IMG/VR virus record: IMGVR_UViG_2563366844_000002
Location: 1-14,106 of that record
Source of the DNA: a virus
Taxonomy: Duplodnaviria > Heunggongvirae > Uroviricota > Caudoviricetes
Length of the DNA stretch: 14,106 nucleotides
Reading direction: 5' to 3' (one strand)
In this document: positions 1-14,106 of the stretch, piece by piece
Layout: the number at the start of each line of letters is the position of its first letter
Numbering within the stretch: the first letter of the stretch is position 1
Notes under the pieces: model-generated
What the model saw: the letters and a program-made list of their open reading frames with translations, nothing else
Databases searched by the model: none
Told to the model about the DNA's origin: nothing
Program-made: the position numbers and the translations under genes

Positions 1-28
1 ATGACACGTTCAAATGTTAGCCAAATCG

Positions 29-80
29 TAACCCGCAAGCCATTCAAAATAACCCGCAACCACCCCCAAATAACCCGCAA
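29..80. repeat. Iteron-like direct repeat cluster, 3 copies of TAACCCGCAA at 21-bp phasing (candidate distal replication or regulatory site)
   Basis: TAACCCGCAA occurs at 29-38, 50-59 and 71-80, each start exactly 21 bp apart. The same 10-mer is the repeat unit of the iteron cluster at 7903-8029. The plus-strand ORF 1..441 translating this region looks like a repeat artefact. Confidence 0.7.
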
Positions 81-530
81 ACACATCAGGAAAATGGGGC
101 CAGTGATGCCACCGATACCCTATATTTGGGTATCGCGAGTAAGCCCCAAAATCTGGGTGTTACTCTTACTACCCAAACTACGGGTAGTTTCCGTATTTTC
201 ATGGTCGAGTTGCAAATCTGCAACTCACCCACCCGCCAACCCATTTTTGGGCCGTCGGGAATATCAACAAATTAGCACAGAAATAACTCAGGCAGATACA
301 AAACTCAACTTTGAGCTTTGCTTATTATTCAGTTGGTTAACATCCCTCAAAACTGAGGACTGTACCCAAAGCTATTTTTATAGCTCCGGCCTCAGCAGTT
401 GGCTGTTCCCGAAAATATCAGTCAGTTACGTTAACCGCTAATTTCTGCCTTTGGTGTGAATACTGTCGCTTTAACCTACGGTAATTGTTCTGCCTCGGTG
501 CGTGTCACCGCCGTAACCGCGCCAGTAAAC

Positions 531-564
531 ACCACAGATTCGTGGTTTTCCTGAATATCAGGAA
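531..564 (-). other. Two adjacent short hairpins just 3' of the last gene of the packaging operon (weak terminator candidates)
   Basis: ACCAC-N6-GTGGT at 531-546 and TTCCTGA-ATA-TCAGGAA at 548-564, directly after the stop at 566-568. No strong U-run on the minus strand, so termination function is uncertain. Confidence 0.25.
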
Positions 565-565
565 T

Positions 566-856
566 CTACCGCCGCAACCGTTCCGGCTTCTTCCACTGGT
601 AAGTATTTTTCGCGCTCTCCCTCCGTTGTTGAGAACGGCGACGGTATGCCAGCAACTCAAGAACTCTGGTTCGTATGTTGCGCATATCCACGCCGTTAAG
701 CTCAATACCGTCACGGCGCATTACCTCAGCCACCACACGCGTGTAATTTTCGGCTATCACGCTGTCCGGCTGTGTAGCCTGTTCGTCAGGCTGCTGACTG
801 ATTCCGGTAATGCGGCGAATTATTTTTAGTAGATCAGTTTCAGTCATTCTCGTCAT
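566..856 (-). CDS. Hypothetical 96-aa protein, last gene of the packaging operon
   Basis: Start ATG at 856-854 overlaps the TerL stop at 855-853 (ATGA overlap, translational coupling). No family recognised from the sequence. Confidence 0.5.
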   Translation of the reverse strand: MTRMTETDLLKIIRRITGISQQPDEQATQPDSVIAENYTRVVAEVMRRDGIELNGVDMRNIRTRVLELLAYRRRSQQRRESAKNTYQWKKPERLRR

Positions 857-2514
857 ACCCCATCAAACGCCGCAAGTCGCTCTTTGTGGCTGTCGCTCAT
901 ATCAAATGCAAATTCCTCATGCTCTGCCTGGAATGTGCCAAACGCCATCAGCGCCGCAACGCTCGGGTCTATCTTGTTGGATGATTTTTTCTTGTTCGGC
1001 TTGATATTGGCGTTCGCGTCACTCTGCATCACAACATTACTCATTGACCAGGCCAGCACCGGATCACCACGATGCACAATCACCTTCCGGTTAACAAAAA
1101 CTTCGAACGATTTCGCCGCCGGACTGAAACGAAGGTATGTTTGCGGGAACGGCTCCACCTCTAATCCTGCCCCCTGTAGCTGCGTCCTCAGGTGCGTGGC
1201 GTTCCATGTATCGAAGCCCACCAGCCTGATATTGAAATTCTCTGCATCCGCCATGATGTCATCACGGATACGGTCATAATCAATGCAGTCACCCGGTGTT
1301 GTGCGTATCCAGCCCGCCTTTACCCACTGGCGATAGATGGCGCGGTTTTTATTGGCGGGGTTCTGTAGCTGAAATTCCGGCAGATAGTGACGGGAAACCA
1401 GCATAATCTTTTTACCGACCGGAAAGGCATAGCACACGCTGGAAATATCGCTGGTTGATGATAAGTCCAGCCCCGCGTAGCACTCCTGCCCGTATAAATC
1501 CGCCTCCGCGAACGTTCCGGCGCACTCCGCCCATGCACCGTTACCCATCCACGGCGTAGCCCCCTGACACCAGATATTGAATCGCTTGGTGAGCATTTCC
1601 ACCCACTGCGACGGAATACCCCGCGCTTTCTGGATGGTTGAGGCCAGTTTTTCACGATCGACGGAAACATCGATATTTGGATTCGCCTTTATCCACATCG
1701 CCGGATCGTCAACCTCGCTTTCATCATCCAGCTCGTAAATCAGAACGAACATGGATTCGTTCATCTCTTCACCATCCAGTATCTGACAGCAATAGTCATA
1801 GTGTTGTTTACAGGCTGAAACAACGTTGCTCCCCGATGTGGTGATGGCAAATAACAGCCCCTCCGGACGCGCCCCCATCCCCAGCTCAAGTGCGGAATAA
1901 ACCCCGTTGTCTGGGTGCAGGTGATATTCATCCACAATGGCAAGACTCGGGTTTGTCCCCTCAATGGTTGCCGCTTTTGCTGCCAGTGGCTTTAACAGGC
2001 TGTTGGTTTTCGGGTGTATCACCTTGTGCGCCTGAATATTTACCCGCTTTCGTAACGGTCGGGATAAAAGGCACATCTGACGCGCATCATCAAACACGAT
2101 CCGCGCCTGATCACGACTCACGGCGGCGGTGTAAATATCCTGCTGCCCGTTTTCCATAACCAGAAACCAGTTAGCCAGGATAGCGGCGACCGTGGATTTG
2201 GCATTTTTTCGCGGTACTTCAATGAATGCGCTGGTGTATTTGCGCCGTCCGGTGGCCTTAACCTTAAAGCCCAGGATGCAGGCAAAGGCGAACTGCTGCC
2301 ACGGCTCCAGTTCAATGGGGCTACCGCGCATTGCGCCTTTTACGTGCGGGCACACCCGGGAAAAGGCAATAAACCGCTCCACGACCTCCGGATCGAACGT
2401 GTAAAGGGAGTTTTCAAGGTCAGAAAAATACCGTTTAACGGCCTGTTTCAGTCGTTTACAGGCCGTAATTTTGCCGTTTTTTACGCCTTCTGCGTACTCA
2501 TGCCAGGCGGTCAA
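853..2514 (-). CDS. terL: Phage terminase large subunit
   Basis: 553-aa ORF with the N-terminal ATPase pattern and overall layout typical of phage large terminases. The annotated start is a TTG at 2514-2512, preceded by GAGGAAGAGGA at SD distance and overlapping the TerS 3' end by 17 nt. Confidence 0.85.
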   Translation of the reverse strand: MTAWHEYAEGVKNGKITACKRLKQAVKRYFSDLENSLYTFDPEVVERFIAFSRVCPHVKGAMRGSPIELEPWQQFAFACILGFKVKATGRRKYTSAFIEVPRKNAKSTVAAILANWFLVMENGQQDIYTAAVSRDQARIVFDDARQMCLLSRPLRKRVNIQAHKVIHPKTNSLLKPLAAKAATIEGTNPSLAIVDEYHLHPDNGVYSALELGMGARPEGLLFAITTSGSNVVSACKQHYDYCCQILDGEEMNESMFVLIYELDDESEVDDPAMWIKANPNIDVSVDREKLASTIQKARGIPSQWVEMLTKRFNIWCQGATPWMGNGAWAECAGTFAEADLYGQECYAGLDLSSTSDISSVCYAFPVGKKIMLVSRHYLPEFQLQNPANKNRAIYRQWVKAGWIRTTPGDCIDYDRIRDDIMADAENFNIRLVGFDTWNATHLRTQLQGAGLEVEPFPQTYLRFSPAAKSFEVFVNRKVIVHRGDPVLAWSMSNVVMQSDANANIKPNKKKSSNKIDPSVAALMAFGTFQAEHEEFAFDMSDSHKERLAAFDGV

Positions 2515-2854
2515 GTTCGTCCTCTTCCTCTGTTTCCGGTGGATTTCTGCGACGGCTTACCGGGTCAAAACCCAGCAAAGAAGCCATTTTGATCATTATT
2601 CTTTCTGCGTCAGCCTTTGCGCTCAGTGCGGGGTTTCTGCTCTCGCTGCCCTGACTGTTAACAATGCTGAACCCGCGCGTCGCAAGGTCTTCGACGGCTT
2701 TGCGGTATATGGAGTAGTTAACACAATACAGTTCCAGATTGCTCCAGTCGGCGGGGGTAAGGTCTTCCCGCCCGGAAAGCTGGCGCGATTTTTCCTTCCA
2801 CTGCCTGACCGCGATTTCATCCAGGTAAGCGGGGGTTTTTGGTGGTCTTGCCAT
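2498..2854 (-). CDS. terS: Terminase small subunit (P27-family-like)
   Basis: From the internal ATG at 2854-2852 the product starts MARPPKTPAYLDE and carries the P27-type TerS pattern (LTPADW...LELYC..YS.YRKA...NPA...SLLGFDPVSRRR). The ORF-track extension up to 2995 looks non-coding. Confidence 0.75.
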   Translation of the reverse strand: MARPPKTPAYLDEIAVRQWKEKSRQLSGREDLTPADWSNLELYCVNYSIYRKAVEDLATRGFSIVNSQGSESRNPALSAKADAERIMIKMASLLGFDPVSRRRNPPETEEEDELDRLA

Positions 2855-2905
2855 GTTCTTTTTTCGCCCAATTATTTTCAAAAAAATTACCGTGCACAAA
2901 AATTT

Positions 2906-2965
2906 GAGGGGGCGGTCGGTGTCCGGCAGGGACGGTTTCGTCCTGAAAACCGCCCCCACCCCCTC
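2906..2965. other. GC-rich nested inverted repeat between HNH and terS; candidate cos/packaging site or structured element
   Basis: GGGGGCGGT at 2908-2916 pairs with ACCGCCCCC at 2949-2957. An inner hairpin GGACG-GTTT-CGTCC lies at 2930-2943, and extra GAGGGGG (2906-2912) / CCCCCTC (2959-2965) arms flank it. Sits in the 120-bp gap upstream of terS. Confidence 0.35.
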
Positions 2966-2973
2966 TGACGGCC

Positions 2974-3159
2974 TCACCAGCGATTGCGAAAACATTCCAT
3001 GACCTCGCGGTCACGGTCGGTTAATCGCTTCGCTGTGGTGCGTTTTGTGCGCCCTGTCCTGTTGGCTTTGTGCTCTGTCTCCTGTGTCTTCCATGTGTCA
3101 CGCTGCCTTATCAGTCCACGTATCAGCCTGGTTTGCTCCTGTTCAGTCATCATCGCCAT
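2974..3159 (-). CDS. Possible small basic ORF (about 61 aa) between HNH and terS
   Basis: Internal ATG codons at 3159, 3153 and 3150 lie just upstream of the HNH stop at 3145-3143. Product MAMMTEQEQTRLIRGLIRQRDTW... is highly basic. The upstream part of ORF 2974..3354 overlaps HNH in another frame and is not considered coding. Confidence 0.3.
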   Translation of the reverse strand: MAMMTEQEQTRLIRGLIRQRDTWKTQETEHKANRTGRTKRTTAKRLTDRDREVMECFRNRW

Positions 3160-3583
3160 ACATCCAGTCGTTACGGTGTGCCGCCCGTTCTTCCTGCTCG
3201 CGATACATGCCCGCTTTACGGTTTGCTTTCGTGGCTGGATCTTCTCGTGTCGTCTTACGGTTGTGGCACGTCTGGCACAATGCCTGGTGATTCCACTCAG
3301 GCCAGAAGAGAACATCACCGCCGCCATTGATGGGAATGATGTGATCCACCACAAGAGCTGGCGTATAAATCCCCTTAGCCAGACAACGCACGCATAACGG
3401 GTTTTTGCTCAGGTACAGGGCGCGGTATTTGTCCCACTGTCGGGAATACCCGCGCGCGCGGCGGTGTCCCCGTCTGGCATCCTCTGCACGCCATGCAGCC
3501 CGCCTGTGCTCTTCACACTTGCCGGACTTCACGCGCTTATTACAGCCAGGCTCAGTGCATCGCCTTAATGGTTGCCACGGCAT
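3143..3583 (-). CDS. HNH endonuclease (phage packaging-associated)
   Basis: Cys pairs near the N-terminus (CTEPGCN, CEEH) and an HNH core VVDHIIPINGGGDVLFWPEWNHQALCQTCHNRKT. Located just upstream of terS/terL, as in HK97-like packaging modules. Start overlaps the connector stop by 1 nt. Confidence 0.85.
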   Translation of the reverse strand: MPWQPLRRCTEPGCNKRVKSGKCEEHRRAAWRAEDARRGHRRARGYSRQWDKYRALYLSKNPLCVRCLAKGIYTPALVVDHIIPINGGGDVLFWPEWNHQALCQTCHNRKTTREDPATKANRKAGMYREQEERAAHRNDWMYGDDD

Positions 3584-3885
3584 CAGTACACCCCTACGTC
3601 ACGATAAACTGACCAGAGCGCAGAAATAGCCATAGGCAGTTCCGAGTGCTCCACTGGTGAAACCGCTTCCCGGTTCTCGTACAGGAAAGCGATGTACATC
3701 AGGCAACCAACACGCATTGCCGGGGTAAATTCCAGCCCGTCTTCAAAACGTTTCCCGATATGCTTCTGGCAGGCTTCCAGCGCCGCATCGGTATACATTT
3801 TCAGAAGTTCGCCTTCACCGGATAAATCATCATCAAGTCGAAGATGTGCCCTGACTTCATCAGGTGTAATTCTGGCTTCACTCAT
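3583..3885 (-). CDS. gp6-like head-tail connector protein
   Basis: From the internal ATG at 3885-3883 (preceded by AGGGAGAAAAG) the product starts MSEARITPDEVRAHLRLDDDLSGEGELLKMYTDAALEACQKHIG, which fits the gp6-like connector pattern. The portal stop at 3880-3878 is 2 nt upstream. Confidence 0.7.
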   Translation of the reverse strand: MSEARITPDEVRAHLRLDDDLSGEGELLKMYTDAALEACQKHIGKRFEDGLEFTPAMRVGCLMYIAFLYENREAVSPVEHSELPMAISALWSVYRDVGVY

Positions 3886-5092
3886 CTTTTCTCCCTTTAA
3901 TTTCCACAGTCTGTTTCCATGCCTGGCTGAACTCATCACCACCTTCACGCGGCGGCATACCCTCACGCTCACGGGCTTCGTTCGGATTCATGATCCCGTT
4001 CTTAATCCCTTTCTCATACGTGGCATAACGTTCGGTGGGTGTGGCGCGTAATAAATCGGCTGAATCAAACTCAACCAGATAACGGGTACCAGGTACGGGA
4101 GAAGCCACCAGCAAAGCGGCCTTGATTTGCTGTTCGAAGTTCGCTAGCCACGGGCGCATTGTCATGGTCAGAAACGCGCGGCTTGCCTCGCTGAAATTGC
4201 TGTAGGTGCTGTTGCTGTATTCCTGCAGAAAAATAGGCGATACGTTGAACATGCGGGCGATGTCTTCAATGGAGAAGCGACGGGAGGCCAGCCATTCCGC
4301 ATCCTGGTTACTCATTCCCAGTTGCCTGTAATCCATGCCCCCTTCAAGGATTGGCGTTTTTCCGGCATTTTTCGCCCCCTTGTAGCGTTCCAGAGCATCC
4401 AATGCCTGTTTACCTTTCACGCCGTCCAGCCATTCGCCTGACGTGATAATCCCTGCCGCCATCATGCCATCTTTCATAATGCTGGCTCCGTGACGCTGTT
4501 GAGCAAGGCCAAGCCCCAGCGCCTCACGGCAAATCGTGACGGGGGAACGCCCCAGAAAGCCATCATCCGAGGCATAGCGGAGATGCAAAACTTCTTCCTG
4601 TAAATACGTGCGCACCGTTCCTGTACAGGGTTCGGTGATGGTATAGCGGTATTTGTGTGCGCCTGTGCATTCCGGTACAACACACCCCGGCGCATAAGGA
4701 TGAAGTGATTTTGGCTGCCCGTCCTGCCCCCACTCAATAACCGCATAGGCGTTACCGTTCAGCAGGCAGTGACGCATCATTGTGCGTTTAAACTGGTAAG
4801 GTGTCTGGCACGAATTAGGCTGCTCATTCAGCAGAATATCTACCGGGTGACTGTCCAGCCATTCCCGCGCCTCCCTGCCCTTGTCATTACGTACCAGATA
4901 CAGATAACACGGCATCGTGGCCACCGCCTCAGCGATGACAGAAACCGCATTCATCACTGCAGGCAATGATTCAGCCGTCCCGGCAGAAACATATTCTCCG
5001 GATCCGGTATTCGGTACGCCGGACAGCGCCAGAAAATCATCAATGGACAGGTTACGCTGCTCGCTTTTTTTACGACTAAAAGGCCACCACAT
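3878..5092 (-). CDS. Phage portal protein (HK97-family-like)
   Basis: About 404 aa from the internal ATG at 5092-5090 (MWWPFSRKK...). Size and sequence are portal-like. The ORF-track start at 5182 would overlap the protease gene, so the internal start is preferred; the protease stop at 5096-5094 leaves a 1-nt gap. Confidence 0.85.
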   Translation of the reverse strand: MWWPFSRKKSEQRNLSIDDFLALSGVPNTGSGEYVSAGTAESLPAVMNAVSVIAEAVATMPCYLYLVRNDKGREAREWLDSHPVDILLNEQPNSCQTPYQFKRTMMRHCLLNGNAYAVIEWGQDGQPKSLHPYAPGCVVPECTGAHKYRYTITEPCTGTVRTYLQEEVLHLRYASDDGFLGRSPVTICREALGLGLAQQRHGASIMKDGMMAAGIITSGEWLDGVKGKQALDALERYKGAKNAGKTPILEGGMDYRQLGMSNQDAEWLASRRFSIEDIARMFNVSPIFLQEYSNSTYSNFSEASRAFLTMTMRPWLANFEQQIKAALLVASPVPGTRYLVEFDSADLLRATPTERYATYEKGIKNGIMNPNEAREREGMPPREGGDEFSQAWKQTVEIKGRKDE

Positions 5093-5093
5093 A

Positions 5094-5654
5094 TCACAAC
5101 CCCGCCAGCTCAGACCAGCGATGACGATTATTTCCTGTCGGACGTAATTCAGGGTGCTGTGCAAACAACGAACGGTGGGCAATCTCCACGCCAGATTCTG
5201 GATAAGCAGGCATCGACGTTATTGTGATTTCACGGAGTTCAGCGGCGGTTACGGTACGCAGATACGGTTTTTGCGCGATACTCCACTCCTCGCATAATGC
5301 GCGAAAACCAAAGCTCATTCCTGTAATGTCGCCACGCTCCACCAGCGTAAGCACATCTTTTCCAAGCTGGGTATCCGGCGGTGTCAGTTCAAAACGTAAC
5401 CCGGTGTTATCCTCAGTCAGTACCAGAGTGCCGGATTTGGTGCGCCCCAGCAGTTGGGTATAGTCATGCTCATACAGGCAGCGCACATCATTACCCGTCG
5501 CCAGATAGTCAGCAAAAGCCCCCGGCGTGAACTGTTCGCGGAATTCGTCCCAGATAATTTCTGAAAGGCTGTTCCAGCGAACGGCATACCCCACCAGCTT
5601 TTTATTGCTGGCGGTCAGTTCAGATGTGCGGATTTCAAAATCGGTGTTTTTCAT
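5094..5654 (-). CDS. Prohead maturation protease (HK97-family, S78-like)
   Basis: 186 aa with a GMSFGF-containing core typical of HK97 prohead proteases. Lies between the major capsid and portal genes. Confidence 0.85.
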   Translation of the reverse strand: MKNTDFEIRTSELTASNKKLVGYAVRWNSLSEIIWDEFREQFTPGAFADYLATGNDVRCLYEHDYTQLLGRTKSGTLVLTEDNTGLRFELTPPDTQLGKDVLTLVERGDITGMSFGFRALCEEWSIAQKPYLRTVTAAELREITITSMPAYPESGVEIAHRSLFAQHPELRPTGNNRHRWSELAGL

Positions 5655-5673
5655 CGGTGTACTCCATAAAACT

Positions 5674-5695
5674 GAAAAAGGAGGCCGCAGCCTCC
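5674..5695 (-). terminator. Intrinsic terminator/attenuator hairpin between capsid and protease genes
   Basis: Stem AGGAGGC (5678-5684) / GCCTCCT (5689-5695) with a 4-nt loop. On the minus-strand transcript it is followed by UUUU-CAG-UUUU, directly after the capsid stop. Confidence 0.45.
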
Positions 5696-5708
5696 TCCTT
5701 ACTCATGA

Positions 5709-6878
5709 CTAGCCAGCTTTCATTTCCAGAATTTTGATGGCGTTTGAATCCACCACACCACCGCCCAGATATTTATCCGTGTGGACCTTGTAGAATCCGG
5801 GTTCAGTAATGTTGTCCGGTCGGGTGCGAATCCCTGTTACATGATCAACGATGAAATAACCACGACTGAAATCTCCAACCGCTAGCGGTGCTTTTCCTGT
5901 GCCGATGTCCGGCATGGACTCCAGGCAGTAAACAGGACGACCAAGCAACATATCCGGCGCACCTTCTTTAAGGCTGTCGCGCCAGATATAATCGCCGTTC
6001 TCATTTTTCAGCTTCTGTAGTGCCCCTGCCGTGCCCGAGTTCATCACCCAGACGGCATTTTTGCGGTATTTCGCTTTCAGCTTGTAGAGAATGTCGATCA
6101 GTTCGTCCGCTGTAATGGCGGTTCCACTTGCCGCTACCATTTTTTCAATGGTGCCAAAAGCGCGGGTTTTGTCACTGGTCGCCGCACGGGTGTAAGCCAT
6201 GAAGCCTTTCGGCTTGCCGTTACCGTCGCCATTAACAAAATCATCCTCTTCGGTGCTGGCGAACGTGTCGGCAATTTCGGAGGATAACCAGCCCAGAATA
6301 TCCACCTCTGAAAAATCCAGGATTTCCTGCGTGGTTTTCGGGTAGGCGTAGATCGGATTCAGCTTGATGGTTACGCGTTCAATTTTCGGGGTGTTGGTTT
6401 CACTGCGTGCGCTGCCTTCTGTGCCTCGTCCTACAGTTGCGCCGCCAGTGGAAACCAGTTTCTGAAACTCATTTGATTTTGCGGTCTTCACGGTCGCGAT
6501 CACGCGCATAACACTGTCATCCTGTAGCTGGCGCATGACTTCGCGATCGAGCTCAGGAATTACGGTATATCCACCATCCCTGCCGCTGTCAGTGCTGGTG
6601 GACAGTGATCGCACATCTCCGGTTACGATGTAGTTACGCAATTCATCAGATGATAATTTCTGGATGCCCGTTCCTGGCTTGCTGCGTTCTTCATCAGCCA
6701 CAGACTCGAGGCGGGAAATTTCTGTGTCGAGGGAATCGGCTTTTGCACGCAGTTCATCAAACTGTTTGCCCTCGTCATCGTTCAGGCTGCGGTTTTCACT
6801 GTCGGCTTTTTCCAGCAGGGATCGCATCTGGTTTTTCAGGGCGTTTTTTTGCTGGCGGAGTTCGATTAATTTCTTCAT
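5709..6878 (-). CDS. Major capsid protein (HK97 fold family)
   Basis: 389 aa with an N-terminal coiled-coil/delta-like region (MKKLIELRQQKNALKNQMRSLLEKADSE...) followed by an HK97-type capsid body. It is the first gene of the packaging operon. Confidence 0.9.
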   Translation of the reverse strand: MKKLIELRQQKNALKNQMRSLLEKADSENRSLNDDEGKQFDELRAKADSLDTEISRLESVADEERSKPGTGIQKLSSDELRNYIVTGDVRSLSTSTDSGRDGGYTVIPELDREVMRQLQDDSVMRVIATVKTAKSNEFQKLVSTGGATVGRGTEGSARSETNTPKIERVTIKLNPIYAYPKTTQEILDFSEVDILGWLSSEIADTFASTEEDDFVNGDGNGKPKGFMAYTRAATSDKTRAFGTIEKMVAASGTAITADELIDILYKLKAKYRKNAVWVMNSGTAGALQKLKNENGDYIWRDSLKEGAPDMLLGRPVYCLESMPDIGTGKAPLAVGDFSRGYFIVDHVTGIRTRPDNITEPGFYKVHTDKYLGGGVVDSNAIKILEMKAG

Positions 6879-7027
6879 GAAGGTTTTCTCGTATTGGTTA
6901 AGATTCAGGACGTGAAACCAACACGGAGGGAGCGCCGCCCGACACTCTCGGCATCTCGCAGATCAACCCGGCATCACGCAGGGGGTCAGGCGGCATTGTG
7001 GCGGCTCACGTCTGAGTGCCACACGCC

Positions 7028-7055
7028 AACATATACATAAAAATCAGTATGTAAA
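7028..7055 (-). promoter_or_regulatory. Candidate sigma70-type promoter of the capsid/packaging operon
   Basis: On the minus strand, TTTACA (plus 7050-7055), a 16-nt spacer, then TATGTT (plus 7028-7033). Sits just downstream of the terminator at 7114-7141 and about 140 nt upstream of the capsid ATG. Confidence 0.3.
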
Positions 7056-7071
7056 CATCAGCCAGAATCAC

Positions 7072-7098
7072 CGAACAATCTGGAACAACCGCGAACAA
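7072..7098 (-). promoter_or_regulatory. Three phased direct repeats (GAACAA core, 10-bp period) upstream of the candidate capsid-operon promoter; putative activator binding site
   Basis: Plus-strand CGAACAA at 7072-7078, GGAACAA at 7082-7088 and CGAACAA at 7092-7098. On the minus strand these read TTGTTCG / TTGTTCC / TTGTTCG, ending 17 bp upstream of the -35 hexamer. Confidence 0.4.
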
Positions 7099-7113
7099 AT
7101 AATTTACAAAACC

Positions 7114-7141
7114 TGAAAAAAGACCCGGGAAAAATCCGGGC
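7114..7141 (-). terminator. Rho-independent terminator at the end of the replication/early operon
   Basis: GC stem CCCGG (7124-7128) / CCGGG (7136-7140) with a 7-nt loop. On the minus strand it is followed by UCUUUUUU (reverse complement of 7114-7123), 10 nt after the stop of the 82-aa ORF. Confidence 0.5.
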
Positions 7142-7151
7142 CTTTATCGCT

Positions 7152-7400
7152 TTACTGTTTCACGGGATCGCGCATTCTGCGCCTTATTTTCCACAAATAT
7201 TCGATCATCGCTTCCACCTGCTCACGGTTGGTTGCGAAAATTTCCCCGGTCAGTGAGCTGCGCAGAAAATCATGATGATCCACAACAAATAACGCATCGG
7301 AAGAAAGCAGACGGCGATATTTTTTTGCTGTCGTGGTTTCCAGATCATCAATACCATGAAACTTTTTATGTTGCTGAACTTCTTCAAATGTCACTGGCAT
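7152..7400 (-). CDS. Hypothetical 82-aa protein
   Basis: ATG at 7400-7398 preceded by AGGGGGA at SD distance. Lies 17 nt downstream of the SSB stop. No family recognised. Confidence 0.55.
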   Translation of the reverse strand: MPVTFEEVQQHKKFHGIDDLETTTAKKYRRLLSSDALFVVDHHDFLRSSLTGEIFATNREQVEAMIEYLWKIRRRMRDPVKQ

Positions 7401-7417
7401 GTATCCCCCTGTTATCG

Positions 7418-7840
7418 CTAAAAGGGTATGTTATCCCCGTATGGATCATCATTCCCCGCCTGTTGCTTAGCCCTATTTAGAGCGTCAGTAGCCTGACCCT
7501 GCTGGCCTTTTTTGCCACTAGGTCGCGCCGTTCTGGCACTGATTACGCTGTCTGCGATAACCTGCCAGCCCTGCCGCGTTTCCCCGTTCTGGCCTGTCCA
7601 CTGGCTTACCTGCATGTTACCCGCCACGCTCACCAGCTCGCCTTTGTGGTGTTTTGCCAGTGCGTCGGCCTGTCTGCCAAACGCCAGGACGGATAACCAC
7701 ATCGTCGCCTGTCCGTCATCTGCCTGATTGCACGGCAGGGGGACCGCCATGCTTGCCATAGCCATTTGTGTGCCCTTGCTGGTGGTCTTTAACTGCGGGT
7801 CAGCCACCAGCCGCCCGTAAGCTGCTATCTGTGCTGTCAT
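7418..7840 (-). CDS. ssb: Single-stranded DNA-binding protein (SSB-like OB fold)
   Basis: 140 aa; the N-terminal pattern (AAYGRLVADPQLK ... WLSVLAFGRQADALAKHHKGELVSVAGNMQVSQWTGQNGETRQGWQVIADSV) parallels the bacterial SSB OB fold. C-terminal DDPYGDNIPF resembles the conserved acidic D-I-P-F tail. Confidence 0.75.
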   Translation of the reverse strand: MTAQIAAYGRLVADPQLKTTSKGTQMAMASMAVPLPCNQADDGQATMWLSVLAFGRQADALAKHHKGELVSVAGNMQVSQWTGQNGETRQGWQVIADSVISARTARPSGKKGQQGQATDALNRAKQQAGNDDPYGDNIPF

Positions 7841-7902
7841 GCTGTCTGTTCTCCGGTTTTAACGTTGATAGTTACGCTTGTTTACACCCTTACGGTGAAA
7901 TT

Positions 7903-8029
7903 CTGCGGGTTATAATCGCACTTTTGCGGGTTATAACTGCCGTTTTGCGGGTTACGTGCGGGTTATTGATTTCCTTTTTATTCATACAGTTAATTCACTT
8001 ACACACAGGATAACCCGCATAACCCGCAA
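7903..8029. repeat. Origin-like iteron cluster: 4 direct repeats, AT-rich spacer, 2 inverted repeats of TTGCGGGTTA
   Basis: Copies at 7903-7912, 7924-7933 and 7945-7954 (21-bp spacing) and 7956-7965, then a 44-bp AT-rich stretch (7966-8009), then inverted copies TAACCCGCA(T) at 8011-8020 and TAACCCGCAA at 8020-8029. Lies immediately 3' of the primase gene. Confidence 0.75.
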
Positions 8030-8051
8030 CTTTTCACCTCACACAGGGGAG

Positions 8052-10175
8052 TTAATCTTCTGCCTCAGGCTGGAACATCATCACGTAAAAAACATGCTGC
8101 TTACCCCCAATTTTGCCGAGCGCCTTTTTCTTGTAACGGCGATCGTTACCCGCTTCCAGCATTCCGGCAGCACTCAACGCGCGGGCAAAGTGGGACGGGT
8201 TAAATCCCTGTGCGATCTCCCCCTCAAACACATGAGGAAACGTGTAAAAACGGAACTCATCATCTTCATTTCTGATACTCCCCTTTCTGTATCCGGCAAG
8301 GTCTTTAATCGGTAAATCACGTTCATCACTGTTTGGGTAAGGAAGGTATCGACTGAACCCGAACGACGACAAAAACGCCTCAGCCTGTTCAACCATCTGT
8401 TTAAATTCCCTGTTACCCGTGCCGAACTCCTTCACCCAGGCATTAAAGTTATGCTGTATTGCGTCCCGGCATTCCTGCGCGGCCCAGCCAGTTACATGAC
8501 CGGAAAGCACAAGCGCAGCCTCCAGTATCGCGAAACGTTCCCCCACGCGGTGGACCTGCTCGCCGTAGCTCTCCGGTATCAGGTTGCGCCACCGTTCGCG
8601 GCATTCCCTTACCGTATCCTTTGCCTCCTGCTGGTGGTCTGCCAGCCATTTAACCCATTCACGACCCGCCGCCCCGTGATTTTCTGTCCAGGCATCTTTT
8701 AACGCGTCTGCGTGCGCCTTTCCGGTGCTGTATTCGTGAAATTGCGTGGCTTTTTCCATCGGAACGTTAAGCAGGCGGACAAGCTGCCCCGCTTTGACTT
8801 TTATCCCCTCCGTTTTGAGGAATGTCTCAACGTCCATTTCTCCGGTGCTGATTGCCACCGTGCGCCAGTGTTTTATCTCCCGGTTGCCGCCGTCCTTCGC
8901 CCCCTGTAATTTCCCGGAGCCGTTAAACAACGTATAGGCTGACGTGGACACCTCCCGCGCGTTTCCGGCCTGACCTATTTCATCCAGGGGTAACAGCCCG
9001 TCGTTGTGTGCCTCTGCCTCGTTGGCGATACCTAACGCCGTTCCGTACCAGGTAAGCCGTTGTGCGTCCGGCTCTCCCCATAAACTTGATGCGATGTTCT
9101 GCGTGGTGGTTTTCCCTGCCGATGACTGTTCGAAAAGATGTACCCCGAAGCCGTCAGCACCAACAAGGCCAATCAAAGGTGCTGACAGTGACGTGGCAAC
9201 ACCCAGCATCATGGACGGATTGCCACCAGCCAGCCGCGCCACGCTGTCACGCCAGCCCTCCGCCGTACCCGCAACCGAATAGCCATTAACAGCGGCACTT
9301 TTTCCGGTAAACAGGATCGGTTTTTCAGAATCACCAATGATTGAACCGTCCGGCATGATGTACGCGCCAAAATGCCAGCCTGTTGTTGTGCTTAGCTGCC
9401 ATTCCTCATGGCTTCCGCTTAACTGCATCCAGTCAGCCAGGATAGCCCTGTATTTGCCATTTGTTGTCACGTTCAGCCCGTGATCTTTAAGCAACCGCCA
9501 GCCGTCACGGTCGCCAATGCCACCACACGGGATCGCCATTGTGATGACTTCATGGTTTGCTAATTTTTTCCAGCGCATCACGCGGTAATGTTCTTTACCG
9601 ATCGTCCCCGTTCCCAGTAGTTCAAGCGGAGAACATAACCACGTCTCAGGCCGGATAATTTCGCCTGACTGCTTATCCACTTTGGGCGTTACCCAGAAAA
9701 CACCATCGACGCGACTTTCAACGCGGGGCTTTAATTCATCATCCTGATAGCATGGCTCTTTTTTCTTTACAGGCAGTTCAACTACCTTTTTCTTTTCCGC
9801 CAGCTCTGCCCGTTCACGTTCCAGATATTCACGCCAGTTCTCCCGTTTCTGGCTGTGCATTCCTTCAGGGTAATAATCAGCATCCCTGACACCTGCCGCT
9901 GCCAGTTTCTGCCCGATGGTATTAACAACCCCCGGACGCAATAACCCCGCCTGATAGAGACGCACGCGATAGCGCCCGTCCGGTACGATTTGCAGCTTAT
10001 CCAGTTCGGATAACTGCTGCTCACCAAGCCACACAGGAGGCACGTTATCGCCAGCCAGTCGCCCGTCCTGTTCCTGCCACTGCTTCGCATGTGCCCACGC
10101 ATCACTACCCGCAAAAATGATGACTTCCGTCATTTTGTCACGCGGCTGGTGTTTTAAATTTGGCGCTTTTTTCAT
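8052..10175 (-). CDS. Replication protein, primase/helicase-like with P-loop NTPase (Pri-Rep-like)
   Basis: About 707 aa from the ATG at 10175-10173 (preceded by GGAGAGAG). Walker A-like motif SSAGKTT in the central region and an N-terminal region that looks toprim/primase-like. ATGA overlap with the upstream 99-aa ORF. Confidence 0.75.
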   Translation of the reverse strand: MKKAPNLKHQPRDKMTEVIIFAGSDAWAHAKQWQEQDGRLAGDNVPPVWLGEQQLSELDKLQIVPDGRYRVRLYQAGLLRPGVVNTIGQKLAAAGVRDADYYPEGMHSQKRENWREYLERERAELAEKKKVVELPVKKKEPCYQDDELKPRVESRVDGVFWVTPKVDKQSGEIIRPETWLCSPLELLGTGTIGKEHYRVMRWKKLANHEVITMAIPCGGIGDRDGWRLLKDHGLNVTTNGKYRAILADWMQLSGSHEEWQLSTTTGWHFGAYIMPDGSIIGDSEKPILFTGKSAAVNGYSVAGTAEGWRDSVARLAGGNPSMMLGVATSLSAPLIGLVGADGFGVHLFEQSSAGKTTTQNIASSLWGEPDAQRLTWYGTALGIANEAEAHNDGLLPLDEIGQAGNAREVSTSAYTLFNGSGKLQGAKDGGNREIKHWRTVAISTGEMDVETFLKTEGIKVKAGQLVRLLNVPMEKATQFHEYSTGKAHADALKDAWTENHGAAGREWVKWLADHQQEAKDTVRECRERWRNLIPESYGEQVHRVGERFAILEAALVLSGHVTGWAAQECRDAIQHNFNAWVKEFGTGNREFKQMVEQAEAFLSSFGFSRYLPYPNSDERDLPIKDLAGYRKGSIRNEDDEFRFYTFPHVFEGEIAQGFNPSHFARALSAAGMLEAGNDRRYKKKALGKIGGKQHVFYVMMFQPEAED

Positions 10176-10471
10176 TTCTGCTCTCTCCACGCGGCAATCA
10201 TGTTTTTCAGTTCCTGTAGTTTTTTATCAACATCCATACATGACACATGGTTATTTCTGGAAAGCGGGATTTCCCGCCGGAATCTGCAAATAAAGATCTC
10301 CACGTTCAGCGAACTATGAAATGAATAGCCATCACGAATAAAATACACACGGTCAAACATCAGTCCTTTTACCGTTACTCTGTTACCGTTCTTATCCAGA
10401 TAAATAGCGCCGGGGATAATTTTGGGGTGTGCATAACCGCTGGCAGTCAAGCCAGATAAATATGTTCTCAT
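10172..10471 (-). CDS. Hypothetical 99-aa basic protein (AT-rich gene)
   Basis: ATG at 10471-10469 with GGGGA upstream. Stop overlaps the primase start (ATGA). Local GC is visibly lower than flanking genes. No family recognised. Confidence 0.55.
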   Translation of the reverse strand: MRTYLSGLTASGYAHPKIIPGAIYLDKNGNRVTVKGLMFDRVYFIRDGYSFHSSLNVEIFICRFRREIPLSRNNHVSCMDVDKKLQELKNMIAAWREQK

Positions 10472-10477
10472 GATTAT

Positions 10478-10798
10478 TTATCCCCGATTTGAATCAGTAT
10501 TCGCTTTCTTTATGGCATTTAATGCATCTGCAGCATTTTCAATGGTGCACCGTAACGAAATATCAAACTGCCCAAGCATTGCCAGTAACAAACCGATATT
10601 ACCCATATCAATGCGCATAGCCTTTTCGTCATAGTCCTCATTTTCTGACGCATGCCACATCAGGCTACCAATTGACGCAATACCCATTGATATATTGTCA
10701 GTAGCCCCATACGCAGCGGAATAAACCTTTTTAGCAATATCATGCTCACAGTTAAAATGCGGATTAATCAGGTACTGGTAATTTGACATATCAGGCAT
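10478..10798 (-). CDS. Hypothetical 106-aa acidic protein (AT-rich gene)
   Basis: ATG at 10798-10796 preceded by AGGGGG at SD distance; 8-nt overlap with the upstream small ORF. No family recognised. Confidence 0.55.
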   Translation of the reverse strand: MPDMSNYQYLINPHFNCEHDIAKKVYSAAYGATDNISMGIASIGSLMWHASENEDYDEKAMRIDMGNIGLLLAMLGQFDISLRCTIENAADALNAIKKANTDSNRG

Positions 10799-10994
10799 GG
10801 CACACCCCCTGACGAATACGGGCGGCGAATACCATCACGCAGCCAGCCGGGGATTGCTGGCGTGCTTCCTGTTCGCTGGTGGCCTCAATGGTAATCACGC
10901 GCGGTTGTGCCGTGCTCAGGGCGATAAAACGCCAGATGTATTTATTCAGGTTGTGCGAGTCCCGCCCTTGCGGGTGTGTGGTATGATTTAACAT
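10791..10994 (-). CDS. Possible 67-aa protein (3' portion of the long ORF 10791..11456)
   Basis: Internal ATG at 10994-10992 is preceded by GAGG with a 5-nt spacer. Its stop overlaps the start of the 106-aa ORF. The upstream part of the 221-aa ORF is rejected (see noticed_but_rejected). Confidence 0.35.
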   Translation of the reverse strand: MLNHTTHPQGRDSHNLNKYIWRFIALSTAQPRVITIEATSEQEARQQSPAGCVMVFAARIRQGVCHA

Positions 10995-11029
10995 AGCTAC
11001 CTCGATACTGTTGCTATCGTTGGTGGTTA

Positions 11030-11064
11030 GAAGCCCGGTTAGTGTTCCCGCACTGCCGGGCTTC
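11030..11064. promoter_or_regulatory. Inverted repeat GAAGCCCGG-N17-CCGGGCTTC in the divergent regulatory region
   Basis: 9-bp perfect arms at 11030-11038 and 11056-11064. No U-run on either side, so it is more likely a protein-binding site or RNA structure than a terminator. Confidence 0.3.
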
Positions 11065-11094
11065 GCTGTATTTAATGGTTGCGTATTTTTAATG

Positions 11095-11139
11095 TGGTAC
11101 GTACCATTTGATTTCAGTTTATAACGATGGTACGTACCA
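11095..11139. promoter_or_regulatory. Two identical 12-bp perfect palindromes TGGTACGTACCA (operator candidates)
   Basis: Copies at 11095-11106 and 11128-11139, centres 33 bp apart. The second abuts the ATG of the plus-strand RHH gene at 11140. AT-rich -10-like hexamers on both strands lie between them (around 11118-11125). Confidence 0.6.
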
Positions 11140-11322
11140 ATGCAAGAAGAAAATGTGAAACCAAAATTTGATCGCTCCGGCAGCACAAAGAAAAACATCC
11201 GCTTCGAAGACACATTGTTGCAACAAATTAACGAAGTTGCAGGGCCTGGTAATTTCAGCTCATGGGTAAAAAATGCTTGTCGTGATAAGCTACGCAAAGA
11301 AGGCATAGAACCCAAAGGCTGA
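11140..11322 (+). CDS. Small ribbon-helix-helix-like DNA-binding protein (putative regulator), divergent from the replication operon
   Basis: 60 aa; KKNIRFEDTLLQQINEVAG...NFSSWVKNACRDKLRKEG fits a beta-strand plus two-helix RHH layout. It has its own downstream plus-strand terminator at 11417-11446. No clear SD, so possibly leaderless. Confidence 0.5.
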   Translation: MQEENVKPKFDRSGSTKKNIRFEDTLLQQINEVAGPGNFSSWVKNACRDKLRKEGIEPKG

Positions 11323-11416
11323 CAGCCAACCAGCAAGCCAGCACACTGATCACATTGCCCACCAGCCGCAAATGTGGCATTGTTGGTGATGCGTTCAAGT
11401 TTAGTGTGTATCCATT

Positions 11417-11446
11417 GGCGACCGCCCCCGGTCGCCTTTGTTTTAT
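11417..11446 (+). terminator. Rho-independent terminator downstream of the RHH gene
   Basis: Stem GGCGACCG (11417-11424) / CGGTCGCC (11429-11436) with a 4-nt loop, followed by TTTGTTTTAT (11437-11446). There is no U-run in the minus orientation. Confidence 0.6.
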
Positions 11447-11461
11447 GTGCCATCACTCCCC

Positions 11462-11665
11462 CTATGCTGCCTTACCTGAATTAACTCGGTCACGGTTTTG
11501 CACCCAGTCCATAACTTCGGAAAGCAACCAACCTACAGAACGCCCACCAAGATTACGGCGAGACGGAAAGCTCCCTTTTTTCTCCAGTTCATAGCGAGTG
11601 GTACGGCTAACCCCGGTTAACTTACTGCATTCAGCCTCACGGATTATGCGGTCAAATTGAGCCAT
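11462..11665 (-). CDS. alpA: AlpA-family transcriptional regulator
   Basis: From the ATG at 11665-11663 the 67-aa product MAQFDRIIREAECSKLTGVSRTTRYELEKKGSFPSRRNLGGRSVGWLLSEVMDWVQNR has the typical AlpA HTH pattern. Start is preceded by GGGGGGAGTG. Confidence 0.8.
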   Translation of the reverse strand: MAQFDRIIREAECSKLTGVSRTTRYELEKKGSFPSRRNLGGRSVGWLLSEVMDWVQNRDRVNSGKAA

Positions 11666-11675
11666 CACTCCCCCC

Positions 11676-11864
11676 TTACACCGTCTGCGTTCTGCGAGTG
11701 GATGCAAGATAAGCATCGAGATCAGTGCGCATATACAGCACTTTGCGCCCCAGCTTATGAAAAGGGATTTTTACCTTGCCAGTACACGCCCAGTTAGCAA
11801 GAGTCTGGACACTTACCCCCAAATGCTCGGCAGCTTCTTTGCGGGTCATCTTTTCTAAATGCAT
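11676..11864 (-). CDS. Excisionase-family (MerR-like HTH) DNA-binding protein
   Basis: KEAAEHLGVSVQTLANWACTGKVKIPFHKLGRKVLYMRTDLDAYLAS fits the excisionase/HTH_17 pattern. ATG at 11864 is preceded by GGTGA; alternative starts are GTG at 11873 or ATG at 11849. Confidence 0.7.
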   Translation of the reverse strand: MHLEKMTRKEAAEHLGVSVQTLANWACTGKVKIPFHKLGRKVLYMRTDLDAYLASTRRTQTV

Positions 11865-11936
11865 GAGTATCACCGTATACTTCTGATTAAGAACAGGTAT
11901 ACGTTATTTAGCGATGGGGAAGTCTTGAAGACAGGA

Positions 11937-11966
11937 AAACCAGATACAAAATCGCATATCTGGTTT
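11937..11966. other. 10-bp-arm inverted repeat AAACCAGATA-N10-TATCTGGTTT (candidate terminator for the int-cargo transcript, or operator)
   Basis: Arms at 11937-11946 and 11957-11966. On the minus strand it is followed by UUUCCUGUCUU. Sits 40 bp downstream of the AT-rich cargo ORF and upstream of the excisionase-family gene. Confidence 0.3.
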
Positions 11967-12005
11967 ACATGGCTGAAATCTGGATTACAGAGGATAAAAC
12001 TGGAT

Positions 12006-12692
12006 TTATTCTTTGTCTCCAATAACTAACTTAAAATCCCTGTTTTTTTGCGGGGATTTTGGATTCATCCCCGACTCCTTAAGCCATCTCTCTATAGTCC
12101 CAACTACAGGGACATCATTCCATTTATTGCGTAAGTGCGCGTATATCTCTGCGGATAGCCCGGGTAAACTGGCATTAGGGTATTTTTTCCAAGTGTTACA
12201 AGCTATAGATAACGCTGTTGATTTATGCCTGTTTGTTTTTCCTTTCTTTGCTTTACTACGGTCTTCACTGATAATTTTCTTTACATTAGCTATATCACGT
12301 ACTGATTTTAATAAATTCTCCGACACTAAAATCGCATATCTTTCACGTAACTGATCTGCAAGTCTGTTGAAACCAAGAACTTCAAATATAATGGCAGCTT
12401 TCAAAATATCATTGAATTCTGAATATGCACTATTAAATTTTTTATCAAAATCATCTCCATATCCGGCACATACAGAAATATTAACCTTTAAATCCTTATT
12501 TTCTATCTCTGACGATAATGATAATCTTTCCTCCAGAGACATTTTAGATGGTGTGATATTTGCCATATCGCATATCGTTTTTTTTACAAAAGAAGACGCC
12601 AGTTCATCTCTAATATAATCTGCAATAGTATTCATATCCTTCGCATCATTATGGTCAAATTCTATTGCAGCAATGATTTTATTTTCTGACAT
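12006..12692 (-). CDS. Hypothetical 228-aa protein, strongly AT-rich (putative accessory/cargo gene)
   Basis: ATG at 12692-12690 preceded by GGTGG; start overlaps the integrase stop by 14 nt. GC is markedly lower than the rest of the element by eye. No family recognised; the C-terminal third may be helix-rich/HTH-like (weak impression). Confidence 0.7.
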   Translation of the reverse strand: MSENKIIAAIEFDHNDAKDMNTIADYIRDELASSFVKKTICDMANITPSKMSLEERLSLSSEIENKDLKVNISVCAGYGDDFDKKFNSAYSEFNDILKAAIIFEVLGFNRLADQLRERYAILVSENLLKSVRDIANVKKIISEDRSKAKKGKTNRHKSTALSIACNTWKKYPNASLPGLSAEIYAHLRNKWNDVPVVGTIERWLKESGMNPKSPQKNRDFKLVIGDKE

Positions 12693-14106
12693 TCAAACCA
12701 CCATTTGAATTAACGATACTAAATAGTAATGCGCGTTTCTCACTGTCACTCATACTCTCCAGTGCGGAAAGCAATTGCGCATCGATAGATTTTTTACTCT
12801 CCACCAGCCCGGCATGTTCCAGAATTGCCCGTTCTATCCGTGACGCTGGCTCCAGCAGTTCATCAGCACCAAAATGTAAATACCCCTGCGTTACGTCAGC
12901 ACTTCGCATAGTACGGTGATTCATCAGGCGCTTGAGGATGTAATTGCCCACGCCCACCAGTTCGGCAACCGTTCCGAACGTCCGGCGTGCATCGTGCCAT
13001 TTGAATGGTACAGGGGAGAGCATTTCATCGTTCGACTCTGGAACAGTAGCCGCGCTTATCCGGTCTATGATGTGCCGTGTTTCCTGAATCACTCCCTTCA
13101 CACCAGGAAACACCAGAACATCATCAGCGTTTTTTATTTTCAGTCGGCGGTGGAACATTTCCCGCAACGTATCAGTAATCGGTAATTCGAGCGGATCCCC
13201 GTTTTTCGTGGTGTCTATCCAGAAAAAACGACCGCCCATATTCACGCGATCCCACGTAAGGCCAAAAATTTCTGATTTCCTCAGTCCGGTAAAAAGCGCC
13301 ATTTCCACGGCATCGCATACCGTCACCGCTATATCATCCCTTTCCTGTTCGCCCTGGTCGCGCACAGCAGCTACAGCAGCAAACCAGCGGGGAAAATCAT
13401 GCAGGCGGATACGTTCCGTTTTTCTTACCGTTCCGTGCCACTGGCGCTTGGTGCTCAGTACCAGAGTCGGCGGATCCGGTAAAAGAGTATTACCCGCATC
13501 ATCACGGTAATGATCATGCGCAAACCGACACACAGCACGTAGCGCACGCGCCCATAAATCGGCCTGTGCCTTGCTTCCTGTACCAACCCCAGCCCGTAAC
13601 GTGGTTTTATCAGCACCGAACCATACAGCCCCATCAGTGATGGCCTTATGCCGTTGTTCCACCCGTTCGCGGGAAATACTGGCGAGGGTATGGGCCATCC
13701 AGTCACCGGAATAATTCTGTAATATGCTGCGGTACTGTTTTTCTGTGGCGGGTTTCAGGCGGTGGCCACGATTTTTTACGTAGGCGTCAATCGCCTCACT
13801 CAGCGTTATCATGGCCTTGTTGTTAGTGCGCTTTGCTATGTTCGGATTTATCCCCGTTGTGGCGACTTCGCCAAGGAGTTCCATAGCTTTAGCCCTGGCA
13901 TTATCCACGCTCAGATCAGGAAAACGCCCCAGCGTTGCACGAATAAATTTTCCGTTACGCTTACGGGAAATGCAGAAACTTTTCACACCAGACGAACCTA
14001 CACGGACACGCAGCCCGTTAACCTCCGTATCACCATATTCGACCTGTCCATGTTCCGGCGTTGGCAGTTCTGCAATTTTTACTTTAGAGAATCTGAATAA
14101 TTTCAC
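12679..14106 (-). CDS. int: Tyrosine integrase (phage integrase family); 5' end at or beyond the window edge
   Basis: N-terminal arm-type pattern (KIAELPTPEHGQVEYGDTEVNGLRVRV...KSFCISRKRNGKFIRATLGRFPDLSVDNARAKA) and C-terminal catalytic residues (R in TGLRKSE, H-x-x-R in HDARRTF, Tyr in GYLHF). The ORF is open to position 14106, where the first codon is GTG, so the true start may lie outside the window. Confidence 0.9.
   Translation of the reverse strand: MKLFRFSKVKIAELPTPEHGQVEYGDTEVNGLRVRVGSSGVKSFCISRKRNGKFIRATLGRFPDLSVDNARAKAMELLGEVATTGINPNIAKRTNNKAMITLSEAIDAYVKNRGHRLKPATEKQYRSILQNYSGDWMAHTLASISRERVEQRHKAITDGAVWFGADKTTLRAGVGTGSKAQADLWARALRAVCRFAHDHYRDDAGNTLLPDPPTLVLSTKRQWHGTVRKTERIRLHDFPRWFAAVAAVRDQGEQERDDIAVTVCDAVEMALFTGLRKSEIFGLTWDRVNMGGRFFWIDTTKNGDPLELPITDTLREMFHRRLKIKNADDVLVFPGVKGVIQETRHIIDRISAATVPESNDEMLSPVPFKWHDARRTFGTVAELVGVGNYILKRLMNHRTMRSADVTQGYLHFGADELLEPASRIERAILEHAGLVESKKSIDAQLLSALESMSDSEKRALLFSIVNSNGGLNVRK

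What the first reader, a model, noticed from the sequence alone, without database searches (positions are those of the whole stretch)
1..14106. Window is a tail-less, lysis-less satellite with its own capsid and terminase module (cfPICI-like)
One strand carries, in order, int, xis-like, alpA, a primase/replication gene with an adjacent iteron origin, ssb, and then a complete head-building and packaging set (HK97-type capsid, protease, portal, gp6-like connector, HNH, TerS, TerL). There are no tail, tail-fibre, holin or endolysin genes. That combination matches what is known of capsid-forming PICIs, which make their own small capsids and use helper-phage tails. The iteron copies at 29-80 suggest the left boundary lies outside the window.
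Basis: partly seen in the sequence, partly recalled or inferred. Interest (0 to 1): 0.6.

Follow-up and report, generated by a model that had tools for sequence, protein, structure and literature searches.

The report
Capsid-forming phage satellite (cf-PICI) of E. coli
The window is most of a ~15-kb capsid-forming phage satellite (cf-PICI) of E. coli, a known and common kind of element that builds its own small heads and borrows a helper phage's tails; its one unusual trait is that it lacks one of the two head-to-tail joining genes of the studied examples.

Summary
Profile searches confirm, on the minus strand: int, HTH_17 (xis-like), AlpA, DUF927 primase-like replication gene, iterons, SSB, then HK97-type capsid, S78 protease, portal, gp6-like connector, HNH, P27-type TerS and TerL. 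No ORF hits a tail, holin, lysin or defence family.

A 99.94%-identical twin contig (L017) shows the whole element. It is about 15.0 kb, inserted in tRNA ileX between yqjH and mug-rpoD, with core genes on both flanks. The window stops about 750 bp short of the tRNA end and about 200-225 bp short of the int end.

Every packaging gene is 56-93% identical to the experimentally characterised prototype EcCIEDL933. The capsid is 64% identical to its T=4 cryo-EM structure (9GYI). This is a member of a known family, and the head module occurs in 534 of 5,426 complete E. coli genomes.

Two differences from the prototype:
- The "head closure/adaptor" gene between portal and connector is absent. This is a stable sub-lineage of about 143 genomes.
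- The second iteron block lies at the far end of the element and is cut by the window edge.

Interest is low to moderate.

The parts
12679..14106 (-). Tyrosine integrase (475 aa). In the twin contig it sits next to the displaced 3' fragment of tRNA ileX.
   Evidence: Pfam Phage_integrase and Arm-DNA-bind_3. The identical protein is found at the ileX site in many genomes. att mapping.
12006..12692 (-). orf228, an accessory gene of unknown function in the variable slot after int. GC is about 35%.
   Evidence: No hit in Pfam, PHROGs, NCBIfam or PADLOC. Low GC. Relatives L001 and L018 carry a 266-aa protein in this slot; L001's is 52% identical.
11676..11873 (-). HTH_17 small DNA-binding protein (excisionase-like).
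   Evidence: PF12728, 1.3e-12.
11462..11716 (-). AlpA-family regulator, the activator whose helper-induced expression starts the PICI cycle in the prototype.
   Evidence: PF05930, 5.8e-17. 69% identical to the EcCIEDL933 AlpA. Its role in the prototype is described.
11140..11322 (+). YlcI/YnfO (DUF3950) small protein, the only credible plus-strand gene. It diverges from the icd-primase operon.
   Evidence: PF13132, 5.6e-8. NF041551.
11095..11139 (.). Two copies of the 12-bp palindrome TGGTACGTACCA (11095-11106 and 11128-11139) in the divergent intergenic region. Operator-like; this is an inference.
   Evidence: Read directly from the sequence.
10791..10994 (-). Icd-like (host cell-division inhibitor-like) small protein.
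   Evidence: NF033153, 1.5e-19. phrog_6196, 1.2e-47.
10478..10798 (-). orf106, unknown function, conserved in PICIs.
   Evidence: phrog_15327, 8e-70.
10172..10471 (-). DUF4222 protein.
   Evidence: PF13973, 2.6e-17.
8052..10190 (-). DUF927 primase/helicase-like replication initiator (pri-rep).
   Evidence: PF06048, 8e-47. phrog_1139 'DNA primase', 7e-180. 89% identical to the EcCIEDL933 protein.
7905..8027 (.). Origin-like block 1: four GCGGGTTAY iterons, an AT-rich spacer, then two inverted iterons.
   Evidence: The motif is present only in elements with the DUF927 primase.
7418..7840 (-). Single-stranded DNA-binding protein.
   Evidence: PF00436, 1.2e-16.
7152..7400 (-). orf82, unknown function, upstream of the head operon.
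   Evidence: phrog_1957, 8e-37. 43% identical to a counterpart in EcCIEDL933.
5709..6878 (-). HK97-fold major capsid protein with an N-terminal delta/scaffold region.
   Evidence: PF05065, 1.4e-71. PDB 9GYI (EcCIEDL933 T=4 capsid) at E=7.7e-155, 64% identity.
5094..5654 (-). Prohead serine protease.
   Evidence: PF04586, 6e-46.
3878..5092 (-). Portal protein.
   Evidence: PF04860, 2.8e-92. 81% identical to the prototype.
3583..3885 (-). gp6-like head-tail connector (Ad1). It overlaps the portal stop by 8 nt, and no head-closure/adaptor gene lies between them.
   Evidence: PF05135, TIGR01560 and phrog_40. Junction sequence. Population survey.
3143..3583 (-). HNH endonuclease, a packaging cofactor of HK97/P27-type terminases.
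   Evidence: PF01844, 8.8e-10. 84% identical to the prototype.
2974..3159 (-). orf61, homolog of the small EcCIEDL933 gene between hnh and terS. By gene numbering this is 'gene 1792', whose mutation severely reduced transfer.
   Evidence: phrog_3173, 6e-27. 77% identity. Paper text; the assignment by numbering is my inference.
2855..2973 (-). Candidate cos region, with the conserved motif GGGGTGGGGGnGGTTTTCAGGAC at about 2940-2963.
   Evidence: The motif is conserved in the window, EcCIEDL933 and vB_KppS-Ant, and coincides with the right physical end of the linear record LR881103.1. This is an inference and has not been shown.
2498..2854 (-). Small terminase, P27 family.
   Evidence: PF05119, 4.2e-23. 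87% identical to the prototype.
853..2514 (-). Large terminase (ATPase and nuclease domains).
   Evidence: PF03354 and PF20441. 93% identical to the prototype.
566..856 (-). orf96, unknown function. Conserved downstream of the terminase genes in both cfPICIs and classical PICIs.
   Evidence: phrog_1561, 2e-53. 72% identical to the prototype. Present in classical PICIs L005 and L008-L010.
111..232 (.). Four-hairpin (multi-palindrome) noncoding element. A second direct copy lies outside the window, on the other side of iteron block 2.
   Evidence: Fold z-scores of -7.6 and -6.7. Second copy at L017 17087-17200 and in L001. No Rfam match.
28..78 (.). Half of origin-like block 2, with three iterons. 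The AT-rich spacer and three inverted iterons lie just outside the window.
   Evidence: The continuation is at L017 16928-16953.

Best explanation
The window is about 94% of an integrated capsid-forming phage-inducible chromosomal island (cf-PICI) of Escherichia coli. The whole element is about 15.0 kb and sits in the tRNA-Ile(CAU) gene ileX. The mechanism below is inferred by homology to EcCIEDL933, and none of it was shown for this element. (1) A helper prophage, once induced, triggers expression of AlpA. (2) Int, probably with the HTH_17 excisionase-like protein, excises the element at a 19-nt core inside the tRNA. (3) The DUF927 primase-like protein fires the GCGGGTTAY iteron origin, with the element's own SSB. 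(4) The head operon makes portal, S78 protease and an HK97-fold capsid protein, which assemble small (probably T=4) procapsids sized for a 15-kb genome. (5) P27-type TerS, TerL and HNH, with the small orf61 protein, cut at a cos site that probably lies in the orf61-terS gap and package only the island. (6) The gp6-like connector caps the portal. (7) Tails come from a helper phage, as does lysis. Unlike the three studied cf-PICIs, this sub-lineage encodes no head-closure/adaptor protein. Either the helper also supplies that layer of the neck, or it is dispensable.
For: Gene content and order are confirmed by profile searches. Every packaging gene has a homolog in EcCIEDL933 at 56-93% identity and in the same order. 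L004 is identified as EcCIEDL933 by its 100% capsid identity to PDB 9GYI. The window capsid matches 9GYI over its full length at E=7.7e-155, and the 'connector loop' region aligns without a large gap. The twin contig L017 (99.94% identical, 8 mismatches, no gaps) shows att repeats in tRNA(CAU), 21-nt arm-type repeats inside both ends, an element of about 15.03 kb and core-gene flanks. No tail, lysis or defence hit was found for any ORF. The same body, at 98-99% identity, is joined to three other integration modules at other chromosomal sites (L001 at ileY, L011-L014 and L016 next to cspD-clpS, L015 next to a PQQ-dehydrogenase gene). The identical Int also heads classical PICIs. This is the modular pattern described for PICIs and cf-PICIs. 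The functions of the homologous genes in EcCIEDL933 were shown by mutation, electron microscopy and cryo-EM. Iterons co-occur strictly with the DUF927 primase.
Against: Nothing functional was tested for this element: no helper is known, and excision, replication, capsid size and cos are all inferred. The head-closure/adaptor gene is absent, although it is present in all three experimentally studied cf-PICIs and is shown there, together with the connector, to set tail specificity. The phrase 'only steals tails' may therefore not apply literally.
Confidence: 0.9

Rival explanations
1. It is a transfer-defective cf-PICI derivative. Loss of the head-closure/adaptor gene left an element that can still make and fill heads but cannot join tails. 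It would persist only vertically or by recombination with other PICIs.
For: In the studied cf-PICIs the adaptor and connector were handled as a functional pair that determines which tails can be joined. In EcCIEDL933, mutating each packaging-module gene abolished transfer, apart from gene 1792, whose mutation only reduced it severely. No homolog of the head-closure protein exists anywhere in the window.
Against: The single-connector architecture is found in about 143 complete E. coli genomes at 90-100% identity, with all ORFs intact and a clean 8-nt portal/connector overlap. The same body at 98-99% identity sits at four or more different chromosomal sites behind different integrases, which argues for recent mobility. 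SatelliteFinder's census found that 10-of-11-component elements are the most common class.
Confidence: 0.1
2. It is a decayed remnant of an HK97/P27-like temperate prophage that lost its tail and lysis modules by deletion.
For: The head and terminase genes are of phage type. Weak homologs of the connector occur in phages SfI, SfII and phiP27 at 34-40% identity.
Against: The left half is a PICI-type int-alpA-primase module, identical at the protein level to that of classical PICIs. The att sites immediately bracket a 15-kb unit with core genes outside. The same compact architecture recurs in 534 genomes. No complete phage in the phage collection carries this head module. The prototype with the same layout is experimentally a satellite.
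Confidence: 0.03
3. It is a P4-like satellite or a classical (capsid-remodelling) PICI.
For: It shares int, AlpA, an Icd-like gene and a primase-type replication gene with P4-like elements and classical PICIs. The identical integrase heads classical PICIs.
Against: No ORF hits Psu, Sid, Delta or Epsilon families. The element encodes its own capsid, portal, connector and TerL, and the portal and head-tail joining components are 'forbidden' in the SatelliteFinder PICI model.
Confidence: 0.01

Closest known systems
EcCIEDL933, the prototype cf-PICI of E. coli O157:H7 (Alqurainy et al. 2022/2023; capsid structure PDB 9GYI, He et al. 2025)
   Same: Same gene order: int, alpA, DUF4222, DUF927 primase, iterons, ssb, capsid, protease, portal, connector, hnh, small ORF, terS, terL, small ORF. 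All shared proteins are 43-93% identical except the Icd-like (50%) and DUF4222 (32%) proteins. Same size class (about 15.0 against 15.4-15.5 kb). Same iteron motif. Same G-rich motif upstream of terS. No tail or lysis genes.
   Different: Different integrase and attachment site (ileX tRNA against the phoQ-roxA intergenic region). No head-closure/adaptor gene. Capsid and protease are only 62-64% identical. The second iteron block is at the distal end and not adjacent to pri. There is an extra HTH_17 gene and a different accessory gene after int.
EcCIGN02175 and KpCIDSM30104, cf-PICIs that release tail-less capsids and join tails from other species (He et al. 2025)
   Same: Same family and the same packaging-module layout, by the paper's description.
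   Different: Both are reported to carry both adaptor and connector genes, which were swapped experimentally to change tail specificity. The window has only the connector.
Classical E. coli PICIs of the EcCICFT073 type, represented here by L005-L010
   Same: Identical Int (475 aa). Near-identical orf228 and HTH_17 region, DUF4222 gene and (in some) the DUF927 primase. The same ileX site and the same orf96/four-hairpin end region.
   Different: They carry lambda gpE/gpD/Nu1-like or ClpP-capsid-fusion/DUF1441 modules and have no portal, connector or TerL, so they depend on helper capsid proteins.
Satellite phage P4 (ori/crr replication architecture)
   Same: Iterons recognised by the element's own primase-type initiator appear to lie at two separated loci. 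This is an analogy drawn from established knowledge of P4 ori and crr and was not tested here. AlpA-family and Icd-like genes are also shared.
   Different: P4 encodes no capsid, portal or terminase. It remodels P2 capsids with Sid and uses P2 cos. Its alpha protein belongs to a different (D5_N) family.

Membership tests
cf-PICI (criteria of He et al. 2025, and SatelliteFinder) | Size of about 10-18 kb | tested here: met
   About 15.03 kb between att cores in the 99.94%-identical twin L017. The window itself holds 14.1 kb of it.
cf-PICI | Integrase at one end, followed by a regulation module (AlpA) and a replication module (primase-rep with ori) | tested here: met
   Pfam and PHROG hits. Iterons at 9 observed against 0.28 expected.
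cf-PICI | Own morphogenetic genes: major capsid, prohead protease and portal | tested here: met
   PF05065, PF04586 and PF04860. Capsid against 9GYI at E=7.7e-155.
cf-PICI | Own packaging genes: HNH, TerS and TerL | tested here: met
   PF01844, PF05119, PF03354 and PF20441. 84-93% identical to EcCIEDL933.
cf-PICI | Head-tail connector (gp6-like) | tested here: met
   PF05135, TIGR01560 and phrog_40. 56% identical to the prototype.
cf-PICI | Second head-tail joining gene (the 'adaptor', named phage head closure protein by PGAP) | tested here: not met
   The best six-frame hit of the EcCIEDL933 protein in the window is E=1.4. Portal and connector overlap by 8 nt. The gene is also absent from all relatives at 98% identity or more. 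It is not individually obligatory. [quoted passage not shown]
cf-PICI | Quorum of core components (at least 9 of 11) with no forbidden tail or holin component | tested here: met
   10 of 11 components by Pfam, PHROG and NCBIfam proxies. SatelliteFinder's own HMMs were not run. No tail or holin hits in the window or in the twin's flanks.
cf-PICI | Packaging-module proteins 50-90% similar to EcCIEDL933 | tested here: met
   56-93% identity across nine packaging-module proteins.
cf-PICI | Helper-phage induction through AlpA, island-made small capsids, exclusive self-packaging and dependence on helper tails | not testable with these tools
   These are experimental properties, shown only for the prototype.
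Classical PICI (SatelliteFinder model) | No portal, head-tail connector or adaptor genes, which are forbidden components in that model | tested here: not met
   Portal and connector are present. Model definition.
P4-like satellite | Psu, Delta and Sid capsid-size/decoration genes and Epsilon, with a P4 alpha-type primase | tested here: not met
   No such Pfam or PHROG hits on any ORF. The primase is of DUF927 type.
Complete HK97/P27-like temperate phage | Tail module and lysis cassette within the same att-bounded unit | tested here: not met
   None in the window or between the att sites of twin L017.

The most novel reading that the evidence does not exclude
This sub-lineage (about 143 of the 534 complete E. 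coli genomes carrying this head module) may have given up its own head-closure/adaptor protein, the more variable of the two proteins shown together to set tail specificity in studied cf-PICIs. It would then recruit the helper's head-closure protein along with the tail. That would make it steal 'neck plus tail' and not only tails. Tail compatibility would be set by whichever helper is present, and release of stable DNA-filled tail-less capsids would depend on a helper-encoded plug.
Probability: 0.3. Interest if true: 0.5.

Novelty: new member of a known kind. Interest (0 to 1): 0.27.

Why it matters
cf-PICIs move genes between strains and even genera by joining their own DNA-filled heads to foreign phage tails. 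Cataloguing their variants helps predict which helpers can mobilise which islands. This element adds no new principle. It is a clean example of a common E. coli lineage whose neck carries one protein fewer than the three studied islands. If that layer is borrowed from the helper, the rule for tail compatibility established in 2025 would need a second mode. The strict co-inheritance of the iterons with the DUF927 primase also gives a ready-made origin assignment for this PICI replication type.

Tried and rejected
- My first two guesses at the EcCIEDL933 coordinates in the EDL933 chromosome landed on a lambdoid prophage and on core genes. I found the prototype through a distant DNA search instead and verified it with 9GYI.
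- I tested whether window 110-850, which is shared with lambda-hijacking classical PICIs, holds a lambda-type cosN. It has only a 2-mismatch hit, inside the capsid gene, at chance level (1 observed against 1.2 expected). Rejected.
- I asked whether one of the small unknown ORFs (orf61, orf82, orf96) replaces the missing head-closure protein. All three have homologs in EcCIEDL933, which has its own head-closure gene, so none is lineage-specific. Rejected as unlikely.
- I asked whether the connector was recently captured from a known phage. True phages are 40% identical or less. Rejected.
- The Rfam scan of the window gave only one sub-threshold hit (SymR, 34.9 bits against a gathering score of 61).
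- PADLOC and NCBIfam searches on orf228 and the other unknown ORFs gave nothing.
- The IMG/VR scan for the single-connector junction gave 22 contigs. Judging from their identifiers, most look like predictions from isolate genomes, and judging from the match positions, the two metagenome contigs appear to run through the predicted cos; I did not read any of these contigs. They give no evidence on packaging.
- Folding of the four-hairpin element cannot separate RNA structure from palindromic protein-binding DNA, because both strands fold equally well.

Full report
**Observation**

The window's credible genes lie almost entirely on the minus strand.

| Gene | Window coordinates | Evidence |
|---|---|---|
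| Tyrosine integrase | 12679-14106 | Integrase fold plus arm-binding domain |
| HTH_17 excisionase-like protein | 11676-11873 | PF12728 |
| AlpA | 11462-11716 | PF05930 |
| DUF927 primase-like protein | 8052-10190 | PHROG 'DNA primase', 7e-180 |
| SSB | 7418-7840 | PF00436 |
| HK97-type capsid | 5709-6878 | PF05065 |
| S78 prohead protease | 5094-5654 | PF04586 |
| Portal | 3878-5092 | PF04860 |
| gp6-like connector | 3583-3885 | PF05135, TIGR01560, phrog_40 |
| HNH | 3143-3583 | PF01844 |
| P27-family TerS | 2498-2854 | PF05119 |
| TerL | 853-2514 | PF03354, PF20441 |

The remaining ORFs are an Icd-like protein, a plus-strand YlcI/YnfO protein, a DUF4222 protein and five small proteins of unknown function. 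None hits a tail, holin, endolysin or defence family in Pfam, PHROGs, NCBIfam or PADLOC.

The iterons are real. GCGGGTTAY occurs nine times against 0.28 expected, and no shuffle out of 200 reached nine. Six copies lie between pri and ssb (7905-8027) and three at 28-78.

**True extent and context**

An exact-protein look-up with the capsid found contig L017 (E. coli draft GCA_017754705.1). It is 99.94% identical to the whole window, with 8 mismatches and no gaps.

- The gene order there is aer, yqjI, yqjH, then the element, then tRNA(CAU) (ARAGORN reports a cat anticodon and calls it tRNA-Met; I take it to be ileX from its position beside mug), mug, rpoD, dnaG. There are no tail or lysis genes on either side.
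- A displaced copy of the tRNA's 3' part lies next to int (L017 2548-2592), and the intact tRNA lies at 17580-17655.
- The two share an identical 19-nt core, which gives an element of about 15.03 kb.
- A 21-nt repeat (ACGGTATCCTATAGGTATCCT), presumably an arm-type Int site, lies just inside each end.

The window therefore lacks about 200-225 bp at the int end and about 750 bp at the other end.

A second close relative, L001 (97.9% identical over 95% of the window), sits in the paralogous tRNA ileY next to the gab operon, with a perfect tRNA-derived att repeat of about 45 nt.

**Identity**

The prototype cf-PICI is EcCIEDL933. It is 15.4-15.5 kb and was shown experimentally to make its own T=4 capsids, to package itself exclusively and to need only helper tails.

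I located it in an O157:H7 genome as L004, between phoQ and roxA. Its capsid is 100% identical to PDB 9GYI, the deposited EcCIEDL933 capsid.

Window proteins against L004:

| Protein | Identity (%) |
|---|---|
| TerL | 93 |
| DUF927 primase | 89 |
| TerS | 87 |
| HNH | 84 |
| Portal | 81 |
| orf61 | 77 |
| orf96 | 72 |
| SSB | 70 |
| AlpA | 69 |
| Capsid | 63-64 |
| Protease | 62 |
| Connector | 56 |

The gene order is the same. The window capsid matches 9GYI over its full length (E=7.7e-155), and the 'connector loop' region aligns without a large gap.

No complete phage in the phage collection carries the module. The best hits cover 22% or less of the window at about 75% identity, and the best of them is itself a 16.5-kb cfPICI-like record.

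The published family criteria are met, with one exception described in the next section. Those criteria are size, an int-regulation-replication module, capsid, protease, portal, connector, HNH, TerS and TerL, and the absence of tail and lysis genes.

The element is common. The head module is found in 534 of 5,426 complete E. coli genomes.

The same body, at 98-99% identity, is joined to different integrases at other chromosomal sites. The identical Int also heads classical PICIs with lambda-type or ClpP-fusion modules at the same site. This matches the modular picture already published.

**What differs from the studied cf-PICIs**

*1. The head-closure/adaptor gene is absent.*

- EcCIEDL933 has a 112-aa 'phage head closure protein' gene between portal and connector. 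He et al. call this protein the adaptor.
- He et al. report an adaptor and a connector in all three islands they studied. They show that swapping the pair changes which tails can be joined.
- In the window, the portal stop and connector start overlap by 8 nt. The EcCIEDL933 head-closure protein finds nothing in six-frame translation (best E=1.4).
- A junction-spanning query splits E. coli cleanly. About 143 genomes at 90% identity or more match in one piece, annotated portal | connector | HNH. All 11 sampled rows of that group showed this.
- The remaining genomes match in two pieces with an extra ~340 nt annotated as head closure protein. That held for 28 of the 29 sampled rows.
- This is therefore a stable, intact and evidently mobile sub-lineage, not a one-off deletion.
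- It still satisfies the family's quorum rule with 10 of 11 components. [quoted passage not shown]
- The small unknown ORFs all have counterparts in the prototype, so none is a replacement.
- The connector is not a recent capture from a known phage, since true phages are 40% identical or less.
- How the neck is completed is open. My preferred inference is that the helper supplies its head-closure protein.

*2. The second iteron block is displaced.*

- The iteron motif occurs only in elements with the DUF927 primase.
- It is absent from elements with a D5_N-type primase. One of these, L012, has a head module 99% identical to the window's.
- The motif is therefore the cognate origin of the DUF927 initiator.
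- In EcCIEDL933 and in a classical PICI, two iteron/AT-rich blocks sit in tandem next to pri.
- In this lineage the second block lies at the far end of the element. It is flanked by two direct copies of a 115-nt four-hairpin element and is cut by the window edge.

**Mechanism**

The mechanism is inferred by homology, and none of it was shown for this element.

1. A helper phage induces AlpA.
2. Int, probably with the HTH_17 protein, excises the element at the tRNA core.
3. The DUF927 protein and SSB replicate it from the iteron origin.
4. The head operon builds small HK97-fold procapsids.
5. TerS, TerL, HNH and orf61 cut at cos and package the island. orf61 appears, by gene numbering, to be the homolog of EcCIEDL933 gene 1792, whose loss severely reduces transfer.
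6. The gp6-like ring caps the portal.
7. Helper tails, and probably a helper head-closure protein, complete the particle. The helper also provides lysis.

The likely cos lies in the 119-nt orf61-terS gap. A G-rich motif there is conserved in three elements and coincides with the physical end of the linear vB_KppS-Ant record.

**Verdict**

The element is a new, uncharacterised member of a family that has been well described since 2022-2023, and it is very common in E. coli. Interest is low to moderate. The single-connector neck is the only feature that could teach something new.

Noticed in passing
window 28-78; L017 16801-16953; compare L004 15590-15896 and L005 15867-16174: There is a second origin-like block (three iterons, an AT-rich spacer, three inverted iterons) at the far end of the element, about 7.9 kb from the block next to pri. 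In EcCIEDL933 and in a classical DUF927-type PICI the two blocks are in tandem. The split layout recalls P4 ori/crr. Iterons are absent from D5_N-primase elements even where the head module is 99% identical.
   Followed up: partly
window 111-232; second copy at L017 17087-17200 (L001 7675-7790 and 8112-8230): A noncoding element of about 115 nt made of four consecutive hairpins or palindromes (fold z of -7.6 and -6.7). It is present as two direct copies flanking the distal iteron block. One copy is also conserved at 94-95% in classical PICIs with unrelated packaging modules. There is no Rfam match and the function is unknown.
   Followed up: partly
window 10995-11067 (+): A sub-threshold Rfam match to the SymR antitoxin RNA (34.9 bits against a gathering score of 61, E=0.0017) lies immediately upstream of, and antisense to, the 5' side of the icd-like gene. 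It folds strongly (z=-6.3). It could be an antisense regulator of a toxic cell-division inhibitor, or a chance match.
   Followed up: partly
window 11095-11106 and 11128-11139: Two copies of the 12-bp perfect palindrome TGGTACGTACCA, 33 bp apart start to start, lie in the divergent region between the icd-primase operon and the plus-strand YlcI/YnfO gene. They look like operators of the island's regulatory switch.
   Followed up: no
L005-L010: The identical 475-aa integrase, with orf228 and HTH_17 and at the same ileX site, heads classical PICIs carrying lambda gpE/gpD/Nu1-like or ClpP-capsid-fusion/DUF1441 modules. One of them, L007 at 18527-19198, also carries a Lambda_tail_I homolog, which is unexpected in a satellite.
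   Followed up: no
window 12006-12692 (-): orf228 has 35% GC against about 52% for the rest of the window and no hit in any of the four profile libraries. It occupies the variable slot after int, where the relatives L001 and L018 carry a 266-aa protein; L001's is 52% identical. It is a candidate accessory or defence gene.
   Followed up: partly
L017 2548-2592 and 17580-17625: The displaced native tRNA 3' fragment and the element-supplied 3' part of the restored tRNA differ at about 5 positions, including paired changes in the T-stem (CTGG/CCAG against TTGG/CCAA). Lysogens therefore carry a hybrid ileX tRNA. At ileY (L001) the two copies are identical.
   Followed up: no
LR881103.1 (L019); OR544139.1 and OR544138.1: Records deposited as phages appear to be cfPICI-like satellites: 'Escherichia phage vB_KppS-Ant' (16.5 kb) by its annotated gene content, and 'Pasteurella phage Pmp8' and 'Pmp7' (15.3 and 10.7 kb) only by their small size and a connector hit. 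vB_KppS-Ant also has a 765-aa gene after TerL annotated 'tail length tape measure protein', which may be a mis-annotated accessory gene.
   Followed up: partly
window 1-441 (+) and 10791-11456 (-): Two long ORFs are probably not genes. The 146-aa ORF runs across the iterons and the hairpin element. The 221-aa ORF is an upstream extension of the 67-aa Icd-like gene and overlaps the opposite-strand YlcI gene. Some gene callers report both.
   Followed up: partly
window 5675-5700 (-): A strong terminator-like hairpin (11 pairs followed by a T-run) lies in the 54-nt gap between the capsid and protease genes. The capsid gene is transcribed first. The hairpin may attenuate read-through so that more capsid than downstream proteins is made.
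   Followed up: no

What the first reader, a model, noticed from the sequence alone, without database searches (positions are those of the whole stretch)
2855..2973. Candidate cos/packaging recognition site: GC-rich nested inverted repeat between HNH and terS
The non-coding gap upstream of terS contains a 9-bp perfect inverted repeat (GGGGGCGGT / ACCGCCCCC) enclosing a second hairpin, plus a duplicated CCCCC(A/T)C arm. In HK97-like systems the HNH gene and the terminase genes flank cos on the circularised genome, and the HNH-TerS-TerL trio here implies cos-type packaging. The island should therefore have its own cos near terS, which would determine what its terminase packages.
Basis: inference. 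Interest (0 to 1): 0.5.

Follow-up and report, generated by a model that had tools for sequence, protein, structure and literature searches.

The report
Packaging cut site of a phage satellite
The GC-rich stretch just upstream of the small-terminase gene is very probably the cos site where this capsid-forming phage satellite of E. coli cuts its DNA for packaging, an expected feature that public sequence data now place to the base.

Summary
The window is a capsid-forming PICI (cf-PICI) of E. coli, with its genes on the minus strand. The 9-bp perfect inverted repeat exists (2908-2916 / 2949-2957), with a nested hairpin and a doubled C5 run, in the 119-nt gap before terS. A 61-aa ORF lies between HNH and the gap.

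The cos reading is supported.
- The particle-derived assembly of a related cf-PICI (vB_KppS-Ant, the KpCIDSM30104 element) has its only break in this gap.
- A 15,518-bp metagenomic cf-PICI contig starts at CTCAAATTTTT and ends at GGCAC. It lacks only the 10 nt that relatives carry there.
- Records of phages HK97, EPP-1 and YeP1 break at the same alignment column.

The predicted cohesive end is CGACCGCCCC (window 2909-2918, 3' polarity inferred). A conserved G-run lies upstream. A 37-nt block lies downstream (CTCAAATTTTTGTGCACGGTAATTTTTTTGAAAATAA, 2872-2908). That block is more conserved than terS coding sequence and sits where HK97 TerS binds.

The hairpin is not the conserved feature. Only this copy of 136 distinct relatives has a 9-bp arm, and a consensus fold shows almost no covariation. 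This is a new member of a known kind, of modest interest.

The parts
2855..2973 (-). Whole non-coding gap between the 61-aa ORF and terS, proposed as the cos region of the cf-PICI.
   Evidence: ORF map and Pfam. Same gap in a 99.6%-identical E. coli copy. Same architecture in loci from the genera sampled, chosen by TerS protein only.
2953..2963 (-). G-run GGGGGTGGGGG on the sense strand (CCCCCACCCCC on the + strand).
   Evidence: Present in nearly all relatives, and in HK97, YeP1, EPP-1, SfII and AbIPP1. Its role is inferred; a cosQ-like or nuclease-positioning function is possible.
2940..2952 (-). CGGTTTTCAGGAC, conserved within the enterobacterial lineage. Other lineages have TATCAAAAATGAC, which is closer to HK97 GATCAAATCTTCA.
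   Evidence: The Ant record ends exactly after CAGGAC.
2919..2939 (-). Variable spacer holding the nested hairpin of this copy. The predicted duplex end of the right genome end is at 2919 (...GGACAC).
   Evidence: The sequence varies freely between lineages. The metagenomic contig and the YeP1 record both stop at the homologous column 71.
2909..2918 (-). Predicted 10-nt cohesive end, CGACCGCCCC on the sense strand. The 3'-protruding polarity is an inference.
   Evidence: Columns 72-81 of alignment A5 are exactly what is missing from the metagenomic contig and from YeP1. The same columns hold HK97 CGCCGCCAAA. HK97 has a 10-nt 3' overhang (PMC11331095 and PMC9410871).
2908..2909 (-). Predicted sense-strand cut between 2909 and 2908 (ACCGCCCC^CTCAAATT). 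The other strand would be cut between 2919 and 2918.
   Evidence: The start of the metagenomic contig and the record starts of EPP-1 (PhageTerm-corrected), YeP1 and HK97 all fall at column 82 of A5.
2872..2908 (-). Conserved right block CTCAAATTTTTGTGCACGGTAATTTTTTTGAAAATAA, at +1 to +37 from the predicted cut.
   Evidence: Mean pairwise identity is 0.886, against 0.755 for terS coding sequence. It is kept from Enterobacterales to Pasteurellales.
2880..2895 (-). GCACGGTAATTTTTTT at +14 to +29, the predicted binding site for the small terminase.
   Evidence: It has the same position and make-up (a GC-rich core followed by a T7 tract) as the mapped HK97 TerS site at +15 to +29, CTAACCCGATTTTTT (PMC11331095). 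Binding was not tested, and the two TerS families are not detectably related.
2855..2871 (-). Variable leader and ribosome-binding region of terS.
   Evidence: It differs between lineages.
2908..2916 (+).
2949..2957 (+). Right arm (in + strand coordinates) of the 9-bp inverted repeat, ACCGCCCCC.
   Evidence: Among 136 distinct relatives, only this copy has a 9-bp arm.
2498..2854 (-). terS, small terminase of the P27 family (Pfam Terminase_4).
   Evidence: Pfam E = 1.6e-23; phrog_83.
853..2514 (-). terL, large terminase with ATPase and nuclease domains.
   Evidence: Pfam PF03354 and PF20441.
3143..3583 (-). HNH endonuclease of the packaging module.
   Evidence: Pfam PF01844; phrog_144.
2974..3159 (-). 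61-aa ORF of unknown function between HNH and cos.
   Evidence: phrog_3173, E = 6e-27. Annotated as a hypothetical protein in E. coli genomes.

Best explanation
Window 2855-2973 holds the cos site of a capsid-forming PICI.

Proposed mechanism: on concatemeric island DNA, the island's own terminase (P27-family TerS plus TerL), helped by its HNH endonuclease, cuts the two strands 10 nt apart. The sense strand is cut between 2909 and 2908, and the other strand between 2919 and 2918. This would give unit-length molecules with the cohesive end CGACCGCCCC, probably 3'-protruding. Packaging then proceeds from CTCAAATTTTT into terS and terL.

The conserved GCACGGTAATTTTTTT at +14 to +29 is the likely TerS docking site. 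The conserved G-run about 44 nt upstream is a second recognition element.

What is shown: the site's position between HNH and terS; its strong non-coding conservation; fixed ends in this gap in packaged or linear DNA of relatives; and a missing 10-nt stretch.

What is inferred: that this exact element cuts at the homologous bases; the 3' polarity; which protein binds which block; and that the hairpin is incidental.
For: Identity of the element: it carries capsid, protease, portal, connector, HNH, TerS and TerL genes and no tail genes. It sits next to fis in E. coli MS6198, beside an integrase and a primase. This matches the cf-PICI description (10.1101/2022.09.08.507074).

Fixed ends in relatives:
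- The Ant record comes from particle DNA, Nextera XT libraries and assembly. It ends ...TTTTCAGGAC and starts ACGAAAAGG.
- K. pneumoniae ATCC 13883 holds 69 nt between these two points.
- The metagenomic contig of 15,518 bp starts at CTCAAATTTTTACGCACGG and ends ...GCAAGGCAC. Relatives hold exactly CACCCGCCCC between these.

Same register in phages: in alignment A5, the right ends of YeP1 and of the metagenomic contig stop at column 71, and their left ends start at column 82. The record breaks of EPP-1 (PhageTerm-corrected) and HK97 lie at 81/82.

HK97 cos is experimentally defined, with a 10-nt 3' overhang and a TerS site at +15 to +29. EPP-1 has an HNH gene and a Terminase_4 TerS flanking its break.

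Conservation: the right block has a mean pairwise identity of 0.886, against 0.755 for terS coding sequence. Window against Haemophilus is 0.86 against 0.58.

Cohesive ends are reported for packaged KpCIDSM30104 DNA.
Against: - No end data exist for this exact element. All termini come from relatives (TerS 84-85% identical) or from more distant phages (31-39%).
- The sample type and library method of the metagenomic contig are unknown, as is the method behind the YeP1 record. The 3' polarity therefore rests on the HK97 analogy and on the 10 nt being absent rather than duplicated.
- Sequence similarity to HK97 cos is weak. Local alignment z-scores range from 0.3 to 4.3 depending on the relative, and a profile built from 114 gaps did not hit the HK97 junction.
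- The cf-PICI TerS is not detectably related to HK97 gp1, so the proposed TerS site is an analogy of position and composition only.
- The conservation figures use loci picked by a regular expression for the block, which inflates them somewhat.
Confidence: 0.85

Rival explanations
1. The inverted repeat acts as a folded structure. It could be an RNA hairpin in the operon transcript that terminates or attenuates transcription before terS. It could also be a cruciform or single-strand hairpin that the nucleases need.
For: The sense-strand RNA folds to -39.2 kcal/mol, with z = -2.25 against shuffles. A run UCAAAUUUUU follows the C-run. In the nearest relatives the arm differences are compatible with G-U pairs on the sense strand (GGGGGTGGT against ACCGCCTCC).
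Against: - Among 136 distinct relatives, only this copy has a 9-bp arm; most have 5-7 bp, which is just the G and C runs.
- A consensus fold of 38 diverse gaps gives only 7 pairs, -3.35 kcal/mol, a covariation term of -0.2, and one pair with double changes.
- The commonest variant, GGGGGAGG, puts an A opposite a G.
- The loop is 32 nt and the U run begins 5 nt after the stem, so the terminator scan does not call it.
- Conservation is of sequence blocks, including an AT-rich block that a terminator would not need.
- Rfam gives nothing.
Confidence: 0.07
2. The island packages by a headful (pac) mechanism, and the gap is only an operon spacer with a ribosome-binding leader.
For: None specific. 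Small terminases of many families serve pac systems.
Against: - Linear assemblies of relatives have unique ends, no terminal redundancy, and sequence missing at the break.
- The module has an HNH gene next to terS, as in HK97-type cos systems.
- Cohesive-end concatemers are reported for a related island.
- The non-coding block is more conserved than the neighbouring gene.
Confidence: 0.03
3. cos lies in the gap, but the cuts fall symmetrically about the centre of the inverted repeat (around 2932, in the nested hairpin). This follows the idea that cos nicking sites have twofold symmetry.
For: The repeat has a centre of symmetry there. Several lineages carry a small palindrome at that place, such as GGTGCC-A-GGCACC or CCTC-N5-GAGG.
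Against: - The metagenomic contig reads through this centre and ends 8 to 10 nt beyond it, and its other end starts at CTCAAATT.
- The breaks of YeP1, EPP-1 and HK97 agree with that position.
- The centre is the least conserved part of the gap.
Confidence: 0.05

Closest known systems
cos site of coliphage HK97 (HNH-dependent cos packaging, 10-nt 3' overhang)
   Same: - It lies between the HNH gene and terS.
- It has a G-run 40-45 nt before the cut and a C-rich 10 nt just before the cut.
- A T7 tract lies at +23 to +29 here, against +24 to +30 in HK97.
- terS starts soon after.
- The TerL domains and the HNH are of the same Pfam families here as annotated for HK97-type modules.
   Different: - The small terminase belongs to an unrelated sequence family (P27/Terminase_4 against HK97 gp1, phrog_5601).
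- Base-level similarity is weak and uneven.
- The distance from the cut to the terS ATG is 54 nt here (2908 to 2855), against 49 nt in HK97.
- A small ORF sits between HNH and cos.
HNH-terS gaps of temperate phages with a P27-family TerS (Edwardsiella phage EPP-1, Shigella phage SfII, Yersinia phage YeP1, Acinetobacter phage AbIPP1)
   Same: Same TerS family, at 31-40% identity. Same order of G-run, spacer, C-rich 10 nt and ATTTTTAYG motif. The record breaks of EPP-1 and YeP1 fall at the same column as the cf-PICI contig ends.
   Different: After the ATTTTTAYGNNCGCG motif, these phages carry AAAAATGAAATTTAA-like sequence. The cf-PICIs instead carry the NAATTTTTTTGAAAATAA block. This difference may set packaging specificity (inference).
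cf-PICIs EcCIEDL933 and KpCIDSM30104 (Alqurainy et al., He et al.)
   Same: Same gene order and same family of element. The O157 copy has the same gap, with the predicted cohesive end CGAACGCCTC. The KpCIDSM30104 gap is homologous.
   Different: In the two preprints I could read, cos is assumed or mentioned but not mapped. I could not check the final journal versions.
lambda cos (cosQ-cosN-cosB)
   Same: Three-part logic: an upstream element, a nicking site, and a downstream small-terminase site next to the terminase genes.
   Different: By general knowledge lambda has a 12-nt 5' overhang (PMC9410871 states 10 nt and 12 nt the other way round). Its TerS (Nu1) family is different, and it needs no HNH. 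No homology was tested.

Membership tests
HK97-type (HNH-dependent) cos site | Lies between the HNH endonuclease gene and terS on the circular or concatemeric genome | tested here: met
   HNH is 3143-3583, the gap is 2855-2973 and terS is 2498-2854, with a 61-aa ORF in between. HK97 has HNH near its right end and terS at base 50.
HK97-type (HNH-dependent) cos site | Packaged DNA has unique, non-permuted ends at the site | tested here: met
   Met for relatives only. The Ant particle assembly breaks in the gap, and the metagenomic contig has both ends in the gap. This exact element was not tested.
HK97-type (HNH-dependent) cos site | 10-nt 3'-protruding cohesive ends | tested here: inconclusive
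   A length of 10 nt is supported, because exactly 10 columns are missing from two independent linear records. The 3' polarity is inferred from the loss rather than duplication of these bases, and from HK97. Library methods for the contig and for YeP1 are unknown.
HK97-type (HNH-dependent) cos site | Small-terminase binding site just downstream of the cut, with a specific G:C pair next to an A/T tract (HK97 +15 to +29) | not testable with these tools
   A conserved GCACGGTAATTTTTTT sits at +14 to +29. Binding needs a gel-shift or footprint experiment.
HK97-type (HNH-dependent) cos site | Small terminase homologous to HK97 gp1 | tested here: not met
   BLASTP E = 4.1. hhalign probability is 0.2%. 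The two proteins fall in different PHROGs, 83 against 5601. The site works like HK97 cos but belongs to the P27-TerS branch.
HK97-type (HNH-dependent) cos site | Cleavage depends on TerS, TerL and HNH together | not testable with these tools
   The preprint mutated the EcCIEDL933 packaging-module genes and measured island transfer (10.1101/2022.09.08.507074, Figure 4 legend). Its discussion says phages of this type need HNH as well as TerS-TerL to start packaging. I did not read the per-gene results, and cleavage at this site has not been assayed.
Capsid-forming PICI (cf-PICI) | Island of about 15 kb with integrase, replication genes, capsid, protease, portal, connectors, HNH, TerS and TerL, and no tail genes | tested here: met
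   Pfam hits for the eight packaging and capsid proteins. The annotated island next to fis in MS6198 has an integrase and a primase and no tail genes.
Intrinsic (Rho-independent) terminator | GC-rich stem with a short loop (3-8 nt), followed directly by a U run | tested here: not met
   The scan does not call it. The loop is 32 nt, and the U run starts 5 nt after the stem (read).
Known structured RNA family (Rfam) | Match to a curated covariance model | tested here: not met
   The best hits have E > 1, far below the gathering scores.

The most novel reading that the evidence does not exclude
The cos core (G-run, C-rich 10 nt, ATTTTTAYGC) is one signal shared by cf-PICIs of two bacterial orders and by temperate phages of the SfII, EPP-1, YeP1 and AbIPP1 type. 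Under this reading, only the block after +20 sets specificity. Island and phage terminases could then sometimes cut or package each other's DNA. This would give cf-PICIs an unrecognised route to interfere with such phages or to be mobilised by them, across genera.
Probability: 0.12. Interest if true: 0.6.

Novelty: new member of a known kind. Interest (0 to 1): 0.38.

Why it matters
cf-PICIs are a recently described and widespread class of satellites that build their own capsids and package only themselves. The site their terminase recognises decides what gets into those capsids.

A base-level prediction of the cut, the 10-nt cohesive end and the likely TerS site gives a directly testable target. 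It could be used for mutagenesis, for making cos plasmids that cf-PICI capsids would carry, and for asking why packaging of the island and of its helper phage is mutually exclusive. At the proposed TerS site, helper-type HK97 cos reads CTAACCCGATTTTTT and the island reads GCACGGTAATTTTTTT.

The finding does not change how cos packaging is understood.

Tried and rejected
- A profile HMM of 114 distinct gaps searched against the HK97 junction and 2000 shuffles gave no hit for HK97. Pairwise local alignments were significant for some relatives only. I therefore treat HK97 as an architectural analogue, bridged by YeP1 and EPP-1, not as a proven sequence homologue.
- TerS homology to HK97 gp1 was not found by BLASTP, Pfam, PHROGs or hhalign. 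No solved structure matches by sequence.
- The metagenome scan (60 loci) gave no further contig ends in the gap.
- Three loci that seemed to end inside the gap (L023, L137, L259) turned out to be cut at storage or earlier-locus boundaries, not at contig ends. I discarded them.
- The first attempt to reach the start of the metagenomic contig, using one terS-leader variant, missed it. The second attempt found it.
- The promoter scan found nothing on the sense strand of the gap. Rfam found nothing.
- The nested hairpin is not conserved. The spacer varies, and a consensus fold ignores it.
- I did not predict the TerS structure. It would bear only on the secondary claim about how TerS binds.

Full report
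**What the window is.** All relevant genes are on the minus strand. Pfam identifies the following:

| Gene | Window coordinates |
|---|---|
| Major capsid protein | 5709-6878 |
| Prohead protease | 5094-5654 |
| Portal | 3878-5182 |
| Head-tail connector | 3583-3972 |
| HNH endonuclease | 3143-3583 |
| P27-family small terminase (Terminase_4) | 2498-2854 |
| Large terminase | 853-2514 |

A 99.6%-identical copy sits next to fis in E. coli MS6198. It has an integrase and a primase and no tail genes. This is the gene set of a capsid-forming PICI as described for EcCIEDL933 (10.1101/2022.09.08.507074). Matches at 84% identity or more were listed in 500 of 5426 complete E. coli genomes.

**The observation.**
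- The 9-bp perfect inverted repeat is at 2908-2916 and 2949-2957.
- The nested hairpin (2930-2943) and the doubled C5 run (2953-2965) are there too.
- The gap is 2855-2973. A 61-aa ORF of unknown function (2974-3159, phrog_3173), not HNH, borders it upstream.
- A 9-bp perfect repeat arises in 3-7% of dinucleotide shuffles of the region, because of its G and C runs. The repeat alone is therefore weak evidence.

**Ends of packaged DNA in relatives.**
- The phage collection holds LR881103, 'vB_KppS-Ant', a 16.5-kb linear record with the same gene set.
- It was assembled from particle DNA of a K. pneumoniae DSM 30104 lysate, using Nextera XT libraries (PMC8006926). It is therefore the packaged form of the cf-PICI of that strain, the element studied as KpCIDSM30104 by He et al.
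- The record ends ...GGTTTTCAGGAC and starts ACGAAAAGG..., 22 nt before terS.
- The chromosome of the same strain (ATCC 13883) has both flanks exactly, with 69 further bases between them.
- The only break of this particle-derived assembly thus lies in the gap, and sequence is lost on both sides. This is expected for a linear molecule with fixed ends in a transposase library.
- He et al. also report that packaged DNA of this island re-anneals into concatemers through cohesive ends (10.1101/2025.02.11.637232). Neither preprint maps the site.

**Comparison with phages of known ends.**
- HK97 has an experimentally defined cos with a 10-nt 3' overhang. Its TerS site lies at +15 to +29, CTAACCCGATTTTTT (PMC11331095 and PMC9410871).
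- The joined HK97 ends show the same order of elements as the gap here: a G-run, about 30 nt, a C-rich stretch, the cut, a T7 tract, then terS.
- Base-level similarity is uneven (z from 0.3 to 4.3; no profile hit). The two small terminases are unrelated in sequence.
- Phages whose small terminase is of the P27 family bridge the two. EPP-1, SfII, YeP1 and AbIPP1 all have this architecture between HNH and terS.
- The EPP-1 record was corrected with PhageTerm (PMC11043334). It breaks at ...CTGCCCGCCTC|CCCCAATTTTTATG.
- The YeP1 record breaks at ...CCTACCGTAC|GTCAGATTTTTATG.
- From these and from HK97 I predicted the cut here as ACCGCCCC^CTCAAATT, between 2909 and 2908. I wrote this down.

**The test of that prediction.**
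- One IMG/VR contig, IMGVR_UViG_3300022664_000095 (15,518 bp), had a true contig end 21 nt after CAGGAC.
- I then fetched its other end. It starts CTCAAATTTTTACGCACGGTGATTTTTTTGAAAATAAAACAGACAGG... and runs into terS. It ends ...GCAAGGCAC.
- Relatives carry exactly ten bases, CACCCGCCCC, between these two points.
- In one alignment (A5) the right ends of this contig and of YeP1 stop at the same column (71). Their left ends start at the same column (82). The breaks of EPP-1 and HK97 fall at 81/82.
- Columns 72-81 read CGACCGCCCC in the window and CGCCGCCAAA in HK97.
- A whole-island linear contig that lacks just these ten bases is what an overhang lost in library preparation would give. The 3' polarity is an inference.

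**Anatomy in window coordinates (sense strand is minus).**

| Coordinates | Element |
|---|---|
| 2963-2953 | G-run |
| 2952-2940 | CGGTTTTCAGGAC |
| 2939-2919 | Variable spacer |
| 2918-2909 | Cohesive end |
| 2909^2908 | Cut on the sense strand |
| 2908-2872 | Conserved block |
| 2895-2880 | GCACGGTAATTTTTTT within that block, +14 to +29 |
| 2871-2855 | terS leader |

**Conservation.**
- Loci chosen only by TerS protein similarity came from Klebsiella, Citrobacter, Aeromonas, Serratia, Xenorhabdus, Photorhabdus, Erwinia, Gilliamella, Haemophilus and other genera. They keep this layout.
- The 37-nt block has a mean pairwise identity of 0.886. The values are 0.755 for the first 240 nt of terS, 0.70 for the spacer and 0.55 further upstream.
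- Window against Haemophilus is 0.86 for the block and 0.58 for terS (the loci were picked by a pattern for the block, so the figures are somewhat inflated).

**Is the hairpin the functional unit?** Probably not.
- Of 136 distinct gap sequences, only the window has a 9-bp arm. The rest have 4-8 bp, mostly 5-7, which is the G and C runs. In the window, a single base (C in GGGGGCGGT, where relatives have T or A) makes the arm perfect.
- A consensus fold of 38 diverse gaps finds 7 pairs, -3.35 kcal/mol, and almost no covariation.
- The single-sequence RNA fold is only moderately better than shuffles (z = -2.25).
- No terminator is called, and no Rfam family matches.
Both matter as sequence.

**Verdict.** It is refined to a base-level prediction, with the emphasis moved from the hairpin to three conserved blocks. 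This is a new member of a known kind: an HNH-dependent cos site of the P27-TerS branch, in a known satellite family. The main limits are that no end data exist for this exact element, that polarity and protein contacts are inferred, and that I could not read the final journal versions of the cf-PICI papers.

Noticed in passing
window 2974-3159 (-): A 61-aa ORF overlaps the HNH stop codon and ends just before cos. It matches phrog_3173 (function unknown) and has no Pfam hit. Its C-terminus (...MECFRNRW) is conserved in enterobacterial cf-PICIs, but the ORF is absent from the Xenorhabdus lineage. Phage AbIPP1 also has a small ORF in this position.
   Followed up: partly
L002 (LR881103.1, vB_KppS-Ant), whole record: The source paper describes this record as a filamentous ssDNA prophage. 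It is in fact the packaged cf-PICI of K. pneumoniae DSM 30104, the element studied as KpCIDSM30104. The record lacks 69 nt around cos.
   Followed up: yes
L305 and L195 (Xenorhabdus hominickii), upstream of terS: The G-run is expanded to five GGGGTA units. The copy in L338 of the same species lacks the AATTTTTACGCACGG block, which may mean a decayed cos.
   Followed up: no
L349 240-393 (YeP1 right end) against L129 (HK97 right end): The 60-70 nt before the cut are clearly alike in YeP1 and HK97 (AAATGAGAAT.AAT..CATCA..GGG.GGGGGGGATC.AATCT), although their small terminases belong to different families. This suggests the two halves of cos can be exchanged.
   Followed up: partly
window 11095-11107 / 11127-11139 and 7946-8028: A 13-bp perfect inverted repeat, and a cluster of overlapping 9-bp inverted repeats. 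The window has 20 such seeds against 3.1 expected from shuffles.
   Followed up: no
window 2498-2995 (-): The mechanical ORF list extends terS to 165 aa across the whole gap. Homologues and RefSeq annotation start it at the ATG at 2854.
   Followed up: yes
window 2848-2875 (+): A promoter-like match (TTGCCA, 16 nt, AATTAT) points away from terS. One match against 0.9 expected, so it is probably chance.
   Followed up: no
L006 (E. coli O157:H7 F6294), gap before terS: The O157:H7 copy (strain F6294, the serotype of EDL933) has the same layout, with the predicted cohesive end CGAACGCCTC and a T6 tract instead of T7.
   Followed up: partly

What the first reader, a model, noticed from the sequence alone, without database searches (positions are those of the whole stretch)
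5094..6878. Capsid-first gene order with an attenuator hairpin after the capsid gene
Transcription order is capsid, protease, portal, connector, HNH, TerS, TerL, the reverse of the canonical HK97 layout. A GC stem-loop with a U-run (5674-5695) follows the capsid stop before the protease RBS. This would give high capsid transcript levels with reduced read-through into the protease, portal and terminase genes. The inverted order may be a signature of this satellite family rather than a captured phage head module.
Basis: partly seen in the sequence, partly recalled or inferred. Interest (0 to 1): 0.45.

Follow-up and report, generated by a model that had tools for sequence, protein, structure and literature searches.

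The report
Capsid-first satellite operon with leaky terminator
This is the head-and-packaging operon of a capsid-forming phage satellite (cf-PICI) of E. coli: its capsid-first gene order is already published, and the hairpin after the capsid gene is real, conserved across the family and looks like a leaky terminator that would favour capsid over the downstream genes, which is an ordinary phage-style device and is untested here.

Summary
On the minus strand the genes run capsid, prohead protease, portal, Ad1 connector, HNH, TerS, TerL. A GC stem-loop with a U-run (5700..5675, core 5695..5680) lies 8 nt after the capsid stop and 20 nt before the protease ATG.

The gene order is not new. Alqurainy et al. 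state it as the conserved layout of proteobacterial cf-PICIs. I found it in 159 of 159 related loci and in none of four true phage relatives.

The hairpin is not mentioned in the cf-PICI papers I could search. It sits at the same junction in 80 of 86 distinct junction sequences, about 100 times denser than in coding DNA. The stem hardly varies, so covariation support is weak. Similar hairpins follow the capsid gene in canonical-order phages (ST64B, phiP27, 16-3), so it is not tied to the inverted order.

Most likely it is a partial intrinsic terminator and 3' stabiliser that enriches capsid mRNA (about 240 capsid copies against 12 portal copies). This is inferred; there is no transcript data.

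The more novel finding lies just outside the given coordinates. A roughly 145-nt structured leader RNA (7024..6879) follows a promoter-like site, shows strong covariation, and has no Rfam match.

The parts
7119..7145 (-). Intrinsic-terminator-like hairpin AAAGGCCCGGA-UUUUU-CCCGGGUCUUU plus U6. It follows the 82-aa gene (7152-7400) and closes the replication-module transcript.
   Evidence: My scan of the coding strand gives dG -15.2 and tail UUUUUUCA. Weak Rfam hits here match only the terminator parts of leader families.
7073..7110 (-). Block TTTGTAAATTATTTG plus three TTGTTC repeats (7097-7092, 7088-7083, 7078-7073) upstream of the promoter-like site. Candidate activator-binding region (inferred).
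   Evidence: Sequence. The same block occurs in the O157 island L285 at about 8236-8280.
7028..7055 (-). Sigma-70 promoter-like site, TTTACA-16 nt-TATGTT. Putative late (capsid operon) promoter.
   Evidence: Consensus scan. A TAnnnT hexamer sits at a fixed 5 nt before hairpin 1 in 134 distinct upstream segments, and TTTAC[AT] sits 16 nt further up in 65 of them. No transcription start has been mapped.
6879..7024 (-). Conserved structured 5' leader of the capsid transcript. H1 is 7022-6998 (GUGGC-A-CUCA-GACG-UGAG-CC-GCCAC). H2 is 6994-6934. A C-rich linker lies at 6933-6925. The RBS-proximal hairpin H3 is about 6920-6882. A possible pseudoknot pairs GACGUG (7010-7005) with CACGUC (6914-6909).
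   Evidence: H1 is 100% identical in 22 of 80 genome loci from four families. On a MAFFT alignment 94% of cells are paired, against 34-47% with slid partners; 13 pairs show changes on both sides, and 0 of 500 shuffles reach this. The pseudoknot is 100% paired. The covariance-model hits (E 1e-21 to 1e-38) end at a capsid ATG, including a second copy in L045 that sits upstream of a gene-sized stretch after the first capsid gene; there were no hits in the phages searched. No Rfam family matches.
5709..6878 (-). HK97-fold major capsid protein gene (389 aa), the first gene of the operon.
   Evidence: PF05065 E 1.4e-71; phrog_10.
5666..5700 (-). Post-capsid intrinsic-terminator-like hairpin. Extended stem 5700-5675, GC core GGAGGC/GCCUCC 5695-5680, loop UGCG, then U5-CAG-U4 down to 5666.
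   Evidence: The position is conserved in 80 of 86 distinct junctions. Covariance model R1 finds it at the orthologous place across about 964 kb of loci.
5662..5665 (-). Shine-Dalgarno GGAG of the protease gene, 7 nt before its ATG.
   Evidence: Sequence. GGAG is conserved in the junction alignment A2.
5094..5654 (-). HK97-family prohead serine protease gene (186 aa).
   Evidence: PF04586 E 6e-46; phrog_80.
3878..5092 (-). Portal protein gene. It starts 1 nt after the protease stop.
   Evidence: PF04860 E 2e-92. PGAP annotation of the near-identical L001.
3583..3885 (-). Head-tail adaptor Ad1 gene. It overlaps the portal stop by 8 nt.
   Evidence: PF05135; phrog_40 E 6e-29.
3143..3583 (-). HNH endonuclease gene.
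   Evidence: PF01844; phrog_144.
2498..2854 (-). Small terminase (P27 family). It follows a 119-nt gap (2855-2973) that is the probable cos region.
   Evidence: PF05119. L001 annotation. The phiP27 cos site lies between HNH and TerS.
853..2514 (-). Large terminase gene. It overlaps the TerS stop.
   Evidence: PF03354 and PF20441; phrog_9 E 2e-180.

Best explanation
The window is a capsid-forming PICI (cf-PICI) of E. coli. Its morphogenesis and packaging genes form one late transcription unit that starts at a promoter-like site near 7055-7028 and runs capsid first.

The hairpin 8 nt after the capsid stop is a partial (leaky) Rho-independent terminator. A fraction of polymerases stop at about 5675-5666. 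That would give a roughly 1.35-kb monocistronic capsid mRNA bounded by a 5'-terminal stem-loop (H1) and a 3' hairpin, which should make it stable. The remaining polymerases read through into protease, portal, Ad1, HNH, TerS and TerL. These genes are packed with overlaps or 1-nt gaps, apart from a 119-nt gap before TerS, and have no promoter-like site of their own.

The result would be a step-down in expression matching demand: about 235-240 capsid subunits per particle against 12 portal and 12 adaptor subunits and catalytic amounts of terminase.

Shown: gene identities and order; the hairpin, its terminator shape, and its positional conservation. Inferred: the promoter and start site, termination in vivo, leakiness, and the effect on stoichiometry.
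For: - Terminator anatomy: an 11-bp stem with a 6-bp GC core, a UGCG loop closed by C-G, then U5-CAG-U4, in the sense orientation only.
- Position: it lies in one of only two non-coding gaps in the operon.
- Conservation: 80 of 86 distinct capsid-protease junctions (146 of 153 loci) from Enterobacteriaceae, Erwiniaceae, Yersiniaceae, Morganellaceae, Orbaceae and Pasteurellaceae carry a GC-closed hairpin 1-13 nt after the stop. Median dG is -12.5 kcal/mol. The 8 nt after the core hold at least 5 U in 50 junctions and 3-4 U in 28.
- Density: 15.4 terminator-like sites per kb in that gap, against 0.14-0.19 per kb in coding sequence.
- Loops and flanks vary (UUCG, UACG, UGCG, GAAA, 5-8-nt loops) while the arms stay paired.
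- The prototype-type O157 island has it too.
- No promoter-like site lies on the coding strand between the capsid start and the end of TerL. All these genes are essential for cf-PICI transfer, so read-through must occur.
- Stoichiometry: the EcCIEDL933 capsid is T=4 with 240 capsid protein positions.
[quoted passage not shown] Leaky terminators are widely used by phages to balance expression.
Against: - There is no RNA-seq, Term-seq or reporter data for any member of the family.
- The stem is almost invariant (GGGGC/GCCCC). Only 2 of 7 pairs show changes on both sides, so covariation neither proves nor disproves an RNA role.
- Six junction types lack the hairpin altogether (gaps of 0-18 nt) in what look like intact operons, so it is dispensable.
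- About a third of the hairpins have only 3-4 U and may terminate poorly.
- Canonical-order phages have comparable hairpins after their capsid genes. There they cannot lower portal or terminase expression, which suggests that stabilisation may be the ancestral role.
- If the conserved leader, or AlpA, makes the polymerase terminator-resistant, there would be no attenuation.
Confidence: 0.5

Rival explanations
1. The hairpin is mainly an mRNA-stability element. Polymerase mostly reads through, the polycistronic RNA is cleaved downstream, and the hairpin blocks 3'-to-5' exonucleases. Capsid mRNA would then outlive the distal part, as described for REP and other hairpins after the first gene of some operons (my own knowledge).
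For: - GC hairpins also follow the capsid gene in ST64B, phiP27 and 16-3, where the capsid is not the first gene and termination could not lower portal or terminase levels.
- 28 of 80 family hairpins have only 3-4 U after the core.
- A 5'-terminal stem-loop (H1) at the putative start fits a design built for stability.
Against: - The window's own element has a full U5...U4 tract and an A-rich 5' flank, like a working terminator.
- 50 of 80 hairpins have at least 5 U.
- The two roles are not exclusive.
Confidence: 0.2
2. The hairpin is an insulator that matters only when the island is uninduced. After induction the polymerase is made terminator-resistant, either by the conserved leader RNA acting like HK022 put RNA or by an AlpA- or Q-type factor. 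It then ignores the hairpin, and the hairpin does not set stoichiometry.
For: - A conserved two-hairpin RNA begins at the putative +1 with only 0-3 unpaired nt between H1 and H2. This recalls put RNA, which is about 70 nt, has two stem-loops and lies just downstream of the promoter.
- The island encodes an AlpA-family protein (PF05930). A distant AlpA homologue in Pseudomonas is an antiterminator (my own knowledge).
- Strong terminators also precede the late promoter.
Against: - The leader model finds nothing in the HK022 region scanned (bases 20000-32000, where I expected the put sites to lie but did not confirm it).
- Many family members (most Xenorhabdus, Pasteurellaceae, Orbaceae) keep the post-capsid hairpin but lack this leader.
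- No cf-PICI paper reports antitermination.
- H3 and the pseudoknot touch the ribosome-binding region, which points to translational control instead.
Confidence: 0.12
3. The hairpin is a passenger. It was inherited with the capsid gene from an HK97-like ancestor, has no role connected to the capsid-first order, and persists because it does no harm.
For: - Similar GGGGCGC...GCGCCCC-type hairpins follow the capsid gene in phage relatives.
- The hairpin has been lost in six junction types.
- The stem shows little covariation.
Against: - The arms are kept intact over lineages whose capsid proteins are only 61-76% identical, while loops and flanks diverge.
- The roughly 100-fold enrichment over coding DNA argues for purifying selection.
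Confidence: 0.1
4. The palindrome acts at the DNA level, as a protein-binding site or recombination hotspot, and not as RNA.
For: - GGGGC-N4-8-GCCCC is a DNA palindrome.
- Insertions land just after it in L042, L045 and L146.
Against: - The spacer length varies from 3 to 8 nt, which is unlike an operator.
- G.U pairs occur in the stem.
- The U-run is on the sense side only, in every lineage.
Confidence: 0.03

Closest known systems
EcCIEDL933 and other proteobacterial cf-PICIs (Alqurainy et al., bioRxiv 10.1101/2022.09.08.507074; SatelliteFinder, PMC10085698)
   Same: - Same element type: int, alpA and a DUF927 primase, then capsid-protease-portal-connector-HNH-terS-terL, with no tail or lysis genes.
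- The paper states this order as the conserved organisation.
- The O157 island L285 has the same post-capsid hairpin and an H1/H2 leader.
   Different: - The capsid gene is only about 67% identical in DNA to the O157 type.
- The island sits at a different site, cspD/clpS in L001 against roxA/phoQ.
- It lacks the head-closure (Hc1-like) gene.
- It has an 82-aa gene where the O157 island has a PerC-family gene.
- The published papers do not mention a terminator, hairpin or promoter.
T7 terminator T-phi after the major capsid gene 10
   Same: [quoted passage not shown]
   Different: - T-phi acts on T7 RNA polymerase, and gene 10 is not the first gene of its unit.
- Here the host polymerase is presumed.
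- There is no sequence relationship.
HK97-like phages with related capsids (ST64B, phiP27, Rhizobium phage 16-3)
   Same: - HK97-fold capsid (33-37% identity for ST64B and phiP27), S78 protease, portal, Ad1, HNH, and a cos site next to TerS.
- A GC-rich hairpin directly after the capsid stop.
   Different: - Canonical order TerS-TerL-portal-protease-capsid-Ad1, plus tail and lysis genes.
- No leader RNA hit.
Major-subunit-first operons with a partial terminator (pap/fim pilus operons; filamentous phage gene VIII) - from my own knowledge, not checked here
   Same: The most abundant structural subunit is encoded promoter-proximally and followed by a hairpin or terminator, so that minor components are made from read-through transcripts.
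   Different: These are unrelated genes and organismal contexts. The resemblance is in design logic only.
HK022 put RNA (comparison for the leader, not for the hairpin)
   Same: A cis-acting structured RNA made of two adjacent stem-loops just downstream of a promoter.
   Different: - No similarity detected by the covariance model in the HK022 stretch scanned (bases 20000-32000), which I expected but did not confirm to hold the put sites.
- The leader is twice as long.
- It has a third hairpin at the ribosome-binding site and a possible pseudoknot.
- Its function is untested.

Membership tests
cf-PICI (capsid-forming phage-inducible chromosomal island) | Integrase plus AlpA-type regulator plus primase/replicase module at one end | tested here: met
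   Integrase (PF00589 and Arm-DNA-bind_3) 12679-14106. AlpA (PF05930, E 6e-17) 11462-11716. DUF927 primase-like protein 8052-10190.
cf-PICI (capsid-forming phage-inducible chromosomal island) | Own capsid, protease, portal, head-tail connector(s), HNH, TerS and TerL | tested here: met
   All are found by Pfam and PHROGs. Only one connector (Ad1) is present. The Hc1-like gene found in most relatives is absent. That gives 10 of the 11 SatelliteFinder core components, i.e. 'Type B'.
cf-PICI (capsid-forming phage-inducible chromosomal island) | No tail, holin or lysis genes; satellite size (10-16 kb) | tested here: met
   In the near-identical L001 the island spans about 13 kb between cspD/yljB and clpS, with no tail or lysis annotation. 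IMG/VR contigs carrying this capsid are mostly 10-18 kb.
cf-PICI (capsid-forming phage-inducible chromosomal island) | Proteobacterial layout: capsid-protease-portal-connectors first, then hnh-terS-terL | tested here: met
   Window. 159 of 159 related loci have the protease directly downstream of the capsid gene. Wherever the sequence reached far enough, the rest of the order was the same. Definition taken.
cf-PICI (capsid-forming phage-inducible chromosomal island) | Induction by a helper phage, formation of small capsids, and use of helper tails | not testable with these tools
   Needs experiments. These properties were shown only for EcCIEDL933 and a few relatives.
Rho-independent (intrinsic) terminator | GC-rich stem of at least 5 bp with a 3-8-nt loop | tested here: met
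   11 pairs (6-bp GC core) with loop UGCG.
Rho-independent (intrinsic) terminator | U-rich tract immediately 3' of the stem, on the sense strand | tested here: met
   UUUUUCAGUUUU on the minus (sense) strand. The other strand has no T-run after the stem.
Rho-independent (intrinsic) terminator | Releases RNA polymerase; a transcript 3' end lies in the U-tract | not testable with these tools
   No transcript data are available. The papers I searched are silent on this.
Conserved RNA structure (post-capsid hairpin) | Compensatory base changes that keep the pairs | tested here: inconclusive
   98% of cells are paired, but only 2 of 7 pairs have changes on both sides (5 cells), and 3 pairs never vary. 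The alignment was fitted to the model and contains a few off-target rows.
Known RNA families (Rfam 15) for the leader 7024-6879 | Match to any curated covariance model | tested here: not met
   No hit on the leader at E up to 10.
HK022 put-type antiterminator RNA (for the leader) | Two stem-loops right after a promoter, and similarity to putL/putR | tested here: inconclusive
   The two adjacent stem-loops at the putative +1 are present. The model gave no hit in HK022 bases 20000-32000, where I expected but did not confirm the put sites to lie. Antitermination activity cannot be tested here.

The most novel reading that the evidence does not exclude
The capsid gene of Enterobacterales cf-PICIs may sit in an RNA-controlled expression cassette.

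A previously undescribed, strongly covarying 5' leader of about 145 nt lies between the late promoter-like site and the capsid gene. It has an invariant H1 with a GACG loop, a variable but always paired H2, a hairpin at the ribosome-binding site, and a likely pseudoknot. H1 is present in 172 of 5426 complete E. coli genomes and in many other genera.

This leader may act in cis to decide how much capsid is made and how many polymerases pass the post-capsid terminator. It could work as a factor-independent antiterminator, or as a translational operator that senses unassembled capsid protein. Leader and terminator would then form a tunable stoichiometry device specific to these satellites.
Probability: 0.2. 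Interest if true: 0.7.

Novelty: new member of a known kind. Interest (0 to 1): 0.3.

Why it matters
cf-PICIs build their own small capsids and move between species on borrowed tails. How they time and balance about 240 capsid subunits against a dozen portal subunits has not been addressed in the papers I could search.

A family-wide terminator-like hairpin after a promoter-proximal capsid gene gives a simple, directly testable answer. It also gives a handle for engineering, because changing hairpin strength should change particle yield.

The element itself is a textbook device, so the finding as posed is modest. The conserved leader RNA upstream is the part that could teach something new about satellite late-gene control.

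Tried and rejected
- Covariation of the post-capsid hairpin. MAFFT misaligned the variable loops (A2). A covariance-model alignment (R1, A4) showed a nearly invariant stem, so covariation cannot carry the argument.
- Rfam. Nothing matched the hairpin or the leader. There was a weak symR-like hit elsewhere, and terminator-only partial hits at 7093-7160.
- Sigma-54 promoter reading of H1 (TGGCAC...). The GG-N10-GC spacing does not fit; rejected by inspection.
- put RNA homology. The leader model gave no hit in HK022 bases 20000-32000.
- Similarity of hyp82 to the PerC-family protein at the same position in the O157 island. None found.
- Literature. No paper pairs PICI AlpA with antitermination. 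The H1 sequence string is not in the library. A CP-933C search was badly framed and gave nothing useful.
- Linking terminator strength to presence of the leader. Pasteurellaceae lack the leader yet have U6 tracts, so there is no clear correlation.
- A broader survey of gene order in distant capsid relatives through IMG/VR. I prepared it (A7) and dropped it, because the tool would mainly return ST64B-like phages.
- Larger IMG/VR contigs (25-58 kb) with this capsid. I did not inspect them for tail genes. They are 98-99% identical to the window, and in L001 this island is flanked by chromosomal genes, so I took them to be over-extended prophage calls.
Full report
**What is in the window**

All long genes are on the minus strand. 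Pfam and PHROGs identify them as follows:
- a tyrosine integrase (12679-14106, cut by the window end)
- an AlpA-family regulator (11462-11716)
- a DUF4222 protein
- a DUF927 primase-like protein (8052-10190)
- SSB (7418-7840)
- an 82-aa protein of unknown function (7152-7400)
- the major capsid protein (5709-6878)
- an S78 prohead protease (5094-5654)
- portal (3878-5092)
- the Ad1 head-tail adaptor (3583-3885)
- HNH endonuclease (3143-3583)
- a small ORF
- TerS (2498-2854)
- TerL (853-2514)
- a 96-aa protein

A 99.8% identical copy lies in E. coli 23CRST027 between cspD/yljB and clpS, spans about 13 kb, and has no tail or lysis genes. By content, size and layout this is a capsid-forming PICI. 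It has 10 of the 11 SatelliteFinder core components; the head-closure gene is missing.

**Checking the observation**

The hairpin is also as described. On the minus strand 5700..5675 reads AAGGAGGAGGC-UGCG-GCCUCCUUUUU and is followed by CAGUUUUAU. The capsid stop is 8 nt upstream. The protease SD (GGAG, 5665-5662) and ATG (5654) follow. The spacer folds at -19.8 kcal/mol (z -2.7), and the hairpin alone at -16.6 kcal/mol.

Terminator-like matches in general are no commoner than in shuffled sequence (22 against 16.5). My own scan of the coding strand finds only three strong ones, each in an intergenic gap just after a stop codon:
- after the 228-aa accessory gene (11966..11937)
- after the 82-aa gene (7145..7119)
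- after the capsid gene

**The gene order is known and satellite-specific**

I fetched 80 genome loci from Enterobacteriaceae, Erwiniaceae, Yersiniaceae, Morganellaceae, Orbaceae and Pasteurellaceae, 80 IMG/VR loci and an O157:H7 island of the EcCIEDL933 type. In 159 of 159 loci the protease lies directly downstream of the capsid gene. Wherever the sequence reached far enough, the rest of the order was the same.

In the phage collection, the four records whose capsid is more than 60% identical to the window's all show the satellite layout. Two are satellite-sized (vB_KppS-Ant and Pmp8). One is a 3.8-kb fragment. One is a 106-kb record that holds such a segment, and I did not inspect it further.

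The nearest true phages have the canonical order TerS-TerL-portal-protease-capsid-Ad1. These are ST64B and phiP27 for the capsid (33-37% identity), and Rhizobium 16-3 and Bacillus Athena for the protease (42-51%).

The claim is correct but already published. It is also not a full reversal. Capsid-protease-portal and Hc1-Ad1 are each reversed, while HNH-TerS-TerL are not.

**The hairpin across the family**

- 80 of 86 distinct capsid-protease junction sequences (146 of 153 loci) hold a GC-closed hairpin. It starts 1-13 nt after the stop, and the median dG is -12.5 kcal/mol.
- The 8 nt after the GC core contain at least 5 U in 50 junctions and 3-4 U in 28.
- The usual form is (A)AGGGGC-loop-GCCCCUU(U). 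Loops include UUCG, UACG, UGCG and GAAA, or run 5-8 nt.
- The window's GGAGGC/GCCUCC is the only A-U variant at that stem position.
- Proteus islands have a longer stem.
- With a threshold of at least 4 U, the gap holds 15.4 sites per kb, against 0.14-0.19 per kb in coding sequence.
- A covariance model built on 18 junctions finds the element at the orthologous position in most of the loci across 964 kb, with a handful of other terminators elsewhere.
- Formal covariation is weak because the stem barely varies: 98% of cells paired, and 2 of 7 pairs with changes on both sides.
- Six junction types have no hairpin (gaps of 0-18 nt), so it is dispensable.
- The O157 island has AAGGGGC-UUAAAA-GCCCCUUU-AGUGUUUU.
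- None of the cf-PICI papers I could search mentions a terminator, hairpin or promoter.

**The hairpin is not tied to the inverted order**

ST64B, phiP27 and 16-3 all carry a GC-rich hairpin directly after their capsid genes. In phiP27 there are two, one preceded by U8. Athena has none. A post-capsid hairpin therefore looks like a common accessory of HK97-type capsid genes that travelled with the gene. What differs in the satellites is what lies downstream of it.

**How it most likely works**

The promoter scan finds no promoter-like site on the coding strand between the capsid start and the end of TerL. The downstream genes overlap or are 1 nt apart, except for a 119-nt gap before TerS that is probably cos; phiP27 has its cos site there. 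All of these genes are needed for cf-PICI transfer. Transcription must therefore pass the hairpin, and a terminator there can only be partial.

The EcCIEDL933 capsid is T=4 with 240 capsid protein positions, one penton being replaced by the portal. A step-down after the capsid gene matches that demand.

T7 T-phi, immediately after gene 10, is the classic precedent. Leaky terminators are widely used by phages.

My weights:
- 0.5 for a leaky terminator that also stabilises the 3' end
- 0.2 for stabilisation alone
- 0.12 for an insulator that is bypassed by antitermination after induction
- 0.1 for an inherited passenger
- 0.03 for a DNA-level site

None of these can be separated without transcript data.

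**Upstream of the capsid gene (outside the given coordinates)**

The 82-aa gene ends with a strong terminator (7145..7119, dG -15.2, U6). After it come:
- a block with three TTGTTC repeats, shared with the O157 island
- a promoter-like TTTACA-16-TATGTT (7055..7028)
- a leader of about 145 nt before the capsid ATG

The first 25 nt of that leader (GTGGCACTCAGACGTGAGCCGCCAC, 7022..6998) are 100% identical in 22 of 80 genome loci from four families, although the flanks diverge. Its central 22 nt occur in at least 120 IMG/VR contigs. In 114 of the 116 loci analysed the match lies 90-129 nt before a capsid homologue; the other two are cut by a contig end. The 25-nt block (queried with short flanks) is present in 172 of 5426 complete E. 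coli genomes and is never annotated.

A TAnnnT hexamer lies at a fixed 5 nt before this block in 134 distinct upstream segments. That places the likely transcription start at the foot of the hairpin.

On a plain MAFFT alignment of 22 leaders, three helices are supported (H1, the base of H2, and H3 next to the start codon). 94% of cells are paired, against 34-47% with slid partners. 13 pairs carry changes on both sides (45 cells), and 0 of 500 shuffles reach this.

The H1 loop and 3' side (GACGUG) can pair with CACGUC beside H3. This pairing is 100% kept, with one compensatory change (GACGGG/CCCGUC) and two G.U variants.

The O157 island keeps the GACG loop with three compensatory stem pairs, an H2, and a GCGUC partner.

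The leader model's strong hits all end at a capsid ATG, apart from a second copy inside the L045 insertion (described under other points). It hits nothing in ST64B, phiP27, 16-3, Athena or the HK022 stretch I scanned (bases 20000-32000). Rfam has no match.

Most Xenorhabdus, Pasteurellaceae and Orbaceae islands lack this leader.

I take it to be a real cis-acting RNA of unknown role. A 5'-terminal stabiliser or translational control is more likely than put-like antitermination. It matters for the finding in two ways. It shows that the capsid gene heads its own transcription unit. And if it were an antiterminator, it would cancel the proposed attenuation.

**Verdict**

The gene-order part is already known. 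The hairpin is a new but ordinary member of a known kind: a partial terminator or stabiliser after a major capsid gene. Its function is inferred only. The leader RNA is the item most worth following up.

**Other points seen on the way**

- L045 appears to have two tandem capsid genes. A second leader copy inside the 1.9-kb insertion precedes a gene-sized stretch that I did not translate.
- Insertions land between the hairpin and the protease start in L042, L045 and L146.
- The capsid family occurs in 531 of 5426 complete E. coli genomes.

Noticed in passing
window 6879-7024 (minus strand); also L285 8326-8493 and the capsid-proximal end of many loci: A conserved, strongly covarying 5' leader RNA of about 145 nt lies upstream of the capsid gene. 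It has an invariant H1 with a GACG loop, a variable but paired H2, a C-rich linker, a hairpin (H3) at the ribosome-binding site, and a possible pseudoknot. It has no Rfam match, is never annotated, and H1 occurs in 172 of 5426 E. coli genomes.
   Followed up: partly
window 7028-7145 (minus strand): A strong intrinsic terminator follows the 82-aa gene. It is directly followed by TTTGTAAATTATTTG, three TTGTTC repeats about 10 nt apart, and a promoter-like TTTACA-16-TATGTT. The repeat block is shared with the O157 island (L285 about 8236-8280). It is a candidate late-promoter control region.
   Followed up: partly
window 7152-7400 (minus strand) against L285 7577-7849: The gene after SSB is an 82-aa protein of unknown function (phrog_1957) in the window. 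In the EcCIEDL933-type island the gene after SSB is a PerC-family regulator, with one further small gene before the capsid leader. The two proteins show no detectable similarity. Either could be the late activator.
   Followed up: partly
L045 1489-4560 (Xenorhabdus kozodoii): This locus appears to have two tandem capsid genes. The first gene with its hairpin is followed by a second, Enterobacteriaceae-type leader (3219-3364), a gene-sized stretch that I did not translate, a second hairpin (4518-4548), and then the protease gene.
   Followed up: no
L042 (856 nt), L146 (583 nt), L045 (1.9 kb): Extra DNA is inserted exactly between the post-capsid hairpin and the protease start, in the manner of a moron insertion site next to a terminator.
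   Followed up: no
window 3878-3885: The island lacks the head-closure (Hc1-like) gene that most relatives and the EcCIEDL933 type carry between portal and Ad1. Here the portal and Ad1 genes overlap by 8 nt. The same short form occurs in several other loci, for example L002, L011, L015, L017 and L060.
   Followed up: partly
window 10995-11067 (+ strand): A weak symR-like Rfam hit (34.9 bits against a gathering score of 61, E 0.0017) starts at the base next to the start codon of the Icd-like gene (10791-10994) and reads away from it on the opposite strand. It may be a divergently transcribed small RNA, or a chance match.
   Followed up: no
window 2855-2973: Apart from the capsid-protease spacer, this 119-nt stretch between the small ORF after HNH and TerS is the only non-coding gap in the operon. 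It is probably the cos region, by analogy with phiP27, whose annotated cos site lies between HNH and TerS.
   Followed up: no
window 5680-5700: The window's hairpin pairs a strong Shine-Dalgarno-like run (UAAGGAGGAGG) with an anti-SD-like run (CCUCCUU). Other family members use GGGGC/GCCCC instead, so this is probably incidental. It could still titrate ribosomes or affect restart at the protease gene.
   Followed up: no
phage collection records LR881103.1, OR544139.1, OR850982.1, PQ569648.1: Four records deposited as phages match the window's capsid and protease at over 60% identity. Two are cf-PICI-sized satellites with the capsid-first order (vB_KppS-Ant 16.5 kb, Pmp8 15.3 kb). OR850982.1 is a 3.8-kb fragment. 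PQ569648.1 is a 106-kb record that contains such a segment near its end.
   Followed up: partly
window 6879-6895: The capsid gene is the most highly demanded product, yet it has no clear Shine-Dalgarno sequence (ACGAGAAAACCUUCAUG here; ACGGAAACCACUCCAUG in most relatives). Its start region lies at the 3' arm of a hairpin, which suggests regulated or unconventional translation initiation.
   Followed up: no

What the first reader, a model, noticed from the sequence alone, without database searches (positions are those of the whole stretch)
7028..7098. Three helically phased TTGTTC(G/C) direct repeats directly upstream of the capsid-operon promoter
On the minus strand, TTGTTCG, TTGTTCC and TTGTTCG recur at an exact 10-bp period, ending 17 bp upstream of a plausible -35 (TTTACA-N16-TATGTT). 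Phased direct repeats in this position are typical of class I activator sites. AlpA/Xis-type proteins bind direct repeats, so this may be where the island or a helper-phage factor switches on capsid and terminase expression, separately from the replication operon that ends at the terminator at 7114-7141.
Basis: seen in the sequence. Interest (0 to 1): 0.55.

Follow-up and report, generated by a model that had tools for sequence, protein, structure and literature searches.

The report
Predicted AlpA operator upstream of satellite capsid promoter
Three evenly spaced short repeats just upstream of the capsid-gene promoter of a phage satellite are real, conserved across many gut bacteria, and are most likely the landing pad for the satellite's own small regulator AlpA, which would switch on capsid and DNA-packaging genes.

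Summary
TTGTTCG, TTGTTCC and TTGTTCG lie on the minus strand at 7098-7072 with an exact 10-bp period. An exact phased 6-mer triple arose in only 10 of 2000 shuffles. The window is a capsid-forming PICI. The repeats belong to a conserved block: terminator, invariant TTGTAAATTA box, three 10-bp repeats, -35/-10, structured leader, capsid gene. Box-to-leader spacing is 85-86 nt in 100 unique blocks from many Enterobacterales. The blocks form two alleles, with TTC or TAC at the same three phased positions.

In related islands whose only Xis-like protein is AlpA, the same phased TTGTTCN arrays occur in two further places: beside integrase-arm-like doubled motifs at both island ends, and upstream of alpA. 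The published TorI sites (GTTCG core, 10-bp period) have the same layout. Islands with only an excisionase-family HTH protein carry TAC-type arrays at both their ends and their capsid promoter. The window has both proteins but a TTC array, so AlpA is the predicted binder.

Binding, activation and the transcription start are inferred, not shown. One AlpA subfamily occurs with either allele. I rate it a new member of a known kind (excisionase-type phased operator), of moderate interest. The covarying leader RNA has no Rfam match and is a separate lead.

The parts
7116..7145 (-). Intrinsic terminator ending the replication-module transcript (after the 82-aa ORF at 7152-7400)
   Evidence: hairpin GGCCCGG/CCGGGUC followed by a U-run, -16.6 kcal/mol, z = -3.16; the only weak Rfam hits in the region are terminator-like leader or sRNA 3' ends at this site.
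7100..7109 (-). TTGTAAATTA box, the most conserved upstream element; in phase (11 nt) with repeat 1
   Evidence: TGTAAAT is nearly invariant in 100 unique promoter blocks from many genera. The distance from the box to the leader hairpin is fixed at 85-86 nt.
7092..7098 (-). Repeat 1, TTGTTCG (centre about -74 from the predicted start)
   Evidence: The in-phase TTC core is present in 74% of 54 unique blocks of this allele.
7082..7088 (-). Repeat 2, TTGTTCC (centre about -64)
   Evidence: The in-phase TTC core is present in 77% of blocks. The bases upstream of the core vary among E. coli relatives, e.g. TTCTTTCG in L003.
7072..7078 (-). Repeat 3, TTGTTCG (centre about -54)
   Evidence: The in-phase TTC core is present in 42% of blocks. 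It is retained in L001 and L129, where repeats 1 and 2 are degenerate.
7050..7055 (-). Predicted -35 hexamer TTTACA
   Evidence: GTTTAC(A/T) is highly conserved in the 85-nt allele.
7028..7033 (-). Predicted -10 hexamer TATGTT (TATCTT in most relatives), inside the conserved TTTTTCATGTATATCTT
6879..7022 (-). Structured 5' leader of the capsid operon: P1 at 7022-6998, P2 at 6994-6933, P3 about 6925-6889. The P1 loop GACGUG (7012-7007) is complementary to CACGUC (6914-6909).
   Evidence: -54.9 kcal/mol, z = -3.0. P1 is 100% paired with 2 covarying pairs; P2 has compensatory changes at 8 of 9 pairs; the long-range pairing is 100% paired in 25 sequences; no Rfam family.
566..6878 (-). Packaging operon controlled by the promoter: HK97-type capsid (5709-6878), protease, portal, connector, HNH, TerS (P27 family), TerL, 96-aa ORF
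   Evidence: Pfam.
11462..11665 (-). alpA (67 aa, Phage_AlpA family), the predicted binder of the repeats. It is a precise 212-bp cassette between two GGGAGTGATGGC copies.
   Evidence: It is 54/63 identical to the AlpA of L124, an island with TTGTTCN arrays at both ends.
11676..11873 (-). Excisionase-family HTH_17 gene, directly upstream of alpA. It is the predicted recombination directionality factor of this island and is not the predicted binder of the TTGTTCS array.
   Evidence: HTH_17-only islands carry TAC-core arrays at their ends and capsid promoter.

Best explanation
The three repeats, together with the TTGTAAATTA box, form an operator array for the island's AlpA protein, a small winged-helix protein of the excisionase type. 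The array lies on one face of the DNA helix, at about -54, -64, -74 and -84 from the predicted start of the packaging-operon transcript.

Proposed sequence of events: when alpA is switched on (published: by a helper phage, and by AlpA itself), AlpA monomers bind head to tail on the phased sites. They probably bend the DNA, and they help RNA polymerase use a promoter with a good -35 (TTTACA) but a weak -10 (TATGTT, 16-nt spacer). The capsid, protease, portal, HNH and terminase genes are then expressed as a unit, separately from the replication genes, which end at the terminator just upstream.

Shown here: the repeats, their phasing, their conservation and fixed spacing, and the co-occurrence patterns. 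Inferred: AlpA binding, activation, the transcription start, and contact with the polymerase alpha subunit.
For: 1. The phasing is non-random and conserved. In 100 unique promoter blocks, chosen by capsid protein or by the leader hairpin and not by the repeats, TTC or TAC occupies exactly three offsets 10 bp apart (42-77%) and is at most 11% at any other offset. Spacing to the promoter and leader is fixed at 85-86 nt.

2. The block behaves as an autonomous promoter module. In L001 and L003, opposite-strand accessory genes are inserted between the replication genes and the block, and the block stays next to the capsid gene. In the EDL933-type element (L002) the box and repeats are kept although the core promoter and leader differ.

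3. Published precedent: TorI sites have a GTTCG core, with a block of three sites separated by 2 nt, i.e. a 10-bp period (PMC2951348). Excisionase-type sites in general are direct repeats one helical turn apart (PMC7498355). P2 Cox activates the P4 late promoter from phased cox-boxes (PMC3936717).

4. In AlpA-only islands the same TTGTTCN arrays sit next to doubled integrase-arm-like motifs at both island ends (L124, L208). The array stays the same when the doubled motif changes (L061, L113). Six to seven phased copies lie about 260 bp upstream of alpA (L035, L208, L077, L087). That promoter is experimentally activated by AlpA (PMC6092414).

5. Co-variation: HTH_17-only islands have TAC-core arrays both at their ends and at the capsid promoter (6 of 6 genome loci, 6 of 6 viral contigs). 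Short and other non-long AlpA islands have TTC arrays (12 of 12). The window and L126 have both proteins: in L126 the island ends carry TAC-type arrays, and both have a TTC-type capsid array.

6. alpA is a precise cassette. L125 has the empty junction, no TTGTTCS array, and a different late module.

7. An alpA mutation abolishes cf-PICI induction and transfer, alpA overexpression is used to drive EcCIEDL933, and capsids form without a helper phage.
Against: There is no binding, footprint, reporter or transcription-start data for any cf-PICI.

The long AlpA subfamily occurs with either allele (about 10 TTC and 10 TAC unique combinations). Nearly identical AlpA helix-turn-helix sequences are found on both sides: L306 and L211 differ by one residue. 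In L127 the array upstream of alpA has a TTC core while its capsid array has a TAC core.

The best-conserved element, TTGTAAATTA, is invariant across islands with different regulators. That points to an additional, shared factor, possibly from the host.

Repeat 2 is variable among close E. coli relatives, and repeats 1 and 2 are degenerate in L001 and L129.

The regulator-allele association is not corrected for shared ancestry.

AlpA of P. aeruginosa acts as an antiterminator, not a classical activator (PMC7969949).

In the window-type island the array is the only TTGTTCS cluster, so there is no within-island second site.
Confidence: 0.55

Rival explanations
1. The array is a regulatory site for the same promoter, but it is bound by something other than AlpA. 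Candidates are the HTH_17 excisionase-family protein, a host nucleoid protein acting at the TGTAAAT box and repeat 1 (Fis- or IHF-like), or another conserved island protein.
For: TTGTAAATTA plus TTTGT is nearly invariant across islands that encode short AlpA, long AlpA or only HTH_17. Long AlpA does not track the allele. From my own knowledge, not tested here: GTAAATTATTTGTTC fits the loose Fis pattern G-N13-C with an AT-rich centre, and lambda Xis and Fis sites overlap in attR.
Against: HTH_17-only islands use TAC-core arrays at both their ends and their capsid promoter, whereas the window has a TTC array. The TTGTTCN arrays follow AlpA through three different integrase-arm motif types and appear at the alpA promoter, which is AlpA-activated. 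No host-factor site could be tested with these tools.
Confidence: 0.22
2. AlpA binds the array but does not activate from it. The array could repress or insulate, as TorI does at PintS and Apl and Cox do at their own promoters. It could be an architectural or vestigial recombination arm site. Capsid genes would then be expressed by AlpA-dependent read-through of the terminator, as in antitermination by P. aeruginosa AlpA.
For: Most excisionase-type proteins studied as regulators are repressors (PMC2951348; PMC7498355; PMC3936717). P. aeruginosa AlpA is an antiterminator. A strong terminator lies immediately upstream of the array. In the other allele a terminator hairpin lies between the array and the -10.
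Against: The array lies upstream of the -35 and does not overlap it. Spacing to the -10 and leader is fixed at 85-86 nt, as expected for stereospecific contact with polymerase. The P. aeruginosa AlpA site lies between -35 and -10 and has an unrelated sequence, GGGACG-N5-GGTA. The window's leader contains no terminator. Opposite-strand genes inserted upstream in L001 and L003 argue against dependence on read-through. P2 Cox shows that a protein of this type can activate a satellite's late promoter.
Confidence: 0.13
3. The repeats are replication-origin iterons or terminase (cos/pac) recognition repeats rather than transcriptional sites.
For: Phased TTGTTC arrays occur in many unrelated viral contigs. 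From my own knowledge, the P4 alpha protein binds TGTTCACC iterons; such iterons occur downstream of the primase gene in relatives (L127 at 11700-11950, L126).
Against: The window has its own iteron set, six copies of TGCGGGTTAT in direct and inverted orientation at 7901-8028, directly after the primase gene. The capsid-upstream array is unchanged in islands with three different replication proteins: DUF927 primase, the 605-aa primase and a RepA helicase. The linear record of vB_KppS-Ant begins just upstream of terS, which places cos there, about 4 kb from the array.
Confidence: 0.03
4. The repeats are a chance or purely structural feature, such as curved DNA, with no specific binding protein.
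For: The region is T-rich and phased. TTGTTCS occurs at the chance frequency in the window as a whole.
Against: An exact phased triple arose in 10 of 2000 shuffles. A specific trinucleotide core is conserved at three phased positions in 100 unique sequences, in two discrete alleles. The same motif recurs at island ends and at the alpA promoter.
Confidence: 0.05

Closest known systems
TorI binding sites in attL of the KplE1 prophage (excisionase that also represses PintS)
   Same: Small winged-helix protein of the excisionase type. GTTCG-type core. A block of three sites separated by 2 nt, i.e. a 10-bp period. The sites double as transcriptional control elements (PMC2951348).
   Different: TorI sites overlap the -35 and repress; here the array lies upstream of the -35 of a structural-gene operon. 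The window's AlpA shares only about 30% identity with TorI over 31 residues and did not hit the TorI structure by sequence.
P2 Cox activation of the satellite P4 late promoter PLL through phased cox-boxes
   Same: An excisionase-type protein binds direct repeats spaced 10-11 bp apart beside a satellite's late promoter and activates it (PMC3936717).
   Different: Cox is encoded by the helper phage, whereas AlpA is encoded by the satellite. The motif is different (TTAAAG/CNCA). P4 PLL drives regulatory and replication genes, not a capsid operon.
AlpA of E. coli PICIs (EcCICFT073, EcCIEDL933, EcCIMP1)
   Same: Same protein family and the same role as the island's master activator. It activates its own promoter and is required for induction and transfer (PMC6092414, PMC11773190, 10.1101/2022.09.08.507074).
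   Different: My searches of the held library found no published operator sequence or target at the packaging operon. The array described here is a prediction.
AlpA of Pseudomonas aeruginosa (Q-like antiterminator)
   Same: Same Pfam family. It positively controls a lysis or late-type operon.
   Different: Its site, GGGACG-N5-GGTA, lies between -35 and -10, and it acts on a downstream terminator (PMC7969949). Neither feature is present here.
Class I activator sites, and OmpR/PhoB-type tandem arrays (own knowledge)
   Same: Sites lie on one helical face upstream of the -35. The proximal edge near -51 leaves room for the polymerase alpha C-terminal domain.
   Different: The regulator family is different. 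Dependence on the alpha subunit has not been tested.

Membership tests
Capsid-forming PICI (cf-PICI) satellite | Integrase, alpA and primase genes, plus own HK97-type capsid, protease, portal, connector, HNH, TerS and TerL; no tail or lysis genes; about 10-15 kb | tested here: met
   Pfam assignments on minus-strand ORFs. About 14 kb from the integrase gene to the last ORF. Relatives are integrated at tRNA-Ile or the clpS/cspD site.
Excisionase-type (RDF) phased direct-repeat operator (TorI, Xis, Cox, Apl kind) | Three or more direct repeats spaced one helical turn (10-11 bp) apart | tested here: met
   Exact 10-bp period for three repeats, plus an 11-bp offset box. Conserved phasing in 100 unique blocks.
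Excisionase-type (RDF) phased direct-repeat operator (TorI, Xis, Cox, Apl kind) | A cognate small winged-helix protein of the Xis/AlpA type is encoded by the same element | tested here: met
   alpA at 11462-11665 (Phage_AlpA, E = 5.8e-17; PDB 8c3t 'AlpA family', E = 2.8e-7) and HTH_17 at 11676-11873.
Excisionase-type (RDF) phased direct-repeat operator (TorI, Xis, Cox, Apl kind) | The same motif is found beside integrase arm-type sites at the attachment sites | tested here: inconclusive
   Met in AlpA-only relatives (L124, L208, L061, L113). Not met in the window-type island: its ends, seen in L126, carry TAC-type arrays assigned to HTH_17. The window itself does not include the attachment sites.
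Excisionase-type (RDF) phased direct-repeat operator (TorI, Xis, Cox, Apl kind) | Demonstrated protein binding (gel shift or footprint) | not testable with these tools
   No binding data were found in the literature searches.
Class I activator-dependent sigma-70 promoter | Activator site upstream of the -35 on a fixed helical face; recognisable but imperfect core promoter | tested here: met
   Repeat centres at about -54, -64 and -74. TTTACA, 16-nt spacer, TATGTT. Fixed 85-86-nt spacing. The start site is predicted only.
Class I activator-dependent sigma-70 promoter | Activation requires the polymerase alpha C-terminal domain | not testable with these tools
   Requires genetics or in vitro transcription.
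Q-like or AlpA-type antitermination unit (P. aeruginosa alpB promoter) | Binding element between -35 and -10, and an intrinsic terminator in the leader | tested here: not met
   The repeats lie upstream of the -35. None of the leader hairpins is followed by a U-run. The published site sequence is unrelated.
Replication-origin iterons | Located next to the replication gene, and co-varying with the replication protein | tested here: not met
   A separate iteron set lies at 7901-8028. The array is unchanged with three different replication proteins.
P2 Ogr / P4 Delta-type late promoter | Dyad TGT-N12-ACA centred near -55 (own knowledge) | tested here: not met
   Inspection of 7060-7100 shows direct repeats and no such dyad. 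No Ogr/Delta-like protein was detected in the scanned ORFs.

The most novel reading that the evidence does not exclude
The roughly 230-bp region from 7109 to 6879 is a portable late-gene switch specific to capsid-forming satellites. In this reading, an excisionase-type master regulator has been rewired to drive a whole capsid and terminase operon. It does so through one of two interchangeable operator alleles: a TTC core for AlpA and a TAC core for the HTH_17 excisionase-family protein. Downstream lies a previously undescribed cis-regulatory leader RNA: a near-invariant 5' hairpin, a covarying second hairpin, and a loop-to-downstream pairing that competes with or bridges to the hairpin in front of the ribosome-binding site. 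This RNA would add a second, post-transcriptional checkpoint on capsid production.
Probability: 0.3. Interest if true: 0.65.

Novelty: new member of a known kind. Interest (0 to 1): 0.45.

Why it matters
Capsid-forming PICIs spread between species by making their own DNA-filled capsids and borrowing phage tails. How the capsid and terminase operon is switched on has not been described.

A concrete, testable operator (three TTC cores plus a TGTAAAT box, at fixed distance from the promoter) would link the known master regulator AlpA directly to particle production. It would also give the first sequence motif for PICI AlpA proteins, and that motif explains the arrays seen at island ends and at the alpA promoter. 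The two operator alleles, which track two regulator families, offer a natural specificity-swap experiment. The promoter block is also a compact inducible module for engineered satellites used as delivery vehicles.

Tried and rejected
- Origin iterons: rejected. The window has its own TGCGGGTTAT iterons at 7901-8028. P4-type TGTTCACC iterons lie elsewhere in relatives and are no more frequent than chance in the window.
- cos/terminase site: rejected. The linear vB_KppS-Ant record starts just upstream of terS.
- P2 Ogr / P4 Delta-type dyad and a sigma-54 promoter (TGGCAC in the leader): rejected by inspection. The GG of TGGCAC covaries as a base pair.
- Antitermination site of the P. aeruginosa AlpA type: position and sequence do not fit.
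- Rfam: no family at gathering thresholds for the whole window. With relaxed thresholds on 6850-7160 only weak terminator-like hits appear.
- Residue-level co-variation between AlpA and array type: failed within the long AlpA subfamily.
- TAC-type phased triples elsewhere in TAC-allele islands, searched with TTACCC, TTACTC and GTACTC: nothing beyond the capsid promoter. Anchoring on the doubled GGTATCC motif then revealed the wTACY arrays at the island ends.
- The 82-aa ORF just upstream, considered as a candidate regulator: it is absent from classical PICIs that carry the arrays, and from 7 of 26 cf-PICI loci.
- CFT073 itself could not be located, so the AlpA-activated promoter was examined in homologous islands only.
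- Phage collection: only three records share the block, and all look like cf-PICIs or fragments of them.

Full report
**Observation.** On the minus strand, TTGTTCG (7098-7092), TTGTTCC (7088-7082) and TTGTTCG (7078-7072) recur at an exact 10-bp period. TTGTTCS occurs five times in the window, which is what chance predicts, but three of the five form this phased cluster. An exact 6-mer triple at any period from 8 to 12 occurs once in the window and in 10 of 2000 dinucleotide-preserving shuffles. No other phased TTGTTC triple with up to 3 mismatches exists in the window. The only sigma-70-like match in 6500-7900 is TTTACA (7055-7050), a 16-nt spacer, TATGTT (7033-7028). The upstream hairpin at 7145-7119 with its U-run is a convincing intrinsic terminator (-16.6 kcal/mol, z = -3.2). 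It misses a fourth phased element, TTGTAAATTA (7109-7100), which turns out to be the best-conserved part.

**Context.** All genes lie on the minus strand:
- integrase, 12679-14106
- a 228-aa ORF
- an excisionase-family HTH_17 gene, 11676-11873
- alpA, 11462-11665 (67 aa; true start with ribosome-binding site GGGGGGAG)
- an Icd-like gene, a 106-aa ORF and a DUF4222 gene
- a DUF927 primase, 8052-10190
- SSB and an 82-aa ORF
- the terminator, then the repeats and promoter, then a 144-nt leader
- HK97-type capsid, protease, portal, connector, HNH, TerS (P27 family), TerL and a 96-aa ORF

This is the gene set of a capsid-forming PICI (10.1101/2022.09.08.507074). Close relatives in E. coli sit at tRNA-Ile/nfeF or at clpS/cspD.

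**The repeats are part of a conserved, position-locked block.** I collected homologous loci in two ways, neither of which selects for the repeats:
- by capsid protein, in one genome per species (80 loci, of which 28 carry the same leader; these come from Escherichia, Klebsiella, Enterobacter, Kluyvera, Citrobacter, Pluralibacter, Rahnella, Kosakonia, Erwinia, Pantoea, Pectobacterium, Serratia, Providencia, Proteus and others);
- by the exact 25-nt leader hairpin, in viral contigs (at least 120 contigs, mostly 14-18 kb).

All share the same order: TGTAAAT box, three 10-bp units, about 20 variable nt, -35, conserved TTTTTCATGTATATCTT, leader hairpin. The distance from the box to the leader is 85 or 86 nt in every one of 100 unique sequences.

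The blocks fall into two alleles:
- In the 85-nt allele (54 unique sequences, including the window), TTC occupies exactly three offsets 10 bp apart (74%, 77% and 42%) and is at most 11% at any other offset.
- In the 86-nt allele (46 unique sequences), TAC occupies the same three offsets (67%, 56% and 63%) and is at most 9% elsewhere. In this allele the third unit runs into a terminator hairpin whose T-run supplies the -35 and spacer.

The block stays next to the capsid gene when opposite-strand accessory genes are inserted upstream (L001, L003). In the EDL933-type lineage the box and repeats are kept although the core promoter and leader are different (L002). These are the properties of an upstream regulatory site that must sit on a fixed helical face relative to the polymerase.

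**Who binds: evidence for AlpA.**
- Published TorI sites in KplE1 attL have cores GTTCG, GATCG and GTCCG, and include a block of three sites separated by 2 nt, i.e. a 10-bp period (PMC2951348). Direct repeats one helical turn apart are the general rule for excisionase-type proteins (PMC7498355; PMC3936717).
- In islands whose only Xis-like protein is AlpA, the same TTGTTCN arrays occur at both island ends, each next to a doubled 12-bp motif of the kind expected for integrase arm sites. In L124, a cf-PICI whose capsid-promoter block is identical to the window's, and in L208, an O157:H7 PICI, the module is [TTGTTCN x 3-4] followed by [GGTGTAGTYAAT x 2]. In L061 and L113 the doubled motif is different (GTGTGGTCAGTT x 2) but the TTGTTCG array is unchanged. 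The array therefore follows AlpA and not the integrase-arm motif.
- Six to seven phased copies lie about 260 bp upstream of alpA in classical PICIs and in EDL933-type cf-PICIs (L035, L208, L077, L087 and four more). AlpA is known experimentally to activate its own promoter (PMC6092414; PMC11773190).
- Islands that encode only the HTH_17 protein and no AlpA (six genome loci and six viral contigs) carry a different end module: phased wTAC(C/T) repeats followed by GGTATCCTATAGGTATCC. These islands always have the TAC allele at the capsid promoter.
- Islands with short or other non-long AlpA types always have the TTC allele (12 of 12 unique combinations).
- The window and L126 have both proteins. 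In L126 the ends carry the TAC-type module, yet the capsid promoter carries the TTC array.
- alpA in the window is a precise 212-bp cassette between two copies of GGGAGTGATGGC. L125 has the empty junction, no TTGTTCS array, and a lambda-like late module instead.
- The window's AlpA is 54/63 identical to that of L124. The helix motif SR(S/T)xR(Y/W) is shared by all AlpA types aligned.

**Caveats.**
- Nothing here shows binding.
- The long (about 94-aa) AlpA subfamily is found with either allele. Almost identical helix-turn-helix regions occur on both sides. In L127 the array upstream of alpA has a TTC core while the capsid array has a TAC core.
- Either long AlpA tolerates T(T/A)C, or another factor acts in those islands.
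- The near-invariance of TTGTAAATTA across all regulator types suggests an additional shared factor, possibly from the host. Its resemblance to a Fis-type site is my own recollection and was not tested.
- The associations are not corrected for common descent, although these islands are highly mosaic.
- The transcription start is only predicted.

**Mechanism proposed.** AlpA expression rises when a helper phage induces the island and through AlpA's activation of its own promoter (published). AlpA then occupies the phased sites at about -54, -64 and -74, and perhaps the box at -84. It bends the DNA and stimulates initiation at a promoter with a good -35 and a poor -10 (inferred). The proximal edge of the array at about -51 leaves the -50 to -36 interval free, as at class I promoters (own knowledge). 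The terminator upstream keeps the packaging operon separate from the replication genes.

A helper-phage protein is unlikely to be needed at this promoter. cf-PICI capsids are reported to form in non-lysogenic cells, alpA overexpression is used to drive EcCIEDL933, and an alpA mutation abolishes induction and transfer.

**Rivals.**
- Another binder at the same regulatory site: 0.22.
- AlpA binds but represses, insulates, or acts by antitermination or read-through: 0.13.
- Origin or terminase repeats: 0.03. These are excluded by the separate iterons at 7901-8028, by the array staying the same with three replication-protein types, and by cos lying next to terS.
- Chance or pure DNA curvature: 0.05.

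**Comparison with known systems.**
- In architecture the array is closest to TorI sites.
- In logic it is closest to P2 Cox acting at the P4 late promoter, except that here the regulator belongs to the satellite and the target is a complete capsid and terminase operon.
- It does not fit the P. aeruginosa AlpA antitermination unit: the site position and sequence differ and there is no leader terminator.
- It does not fit P2 Ogr-type late promoters.
- My searches of the held library found no published operator for PICI AlpA. One paper notes the doubled arm motif and leaves its binder open (PMC10111431).

I therefore file it as a new member of a known kind.

**Leader RNA (outside the finding).** The transcript is predicted to start at the first base of a hairpin, GUGGCACUCAGACGUGAGCCGCCAC, which is invariant in most genera. 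The variant form GUGACACUCCGACGGGAGCCGUCAC changes both sides of two pairs. A second hairpin shows compensatory changes at 8 of 9 basal pairs. A third hairpin lies just before the ribosome-binding site. The loop GACGUG of the first hairpin is complementary to the conserved CACGUC 97 nt downstream; the variants have GACGGG and CCCGUC, and this pairing is intact in 25 of 25 sequences. There is no Rfam match. This looks like an undescribed cis-regulatory RNA and deserves its own follow-up.

Noticed in passing
window 6879-7022 (minus strand): The capsid-operon leader is a conserved structured RNA. It has a near-invariant 5' hairpin (7022-6998), a covarying second hairpin (6994-6933) and a third hairpin before the ribosome-binding site. 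The loop GACGUG (7012-7007) pairs with CACGUC (6914-6909), and this pairing covaries in three sequences. There is no Rfam family.
   Followed up: partly
window 7901-8028: Likely replication origin directly after the DUF927 primase gene: four direct TGCGGGTTAT iterons (7904-7966; starts 21, 21 and 11 nt apart) and two inverted copies (8010-8027).
   Followed up: partly
window 11449-11460 and 11661-11672 (minus strand): alpA is a precise 212-bp cassette flanked by direct repeats GGGAGTGATGGC. These repeats are the ribosome-binding site and start region of alpA and of the next gene. L125, like at least 12 E. coli genomes in which the int-alpA region matches in two pieces at 95% coverage, has the empty junction and no alpA.
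   Followed up: yes
window 11940-12005 (minus strand): Upstream of the HTH_17-alpA operon: ATCCAG at 12005, ATCCAG at 11985 and AACCAG at 11965, spaced 20 nt apart, plus an inverted ATCTGG at 11945. This is probably the operator of the promoter that responds to induction. It resembles the TATCCTGG arm motif found near the integrase gene in L126.
   Followed up: no
window 10791-11456: Only the C-terminal ~90 residues of the 221-aa ORF match a family (Icd-like; phrog_6196). The N-terminal part looks non-coding and overlaps an opposite-strand YlcI/YnfO-like ORF that is annotated in relatives. This may be an immunity-type region as in P4 and P1; no Rfam C4/CI RNA hit was found.
   Followed up: no
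L124 2528-2573 and 16959-17014; L208 6875-6930 and 17848-17900; L126 (reverse complement) 2740-2835 and 17330-17385; L061 14331-14400: The ends of related islands carry a two-part module: a phased excisionase-type array (TTGTTCN or wTACY) followed by a doubled 11-12-bp motif (GGTGTAGTYAAT, GTGTGGTCAGTT or GGTATCCTATA). Both ends carry it in the same orientation. The doubled motif is probably the one left unassigned in PMC10111431.
   Followed up: partly
L127 12085-12125 and 45 other unique blocks: In the TAC allele, an intrinsic terminator hairpin lies between the third repeat and the -10, and its T-run serves as the -35 and spacer. Terminator and promoter are thus fused in about 40 nt.
   Followed up: partly
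L004, L006, L015 and at least 14 further viral contigs: An unrelated phage family carries four direct GTTGTTCC(C/G) repeats followed by an inverted copy (GGGAACAAC). No AlpA homologue was detected nearby. Phased TTGTTC arrays are therefore also used by other, unidentified DNA-binding proteins.
   Followed up: no
L002 5790-5835 (minus strand): The EDL933-type leader is unrelated in sequence and ends in a terminator-like hairpin (GTCCTGG...CCAGGAC, then seven T) immediately before the capsid ATG. This hints at attenuation or antitermination control in that lineage.
   Followed up: no
window 7152-7400: The 82-aa ORF just upstream of the terminator (phrog_1957, unknown function) is found in 19 of 26 cf-PICI loci and was not detected in the classical PICI loci compared by tblastn. 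Its function is unknown.
   Followed up: partly

What the first reader, a model, noticed from the sequence alone, without database searches (positions are those of the whole stretch)
7903..8029. Origin of replication inferred from iteron architecture immediately 3' of the primase gene
Four direct copies of TTGCGGGTTA (three at exact 21-bp phasing, a fourth 11 bp on), a 44-bp AT-rich stretch, then two inverted copies form the classic iteron plus DNA-unwinding-element layout. In PICI/SaPI-type elements the ori typically lies just downstream of the pri/rep gene.
Basis: partly seen in the sequence, partly recalled or inferred. Interest (0 to 1): 0.5.

Follow-up and report, generated by a model that had tools for sequence, protein, structure and literature searches.

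The report
Replication origin of an E. coli phage satellite
The repeats are real and are very probably the replication origin, or its replication-gene-proximal half, of a capsid-forming phage satellite island of E. coli. It is an expected kind of element, but it has a partner repeat cluster 7.9 kb away and a clear protein–DNA specificity signature.

Summary
Six exact copies of TGCGGGTTA lie at 7904-8028: four on one strand, spaced 21, 21 and 11 bp, then a 45-bp spacer that is 71% AT, then two abutting inverted copies. About 0.1 exact copies are expected by chance in the window.

The cluster starts 23 nt after the stop codon of a 712-aa protein. This protein is a DUF927 helicase-initiator homologous to SaPIbov1 Rep (PDB 8tch, E 1.8e-15). 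It is not a demonstrable primase. Its N-terminus has only a TOPRIM-like fold and appears to lack the catalytic acidic motifs.

In 73 related loci across Enterobacterales the same layout recurs almost base for base, with at least 17 different repeat sequences. Repeat class tracks Rep residues 676-700. A natural recombinant swaps exactly the Rep C-terminal domain plus the intergenic region.

This fits the published SaPI/PICI origin definition, so the origin reading is supported. It is a new member of a known kind.

It abuts the first in the prototype EcCIEDL933. Here it sits 7.9 kb away at the island end (window 29-79, cut by the window edge). Nothing was tested experimentally.

The parts
7904..7965 (+). 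Phased iteron group of module A. TGCGGGTTA at 7904, 7925, 7946 and 7957, spaced 21, 21 and 11 bp, so on about one face of the helix.
   Evidence: The same 11/21(/21) pattern is found in most of 73 related loci.
7966..8010 (.). AT-rich spacer, the presumed DNA-unwinding element. It is 45 bp with GC 0.29. It contains TTACACACA (7999-8007), one mismatch from the DnaA-box consensus TTATNCACA.
   Evidence: composition and stability; the spacer has a median of 45 bp and mean GC 0.21 across 73 loci; exact DnaA boxes at the same place in EDL933, L084 and L085 only.
8011..8028 (-). Tandem iteron pair of module A. Two abutting copies at 9-bp spacing in the opposite orientation, beginning 23 nt after the rep stop codon.
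   Evidence: tandem spacing is 9 bp in 99 of 106 cases, and the first iteron starts a median of 25 nt after the stop.
7841..8051 (.). The whole rep-ssb intergenic region. It behaves as one exchangeable block together with the Rep C-terminal domain.
   Evidence: Window versus L004 DNA identity is 90-96% in the rep core, about 40-50% from Rep residue ~600 through this region, and back to 80-96% exactly at the ssb start. No gene is annotated here in RefSeq relatives. No sigma-70-like promoter or terminator is found.
8052..10190 (-). rep: a 712-aa DUF927 helicase-initiator related to SaPIbov1 Rep and SCCmec Cch.
   Evidence: Pfam DUF927 8e-47. PDB 8tch (SaPIbov1 Rep) E 1.8e-15 and 5dgk (Cch) 2e-3 to 4e-5. 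NCBIfam Cch1 2e-10, below its cut-off.
8055..8393 (-). Rep C-terminal domain (residues ~600-712), the presumed iteron-recognition domain. The specificity-covarying segment, residues 676-700, is encoded at 8091-8165.
   Evidence: Pfam HTH_56 'Cch helix turn helix' E 0.0015, below its cut-off. Covariation. Mosaic boundary.
9786..10160 (-). Rep N-terminal domain (residues ~11-135). It has a TOPRIM-like alpha/beta fold and differs or is replaced in many relatives.
29..79 (-). Phased iteron group of the distal module B. TGCGGGTTA at 29, 50 and 71, at 21-bp spacing. The rest of the module lies left of the window.
   Evidence: The near-identical relative L001 shows the full module: an AT-rich spacer, three tandem copies, then a TTTTGTATATATATATATACGAAAA palindrome.
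7418..7840 (-). ssb, a single-strand DNA-binding protein gene directly downstream of module A (context).
   Evidence: Pfam SSB 1.2e-16.

Best explanation
Window 7904-8028 is the Rep-recognised origin module of a SaPIbov1-type replicon carried by a capsid-forming PICI of E. coli.

The DUF927 protein encoded just upstream is a self-loading hexameric helicase-initiator. Its C-terminal domain, probably a winged helix, binds the 9-bp iterons. Two abutting sites lie on one side of the 45-bp AT-rich spacer. Four helically phased sites lie on the other side, in the opposite orientation. By analogy with SaPI Rep, Rep assemblies on the two sides melt the spacer and load themselves as the replicative helicase. 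The ssb gene product and host enzymes would then complete replication after the island is induced and excised.

The module has a mirror-image partner, module B, carrying the same iterons and ending in a TA-rich palindrome. In the prototype EcCIEDL933 module B abuts module A. In this island it lies about 7.9 kb away at the integrase-distal end. The complete origin is therefore probably bipartite.

Shown here: the repeat anatomy, Rep homology, conservation of the architecture, and covariation of iterons with the C-terminal domain. Inferred: binding, melting, helicase loading, and the role of module B.
For: 1. Anatomy and chance statistics.

2. Rep identity: DUF927 8e-47 and SaPIbov1 Rep 8tch E 1.8e-15. 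The literature states that SaPI Rep uses a C-terminal winged helix to bind 6-12 iterons immediately downstream of rep, with an AT-rich centre and at least two iterons on each side pointing in opposite directions (PMC9371898, PMC7581432). [quoted passage not shown]

3. Architecture: in 73 loci the first iteron starts a median of 25 nt after the rep stop. Tandem spacing is 9 bp in 99 of 106 cases. The spacer has a median of 45 bp and mean GC 0.21 against 0.49 for the loci. The phased pattern is 11/21(/21). At least 17 different iteron sequences are used.

4. Covariation: the between-class minus within-class amino-acid difference is 0.40 for Rep residues 676-700, against 0.04-0.20 in all other 25-residue bins. 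The effect holds in every stratum of core identity.

5. Natural swaps: window versus L004 exchanges exactly the C-terminal domain plus the intergenic region. L034 versus L051 have near-identical cores, all ~12 iterons changed from GAACCAAC to GAGACAAC, and the residue changes clustered in one C-terminal segment.

6. Cassette behaviour: a sister island on the same backbone (L002) has a primase-family rep instead. At the same position it has nine TGTTCACC repeats and no TGCGGGTTA.

7. Module B iterons change together with module A iterons and the C-terminal domain, even when kilobases away.
Against: There is no experimental evidence for this element or for any DUF927-type island in Enterobacterales. 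The only functional test in E. coli PICIs (EcCICFT073) used a different Rep family.

The winged-helix fold of the C-terminal domain is not established. Pfam HTH_56 is below its cut-off, and the AlphaFold2 model of that region is poor.

Covariation shows recognition, not initiation. The repeats could be Rep-binding sites with an auxiliary or regulatory role.

Module B carries an extra, class-independent TA palindrome that could be the real melting site.

Iteron classes were defined from the commonest 8-mers, and the loci are phylogenetically related.
Confidence: 0.8

Rival explanations
1. Module A is an auxiliary cis element, like the second cis-acting replication region of phage P4, and not the start site. 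Rep binds it, but melting and initiation occur at the distal module B, whose tandem iterons abut a TA-rich palindrome. A and B would communicate through Rep-mediated looping.
For: Module B ends in a motif conserved across iteron classes, about TTTTGyTTATATATAcrAAAA, in about 50 loci. Module B iterons co-switch with module A iterons and the C-terminal domain. Split A...B arrangements recur in several genera and in many E. coli genomes. From memory, P4 needs two separated iteron regions.
Against: Module A alone meets the SaPI origin definition and has its own very AT-rich spacer. About 15-19 of 75 loci show no module B within 10 kb. The SaPIbov1 origin, served by a homologous Rep, is a single region downstream of rep (PMC7581432, PMC9371898).
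Confidence: 0.13
2. The repeats are Rep operator sites that regulate transcription, either of rep itself or of the downstream ssb and packaging operon. They are not an origin.
For: They lie between rep and ssb on the transcribed strand. In adjacent A+B loci the TA-rich end of module B sits 10-25 nt before the ribosome-binding site of the next gene.
Against: No sigma-70-like promoter or terminator lies in 7600-8400. The distal module B in this island is followed by no gene. The architecture equals that of experimentally defined SaPI/PICI origins. A helicase-initiator with a dedicated origin-binding domain needs an origin, and no other iteron cluster exists in the island.
Confidence: 0.04
3. The repeats are a packaging (cos/pac) or partition site of the island.
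For: The island encodes its own terminase, HNH protein and capsid. Repeated protein-binding sites occur in cos and par regions.
Against: The same architecture occurs downstream of DUF927 rep genes in 65 of 73 loci that have no detectable capsid or terminase homologue. The repeats covary with Rep, not with terminase. The sister island L002 has identical TerS and TerL proteins (same protein accessions as L001) but entirely different repeats. No ParA or ParB gene is present.
Confidence: 0.02
4. The repeat cluster is a chance or decaying feature with no function.
For: None.
Against: Nine exact copies are found against 0.1 expected. None of 200 shuffles reaches the observed count. The iterons are invariant while spacers diverge among relatives.
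Confidence: 0.01

Closest known systems
SaPIbov1 Rep-ori (Staphylococcus aureus pathogenicity island; Rep structure PDB 8tch)
   Same: The Rep proteins are homologous: DUF927 type, E 1.8e-15 over residues 223-607. The origin lies immediately downstream of the rep stop codon. Two sets of iterons in opposite orientation flank an AT-rich centre. Origin recognition is assigned to the Rep C-terminal domain (PMC9371898, PMC7581432).
   Different: Iterons here are 9-10 bp, not 5-6 bp. The geometry is strict: 9-bp tandem plus 11/21/21 phased. There is a second, mirror-image module with a TA palindrome. No separate primase gene lies upstream. Instead there is an N-terminal TOPRIM-like domain that appears to lack the catalytic motifs. 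The host is Gram-negative.
EcCICFT073 rep-ori and the 'conserved replication origin organisation' of Gram-negative PICIs (Fillol-Salom et al. 2018, PMC6092414)
   Same: It is an E. coli PICI with the same gene order (DUF4222, rep, origin, ssb). Iteron sets flank an AT-rich region 3' of rep. That fragment was shown to support replication of a temperature-sensitive plasmid, and deleting the origin abolished it.
   Different: Its Rep is a 584-aa 'DNA primase family' protein, not DUF927. Its iteron is TGTCTACC. I could not see whether a DUF927-type origin is among those drawn in that paper's Fig. 2a.
EcCIEDL933, the prototype capsid-forming PICI (10.1101/2022.09.08.507074)
   Same: It has the same island type, the same Rep family and the same iteron TGCGGGTTA. 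Its module A is almost identical.
   Different: Modules A and B are adjacent, within 315 bp downstream of rep. In the window's island the ssb and packaging genes lie between them. The paper does not discuss an origin or iterons.
Phage P4 origin with its second cis-acting replication region
   Same: There are two clusters of the same initiator-binding repeat, kilobases apart, one of them next to the replication gene. The sister island L002 carries a primase-family rep with TGTTCACC repeats, which I recall as the P4 iteron.
   Different: The initiator family and the repeats differ. Whether both clusters are needed here is unknown. The P4 details are from memory and were not checked with the tools.
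SCCmec Cch / Cch2 putative origins (PMC7581432)
   Same: A DUF927 or related self-loading helicase has short repeats just downstream of its gene, bound by its C-terminal domain.
   Different: Only three 5-nt repeats are described there. There is no flanked AT-rich spacer architecture, and replication in vivo is not shown.

Membership tests
SaPI/PICI-type replication origin (Rep-ori) | Lies immediately 3' of the rep open reading frame | tested here: met
   The first iteron begins 23 nt after the rep stop codon. The median is 25 nt in 73 relatives.
SaPI/PICI-type replication origin (Rep-ori) | Six to twelve short iterons, with at least two on each side of an AT-rich centre pointing in opposite directions (PMC9371898) | tested here: met
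   Four and two iterons in opposite orientation flank a 45-bp spacer of GC 0.29. The iterons are 9-10 bp, longer than the 5-6 bp of SaPIs.
SaPI/PICI-type replication origin (Rep-ori) | The adjacent gene encodes a self-loading helicase-initiator of a SaPI Rep family | tested here: met
   DUF927 8e-47. SaPIbov1 Rep 8tch E 1.8e-15 / 8.1e-16. A P-loop is present (SSAGKTT). Helicase activity itself is not testable here.
SaPI/PICI-type replication origin (Rep-ori) | The Rep C-terminal domain is a winged helix | tested here: inconclusive
   Pfam HTH_56 (Cch HTH) scores E 0.0015 and 19 bits, below the 26.2 cut-off. A weak collinear match to the Cch C-terminus is seen. The AlphaFold2 model of this region has pLDDT 30-45.
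SaPI/PICI-type replication origin (Rep-ori) | The iterons are specifically recognised by the cognate Rep | tested here: met
   The evidence is indirect, from covariation. Residues 676-700 track iteron class. Natural cassette swaps are seen. Direct binding is not testable here.
SaPI/PICI-type replication origin (Rep-ori) | The rep-ori fragment drives autonomous replication, and deleting the origin abolishes it | not testable with these tools
   Shown only for EcCICFT073, which has a different Rep family, and for SaPIs (PMC6092414).
Capsid-forming PICI (cf-PICI) | Integrase, regulation and replication modules plus its own capsid, protease, portal, connector, HNH, TerS and TerL, with no tail or lysis genes; size 10-18 kb | tested here: met
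   The RefSeq annotation of near-identical L001 is. The prototype EcCIEDL933 is collinear.
P4-type bipartite origin | A P4 alpha-type primase-helicase and TGTTCACC repeats | tested here: not met
   The window has neither. The sister island L002 has both.
P4-type bipartite origin | Two separated cis regions carrying the same initiator-binding repeats, both required | tested here: inconclusive
   Two clusters 7.9 kb apart are present. Whether both are required is not testable here.
Iteron-plasmid origin (RepA/pi/TrfA class) | A RepA-family initiator, 17-22-bp direct iterons, DnaA boxes and a flanking AT-rich region | tested here: not met
   The initiator is a helicase and not RepA-like. The iteron core is 9 bp. 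A DnaA-box-like site is present only with one mismatch, and such boxes are absent in all other iteron classes apart from one match 2 nt after the rep stop in L034.

The most novel reading that the evidence does not exclude
DUF927 replicons of Enterobacterales use a two-module origin. The two mirror-image halves are physically separable. Module A stays at the rep gene. Module B, made of iterons plus a class-independent TA palindrome, can sit up to about 9 kb away at the integrase-distal end of the island, with the cargo and packaging genes inserted between them. Both halves are read by the same short C-terminal segment of Rep and cooperate, for example by Rep-mediated looping. This would be a P4-like long-range origin arrangement in a SaPI-type replicon, and it would come with a readable protein-DNA recognition code spanning at least 17 specificities.
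Probability: 0.3. Interest if true: 0.6.

Novelty: new member of a known kind. Interest (0 to 1): 0.4.

Why it matters
It places the replication origin of a capsid-forming PICI, which the papers describing these satellites do not discuss. It ties that origin to the structurally characterised SaPIbov1 Rep family.

The family survey gives a natural set of at least 17 matched pairs of initiator C-terminal domain and iteron. It also includes recombinants that differ almost only in that pair. This is ready material for working out how these self-loading helicases read their origins, and for building mutually compatible, orthogonal replicons.

The separable second module raises a testable question. 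Do these small replicons need one or two Rep-binding modules? And is the junction between the modules a preferred insertion point for cargo?

Tried and rejected
- The full-length AlphaFold2 model from 16 sequences was poor outside the N-terminal domain (mean pLDDT 47). The Foldseek search on it was meaningless, with no hit at E<=0.001. The winged-helix fold of the C-terminal domain therefore could not be confirmed.
- The promoter and terminator scan of 7600-8400 found nothing.
- Rfam found nothing in the window.
- No tRNA gene is in the window. The tRNA-Ile attachment site lies about 700 bp left of the window in relatives.
- A DnaA box as a general origin feature was rejected. Exact boxes at that position in the spacer occur only in three E. 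coli relatives of the same iteron class.
- The + strand ORFs 7768-8013 and 7956-8315 that overlap the repeats were treated as spurious. RefSeq relatives annotate nothing there, and the sequence is replaced wholesale between close relatives.
- The packaging-site and partition-site readings were rejected because the repeats follow the rep gene, not the terminase.
- The cf-PICI papers were searched for an origin description and none was found.

Full report
**What is in the sequence.** The window is a capsid-forming phage-inducible chromosomal island (cf-PICI) of E. coli, with all its genes on the minus strand. In order these are an integrase, regulators, a 712-aa replication protein (8052-10190), ssb (7418-7840), then HK97-type capsid, protease, portal, connector, HNH, TerS and TerL. 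The closest RefSeq relative, L001, is 97.9% identical over 95% of the window and sits next to a tRNA-Ile gene.

The finding lies in the 211-bp gap between the rep stop codon and the ssb start codon. TGCGGGTTA occurs exactly at 7904, 7925, 7946 and 7957 on the + strand, spaced 21, 21 and 11 bp. It occurs exactly at 8011 and 8020 on the - strand, as two abutting copies. The 45 bp between the groups (7966-8010) have GC 0.29 against 0.50 for the window, and they contain one of the least stable 30-mers of the window, at the 99.6th percentile. About 0.1 exact copies are expected by chance and nine are present. No shuffle out of 200 reaches the observed count at one mismatch or fewer.

**The neighbouring gene is not a demonstrable primase.** It is a helicase-initiator of the SaPIbov1 Rep type. 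Pfam finds only DUF927 (8e-47, residues 173-440). The best solved relative is 8tch, the SaPIbov1 'initiation of replication protein with helicase activity' (E 1.8e-15 over residues 223-607). Next is the SCCmec helicase Cch, 5dgk. The last 150 residues give a sub-threshold match to the Cch helix-turn-helix domain (E 0.0015).

**Comparison with the published definition.** For SaPIs, the Rep C-terminal winged helix binds 6-12 iterons located immediately downstream of rep. An AT-rich region lies near the centre, with at least two iterons on each side pointing in opposite directions. Two hexamers are thought to load on either side (PMC9371898, PMC7581432). [quoted passage not shown] They showed that the EcCICFT073 rep-ori segment replicates a temperature-sensitive plasmid, and that an ori mutant does not (PMC6092414). 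The window's cluster meets every sequence-level criterion.

EcCICFT073 itself has a different Rep, of the primase family, and the iteron TGTCTACC. The functional precedent is therefore for the architecture and not for this protein family. The cf-PICI papers do not mention an origin.

**Comparative test 1: the cassette behaves as a unit.** A sister island on the same backbone and at the same tRNA-Ile site (L002) encodes TerS and TerL proteins identical to those of L001, the window's closest relative. It carries a primase-family rep instead. In the same position it has nine TGTTCACC repeats and no TGCGGGTTA.

**Comparative test 2: the architecture is conserved while the sequence changes.** I collected 80 DUF927-rep loci from different Enterobacterales species and added the window and EcCIEDL933. 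In 73 of them the 185 bp after the rep stop show the same plan:
- The first iteron starts a median of 25 nt after the stop.
- Two or three tandem iterons follow at 9-bp spacing (99 of 106 spacings).
- The spacer has a median of 45 bp and mean GC 0.21, against 0.49 for the loci.
- Opposite-strand iterons then follow at 11, 21 and often 21 bp.

At least 17 different iteron sequences fill this plan. They include TAACCCGCA (the window), TAACCCGT, TAACCCAC, TGAACCAACA, TGAGACAACA, TGAACCGAC, TGGGATAAG, TGGGACAAG, TGGTACAAC and TGACACACT. Only 8 of the 73 loci have capsid and terminase homologues. The module therefore belongs to the replicon and not to the packaging system.

**Comparative test 3: the repeats covary with one short segment of Rep.** Across 25-residue bins, the excess of between-class over within-class amino-acid differences is 0.40 for residues 676-700 and 0.04-0.20 everywhere else. 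The alignment shows class-specific versions of this segment. Examples are RYKKKALGKIGGKQHVFYV for TAACCCnn, GRGYQRKSPRIDGRQINVYV for TGAACCAACA, and GRGYQGRV-REDGRQIRVY for TGAGACAACA. The effect holds in every stratum of core identity: 0.70-0.91 identity for same-class pairs against 0.38-0.62 for different-class pairs.

Two natural recombinants make the point directly:
- **Window versus E. albertii L004.** DNA identity is 90-96% across the rep core. It falls to about 40-50% from Rep residue ~600 through the whole intergenic region. It returns to 80-96% exactly at the ssb start codon. The iteron changes from TAACCCGCA to TGGGACAAG.
- **L034 versus L051.** The cores are near-identical. All ~12 iterons switch from GAACCAAC to GAGACAAC, and the protein differences cluster in that same C-terminal segment.

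This is strong indirect evidence that the C-terminal domain reads these repeats. It is not evidence of initiation.

Three more exact copies lie at window 29, 50 and 71 on the - strand at 21-bp spacing. In L001 the cluster continues left of the window edge with an AT-rich spacer, three tandem copies on the + strand, and then TTTTGTATATATATATATACGAAAA. This module B is the mirror image of the finding, module A.

In EcCIEDL933 modules A and B are adjacent within 315 bp downstream of rep. The same holds in about 40 of the surveyed loci. In the window's island, ssb and the whole packaging module lie between them. The split arrangement, with the same relative orientation, recurs in other E. coli islands and in several other genera:
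- L084 and L085 (E. coli), where module B sits within a few hundred bp of the integrase-distal end.
- Rosenbergiella, Serratia, Chimaeribacter and Pantoea.
- E. albertii L004. There the module B iterons have switched class together with module A and the C-terminal domain, while the flank beyond them stays nearly identical to the window type.

Module B ends in a motif that does not depend on iteron class, roughly TTTTGyTTATATATAcrAAAA, in about 50 loci. Relatives with another rep type match the window only from position 109 and lack module B.

**Most likely mechanism.** Rep binds the iterons through its C-terminal domain on both sides of the AT-rich spacer, melts it, and loads itself as the replicative helicase. 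This follows the proposal for its SaPIbov1 homologue. Module B is a second Rep-binding unit of the same origin. I give 0.8 to 'Rep-recognised origin module'.

The main rival (0.13) is that module A is an auxiliary element and that initiation occurs at module B with its TA palindrome, as I recall for phage P4. Module A's own AT-rich spacer, its fit to the SaPI definition, and the 15-19 loci with no detectable module B argue against this.

A purely regulatory role (0.04) is unlikely. No promoter-like site is present, and the distal module B precedes no gene. Packaging or partition roles (0.02) are contradicted.

**Limits.** Nothing here is experimental. Iteron classes were derived from the commonest 8-mers. 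The loci are related, although stratification and the two recombinants mitigate this. The C-terminal fold is unconfirmed. P4 details come from memory.

**Verdict.** The origin is a new member of a known kind. The gene label and the extent of the element are corrected. The separable second module is the part worth following up.

Noticed in passing
window 29-79 (continues left of window position 1; full copy in L001 3905-4079): A second, mirror-image iteron module (module B) with the same TGCGGGTTA repeats lies 7.9 kb from the finding, at the integrase-distal end of the island. The window edge cuts it. In relatives it ends in a TA-rich palindrome (TTTTGTATATATATATATACGAAAA) that is conserved across iteron classes.
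   Followed up: yes
window ~108-228; second copy outside the window (L001 3672-3790 and 4108-4228): A direct repeat of about 120 bp brackets module B in the near-identical relative L001. It is rich in short palindromes (GATACCC..GGGTATC, TACCCAAACTACGGGTA, GTTGCAAATCTGCAAC). Sister islands without module B, such as L002, have a single copy. Its function is unknown. It may be a recombination scar from acquiring module B, or a protein-binding site near the attachment end.
   Followed up: partly
window 7999-8007: TTACACACA in the AT-rich spacer is one mismatch from the DnaA-box consensus TTATNCACA. Three E. coli relatives of the same iteron class (EDL933, L084, L085) have exact boxes at the same place. 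At this position other iteron classes have none; the only other exact match is in L034, 2 nt after the rep stop.
   Followed up: partly
window 7894-7913 and 8019-8038: The outermost iterons on each side extend into a 20-nt inverted repeat (GGTGAAATTCTGCGGGTTAT / ATAACCCGCAACTTTTCACC, 85% complementary). The GGTGAAA flank is also present in L084 and L085. The outer Rep sites may therefore be longer than 9 bp.
   Followed up: no
window 9786-10190 (Rep residues 1-135): The N-terminal domain of Rep has a confident TOPRIM-like fold but no family match and apparently no catalytic acidic motifs. Most of the relatives fetched match the window Rep only from residue ~90-151 onward, so this domain differs or is replaced in them. 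It varies independently of the helicase core (window versus L004).
   Followed up: partly
L002 12000-12275 (sister island NZ_CP059907) and L087 9997-10284 (EcCICFT073): Islands on the same backbone with primase-family rep genes carry quite different iteron sets at the same position: TGTTCACC x9 and TGTCTACC-type. At least three rep-ori cassettes therefore circulate among otherwise near-identical E. coli islands.
   Followed up: partly
L084 1-718 and 16647-17675 (NZ_CP091700): A cf-PICI with the same iteron class is inserted inside the terminase large-subunit gene of another prophage-like element and splits it in two.
   Followed up: no
window 240-560 and L003 340-780: The non-coding stretch between the last packaging-side gene and the island end holds several related units, for example ...ATATCAaCnAGTTACCGC... 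followed by short palindromes such as CCTCAAAnTGAGG. They may be protein-binding sites. I only saw them by eye.
   Followed up: no

What the first reader, a model, noticed from the sequence alone, without database searches (positions are those of the whole stretch)
10172..10994. AT-rich small-gene cassette (about 67, 106 and 99 aa) chained by overlapping stop/start codons to the primase gene
Three small ORFs lie directly upstream of the replication gene with ATGA-type or 8-nt overlaps, implying tight translational coupling. The 106-aa (acidic) and 99-aa (basic) genes are noticeably AT-richer than the primase. None matches a family I recognise. An acidic/basic pair of about 100 aa each is a shape often seen for toxin-antitoxin-like or anti-defence modules, but they could equally be replication accessory or helper-derepression proteins.
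Basis: inference. Interest (0 to 1): 0.55.

Follow-up and report, generated by a model that had tools for sequence, protein, structure and literature searches.

The report
Satellite early operon: Kil/Icd, RgdR-like genes
The three small genes are real and conserved: they open the replication operon of a known kind of E. coli phage satellite (a capsid-forming PICI), two of them belong to described families (Kil/Icd and RgdR/DUF4222), and the new element is a conserved antisense RNA facing the first gene's ribosome-binding site.

Summary
Minus-strand ORFs of 67, 106 and 99 aa lie directly upstream of the primase, and the 106- and 99-aa genes are acidic/basic and AT-richer. One detail is wrong: the 106→99 junction is a 6-nt gap, not an overlap.

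The window is a capsid-forming PICI satellite. The 67-aa protein belongs to the Icd/Kil family (NF033153), as does P4 Kil. The 99-aa protein is DUF4222, 32% identical to RgdR of EHEC island OI-51 and in the same ATGA-coupled position, but it lacks the RGD motif. The 106-aa protein is an uncharacterised helical hairpin found at the same position in other enterobacterial satellites.

Gene order and junction geometry are fixed across 77 related loci and mirror P4's kil–ε–orf151–orf106–α operon. Nothing supports a toxin–antitoxin or defence pair, and the alleles reassort.

The new element is a ~75-nt structured RNA on the opposite strand (10995–11072). It covers the Kil/Icd ribosome-binding site, shows strong covariation and has a conserved −10. 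It is weakly SymR-like. Sister loci carry C4/IsrK immunity RNAs upstream of their complete Icd-like gene, in addition to a copy of this RNA.

My proposal is that this RNA gates translation of the leader ORF, and through it the operon. That step is inferred.

The parts
10791..10994 (-). 67-aa Icd/Kil-family leader ORF, the first gene of the early operon
   Evidence: It matches NF033153 phage_ICD_like at 1.5e-19, 69.8 bits against a cutoff of 25, and phrog_1743 and phrog_6196. P4 Kil hits the same NCBIfam model (1.6e-21) and phrog_1743. It is 50% identical to ECs1577 of Sakai Sp7. SD GAGG lies at 11000-11003.
10478..10798 (-). 106-aa acidic helical-hairpin protein of unknown function (phrog_15327/phrog_6805 family)
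   Evidence: It matches phrog_15327 at 8e-70 and has no Pfam, NCBIfam or PADLOC hit. Relatives of about 100 aa at 25-41% identity come from a full HMMER scan. They occupy the same position in other satellites. The AF2 model has two long helices, pLDDT 81.7. No fold match reaches E<0.5.
10172..10471 (-). 99-aa basic DUF4222 protein, RgdR family, ATGA-coupled to the primase
8052..10175 (-). Replication protein (DUF927 primase/helicase, 707 aa) that the cassette is chained to
   Evidence: PF06048 at 7.9e-47 and phrog_1139 DNA primase at 7e-180. Its first ~120 aa are shared with a D5_N/DUF5906-type replicase in sister loci.
10995..11072 (+). Predicted ~75-nt cis-antisense RNA covering the SD and 5'UTR of the Kil/Icd gene: two hairpins followed by a U-rich tail
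   Evidence: There is a sub-threshold Rfam SymR match (34.9 bits, E 0.0017, full model). On alignment A4, 98.0% of cells pair on this strand (98 of them G-U) against 82.9% on the sense strand. The covariance model R1 gives 84 hits, all on this strand. 12 of 25 pairs show compensatory changes. The fold is -38.2 kcal/mol, z -5.9.
10979..10987 (+). Extended -10 (TGGTATGAT) for the antisense RNA, inside codons 3-6 of the Kil/Icd gene
   Evidence: Read from the sequence. The equivalent TGnTATGAT, TATAAT, TATGCT or TAGAAT is kept in all allele types and in the distant loci L080, L084 and L089.
11095..11139 (.). Two identical 12-bp palindromes, TGGTACGTACCA (11128-11139 and 11095-11106): candidate operators
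   Evidence: Read from the sequence. They flank a candidate -10. The corresponding region in sister loci carries other repeats next to TTGACA-like hexamers.
11118..11145 (-). Candidate early-operon promoter: TTGCAT, 16 nt, TATAAA
   Evidence: Identified by hand from the sequence. The consensus scan did not call it. This is an inference.
11140..11322 (+). Divergent 60-aa YlcI/YnfO (DUF3950) gene, a candidate regulator
   Evidence: PF13132 at 5.6e-08 and NF041551 at 31.1 bits against a cutoff of 30. It is annotated in the near-identical E. coli island.
11462..11665 (-). AlpA, the known activator of Gram-negative PICIs, upstream on the same strand
   Evidence: PF05930 at 3.1e-17. It is 48% identical to P4 Vis/ORF88. 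Its role is described in PMC6092414.

Best explanation
The cassette is the promoter-proximal part of the early/replication operon of a capsid-forming PICI of the EcCIEDL933/OI-51 type. It is built like the left operon of satellite P4 (kil, epsilon, orf151, orf106, alpha).

Gene 1 (67 aa) is a Kil/Icd-family leader ORF. Its ribosome-binding site is covered by a constitutively made cis-antisense RNA of about 75 nt, transcribed from a -10 inside the gene. While that RNA is in excess, I propose that the leader is not translated and the downstream genes stay silent, through loss of translational coupling and probably Rho polarity, as shown for P1 c4-icd-ant and P4 CI-kil/eta. When helper-phage-driven transcription (AlpA, operator derepression) outruns the RNA, the leader is translated and the chain opens: 8-nt overlap to the 106-aa gene, 6-nt gap to the 99-aa gene, ATGA to the primase. 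Kil/Icd itself probably arrests host division.

Gene 3 (99 aa) is an RgdR-family protein: a small Tudor/SH3-like barrel with a basic helix. It probably acts as a low-specificity DNA- or RNAP-associated factor made together with the replicase.

Gene 2 (106 aa) is an acidic helical-hairpin protein-binding factor of unknown target, in the position of P4's helper-derepression gene.

Shown: family memberships, synteny, junction conservation, and the structure and strand of the RNA. Inferred: regulation by the RNA, polarity, and the functions of the 106- and 99-aa proteins.
For: Element type: the best E. coli match (98.7% identity over the 1-kb region) carries int, alpA, primase, SSB, capsid, protease, portal, connector, HNH, terS and terL between clpS and cspD. 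The prototype is Sp7/OI-51.

Families.

P4 parallel: vis/alpA, then an ORF whose C-terminal 65 aa is Kil, then an 8-nt overlap to epsilon, an 8-nt overlap to orf151, then orf106 and alpha.

Invariant junctions.

Antisense RNA.

Sister loci L003 and L008 carry bona fide C4 (82 and 75 bits) and IsrK RNAs directly upstream of their complete Icd-like gene. They also retain an R1 antisense-RNA copy further upstream, opposite a truncated icd start. C4/IsrK hits in Gram-negative PICIs are already reported (PMC10111431).

Experimental precedent: in ECOR61, a 6-gene prophage locus with an Icd-like gene and a primase arrests growth when a phage gene is expressed, and Icd-like is the likely effector (bioRxiv 10.1101/2023.04.06.535777). 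RgdR binds DNA non-specifically and has pleiotropic effects on transcription (PMC3378721). RgdR is 'encoded by all the analysed E. coli PICIs' (PMC6092414).
Against: There is no expression data for the RNA or the ORFs.

The SymR match is far below Rfam's gathering score (34.9 against 61). The reciprocal hit is weak (24.2 bits, filters off, on a 2.5-kb search).

The consensus promoter scan found neither of the promoters I assigned by hand.

In the window, the U-tract after hairpin 2 is interrupted (GCUGUAUUU). The transcript could therefore read on into the YlcI-like gene and act as its leader.

Each gene has its own SD, so strict translational coupling is not required.

Confidence: 0.6

Rival explanations
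1. The acidic 106-aa and basic 99-aa proteins form a toxin-antitoxin or anti-defence pair carried as cargo by the island.
For: The charges are opposite (pI 4.76 and 9.74), the sizes are similar, GC is lower than in the neighbours, and the two genes are always 6 nt apart.
Against: There is no match to any TA or defence model. The 106-aa gene pairs with a 38%-identical RgdR-type partner in L045 and L063. RgdR occurs without it in Sp7. Distant 106-aa relatives are followed by unrelated 112-122-aa genes. The pair lies inside a polycistronic replication operon rather than in the int-alpA cargo slot. RgdR expressed alone from a plasmid was not reported to be toxic (PMC3378721).
Confidence: 0.06
2. 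The 99-aa protein, and perhaps the 106-aa protein, are replication accessory factors of the primase/helicase, acting in origin melting, loading or recruitment.
For: The ATGA coupling to the replicase is found in 72 of 72 loci. The gene is universal in E. coli PICIs (PMC6092414). It stays with the first ~60-120 aa of the replicase even when the helicase body is swapped between the DUF927 and D5_N/DUF5906 types. It has a basic helix and non-specific DNA binding.
Against: Linkage to the primase N-terminus decays with distance, as expected from adjacency alone. Distant satellites with the same DUF927 replicase have non-homologous genes in that slot. RgdR has transcriptional phenotypes in uninduced cells.
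Confidence: 0.2
3. The 106-aa protein is the functional equivalent of P4 epsilon. It would be a small anti-repressor or helper-directed factor made first after the leader, which derepresses or interferes with the helper prophage.
For: It occupies the same slot as epsilon, with the same 8-nt overlap on the Kil/Icd stop. Its acidic helical hairpin suits protein binding. Its alleles are narrow in distribution and fast-evolving.
Against: It shows no sequence similarity to epsilon or the Derepression family. Sp7 has unrelated small ORFs in this slot. cf-PICIs are described as induced by the helper, not as inducing it.
Confidence: 0.12
4. The structured + strand element is not a separate sRNA. It would be the 5' leader of a longer leftward transcript for the divergent YlcI-like regulator (a PRE-like establishment transcript), or merely a terminator.
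For: In the window the YlcI-like gene lies 70 nt downstream on the same strand, and the U-tract is weak.
Against: The element is conserved in 82 loci, and most of them have no detectable YlcI homologue. Many alleles have good U-tracts, for example GCUUUUUU in Sp7. Hairpin 1, which covers the SD, is also conserved with G-U pairs specific to this strand.
Confidence: 0.15

Closest known systems
Left (early) operon of satellite phage P4: kil/eta, epsilon, orf151, orf106, alpha, under CI RNA immunity
   Same: An AlpA/Vis gene lies upstream. The first ORF belongs to the same Icd/Kil family (NF033153, phrog_1743). The next gene overlaps its stop by 8 nt. A chain of small genes ends in the primase. 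RNA-based control of the leader is demonstrated in P4 and inferred here.
   Different: No detectable homology to epsilon or orf106, and only a weak hint between DUF4222 and the orf151 N-terminus (hhalign E 0.0019, probability 14%). The replicase is a DUF927 type, not alpha. There is no C4/CI RNA in the window. The RNA here is cis-antisense with its own promoter, not processed from the sense transcript. The island carries its own capsid genes and has no sid/psu/delta.
RgdR (ECs1581) of EHEC O157 OI-51/CP-933C/Sp7, which is the cf-PICI EcCIEDL933
   Same: Both are DUF4222 proteins of 99 aa. Both lie immediately upstream of the island primase and overlap it by ATGA. Both have the same barrel-plus-helix layout.
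   Different: Identity is only 32%. Residues 20-22 are PGA, not RGD. An R20C change alone abolished LEE activation and DNA binding in the ED1a variant, so this allele probably does not activate type III secretion.
P1/P7 immI module (c4 antisense RNA, icd, ant)
   Same: A small Icd-family ORF is the target of an immunity RNA at its ribosome-binding site, and its translation is needed for the downstream gene to be expressed. This is established knowledge for P1 and an inferred parallel here. Sister loci L003 and L008 carry true C4 and IsrK RNAs upstream of their Icd-like gene.
   Different: The window has no C4 match. The downstream genes are replication genes, not an antirepressor. P1 Icd itself was not compared here.
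SymR/SymE type I toxin-antitoxin of E. coli K-12
   Same: A 77-nt cis-antisense RNA has its promoter inside the 5' end of the target ORF, covers the SD and start codon, and has two hairpins. Weak similarity runs both ways in the same register (Rfam SymR on the window at 34.9 bits; R1's best hit in the K-12 locus is symR itself at 24.2 bits; alignment).
   Different: The match is below Rfam's gathering score. The target protein is Kil/Icd-like, not the AbrB-fold SymE. The target here leads a long operon rather than being a single gene.

Membership tests
Capsid-forming PICI (cf-PICI) | int, alpA and pri-rep plus its own capsid, protease, portal, connectors, HNH, terS and terL; no tail or lysis genes; about 15 kb | tested here: met
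   The near-identical E. coli island is annotated with exactly these genes between clpS and cspD. The matching ORFs are present in the window. The definition comes from bioRxiv 10.1101/2022.09.08.507074.
Icd/Kil family (NCBIfam NF033153 phage_ICD_like) | Match to the family model above its curated cutoff | tested here: met
   The 67-aa protein scores 69.8 bits against a cutoff of 25. P4 Kil scores 76.1 bits on the same model.
Icd/Kil family (NCBIfam NF033153 phage_ICD_like) | First ORF downstream of the immunity/regulatory region, with its stop overlapped by the next gene | tested here: met
   An 8-nt overlap is present in the window and in 70 of 75 loci. P4 has the same geometry.
Icd/Kil family (NCBIfam NF033153 phage_ICD_like) | Inhibits cell division or kills when expressed | not testable with these tools
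   Only a precedent is available: the ECOR61 Icd-like effector.
RgdR / DUF4222 (PF13973) | Match to PF13973 above the gathering score, and detectable similarity to ECs1581 | tested here: met
   62.5 bits against 27. BLASTP against RgdR gives 32% identity over the full length, E 6e-14.
RgdR / DUF4222 (PF13973) | RGD motif at residues 20-22, required for LEE1/T3S activation and DNA binding | tested here: not met
   The window protein has P20-G21-A22. The requirement comes from PMC3378721.
SymR RNA (Rfam RF01809) | Score at or above the Rfam gathering threshold (61 bits) | tested here: not met
   34.9 bits, E 0.0017.
SymR RNA (Rfam RF01809) | cis-antisense to the SD/start of a small ORF, with its own promoter inside that ORF | tested here: met
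   This rests on position and strand, G-U asymmetry, and the conserved -10. Transcription itself was not tested.
SymR RNA (Rfam RF01809) | Reciprocal detection of K-12 symR by a model of the new RNA | tested here: inconclusive
   There was no hit with default filters. With filters off, the best hit in the 2.5-kb locus is symR, in the same register, at 24.2 bits.
C4 / P4-CI immunity RNA (Rfam RF01695, RF01394) | Covariance-model match upstream of the icd/kil ORF on the sense strand | tested here: not met
   There is no match in the window at E<=1. Sister loci L003 and L008 do match (82 and 75 bits).
Type II toxin-antitoxin pair | Match of either partner to a known toxin or antitoxin family, and strict co-inheritance of the two partners | tested here: not met
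   No hits in Pfam, NCBIfam or PADLOC. The partners reassort.
P4 epsilon (PF25738 Derepression) | Sequence or profile similarity of the 106-aa protein to epsilon | tested here: not met
   No Pfam hit. hhalign of A3 against epsilon gives probability 0.1%.

The most novel reading that the evidence does not exclude
E. coli PICIs and cf-PICIs, for which no master repressor has been identified, may be held quiescent by a SymR-related cis-antisense RNA. That RNA would block translation of a Kil/Icd leader ORF. This amounts to a type-I-toxin-antitoxin-like switch gating the whole replication operon, interchangeable in evolution with the C4/CI-type immunity RNAs of P1 and P4. The 106-aa hairpin protein, the first product released, would be a new helper- or host-directed effector occupying the epsilon slot.
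Probability: 0.35. Interest if true: 0.65.

Novelty: new variant of a known kind. Interest (0 to 1): 0.45.

Why it matters
Fillol-Salom et al. [quoted passage not shown] What is known is that AlpA activates them and that helper phages induce alpA.

A conserved antisense RNA over the first ribosome-binding site of the early operon is a concrete, testable candidate for the missing 'off' switch. So are the candidate operator palindromes and the divergent YlcI-like gene. The RNA is present in 82 of the 87 sources searched, including the prototype EcCIEDL933/Sp7.

The work also gives RgdR, known only as a virulence regulator of EHEC, a native genomic context: the gene coupled to the satellite replicase, with a Tudor-like fold. 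And it shows that this allele lacks the motif needed for LEE activation.

For genome annotation, the PHROG label 'transcriptional repressor' on Kil/Icd families probably traces to the old P4 'cI protein' record and should not be propagated.

Tried and rejected
- tblastn of the 99-aa protein against GenBank phages found only chance hits. The same search with the 67-aa protein found only one cf-PICI-like 'phage'.
- The word-indexed protein search returned only close relatives of the 106- and 99-aa proteins. The full HMMER scan was needed to reach distant 106-aa relatives.
- Foldseek against PDB and BFVD with the 106-aa model returned only generic helical hairpins such as UvsY, EsxB and occludin, all at E>0.5.
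- PADLOC gave nothing for any gene, including the AT-rich 228-aa gene.
- The genome-contig scan with the 106-aa profile returned a single locus, in Superficieibacter.
- I considered that the 106-aa protein is related to Sp7 ECs1580 or ECs1579, which are also small helical proteins. BLASTP does not support this.
- I considered that the 221-aa ORF (10791-11456), in frame with Kil/Icd, is a true Eta-like long form. The frame is open for 150-400 codons in most loci, and it starts right after alpA with the same SD-ATG context. However, its 'conserved N-terminus' coincides with a + strand terminator hairpin that shows compensatory changes, and it overlaps the YlcI-like gene. This is left unresolved.
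- I considered co-variation between DUF4222 alleles and the primase N-terminus. The pattern fits simple linkage.
- The literature searches returned no paper linking SymR to phage satellites, and nothing on sRNAs in the papers that name ECs1577-ECs1581.
Full report
**What is in the sequence**

All relevant genes are on the minus strand. In order they are:
- integrase (12679 to the window end)
- an AT-rich 228-aa ORF
- an HTH_17 gene (11676-11864)
- AlpA (11462-11665)
- a divergent + strand YlcI/YnfO-like ORF (11140-11322)
- the three ORFs of the finding: 67 aa (10791-10994), 106 aa (10478-10798) and 99 aa (10172-10471)
- a DUF927 primase/helicase (ATG at 10175), SSB, an 82-aa ORF, then capsid, protease, portal, connector, HNH, terS and terL

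The junctions are an 8-nt overlap (ATGCCTGA), a 6-nt spacer and an ATGA overlap.

The composition claims hold. GC is 0.405 and 0.420 against 0.535 for the primase, and pI is 4.76 and 9.74.

**What element this is**

Some part of the 1-kb region matches 1491 of 5426 complete E. coli genomes; 446 cover at least 80% of it. The best hit (98.7% identity over that 1-kb region) lies in an island of about 13 kb between clpS and cspD. PGAP annotates it with integrase, an HTH regulator, YlcI/YnfO, Icd-like, a hypothetical protein, DUF4222, primase, SSB, and a full capsid and packaging set but no tails.

That is the gene content of capsid-forming PICIs, whose prototype is EcCIEDL933. The same element is known as O-island 51, CP-933C or Sp7 in EHEC.

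**The three proteins**

*The 67-aa protein.* It matches NCBIfam phage_ICD_like well above the cutoff and is 50% identical to ECs1577 of Sp7. I fetched P4. The 65 C-terminal residues of its old 'cI' ORF start MATTLTPSHPEF and correspond to what the P4 literature calls Kil. They hit the same NCBIfam model (76 bits) and the same PHROG family. The 67-aa gene is therefore a Kil/Icd-family gene. The PHROG label 'transcriptional repressor' probably traces to the obsolete P4 cI-protein annotation, which carries that product name in the record.

*The 106-aa protein.* It has no Pfam, NCBIfam or PADLOC match and belongs to phrog_15327. Close relatives are almost all from E. coli. A full HMMER scan of 1.84 billion representatives found about ten relatives of ~100 aa at 25-41% identity. 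They share the motif IGxLMFxAxxNExY...DMxxIGxLL. AF2 gives a two-helix hairpin at pLDDT 81.7, with no informative structural neighbour.

**Comparative genomics of the alpA-to-primase interval**

Seventy-seven IMG/VR loci carry the 106-aa gene. In them the order Icd-like, 106 aa, DUF4222, primase is constant. The junctions are -8 nt in 70 of 75, +6 nt in 76 of 76 and -4 nt in 72 of 72. The five exceptions carry a further tandem Icd-like copy.

Alleles reassort. Three Icd types that are about 50% identical to each other combine with the same 106-aa gene. In L045 and L063 the 106-aa gene is followed by an RgdR-type DUF4222. The replicase body switches between a DUF927 type and a D5_N/DUF5906/Pox_D5 type while keeping the first ~60-120 residues. 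Sp7 has three unrelated small ORFs in place of the 106-aa gene.

Distant 106-aa relatives sit in the same slot of other integrase-to-capsid islands. In one case the gene again follows an Icd-like ORF with an 8-nt overlap and precedes an AAA_25 replicase. In another it precedes a DUF927 replicase.

dN/dS of 0.36-0.56 indicates real but fast-evolving genes. None of this fits a co-inherited toxin-antitoxin pair.

**Parallel with P4**

P4's left operon runs as follows: vis(alpA), then eta/kil, then an 8-nt overlap to epsilon (helper derepression), an 8-nt overlap to orf151, then orf106 and alpha primase. The window has the same logic and the same first junction.

I found no homology between the 106-aa family and epsilon or orf106. 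There is only a weak hint between DUF4222 and the N-terminus of orf151.

An Rfam scan at relaxed threshold gave one hit: SymR (RF01809), on the + strand at 10995-11067, over the full model, at 34.9 bits against a gathering score of 61, E 0.0017. This is exactly antisense to the SD (GAGG, 11000-11003) and 5'UTR of the Kil/Icd gene.

The evidence that this is a real structured RNA on that strand:
- Across 28 distinct alleles the two hairpins are kept, with compensatory changes.
- 98.0% of pair cells are standard on the + strand, 98 of them G-U, against 82.9% on the sense strand.
- A covariance model built from these alleles found 84 copies in 87 sources, all on the strand antisense to the operon. 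These include Sp7 and the distant satellites L080, L084 and L089. It found none in P4.
- On that wider alignment, 12 of 25 pairs show changes on both sides, and 97.1% of cells pair against 87.2% in shuffles. No shuffle reached the observed value. The alignment is fitted to the model, which favours the structure.
- An extended -10 (TGGTATGAT, 10979-10987) sits 7 nt upstream, inside codons 3-6 of the gene. An equivalent hexamer is kept in every allele type.
- Many alleles end in a good U-tract.
- The + strand RNA folds at -38.2 kcal/mol (z -5.9), against -27.3 for the sense strand.

With filters off, the model's best hit in the K-12 symE locus is symR itself, in the same register, at 24.2 bits. 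This is a weak reciprocal link. I therefore call the RNA SymR-like in architecture and do not file it in RF01809.

**RNA control in sister loci**

L003 and L008 have the same downstream genes. They carry true C4 (82 and 75 bits) and IsrK RNAs upstream of their complete Icd-like gene. They also retain an R1 antisense-RNA copy further upstream, opposite a truncated icd start. Others have noted C4/IsrK hits in Gram-negative PICIs.

In P1 and P4, such RNAs block translation of icd or kil/eta, and this terminates transcription of the downstream genes. That is established knowledge; P4 is summarised. The constant feature is therefore 'Kil/Icd leader plus RNA', while the RNA type varies.

**Proposed mechanism**

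The early promoter is a candidate I assigned by hand (TTGCAT, 16 nt, TATAAA, at 11118-11145). It is flanked by two TGGTACGTACCA palindromes and drives a leader of about 115 nt. The antisense RNA pairs with its last ~75 nt, including the SD. This keeps Kil/Icd untranslated and the operon polar.

Helper-dependent activation through AlpA or through operator derepression would overcome this and release the chain of genes that ends in the primase. An ECOR61 locus of six genes, including an Icd-like gene and a primase, arrests growth when a phage gene is expressed, with Icd-like as the likely effector. That is an experimental precedent for the toxic output.

Shown here: family memberships, synteny, junction geometry, and the structure, strand and promoter conservation of the RNA. 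Inferred: that the RNA is made and represses, that polarity operates, and what the 106- and 99-aa proteins do.

**Verdict**

The finding is a real and tidy piece of anatomy, but mostly ordinary. It is the regulatory and early segment of a known satellite type, with two genes from described families. The toxin-antitoxin and anti-defence idea is not supported.

What is new is the SymR-like antisense RNA opposite the Kil/Icd leader, and an uncharacterised hairpin-protein family in the epsilon slot. Both bear on the open question of how Gram-negative PICIs are kept silent.

Noticed in passing
window 11095-11322: A divergent 60-aa YlcI/YnfO (DUF3950) ORF starts at 11140 with almost no leader. Next to it are two identical palindromes, TGGTACGTACCA, which bracket the candidate early promoter. 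This looks like a repressor-operator pair. Sister loci have different repeats in the same place.
   Followed up: partly
window 12006-12692 and 11676-11864: A very AT-rich (GC 0.34) 228-aa ORF with no Pfam, NCBIfam, PHROG or PADLOC match, plus an extra HTH_17/excisionase-like gene, lies between int and alpA. Both are absent from the closest E. coli island. They are 96-100% conserved in L006, L042 and L044, and about 26-34% relatives occupy the same slot elsewhere. This is a candidate cargo or defence slot.
   Followed up: partly
window 10791-11456 (minus strand): The Kil/Icd reading frame stays open for 154 codons upstream of its ATG. It begins right after the alpA stop with the same GGGGGAGTGATGGC context as alpA. 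The frame is open for 150-400 codons in most sister loci, recalling the nested eta/kil of P4. However, the 'conserved N-terminus' coincides with a + strand terminator hairpin (11417-11436), and the ORF overlaps the YlcI-like gene.
   Followed up: partly
window 9815-10175 (primase residues 1-120); L004, L010, L045: The first ~60-120 residues of the replicase form a module shared between two otherwise unrelated replicases (15-20% identity): a DUF927 type of 708 aa and a D5_N/DUF5906/Pox_D5 type of 583-606 aa. The recombination breakpoints therefore lie inside the gene.
   Followed up: partly
L003 2506-3120; L008 2578-3205; L045 2829-3843: Some sister islands carry a truncated icd 5' end with its antisense RNA, then IsrK and C4 RNAs, then one or two further complete Icd-like ORFs in tandem. 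This is a mosaic of two RNA-immunity systems.
   Followed up: partly
PHROG families 1743, 6196 and 6928: These families are labelled 'transcriptional repressor'. The label probably derives from the obsolete protein annotation of P4 cI, which carries that product name in the record. P4 CI is an RNA, and the ORF encodes Eta/Kil.
   Followed up: yes
L088 (E. coli K-12 symE/symR) against window 10960-11085: The similarity between the symR region and the satellite antisense RNA extends into the promoter and the first codons of the target genes. This hints that the 5' regulatory module of symE and that of satellite kil/icd genes share ancestry.
   Followed up: partly

What the first reader, a model, noticed from the sequence alone, without database searches (positions are those of the whole stretch)
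10995..11446. Divergent control region: twin 12-bp palindromes abutting a small RHH gene with its own terminator
Two identical perfect palindromes TGGTACGTACCA, 33 bp centre to centre, sit between the plus-strand RHH-like gene and the minus-strand replication operon, with a further 9-bp-arm inverted repeat (11030-11064) nearby. The second palindrome touches the RHH start codon, suggesting autoregulation. This looks like a repressor-operator switch (analogous to Stl/Str in SaPIs) that a helper phage would need to break. An RHH master repressor is not the textbook arrangement for enterobacterial islands as I recall them, where AlpA activation is emphasised.
Basis: partly seen in the sequence, partly recalled or inferred. 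Interest (0 to 1): 0.55.

Follow-up and report, generated by a model that had tools for sequence, protein, structure and literature searches.

The report
Swappable repressor-operator cassette in phage satellites
A small DNA-binding protein gene and its two palindromic binding sites sit over the promoters that drive the replication genes of an E. coli phage satellite, and together with a previously unnoticed antisense RNA they look like the "off switch" that nobody has yet described for this class of island.

Summary
No such pair arose in 20,000 shuffles.

The window is a capsid-forming PICI. The gene belongs to the YlcI/YnfO (DUF3950) family, is under purifying selection, and has a ribbon-helix-helix (RHH) architecture; the fold evidence is moderate.

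In about 100 related loci the same slot holds at least 12 different RHH/operator cassettes, each with its own repeated palindrome. The sites track the RHH type, not AlpA or the primase. They cover the predicted leftward promoter (icd-like/replication operon) and the RHH's own promoter. An autoregulated repressor-operator switch is therefore well supported in silico.

The "helper phage must break it" part is not supported. Published work shows that AlpA overexpression alone induces such islands.

The 9-bp inverted repeat is not an operator. It is the terminator of a conserved plus-strand RNA, SymR-like and below the Rfam threshold, antisense to the icd-like ribosome-binding site, with strong covariation.

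The RHH "own terminator" belongs to a second conserved promoter-plus-terminator unit.

The prototype island EcCICFT073 carries the same module.

The parts
10791..10994 (-). icd-like gene (67 aa), the first gene of the leftward replication/packaging operon
   Evidence: NCBIfam NF033153 phage_ICD_like, 69.8 bits against a cutoff of 25. PGAP annotates the same ORF in L001. An SD (GAGG) lies 7 nt upstream of the ATG.
10979..10987 (+). Candidate extended -10 (TGGTATGAT) of the antisense RNA, embedded in the icd-like coding sequence
   Evidence: Read directly from the sequence. An equivalent TATGCT/TATGAT hexamer lies 7-12 nt before the start-codon complement in relatives. The geometry matches the symR promoter, which lies inside symE (PMC1891008). 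Inferred; no TSS data.
10995..11076 (+). Candidate cis-antisense small RNA (SymR-like). Stem-loop 1 (10995-11028) covers the icd-like SD.
   Evidence: Rfam symR: 34.9 bits, E 0.0017, below the gathering score of 61; the same place and strand in 8 relatives scores 28.7-41 bits. RNAalifold: 15 pairs, 9 with compensatory changes. 97.1% of cells are paired, and 0/500 shuffles reach the observed value on any of the five measures. 60 G-U pairs against 1 A-C, and 466 vs 407 of 480 cells paired on + vs -. MFE -38.2 kcal/mol, z -6.3.
11079..11107 (+). Candidate rightward promoter of the RHH gene: -35 TTGCGT (11079-11084), 17-nt spacer, -10 TACCAT (11102-11107, inside operator 1)
   Evidence: PWM scan gives 8.0 bits, ranked first or second on the + strand in all five window-type loci (TTGCGT or TTGCTT, 17 nt, TACCAT). 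It is below the threshold of the consensus scanner. Inferred.
11095..11106 (.). Operator 1, perfect palindrome TGGTACGTACCA
   Evidence: The core GGTACGTACC is conserved in L014, L065 and L097. It is TGGTA-GT/AC-TACCA in L013 and L016, and GGTAATTACC in L019.
11116..11123 (-). Candidate -10 region of the leftward promoter (TAAACT / TATAAA on the minus strand)
   Evidence: PWM scan: TTGCAT-18-TAAACT 7.9 bits in the window; TTGCAT-16-TATATT 10.7 bits in L016. Inferred.
11128..11139 (.). Operator 2, perfect palindrome TGGTACGTACCA. It fills the spacer of the candidate leftward promoter and abuts the RHH ATG.
   Evidence: The position (33 bp from operator 1, abutting the ATG) is the same in L013, L014, L016, L065 and L097.
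11140..11145 (-). Candidate -35 of the leftward promoter (TTGCAT, the reverse complement of RHH codons 1-2, ATGCAA)
   Evidence: In other short-type cassettes the same position reads TTGACA (ATG/GTG TCAA), as in L045, L019, L007 and L010. In long-type cassettes the leftward -35 is TTGACG, scoring 11-13 bits.
11140..11322 (+). 60-aa ribbon-helix-helix protein, YlcI/YnfO (DUF3950) family; proposed repressor
11355..11383 (+). Conserved promoter-like element: -35 TTGCCC (11355-11360), 17-nt spacer, -10 CATTGT (11378-11383) with TG upstream
   Evidence: TTGCCC or TTGACC, N17, then TATGAT/TATGCT/TATCAT/TATTCT/CATTGT is kept in 41 distinct sequences from 59 of the 96 related regions searched, while the spacer varies.
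11390..11446 (+). Candidate second small RNA ending in the intrinsic terminator (stem 11417-11436, T-run 11437-11446). It also serves as the end point of RHH transcripts.
   Evidence: Terminator scan. Terminator stem 100% paired in 15 variants, 3 of 7 pairs with compensatory changes, 0/500 shuffles for the covariation score. MFE z -3.2. No Rfam family matches.
11462..11716 (-). alpA (the published activator of Gram-negative PICIs), convergent with the RHH gene
   Evidence: Pfam PF05930 Phage_AlpA, 61.7 bits. Its role as activator is taken from PMC6092414.

Best explanation
The 60-aa product of 11140-11322 is a ribbon-helix-helix repressor. One dimer binds each 12-bp palindrome, about three helical turns apart.

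Operator 2 fills the spacer of the leftward promoter that drives the icd-like/replication/capsid operon, and operator 1 lies just downstream of that promoter's start. Bound protein therefore keeps the operon off while the island is quiescent. Operator 1 also contains the -10 of the RHH gene's own promoter, so the protein limits its own synthesis.

Protein plus sites form a self-contained, exchangeable specificity ('immunity') cassette. Many alternative versions occupy the same slot in related islands.

A second lock acts after transcription. A small plus-strand RNA (10995-11076) starts inside the icd-like gene, pairs with the ribosome-binding region of the icd-like mRNA and ends at the 11030-11064 hairpin. 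It blocks translation of any leaky transcript.

Induction comes from AlpA, which the helper phage switches on. AlpA either reads through from upstream or acts at the leftward promoter and overrides the RHH.

Shown by sequence and comparison: the sites, the gene, the cassette co-variation, the RNA structure and its strand. Inferred: binding, repression, promoter positions, and the way AlpA overrides the switch.
For: - The sites are non-random and unique in the window.
- Homologues 73-75% identical from Pluralibacter, Pantoea and a metagenome keep two sites 33 bp apart, the second abutting the ATG. Meanwhile the 21-bp spacer and the ORF have diverged by about 30%.
- The centre of the site changes from CG to GT/AC exactly where beta-strand residue N19 becomes H.
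- Anchoring on the conserved icd-like gene gave 96 loci with 69 distinct control regions. They carry at least 12 different repeated palindromes, each paired with its own YlcI/YnfO-type protein.
- AlpA proteins 90% and 72% identical to the window's sit next to unrelated operators. AlpAs 37-45% identical sit next to the TGGTA-NN-TACCA operators.
- The cassette occurs in 72 of 5426 E. coli genomes at many chromosomal sites.
- In long-type cassettes the best-scoring promoter (11-13 bits, TTGACG-17/18) is leftward and is flanked and filled by the operators. The window type has the same layout with weaker hexamers.
- RHH fold; weak RHH hits.
- Antisense RNA.
Against: - There are no binding, expression or TSS data.
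- The promoters in the window type are weak: 7-8 of 12 consensus positions, and none passed the consensus scanner.
- The RHH gene has no recognisable Shine-Dalgarno sequence.
- AlpA overexpression alone is sufficient to induce EcCICFT073 (PMC6092414). The RHH therefore cannot be an absolute lock.
- The SymR match is below Rfam's gathering score.
Confidence: 0.7

Rival explanations
1. The RHH is a true Stl-like master repressor. It is the primary lock on the island, and a helper-phage protein must bind or displace it to start the cycle.
For: - The gene is arranged divergently from the replication operon, as Stl is.
- The cassette is hypervariable, as expected for a target in an arms race with helpers.
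- The helper-encoded inducer of Gram-negative PICIs is still unidentified (PMC6092414).
- Lambdoid phages, including lambda, encode YlcI/YnfO paralogues next to cos.
Against: - AlpA expressed alone, without any helper, induces excision and runaway replication of EcCICFT073. That island carries the same RHH/operator module.
- Helpers act by raising alpA transcription.
- No operator copy lies near the alpA or int promoters in the window.
- The RHH is not homologous to Stl, which is an HTH protein.
Confidence: 0.2
2. The palindromes are bound by another island protein, either AlpA or the primase/helicase as origin iterons. The small ORF is then an unrelated passenger.
For: AlpA is a DNA-binding activator of the downstream genes. 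Satellite origins often consist of repeats.
Against: - The operators follow the RHH type and not AlpA.
- The same operator family is found beside three different replication proteins: DUF927 in the window and L097; D5_N/DUF5906 in L013; Zn-ribbon primase/Toprim/DUF927 in L016. In L014 there is no primase nearby.
- Operator and beta-strand change together.
- There are only two copies, placed over promoter elements rather than in an AT-rich iteron array.
Confidence: 0.05
3. The RHH is a local safety device for the toxic icd-like gene only, an antitoxin-like transcriptional guard working with the antisense RNA. It is not a regulator of the island life cycle.
For: - Two independent locks (RHH operators and a SymR-like antisense RNA over the RBS) converge on the icd-like gene.
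- SymR is the antitoxin RNA of a toxin gene (PMC1891008).
- Icd-type proteins inhibit cell division. This rests on the family name and on P1 Icd, recalled from established knowledge.
Against: - The icd-like gene overlaps or abuts the downstream genes in one co-oriented string running to the primase and capsid genes. No other strong promoter was detected. Repressing this promoter therefore necessarily silences replication genes as well.
- The toxicity of this icd-like protein is untested.
Confidence: 0.15

Closest known systems
Phage P22 immI region (Mnt and Arc RHH repressors, overlapping divergent promoters Pant/Pmnt, sar antisense RNA). Comparison from established knowledge.
   Same: Small RHH repressors bind short symmetric operators placed inside or over two opposed promoters, with autoregulation. 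A small antisense RNA acts in the same control region. An ungapped alignment to Arc puts N19 and R21 on Arc N11 and R13 (hhalign register).
   Different: There is no significant sequence similarity to Arc (E 0.061, probability 0.9%). Here there is one RHH rather than two. The operators are two separate 12-bp palindromes 33 bp apart, rather than one 21-bp site. The controlled genes are for replication and packaging, not an antirepressor.
Plasmid pMV158 CopG (RHH) plus antisense RNA II, which together control repB. Comparison from established knowledge.
   Same: The logic is dual. An RHH transcriptional repressor sits on a pseudo-palindrome over the promoter, and a small antisense RNA covers the ribosome-binding site of the first replication-operon gene. 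Some family members hit the Pfam RHH_1 (copG family) and CopG_antitoxin models.
   Different: copG is co-transcribed with its target, whereas here the RHH gene is divergent. The window protein itself does not reach the RHH_1 threshold. The host element is a phage satellite rather than a rolling-circle plasmid.
SaPI Stl/Str divergent regulatory pair (Gram-positive PICIs; PMC6092414)
   Same: A repressor gene is transcribed divergently from the excision/replication operon of a phage satellite, with operators in the intergenic region. The repressors are highly divergent alleles among related islands.
   Different: Stl is a helix-turn-helix protein and this one is an RHH. Stl is inactivated by helper proteins, whereas here the published inducer route goes through AlpA, and AlpA alone suffices. 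No helper interaction is known.
SymR/SymE of E. coli K-12 (Rfam RF01809; PMC1891008)
   Same: A cis-antisense RNA of about 77 nt has its promoter inside the target ORF, covers the target's 5' UTR and RBS, and folds into two stem-loops ending in a terminator. The window and 8 relatives give consistent symR hits of 28.7-41 bits.
   Different: Every score is below the gathering score of 61. The target is an icd-like gene, not the AbrB-fold SymE. The location is a phage satellite.
YlcI / YnfO of the E. coli K-12 cryptic prophages DLP12 and Qin, and their homologues next to cos in lambdoid phages
   Same: They belong to the same protein family: NF041551 and PF13132 are above cutoff, and tblastn gives 46-51% identity over residues 15/19-54.
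   Different: They lie in a different genomic context, at the right end of lambdoid genomes beside the small terminase gene. No function has been reported: the search found only papers that mention these genes in passing, and those were not read in full. Whether they have operators was not examined.

Membership tests
YlcI/YnfO family (NCBIfam NF041551) / Pfam DUF3950 (PF13132) | Score above the curated cutoff of the family model | tested here: met
   NF041551 31.1 bits against a cutoff of 30. PF13132 33 bits against a cutoff of 25. PGAP gives the same name in L001 and in 72 E. coli genomes.
Ribbon-helix-helix (Arc/MetJ/CopG) superfamily | N-terminal beta-strand followed by two helices joined by a tight turn with a helix-capping S/T/N | tested here: met
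   AF2 model: extended 17-23, helix 24-34, turn G35-P-G-N-F-S40, helix 39-54. In the monomer model the strand is not called by DSSP.
Ribbon-helix-helix (Arc/MetJ/CopG) superfamily | Detectable homology or structural match to established RHH proteins | tested here: inconclusive
Ribbon-helix-helix (Arc/MetJ/CopG) superfamily | Dimer that inserts a two-stranded sheet into the major groove of a symmetric site | not testable with these tools
   Indirect only: the 12-bp perfect palindromes, and the co-variation of beta-strand residue 19 (N/H) with the central base pairs.
Stl-type master repressor of PICIs | Encoded divergently from the excision/replication operon, with operators in the intergenic region | tested here: met
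Stl-type master repressor of PICIs | Repression relieved by direct binding of a helper-phage protein; deletion gives helper-independent induction | not testable with these tools
   The literature argues for a different route, helper-induced alpA, with AlpA sufficient on its own (PMC6092414).
Stl-type master repressor of PICIs | Homology to Stl/Rpr (helix-turn-helix repressors) | tested here: not met
   No HTH family hit. The architecture is RHH.
SymR RNA (Rfam RF01809) | Covariance-model score at or above the gathering score of 61 bits | tested here: not met
   34.9 bits in the window; 28.7-41 bits in 8 relatives.
SymR RNA (Rfam RF01809) | Cis-antisense to the 5' UTR/RBS of the adjacent gene, with the promoter inside that gene's ORF | tested here: inconclusive
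   The position and strand of the structured RNA are established by G-U asymmetry and covariation. The promoter (TGGTATGAT, 10979-10987) is inferred from sequence only.
Capsid-forming PICI (cf-PICI) of Enterobacterales | int, alpA and primase genes plus the island's own HK97 capsid, protease, portal, head-tail connector, HNH, and small and large terminase genes, with no tail genes | tested here: met
   ORF list and Pfam hits. PGAP annotation of the 98.5%-identical L001. Definition taken from 10.1101/2022.09.08.507074.

The most novel reading that the evidence does not exclude
The hypervariable YlcI/YnfO-type RHH with its operators is the missing maintenance repressor of Gram-negative PICIs and cf-PICIs, the functional equivalent of Stl. 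Its many specificities would define immunity groups of islands. Helper phages would engage it directly, for instance through the YlcI/YnfO paralogue that lambdoid phages carry next to cos, which could poison the island's RHH dimer. Alternatively they would engage it indirectly, through AlpA-driven convergent transcription across the RHH gene. The SymR-like and OOP-like small RNAs would act as back-up locks.
Probability: 0.2. Interest if true: 0.8.

Novelty: new member of a known kind. Interest (0 to 1): 0.62.

Why it matters
How Gram-negative phage-inducible chromosomal islands are kept silent is an acknowledged gap. The founding paper says the existence of a repressor is unclear and leaves only the activator AlpA (PMC6092414). 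[quoted passage not shown]

This analysis assigns that gene a concrete, testable role. It identifies its operators and shows that the gene is one allele of a large exchangeable cassette series. The same module is present in the model island EcCICFT073.

It also gives a first functional context to the uncharacterised YlcI/YnfO (DUF3950) family. It adds two candidate small RNAs to the control region, one of them a distant relative of the type I antitoxin RNA SymR.

All of this can be checked with gel shifts, reporter fusions, Northern blots and one deletion in strains that already exist.

Tried and rejected
- Sequence searches of the PDB with the protein and with two profiles gave nothing significant. 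Foldseek against the PDB was also not significant.
- The genome-contig scan with the single icd-like protein returned only 9 loci. The viral-contig scan with an alignment was needed for depth.
- The HMM built from short-type RHH proteins missed the long-type cassettes, so cassettes were read by position instead. The automatic ORF picker chose wrong starts or frames in several loci, and its protein strings were used only where they agree with the annotation.
- The 221-aa minus-strand ORF 10791-11456, in frame with icd-like, was considered as a longer Icd-like protein. It was rejected because the frame closes inside the intergenic region in other cassettes (read by eye from the L003 sequence), and because the SD, the start codon and the anti-SD loop all point to the 67-aa form. 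PGAP does call a long form in one genome.
- Rfam C4 and isrK, the P4/P1-type immunity RNAs reported for some PICIs (PMC10111431), do not match the window. Nor does int-alpA RNA, although int-alpA RNA is present in L004 and L012.
- AlpA or the primase as the palindrome-binding protein: rejected.
- One literature search was uninformative because of a poor choice of terms.
Full report
**What the window is**

The 14.1-kb window is a phage satellite of the capsid-forming PICI type. All of the following lie on the minus strand:
- a tyrosine integrase (12679-14106);
- an unknown 228-aa gene;
- an excisionase-like HTH gene (11676-11873);
- alpA (11462-11716);
- an icd-like gene (10791-10994);
- a 106-aa gene, a DUF4222 gene and a DUF927 primase/helicase (8052-10190);
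- SSB, HK97-type capsid, protease, portal, head-tail connector, HNH, and small and large terminase genes.

A 98.5%-identical island in E. coli CFSAN064036 is annotated the same way. The only plus-strand gene in this stretch is the 60-aa ORF 11140-11322. It is convergent with alpA and divergent from the icd-like operon.

**Checking the observation**

TGGTACGTACCA occurs exactly twice in the window, even with two mismatches allowed, at 11095-11106 and 11128-11139. The copies are 33 bp apart, and the second ends one base before the ATG. In 20,000 shuffles of the 145-bp intergenic region, none produced a repeated palindromic 12-mer. The 9-bp-arm inverted repeat (11030-11038 / 11056-11064) and the hairpin-plus-T-run at 11417-11446 are also present. 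The description is correct apart from a 2-nt offset.

**The small gene**

- It scores above the curated cutoffs of Pfam DUF3950 and NCBIfam YlcI/YnfO.
- Against homologues 73-75% identical from Pluralibacter, Pantoea and a metagenome, differences fall mainly at third codon positions (for example 13/10/38). Synonymous codon changes outnumber non-synonymous ones. It is therefore a coding gene under purifying selection.
- An AlphaFold2 model built on 50 family members (pLDDT 77.6) has an extended segment at 17-23 followed by helices 24-34 and 39-54.
- Foldseek and direct sequence searches of the PDB are not significant.
- A profile search brings up only sub-threshold RHH domains: CdbA, NikR and HicB3.
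- Of the 50 family members, 42 hit DUF3950. A few also hit RHH_1 (best E 2.3e-6), CopG_antitoxin, RHH_5, RHH_6, Arc, HicB and NikA-like.

I accept the RHH assignment as probable. It rests on topology and transitive homology, not on a strong direct match.

**Are the palindromes this protein's sites?**

The close homologues all keep two sites 33 bp apart with the second abutting the ATG, although the 21-bp spacer and the coding sequence have diverged by about 30%.

| Locus | Site 1 | Site 2 |
|---|---|---|
| window | TGGTACGTACCA | TGGTACGTACCA |
| L097 (94% variant) | TGGTACGTACCA | TGGTACGTACCA |
| L014 (Pantoea) | CGGTACGTACCA | CGGTACGTACCA |
| L065 (viral contig) | CGGTACGTACCA | TGGTACGTACCA |
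| L013 (Pluralibacter) | TGGTAGTTACCA | TGGTAACTACCA |
| L016 (metagenome) | TGGTAGTTACCA | TGGTAGTTACCA |

The two loci whose site centre is GT/AC instead of CG are exactly the two whose predicted beta-strand reads TMKHIRF instead of TKKNIRF. A more distant short-type protein (L019) sits beside GGTAATTACC x2.

Anchoring on the conserved icd-like gene gave 9 loci from other Enterobacterales genera and 80 viral-contig loci. With the other fetched loci these yield 96 usable regions and 69 distinct versions of the control region.

The block from the icd-like gene through the hairpin is conserved. Similarity then stops, and at least a dozen unrelated cassettes follow. Each has two or three copies of its own 10-13-bp palindrome or quasi-palindrome: GTGTTAAACAC, TGTGCGCACA, GTGTAAGACAC, GTGTGTTTCA, GTGTACAC, GTGTGGCCCAC, GTGCTATTCAC and others. 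Each also has its own YlcI/YnfO-type protein.

AlpA does not follow the operators. The AlpAs most similar to the window's (90% and 72%) sit next to unrelated cassettes. AlpAs 37-45% identical sit next to TGGTA-NN-TACCA sites. The replication protein does not follow them either.

The window's cassette is found in 72 of 5426 complete E. coli genomes at many chromosomal positions. This is the pattern of a repressor/operator specificity module, comparable to phage immunity regions.

**Where the sites sit relative to promoters**

No site in the intergenic region passes the stringent consensus scan, so I used a position-weight scan and looked for conservation.

- In long-type cassettes the top-scoring promoter (11-13 bits) is leftward: TTGACG or TTGACA, 17-18 nt, then a TAnnnT hexamer. 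One operator lies upstream of the -35, one in the spacer, and one at or after the -10.
- In short-type cassettes the leftward -35 overlaps the RHH start codon. It reads TTGACA, the reverse complement of ATG/GTG-TCAA, in L045, L019, L007 and L010. In the window type it reads TTGCAT, the reverse complement of ATGCAA.
- In the window, operator 2 then fills the spacer, the -10 lies at 11116-11123, and operator 1 lies a few bases downstream of the predicted start.
- A rightward promoter, TTGCGT/TTGCTT-17-TACCAT, is conserved in all five window-type loci. Its -10 is the right half of operator 1.
- The AT-rich TTTATAAC between the sites could alternatively be a rightward -10, giving a very short leader. 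The RHH gene has no Shine-Dalgarno sequence.

These promoter assignments are inferences. What is robust is that in every cassette type the sites lie on the leftward promoter, which is the position of a repressor.

**The 9-bp-arm inverted repeat**

Rfam's only hit in the window is a sub-threshold match to SymR at 10995-11067 on the plus strand (34.9 bits, gathering score 61, E 0.0017). The same place and strand give 28.7-41 bits in eight relatives.

An alignment of 32 distinct versions folds into two hairpins:
- a 5-bp stem whose 7-nt loop, or whose 5' flank in the window type, carries the complement of the icd-like Shine-Dalgarno sequence;

Nine of the 15 pairs show compensatory changes. 97.1% of cells are paired, against 35-55% when the partners are slid, and no shuffle out of 500 reaches the observed value on any of the five measures.

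The strand is settled by wobble pairs. There are 60 G-U against 1 A-C, and 466 against 407 of 480 cells are paired on plus versus minus. The plus strand also folds more stably: -38.2 kcal/mol, z -6.3, against -27.3, z -4.1.

A TGGTATGAT extended -10 lies at 10979-10987 inside the icd-like ORF. This places the start near 10995, the same geometry as symR inside symE (PMC1891008).

I conclude that the repeat is the terminator of a cis-antisense RNA that covers the icd-like ribosome-binding site. It resembles SymR but does not qualify as a member by Rfam's criterion, and its target is different.

**The 'own terminator'**

Between the RHH stop codon and the alpA stop codon, 59 of the 96 regions (41 distinct sequences) carry TTGCCC/TTGACC-N17-TATGAT/TATGCT/CATTGT, then about 45-60 nt, then a GC hairpin with TTTGTTTT. 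This holds regardless of the RHH type and of what lies in between. The hairpin co-varies: 100% paired, and 3 of 7 pairs have double changes.

In the window this unit is 11355-11446. It looks like a second small RNA gene, antisense to whatever is transcribed past alpA. By analogy it resembles lambda OOP (from established knowledge). RHH transcripts would also end there. No Rfam family matches it.

**Link to the literature**

- Fillol-Salom et al. [quoted passage not shown]
- The same paper shows that AlpA is an activator, that helpers raise alpA transcription, and that AlpA overexpression alone causes excision and runaway replication of EcCICFT073.
- The cf-PICI papers confirm the dependence on AlpA and describe the gene downstream of alpA as variable and of unknown function.
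- A survey of PICI organisation mentions Bro-N proteins and C4/isrK-type RNAs in this zone. A term search of that paper found no mention of 'ribbon' or 'antisense'.
- EcCICFT073 itself carries the module: YlcI/YnfO gene, icd-like gene, SymR-like hairpins, leftward TTGACG promoter and GGTGTGGCCCAC operators. The out-of-series locus tags suggest these small genes were added by later re-annotation. That last point is my inference.

**Mechanism and limits**

The best-supported reading has three layers:
- an autoregulated RHH repressor on the leftward promoter;
- an antisense RNA on the first gene's ribosome-binding site;
- AlpA as the overriding inducer.

AlpA alone suffices in a sister island with the same module, and the operator is absent from the alpA and int regions. 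The Stl-like idea that the helper must inactivate this protein is therefore not favoured, though it is not excluded. Lambdoid phages, including lambda, encode YlcI/YnfO paralogues beside cos, which leaves room for cross-talk.

How AlpA overrides the switch is unknown. The candidates are read-through from upstream across the convergent RHH gene, or direct action at the leftward promoter. A weak hairpin on the minus strand at 11334-11318 could attenuate read-through.

**Verdict**

The kind of device is familiar (P22 immI, pMV158 CopG/RNA II). Its presence as an exchangeable cassette in Gram-negative PICIs, including the model island, appears undescribed in the literature I could search, and it addresses an open question. 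The two candidate small RNAs are additional findings.

Noticed in passing
window 10995-11076 (+): A conserved structured RNA lies antisense to the 5' UTR and RBS of the icd-like gene. It gives consistent sub-threshold Rfam symR hits in the window and 8 relatives, with strong covariation and G-U strand asymmetry. L016 appears to share long identical stretches with E. coli SymR (by eye, against the SymR sequence recalled from memory).
   Followed up: yes
window 11355-11446 (+): A conserved promoter-like element (TTGCCC-N17-CATTGT) is followed about 45 nt later by a co-varying intrinsic terminator. It is present in 59 of the 96 related regions searched, whatever the RHH cassette. It is a candidate second small RNA, antisense to transcripts leaving alpA. 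No Rfam family matches.
   Followed up: partly
window 11453 downstream on the minus strand (ORF 10791-11456): Immediately after alpA on the minus strand there is a good SD (GGGGGAG) followed by an ATG opening 'MAHKTKATGGGRQW...'. Similar starts occur in several relatives. In the window the frame stays open for 221 codons and runs in frame into icd-like, and PGAP calls a 135-aa 'Icd-like' form in L097. This is probably chance or annotation noise, but a short real ORF overlapped by the second small RNA is not excluded.
   Followed up: partly
L099 9440-9900 (E. coli CFT073, NC_004431.1 about 1380440-1380900): The model island EcCICFT073 has the same YlcI/YnfO / icd-like divergent module, with its own operators (GGTGTGGCCCAC x2, GTCCCCCACC). 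The small genes carry late, out-of-series locus tags (C_RS30120, C_RS30125, C_RS30800).
   Followed up: partly
phage records H46-H67 (for example NC_049951.1 41615-41731; lambda-type genomes, right end): Lambdoid coliphages, including lambda derivatives, encode a YlcI/YnfO paralogue (46-51% identity over residues 15/19-54). It lies on the minus strand next to cos and is often unannotated. Helpers and islands therefore share this protein family.
   Followed up: no
L002, L003, L009, L011, L012 and many viral-contig loci, between the antisense-RNA terminator and the first operator: Long-type cassettes carry an extra inverted repeat, CACCTTG-N6-CAAGGTG, whose right arm merges into the first operator. 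It is absent from the window, and its role is unknown.
   Followed up: no
L012 264-329 and L004 117-185: Rfam int-alpA RNA (RF02996) is present above threshold in two related islands (62.8 and 49.8 bits). It is not detectable in the window.
   Followed up: no
L002/L073/L079 versus L021/L084/L059 (101-aa long-type proteins): These two cassette groups share almost identical C-terminal two-thirds. They differ in the N-terminal strand region (SQSLTARIPHDVIEG vs SQLTTVRVPLDVMQG) and have different operators (TGTAAG-type vs GTGTGTTTCA). This suggests that specificity is swapped by recombination within the gene.
   Followed up: no
window 11676-11873 (-) and 11462-11716 (-): Two tandem small HTH genes precede the RHH cassette: an excisionase-like HTH_17 gene and alpA. 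Their ORFs overlap as listed. PGAP starts alpA later, giving a 67-aa protein.
   Followed up: no

What the first reader, a model, noticed from the sequence alone, without database searches (positions are those of the whole stretch)
12006..12692. AT-rich 228-aa ORF translationally coupled to the integrase: candidate cargo, possibly an anti-phage or exclusion function
The gene is far more AT-rich than its neighbours, which suggests separate horizontal origin. It sits in the int-to-alpA junction, a position where accessory genes are commonly found in phage satellites. Its start overlaps the integrase stop by 14 nt and has its own SD-like GGTGG. I recognise no family from the sequence. Satellites are known to carry defence or competition genes in accessory slots, so a single-gene abortive-infection or exclusion protein, or a regulator, is a reasonable hypothesis.
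Basis: inference. Interest (0 to 1): 0.7.

Follow-up and report, generated by a model that had tools for sequence, protein, structure and literature searches.

The report
Integrase-coupled regulator with swappable sensor head
The AT-rich gene after the integrase is probably not free cargo: it is a fixed part of this phage satellite's integrase module and most likely a DNA-binding switch at the promoter of the satellite's master activator, with an N-terminal half that is swapped between near-identical islands as if it senses different helper phages.

Summary
There is a 228-aa ORF on the minus strand (12006-12692). Its GC is 0.31-0.40 against 0.51 for the neighbours. It overlaps the integrase stop by 14 nt, has a GGTGG Shine-Dalgarno sequence, and matches no curated family.

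The "cargo/defence" reading is only partly supported. In all 18 related contexts examined, a homologue sits directly after the integrase and before the HTH_17/AlpA gene, whatever the replication or capsid module.

The protein has two modules:
- A conserved C-terminal ~85 aa: a basic arm plus three helices. Fold and sequence hits to HTH domains are weak but point the same way.
- An N-terminal head that falls into 61 unrelated clusters and assorts independently of the C-domain.

Three to five 9-10-bp sites (two 18-bp palindromes 28 bp apart in one type) start at the gene's stop codon. They are spaced 20-21 bp apart and run towards the HTH_17/alpA gene. Their sequence changes with the C-domain type. 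It does not change with the integrase, HTH_17, replication or packaging modules.

Best explanation: an integrase-coupled, signal-responsive regulator of the satellite's alpA operon, analogous but not homologous to Stl of Gram-positive PICIs. DNA binding and sensing are inferred, not shown. The family appears undescribed.

The parts
12006..12692 (-). Gene X: 228-aa two-module protein (WP_016231469.1)
   Evidence: purifying selection; 155 representative clusters at E<=1e-3 among 1.84e9 proteins
12276..12692 (-). X residues 1-139: variable N-terminal module, made of a head (~aa 1-80) and a long helical hairpin (aa 80-150 in the model). Candidate sensor and oligomerisation part.
   Evidence: Homology to the L012 allele breaks 12 nt before the ATG and resumes at about aa 139. 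61 head clusters among 208 members; the window's head type pairs with both C-domain classes. AF2 model.
12006..12275 (-). X residues 140-228 plus stop: conserved C-terminal domain, made of a basic arm (SKAKKGKTNRH) and three helices. Candidate HTH DNA-binding domain.
12679..12702 (-). Translational-coupling junction: 14-nt overlap of the int stop with the X start (12679-12692), plus GGTGG SD (12698-12702)
   Evidence: Overlaps of 4-19 nt in 17 of 18 homologous contexts.
12679..14106 (-). Tyrosine integrase, 475 aa, co-transcribed partner of X
   Evidence: At least 95% identical in 87 E. coli genomes, at the nfeF site in the six loci examined.
11937..12006 (.). Array of four AWCTGGWTT sites: 11998-12006, 11978-11986 and 11958-11966 (same orientation, 20-bp steps; the first abuts the X stop codon), plus 11937-11945 inverted. 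Candidate X operators.
   Evidence: 7 sites in the window against 0.47 expected; 4 fall within these 70 bp. Covariation with C-domain type.
11874..11936 (-). Rest of the X-to-HTH_17 intergenic region: candidate activator-dependent promoter (-10-like TAAATA at 11905-11910, no -35) and an inverted repeat (11897-11903 / 11874-11880) touching the HTH_17 SD
   Evidence: (no consensus sigma-70 promoter). The promoter assignment is inference.
11676..11873 (-). HTH_17 (Xis/AlpA-like) gene, first gene downstream of the array. Likely true start is the ATG at 11864.
11462..11716 (-). Phage_AlpA-family gene (likely 68 aa, from 11668): master activator of Gram-negative PICIs
   Evidence: role from PMC6092414

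Best explanation
Gene X encodes an integrase-coupled, signal-responsive transcription regulator of this capsid-forming PICI. It is translated together with Int from the int transcript, so it is present while the island is quiescent. Its conserved C-terminal domain (basic arm plus HTH-like three-helix unit) binds the four phased AWCTGGWTT sites. These run from its own stop codon to about 26 nt upstream of the -10-like element of the HTH_17/alpA promoter. There, X sets the state of the master-activator operon. Most likely it holds the operon off and blocks read-through from int-X. Less likely, it acts as a latent class-II-type activator. The long helical hairpin would mediate oligomerisation along one face of the DNA. 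The hypervariable N-terminal head would be the input domain that receives a helper-phage signal, so head swapping would re-tune which helper induces the island. Functionally this is the Gram-negative counterpart of Stl/Rpr, without homology to it. SHOWN: gene anatomy; conservation of position; modular mosaicism; phased repeats; and covariation of repeat sequence with C-domain type only. INFERRED: DNA binding itself; the promoter; the sign of regulation; and phage sensing.
For: (1) Position: 18 of 18 contexts read int -> X -> HTH_17/AlpA, across E. coli, Salmonella, Pectobacterium, Serratia, Superficieibacter and several assemblies and metagenome contigs whose organism was not shown. This holds with DUF927, AAA_25 or D5_N replication modules and with HK97-type or ClpP-capsid late modules.
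(3) Sites: arrays of 3-5 sites at 20-21-bp steps start at the X stop codon in five types; in a sixth type (L025) two 18-bp palindromes 28 bp apart follow it. The sequences are AWCTGGWTT (type A), ANCTGGYWA (B1/B2), TAGCATGC (B3), AGTACT core (L031) and ATATAAAGGGGTTTATAT (L025).
(4) Site type follows the C-domain type and nothing else. The integrase is 93-97% identical between type-A and type-B E. coli islands. The HTH_17 recognition region is identical between window and L010 and near-identical between L015 (A sites) and L017 (B3 sites). Type-A sites occur with three different replication modules.
(5) There are two nested exchange units: the N-head alone, or whole X plus sites plus the first ~22 codons of HTH_17. 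This is the pattern expected for a sensor module and for a repressor-operator cassette.
(6) Heads fall into 61 clusters against 2 large C-domain classes, with independent assortment.
(7) The target makes biological sense: alpA is the master activator of Gram-negative PICIs. Its induction by helpers is unexplained, and a global repressor is described as 'unclear' (PMC6092414; bioRxiv 10.1101/2022.09.08.507074).
Confidence: 0.5

Rival explanations
1. One reading: X is a single-gene anti-phage (abortive-infection or exclusion) protein. The variable head senses phage components and the conserved C-domain acts as effector or anchor.
For: The N-terminus is hypervariable among near-identical islands, as in defence hotspots. 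X is co-expressed with int while the island is quiescent. Satellites are known carriers of defence genes, and Gram-positive PICIs carry accessory genes between int and stl (PMC6092414).
Against: None of 12 diverse members matches a PADLOC model. The conserved part is a small basic-arm/three-helix unit with no enzymatic, pore or nuclease signature. The gene is a fixed component of the int module rather than one of many alternative cargos (18 of 18 contexts). The phased sites that covary with the C-domain have no role in this model.
Confidence: 0.12
2. X is a satellite-versus-satellite immunity determinant. It is a repressor-operator cassette that silences incoming or tandem islands of the same type. 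Head diversity then serves hetero-oligomer incompatibility rather than phage sensing.
For: The C-domain and its sites are exchanged as one cassette, like lambdoid immunity regions. Distinct site types exist. Tandem or multiple copies of such islands occur in one genome, for example strain A33 with 5 places.
Against: This does not explain 61 head types on only two main C-domain classes, with the same sites retained. It overlaps largely with the best explanation, since the DNA-binding regulator part is the same.
Confidence: 0.15
3. X is an integrase accessory protein (recombination directionality or architectural factor). It works stoichiometrically with the unusually long 475-aa Int.
For: Translational coupling with int is strict in 17 of 18 contexts. 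Int of this clade has a C-terminal extension whose last residues are part of the swapped cassette. Four of 45 C-domains give weak Exc (excisionase) Pfam hits.
Against: The sites lie about 2.1 kb from the int-proximal island end, far outside any attP arm. HTH_17/AlpA Xis-like proteins are already present. Site type changes while Int stays 93-97% identical. In L025 X is uncoupled from a different, 403-aa Int.
Confidence: 0.08
4. The repeats are replication iterons or packaging sites, and X is their binding protein.
For: Phased direct repeats resemble iterons.
Against: Identical type-A sites and C-domains occur with DUF927, AAA_25 and D5_N replication modules and with two different capsid/packaging modules. 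PICI origins map downstream of pri (PMC10111431).
Confidence: 0.03

Closest known systems
Stl / Rpr master repressors of SaPIs and other Gram-positive PICIs
   Same: Satellite-encoded. Sits between int and the early/lytic operon and is transcribed in the same direction as int. Highly divergent between otherwise related islands. The proposed logic is the same: hold the island off until a helper-phage protein binds (PMC6092414).
   Different: No sequence homology and no Xre/cI-type HTH. The DNA-binding module is C-terminal and is the conserved part. The gene is co-directional with, not divergent from, the operon it would control. Sensing and repression are untested.
AlpA / Vis / HTH_17 excisionase-like regulators of Gram-negative PICIs and P4
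   Same: Small DNA-binding regulators in the integration zone next to int, controlling island induction.
   Different: X is three times larger, has two modules, and does not meet the Pfam AlpA/HTH_17 thresholds (only 2 of 45 C-domains give weak hits). It coexists with both an HTH_17 and an AlpA gene in the window.
Bro-N network proteins of the PICI 'Bro zone', including CapR of Vibrio PLE
   Same: Domain-swapping DNA-interactive satellite proteins, at least one of which is a repressor (PMC10111431).
   Different: No Bro-N, AntA or KilAC domain is detected in X. X lies in the integration zone upstream of alpA, not downstream of it.
Lambdoid phage immunity modules (cI/Cro plus operators)
   Same: The regulator's DNA-binding part and its cognate operators are exchanged together as a cassette; several specificity types exist in one population.
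   Different: The sites here are three to five 9-10-bp elements at 20-21-bp phasing. The variable part is the non-DNA-binding half. There is no LexA/cI-type cleavage domain.
Tc3/mariner/paired-type HTH domains
   Different: All scores are below family thresholds. There is no transposase catalytic domain and no transposon context.

Membership tests
Capsid-forming PICI (the island that carries the gene) | int, alpA and primase/rep, plus own capsid, protease, portal, connector, HNH, TerS and TerL, and no tail genes | tested here: met
   Pfam: Phage_integrase, Phage_AlpA, DUF927, SSB, Phage_capsid, Peptidase_S78, Phage_portal, Phage_connect_1, HNH, Terminase_4, TerL. No tail family was found among the larger ORFs scanned. 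74% DNA identity to the O157:H7 EcCIEDL933-type late module.
Stl/Rpr master repressor of PICIs | Homology to Stl/Rpr, or an N-terminal Xre/cI-type HTH | tested here: not met
   No HTH_3/HTH_31/cI family hit in X or in 12 relatives.
Stl/Rpr master repressor of PICIs | Located between int and the early operon, divergent from it | tested here: inconclusive
   The position is met in 18 of 18 contexts. The orientation is co-directional, not divergent.
Stl/Rpr master repressor of PICIs | Binds operators at the early promoter and is released by a helper-phage protein | not testable with these tools
   Only indirect evidence: phased sites that covary with the C-domain and a hypervariable head.
Known anti-phage defence systems (PADLOC-DB 2.0) | HMM match to a defence protein model | tested here: not met
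   0 families for X (E<=1) and for 12 diverse family members (E<=0.01).
Defence-hotspot cargo | Unrelated genes alternate at the same slot between conserved flanks | tested here: not met
   Every occupant of the slot is a member of one family sharing the C-domain. Only its N-terminal half alternates.
AlpA / HTH_17 (Xis-like) regulators | Pfam PF05930 or PF12728 above the gathering score | tested here: not met
   No hit for X. 2 of 45 C-domains give HTH_17 at E>=0.013.
Helix-turn-helix DNA-binding domain (generic) | Three-helix unit with a recognition helix, supported by significant fold or profile similarity | tested here: inconclusive
Bro-N network proteins | Bro-N, KilAC, AntA or related domain | tested here: not met
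   Bro-N and AntA genes occur downstream of HTH_17 in L030 and L031, as separate genes.

The most novel reading that the evidence does not exclude
X is the missing helper-phage sensor for a large subset of Gram-negative PICIs, cf-PICIs and P4-like satellites. In this reading it is a non-homologous analogue of Stl, made with the integrase. It sits on phased operators at the alpA promoter and is switched by direct binding of helper-phage proteins to its N-terminal head. The 60 or more head types would then be a natural repertoire of phage-protein sensors exchanged by recombination in an arms race with helpers.
Probability: 0.3. Interest if true: 0.8.

Novelty: new variant of a known kind. Interest (0 to 1): 0.62.

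Why it matters
How Gram-negative PICIs sense their helper phages has been open since 2018. alpA must be switched on by the helper, yet no island repressor or sensor is known (PMC6092414).

This family offers a concrete, testable candidate for a sizeable group of satellites. It comes with predicted operators and with natural head-swap and operator-swap variants that could serve as ready-made specificity controls.

If correct, it gives three things:
- A new DNA-binding domain family.
- A catalogue of modular phage-sensing domains.
- A way to predict or re-programme satellite-helper pairing, which matters for the spread of cf-PICIs between species.

If wrong, the gene is still a conserved, unannotated core component that satellite-finding tools currently ignore.

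Tried and rejected
- Curated libraries gave nothing significant: Pfam, PADLOC, PHROGs and NCBIfam on X; Pfam, PHROGs and PADLOC on 12 relatives.
- PDB sequence profiles of the full family and of 45 C-domains gave no meaningful hit.
- Foldseek of the C-domain against PDB was not significant. The afdb50 library was unavailable.
- tblastn against 50,697 phage records gave no match, so X is not a phage gene.
- Rfam on the whole window found no family, so there is no P4-type CI/isrK immunity RNA.
- YfjH, the gene between intA and alpA of E. coli K-12 CP4-57, is unrelated.
- The genome-contig scan with the C-domain pattern was too strict and returned only 3 loci. Contexts were obtained through the look-up of encoding contigs instead.
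- The sigma-70 promoter scan found nothing in the intergenic region, so the sign of regulation could not be argued from promoter overlap.
- The idea that the sites are integrase arm sites, HTH_17 sites, iterons or pac sites was rejected, because none of those modules covaries with site type.
- Literature searches for a described homologue or an int-alpA regulator found none in the held library.

Full report
**1. The observation**

The ORF is real and matches the description. It lies at 12006..12692 on the minus strand, starts with ATG and encodes 228 aa.

- The integrase ORF upstream (12679..14106, minus; Phage_integrase + Arm-DNA-bind_3) ends inside it, giving a 14-nt overlap.
- GGTGG lies 5 nt before the ATG.
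- GC is 0.307 in the first 139 codons (GC3 0.223) and 0.396 in the last 89. The integrase is 0.508 and the window 0.504.
- Pfam, PADLOC, PHROGs and NCBIfam give no match.
- pN/pS against close alleles is 0.16-0.24, so the gene is under purifying selection.
- RefSeq calls it WP_016231469.1, 'hypothetical protein'.

**2. The setting**

The window is a capsid-forming PICI. All genes listed below are on the minus strand except one.

- Early side: int, X, an HTH_17 gene, a Phage_AlpA gene, a plus-strand DUF3950 gene, an Icd-like gene, DUF4222, a DUF927 primase and SSB.
- Late side: HK97-type capsid, S78 protease, portal, connector, HNH, TerS and TerL.

In the six E. coli loci examined the island sits next to nfeF. 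87 of 5,426 complete E. coli genomes carry this integrase at 95% identity or more.

**3. X is a fixed component of the integrase module, not an alternative cargo**

I examined 18 genomic contexts of homologues. They come from E. coli, Salmonella, Pectobacterium, Serratia, Superficieibacter and several assemblies and metagenome contigs whose organism was not shown. The homologous proteins themselves carry source names from further Enterobacterales genera, including Klebsiella, Enterobacter, Citrobacter and Proteus.

- In all 18 the order is integrase, X homologue, HTH_17/AlpA.
- In 17 of them the X start overlaps the integrase stop by 4-19 nt.
- This holds although the islands carry three different replication modules (DUF927, AAA_25, D5_N/DUF5906) and two different head modules.
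- Within E. coli, 58 genomes carry the window's C-terminal-plus-intergenic cassette and 24 carry a second type, against the 87 genomes that carry the integrase.
- All homologues are AT-rich, with GC 0.33-0.40. AT-richness is therefore a family trait rather than a sign of recent import.
- The family is absent from 50,697 phage records.
- It is also absent from the EcCIEDL933-type cf-PICI of O157:H7, where int and alpA are separated by 364 nt of non-coding DNA.

**4. Two modules**

Alignments show a conserved C-terminal ~85 residues. In the window these read SKAKKGKTNRH..ALSIA.NTWKKYPNASLPGLSAEIYAHLRNKWNDVPVVGTIERWLKESGMNP...KNRDFKLV. The N-terminal parts are unrelated in sequence and length across proteins of 200-285 aa.

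- A profile search of 1.84 billion representative proteins finds 155 clusters at E<=1e-3, and the domain is C-terminal in every tail inspected.
- The family consensus is A(S/K)KPRN.HY.EA..I...TW.KYP.ASK......L...F.G.VS..TL.RWIK..G..PPKP.KYTSF.LV.
- Among 208 members with a complete C-domain, the N-terminal heads fall into 61 BLAST clusters, while the C-domains form two large classes.
- The window's head type occurs with both classes.
- At the DNA level, the window and a 266-aa allele (L012) are 95% identical through int. They lose homology 12 nt before the X ATG and regain it at about codon 139.
- Against the type-B allele (L010), homology returns only at about codon 22 of HTH_17.

So there are two nested exchange units: the head alone, or the whole gene with the intergenic region.

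**5. What the C-domain looks like**

- AlphaFold gives a disordered basic arm, then three helices with two one-residue strands (pLDDT 75).
- In the full-length model, helices 155-170, 176-190 and 197-206 have pLDDT above 90. They follow a long helical hairpin at 80-150.
- Foldseek is not significant. Its weak top hits include Pax paired domains and an IS transposase HTH.
- Scanning 45 diverse C-domains against Pfam gives only sub-threshold hits, but several of them are to HTH families: HTH_Tnp_Tc3_2 in 6, Exc in 4, plus HTH_17, MerR and HTH_32/28/23.

This is consistent with an HTH preceded by a basic arm, but it is not proof.

**6. The adjacent DNA**

Four AWCTGGWTT sites begin at the X stop codon.

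- Three are in one orientation, at 11998, 11978 and 11958. One is inverted, at 11937. The steps are 20-21 bp.
- The motif occurs 7 times in the window against 0.47 expected, and 4 of the 7 fall within these 70 bp.

Equivalent arrays start at the stop codon of the homologue in other islands, but with different sequences:

| C-domain type | Loci | Sites | Spacing |
|---|---|---|---|
| A | window | four AWCTGGWTT | 20-21 bp |
| B1/B2 | L010, L018, L020 | four ANCTGGYWA (TAGCTGGCTA-like) | exactly 21 bp |
| B3 | L017 | three TAGCATGC-type | 21 bp |
| L031 type | L031 | five AGTACT-core | 20 bp |
| L025 type | L025 | two 18-bp palindromes ATATAAAGGGGTTTATAT | 28 bp |

Site type follows the C-domain type and nothing else.

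- The integrase is 93-97% identical between type-A and type-B E. coli islands.
- The recognition half of HTH_17 is identical between window and L010, and near-identical between L015 (A sites) and L017 (B3 sites).
- Type-A sites occur with all three replication modules.

There are two caveats. The sites abut the C-domain coding sequence, so linkage contributes to the correlation. B1 and B2 C-domains also differ without a clear change of site.

**7. The target**

The array ends 26-28 nt upstream of a conserved -10-like element (TAAATA, TAATAA, TGATAT or TAGATA) that has no -35 partner (no consensus promoter). A conserved inverted repeat, ATCACCG-N18-CGGTGAT, follows and covers the HTH_17 Shine-Dalgarno sequence.

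The downstream genes are HTH_17 and AlpA. According to the literature, AlpA is the activator that starts the Gram-negative PICI cycle. [quoted passage not shown] I found no paper that describes a gene between int and alpA or this family.

**8. Interpretation**

The simplest model that uses all the observations has four parts.

- X is made together with Int while the island is integrated.
- Its C-domain occupies the phased sites, probably as an oligomer built on the helical hairpin.
- From there it controls the alpA-operon promoter.
- The head is an input domain under diversifying exchange, most plausibly for helper-phage proteins.

Whether X represses (Stl-like, also acting as a roadblock to int-X read-through) or activates on signal cannot be decided. 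The last site is centred near -43 of a promoter that lacks a -35, which fits either. I put about 0.75 on 'sequence-specific DNA-binding regulator with adjacent cognate sites', about 0.5 on the full model, and about 0.3 on direct helper-phage sensing by the head.

**9. Rivals**

It leaves the covarying sites unexplained and meets no defence model.
- Satellite-satellite immunity determinant: a close cousin of the main model.
- Integrase accessory or directionality factor: fits the coupling, but not the position of the sites (about 2.1 kb from the island end) or the lack of covariation with Int.
- Iteron or pac-site binding: contradicted by the independence from replication and packaging modules.

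**10. Novelty and score**

Master regulators that tie a satellite to its helper are a known kind (Stl/Rpr, CapR of PLE, AlpA). This would be a new, non-homologous variant in Gram-negative satellites, with an unannotated DNA-binding domain and an unusually modular sensor half. It is ordinary in being 'a regulator next to an integrase'. It is interesting because it sits exactly at an acknowledged gap in PICI biology and comes with sharp, cheap tests. Interest 0.62.

Noticed in passing
window 11095-11139 and 11140-11322 (+): Two perfect 12-bp palindromes TGGTACGTACCA, 33 bp apart start to start. They sit directly upstream of the only plus-strand gene in the early region, a 60-aa DUF3950 (YlcI/YnfO-family) protein. 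They lie in the divergent region facing the Icd-like/DUF4222/primase operon. This looks like a second repressor-operator pair, controlling the replication operon.
   Followed up: partly
window 11874-11903; L010, L002, L006, L015-L018, L024, L030 equivalents: Conserved inverted repeat (T)ATCACCG-N18-CGGTGAT(A) covering the Shine-Dalgarno sequence of HTH_17 in all C-domain types. It has a few compensatory changes (L024) and one U-G pair (L006), and is partly degenerate in the window. It could be an SD-sequestering RNA hairpin or an operator for HTH_17/AlpA.
   Followed up: partly
window 2164-2172, 6452-6460, 6826-6834: Three further exact AWCTGGWTT matches outside the array, where about 0.5 are expected for the whole window. 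Two lie in the 5' part of the capsid gene. They may be chance or secondary sites.
   Followed up: no
window 11462-11716 vs L001, L014, L010: The window carries both an HTH_17 gene and a Phage_AlpA gene. Many otherwise 99%-identical E. coli islands lack the second gene or have a different gene there (a 213-bp difference in the best megablast hits).
   Followed up: partly
L001 (E. coli A33, NZ_CP028742.1): At least two copies of the island lie in tandem at the nfeF site and five matching places occur in the genome. Many genes are annotated as frameshifted. This may be assembly error or genuine tandem satellites.
   Followed up: no
L022/L023 (protein P0095, 302 aa): A type-B allele has lost its stop codon and reads through the whole operator array to overlap the HTH_17 start. 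In L022 the integrase is split in two. This is probably a decaying island.
   Followed up: no
L028 (E. coli O157:H7 86-24, EcCIEDL933-type cf-PICI): The related late module (74% DNA identity) is joined to a different, 409-aa integrase, and there is no X gene. Instead a 247-aa hypothetical protein follows alpA. The X module is therefore specific to certain integrase clades.
   Followed up: partly
window 12679-12860 (Int C-terminus): Integrases of this clade (about 470-485 aa) have a roughly 60-residue C-terminal extension beyond the catalytic domain. Its last residues belong to the swapped cassette. A possible contact with X was not examined.
   Followed up: no
L025/L026 (protein P0211): A distant X homologue sits in a P4-like/PICI element with a 403-414-aa integrase. 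It is not overlapped with int (207-nt gap containing its own repeats) and is followed by AlpA, Rha, Ash and a Zn-ribbon/Toprim/DUF927 primase. The family therefore extends beyond the 475-aa integrase clade.
   Followed up: partly
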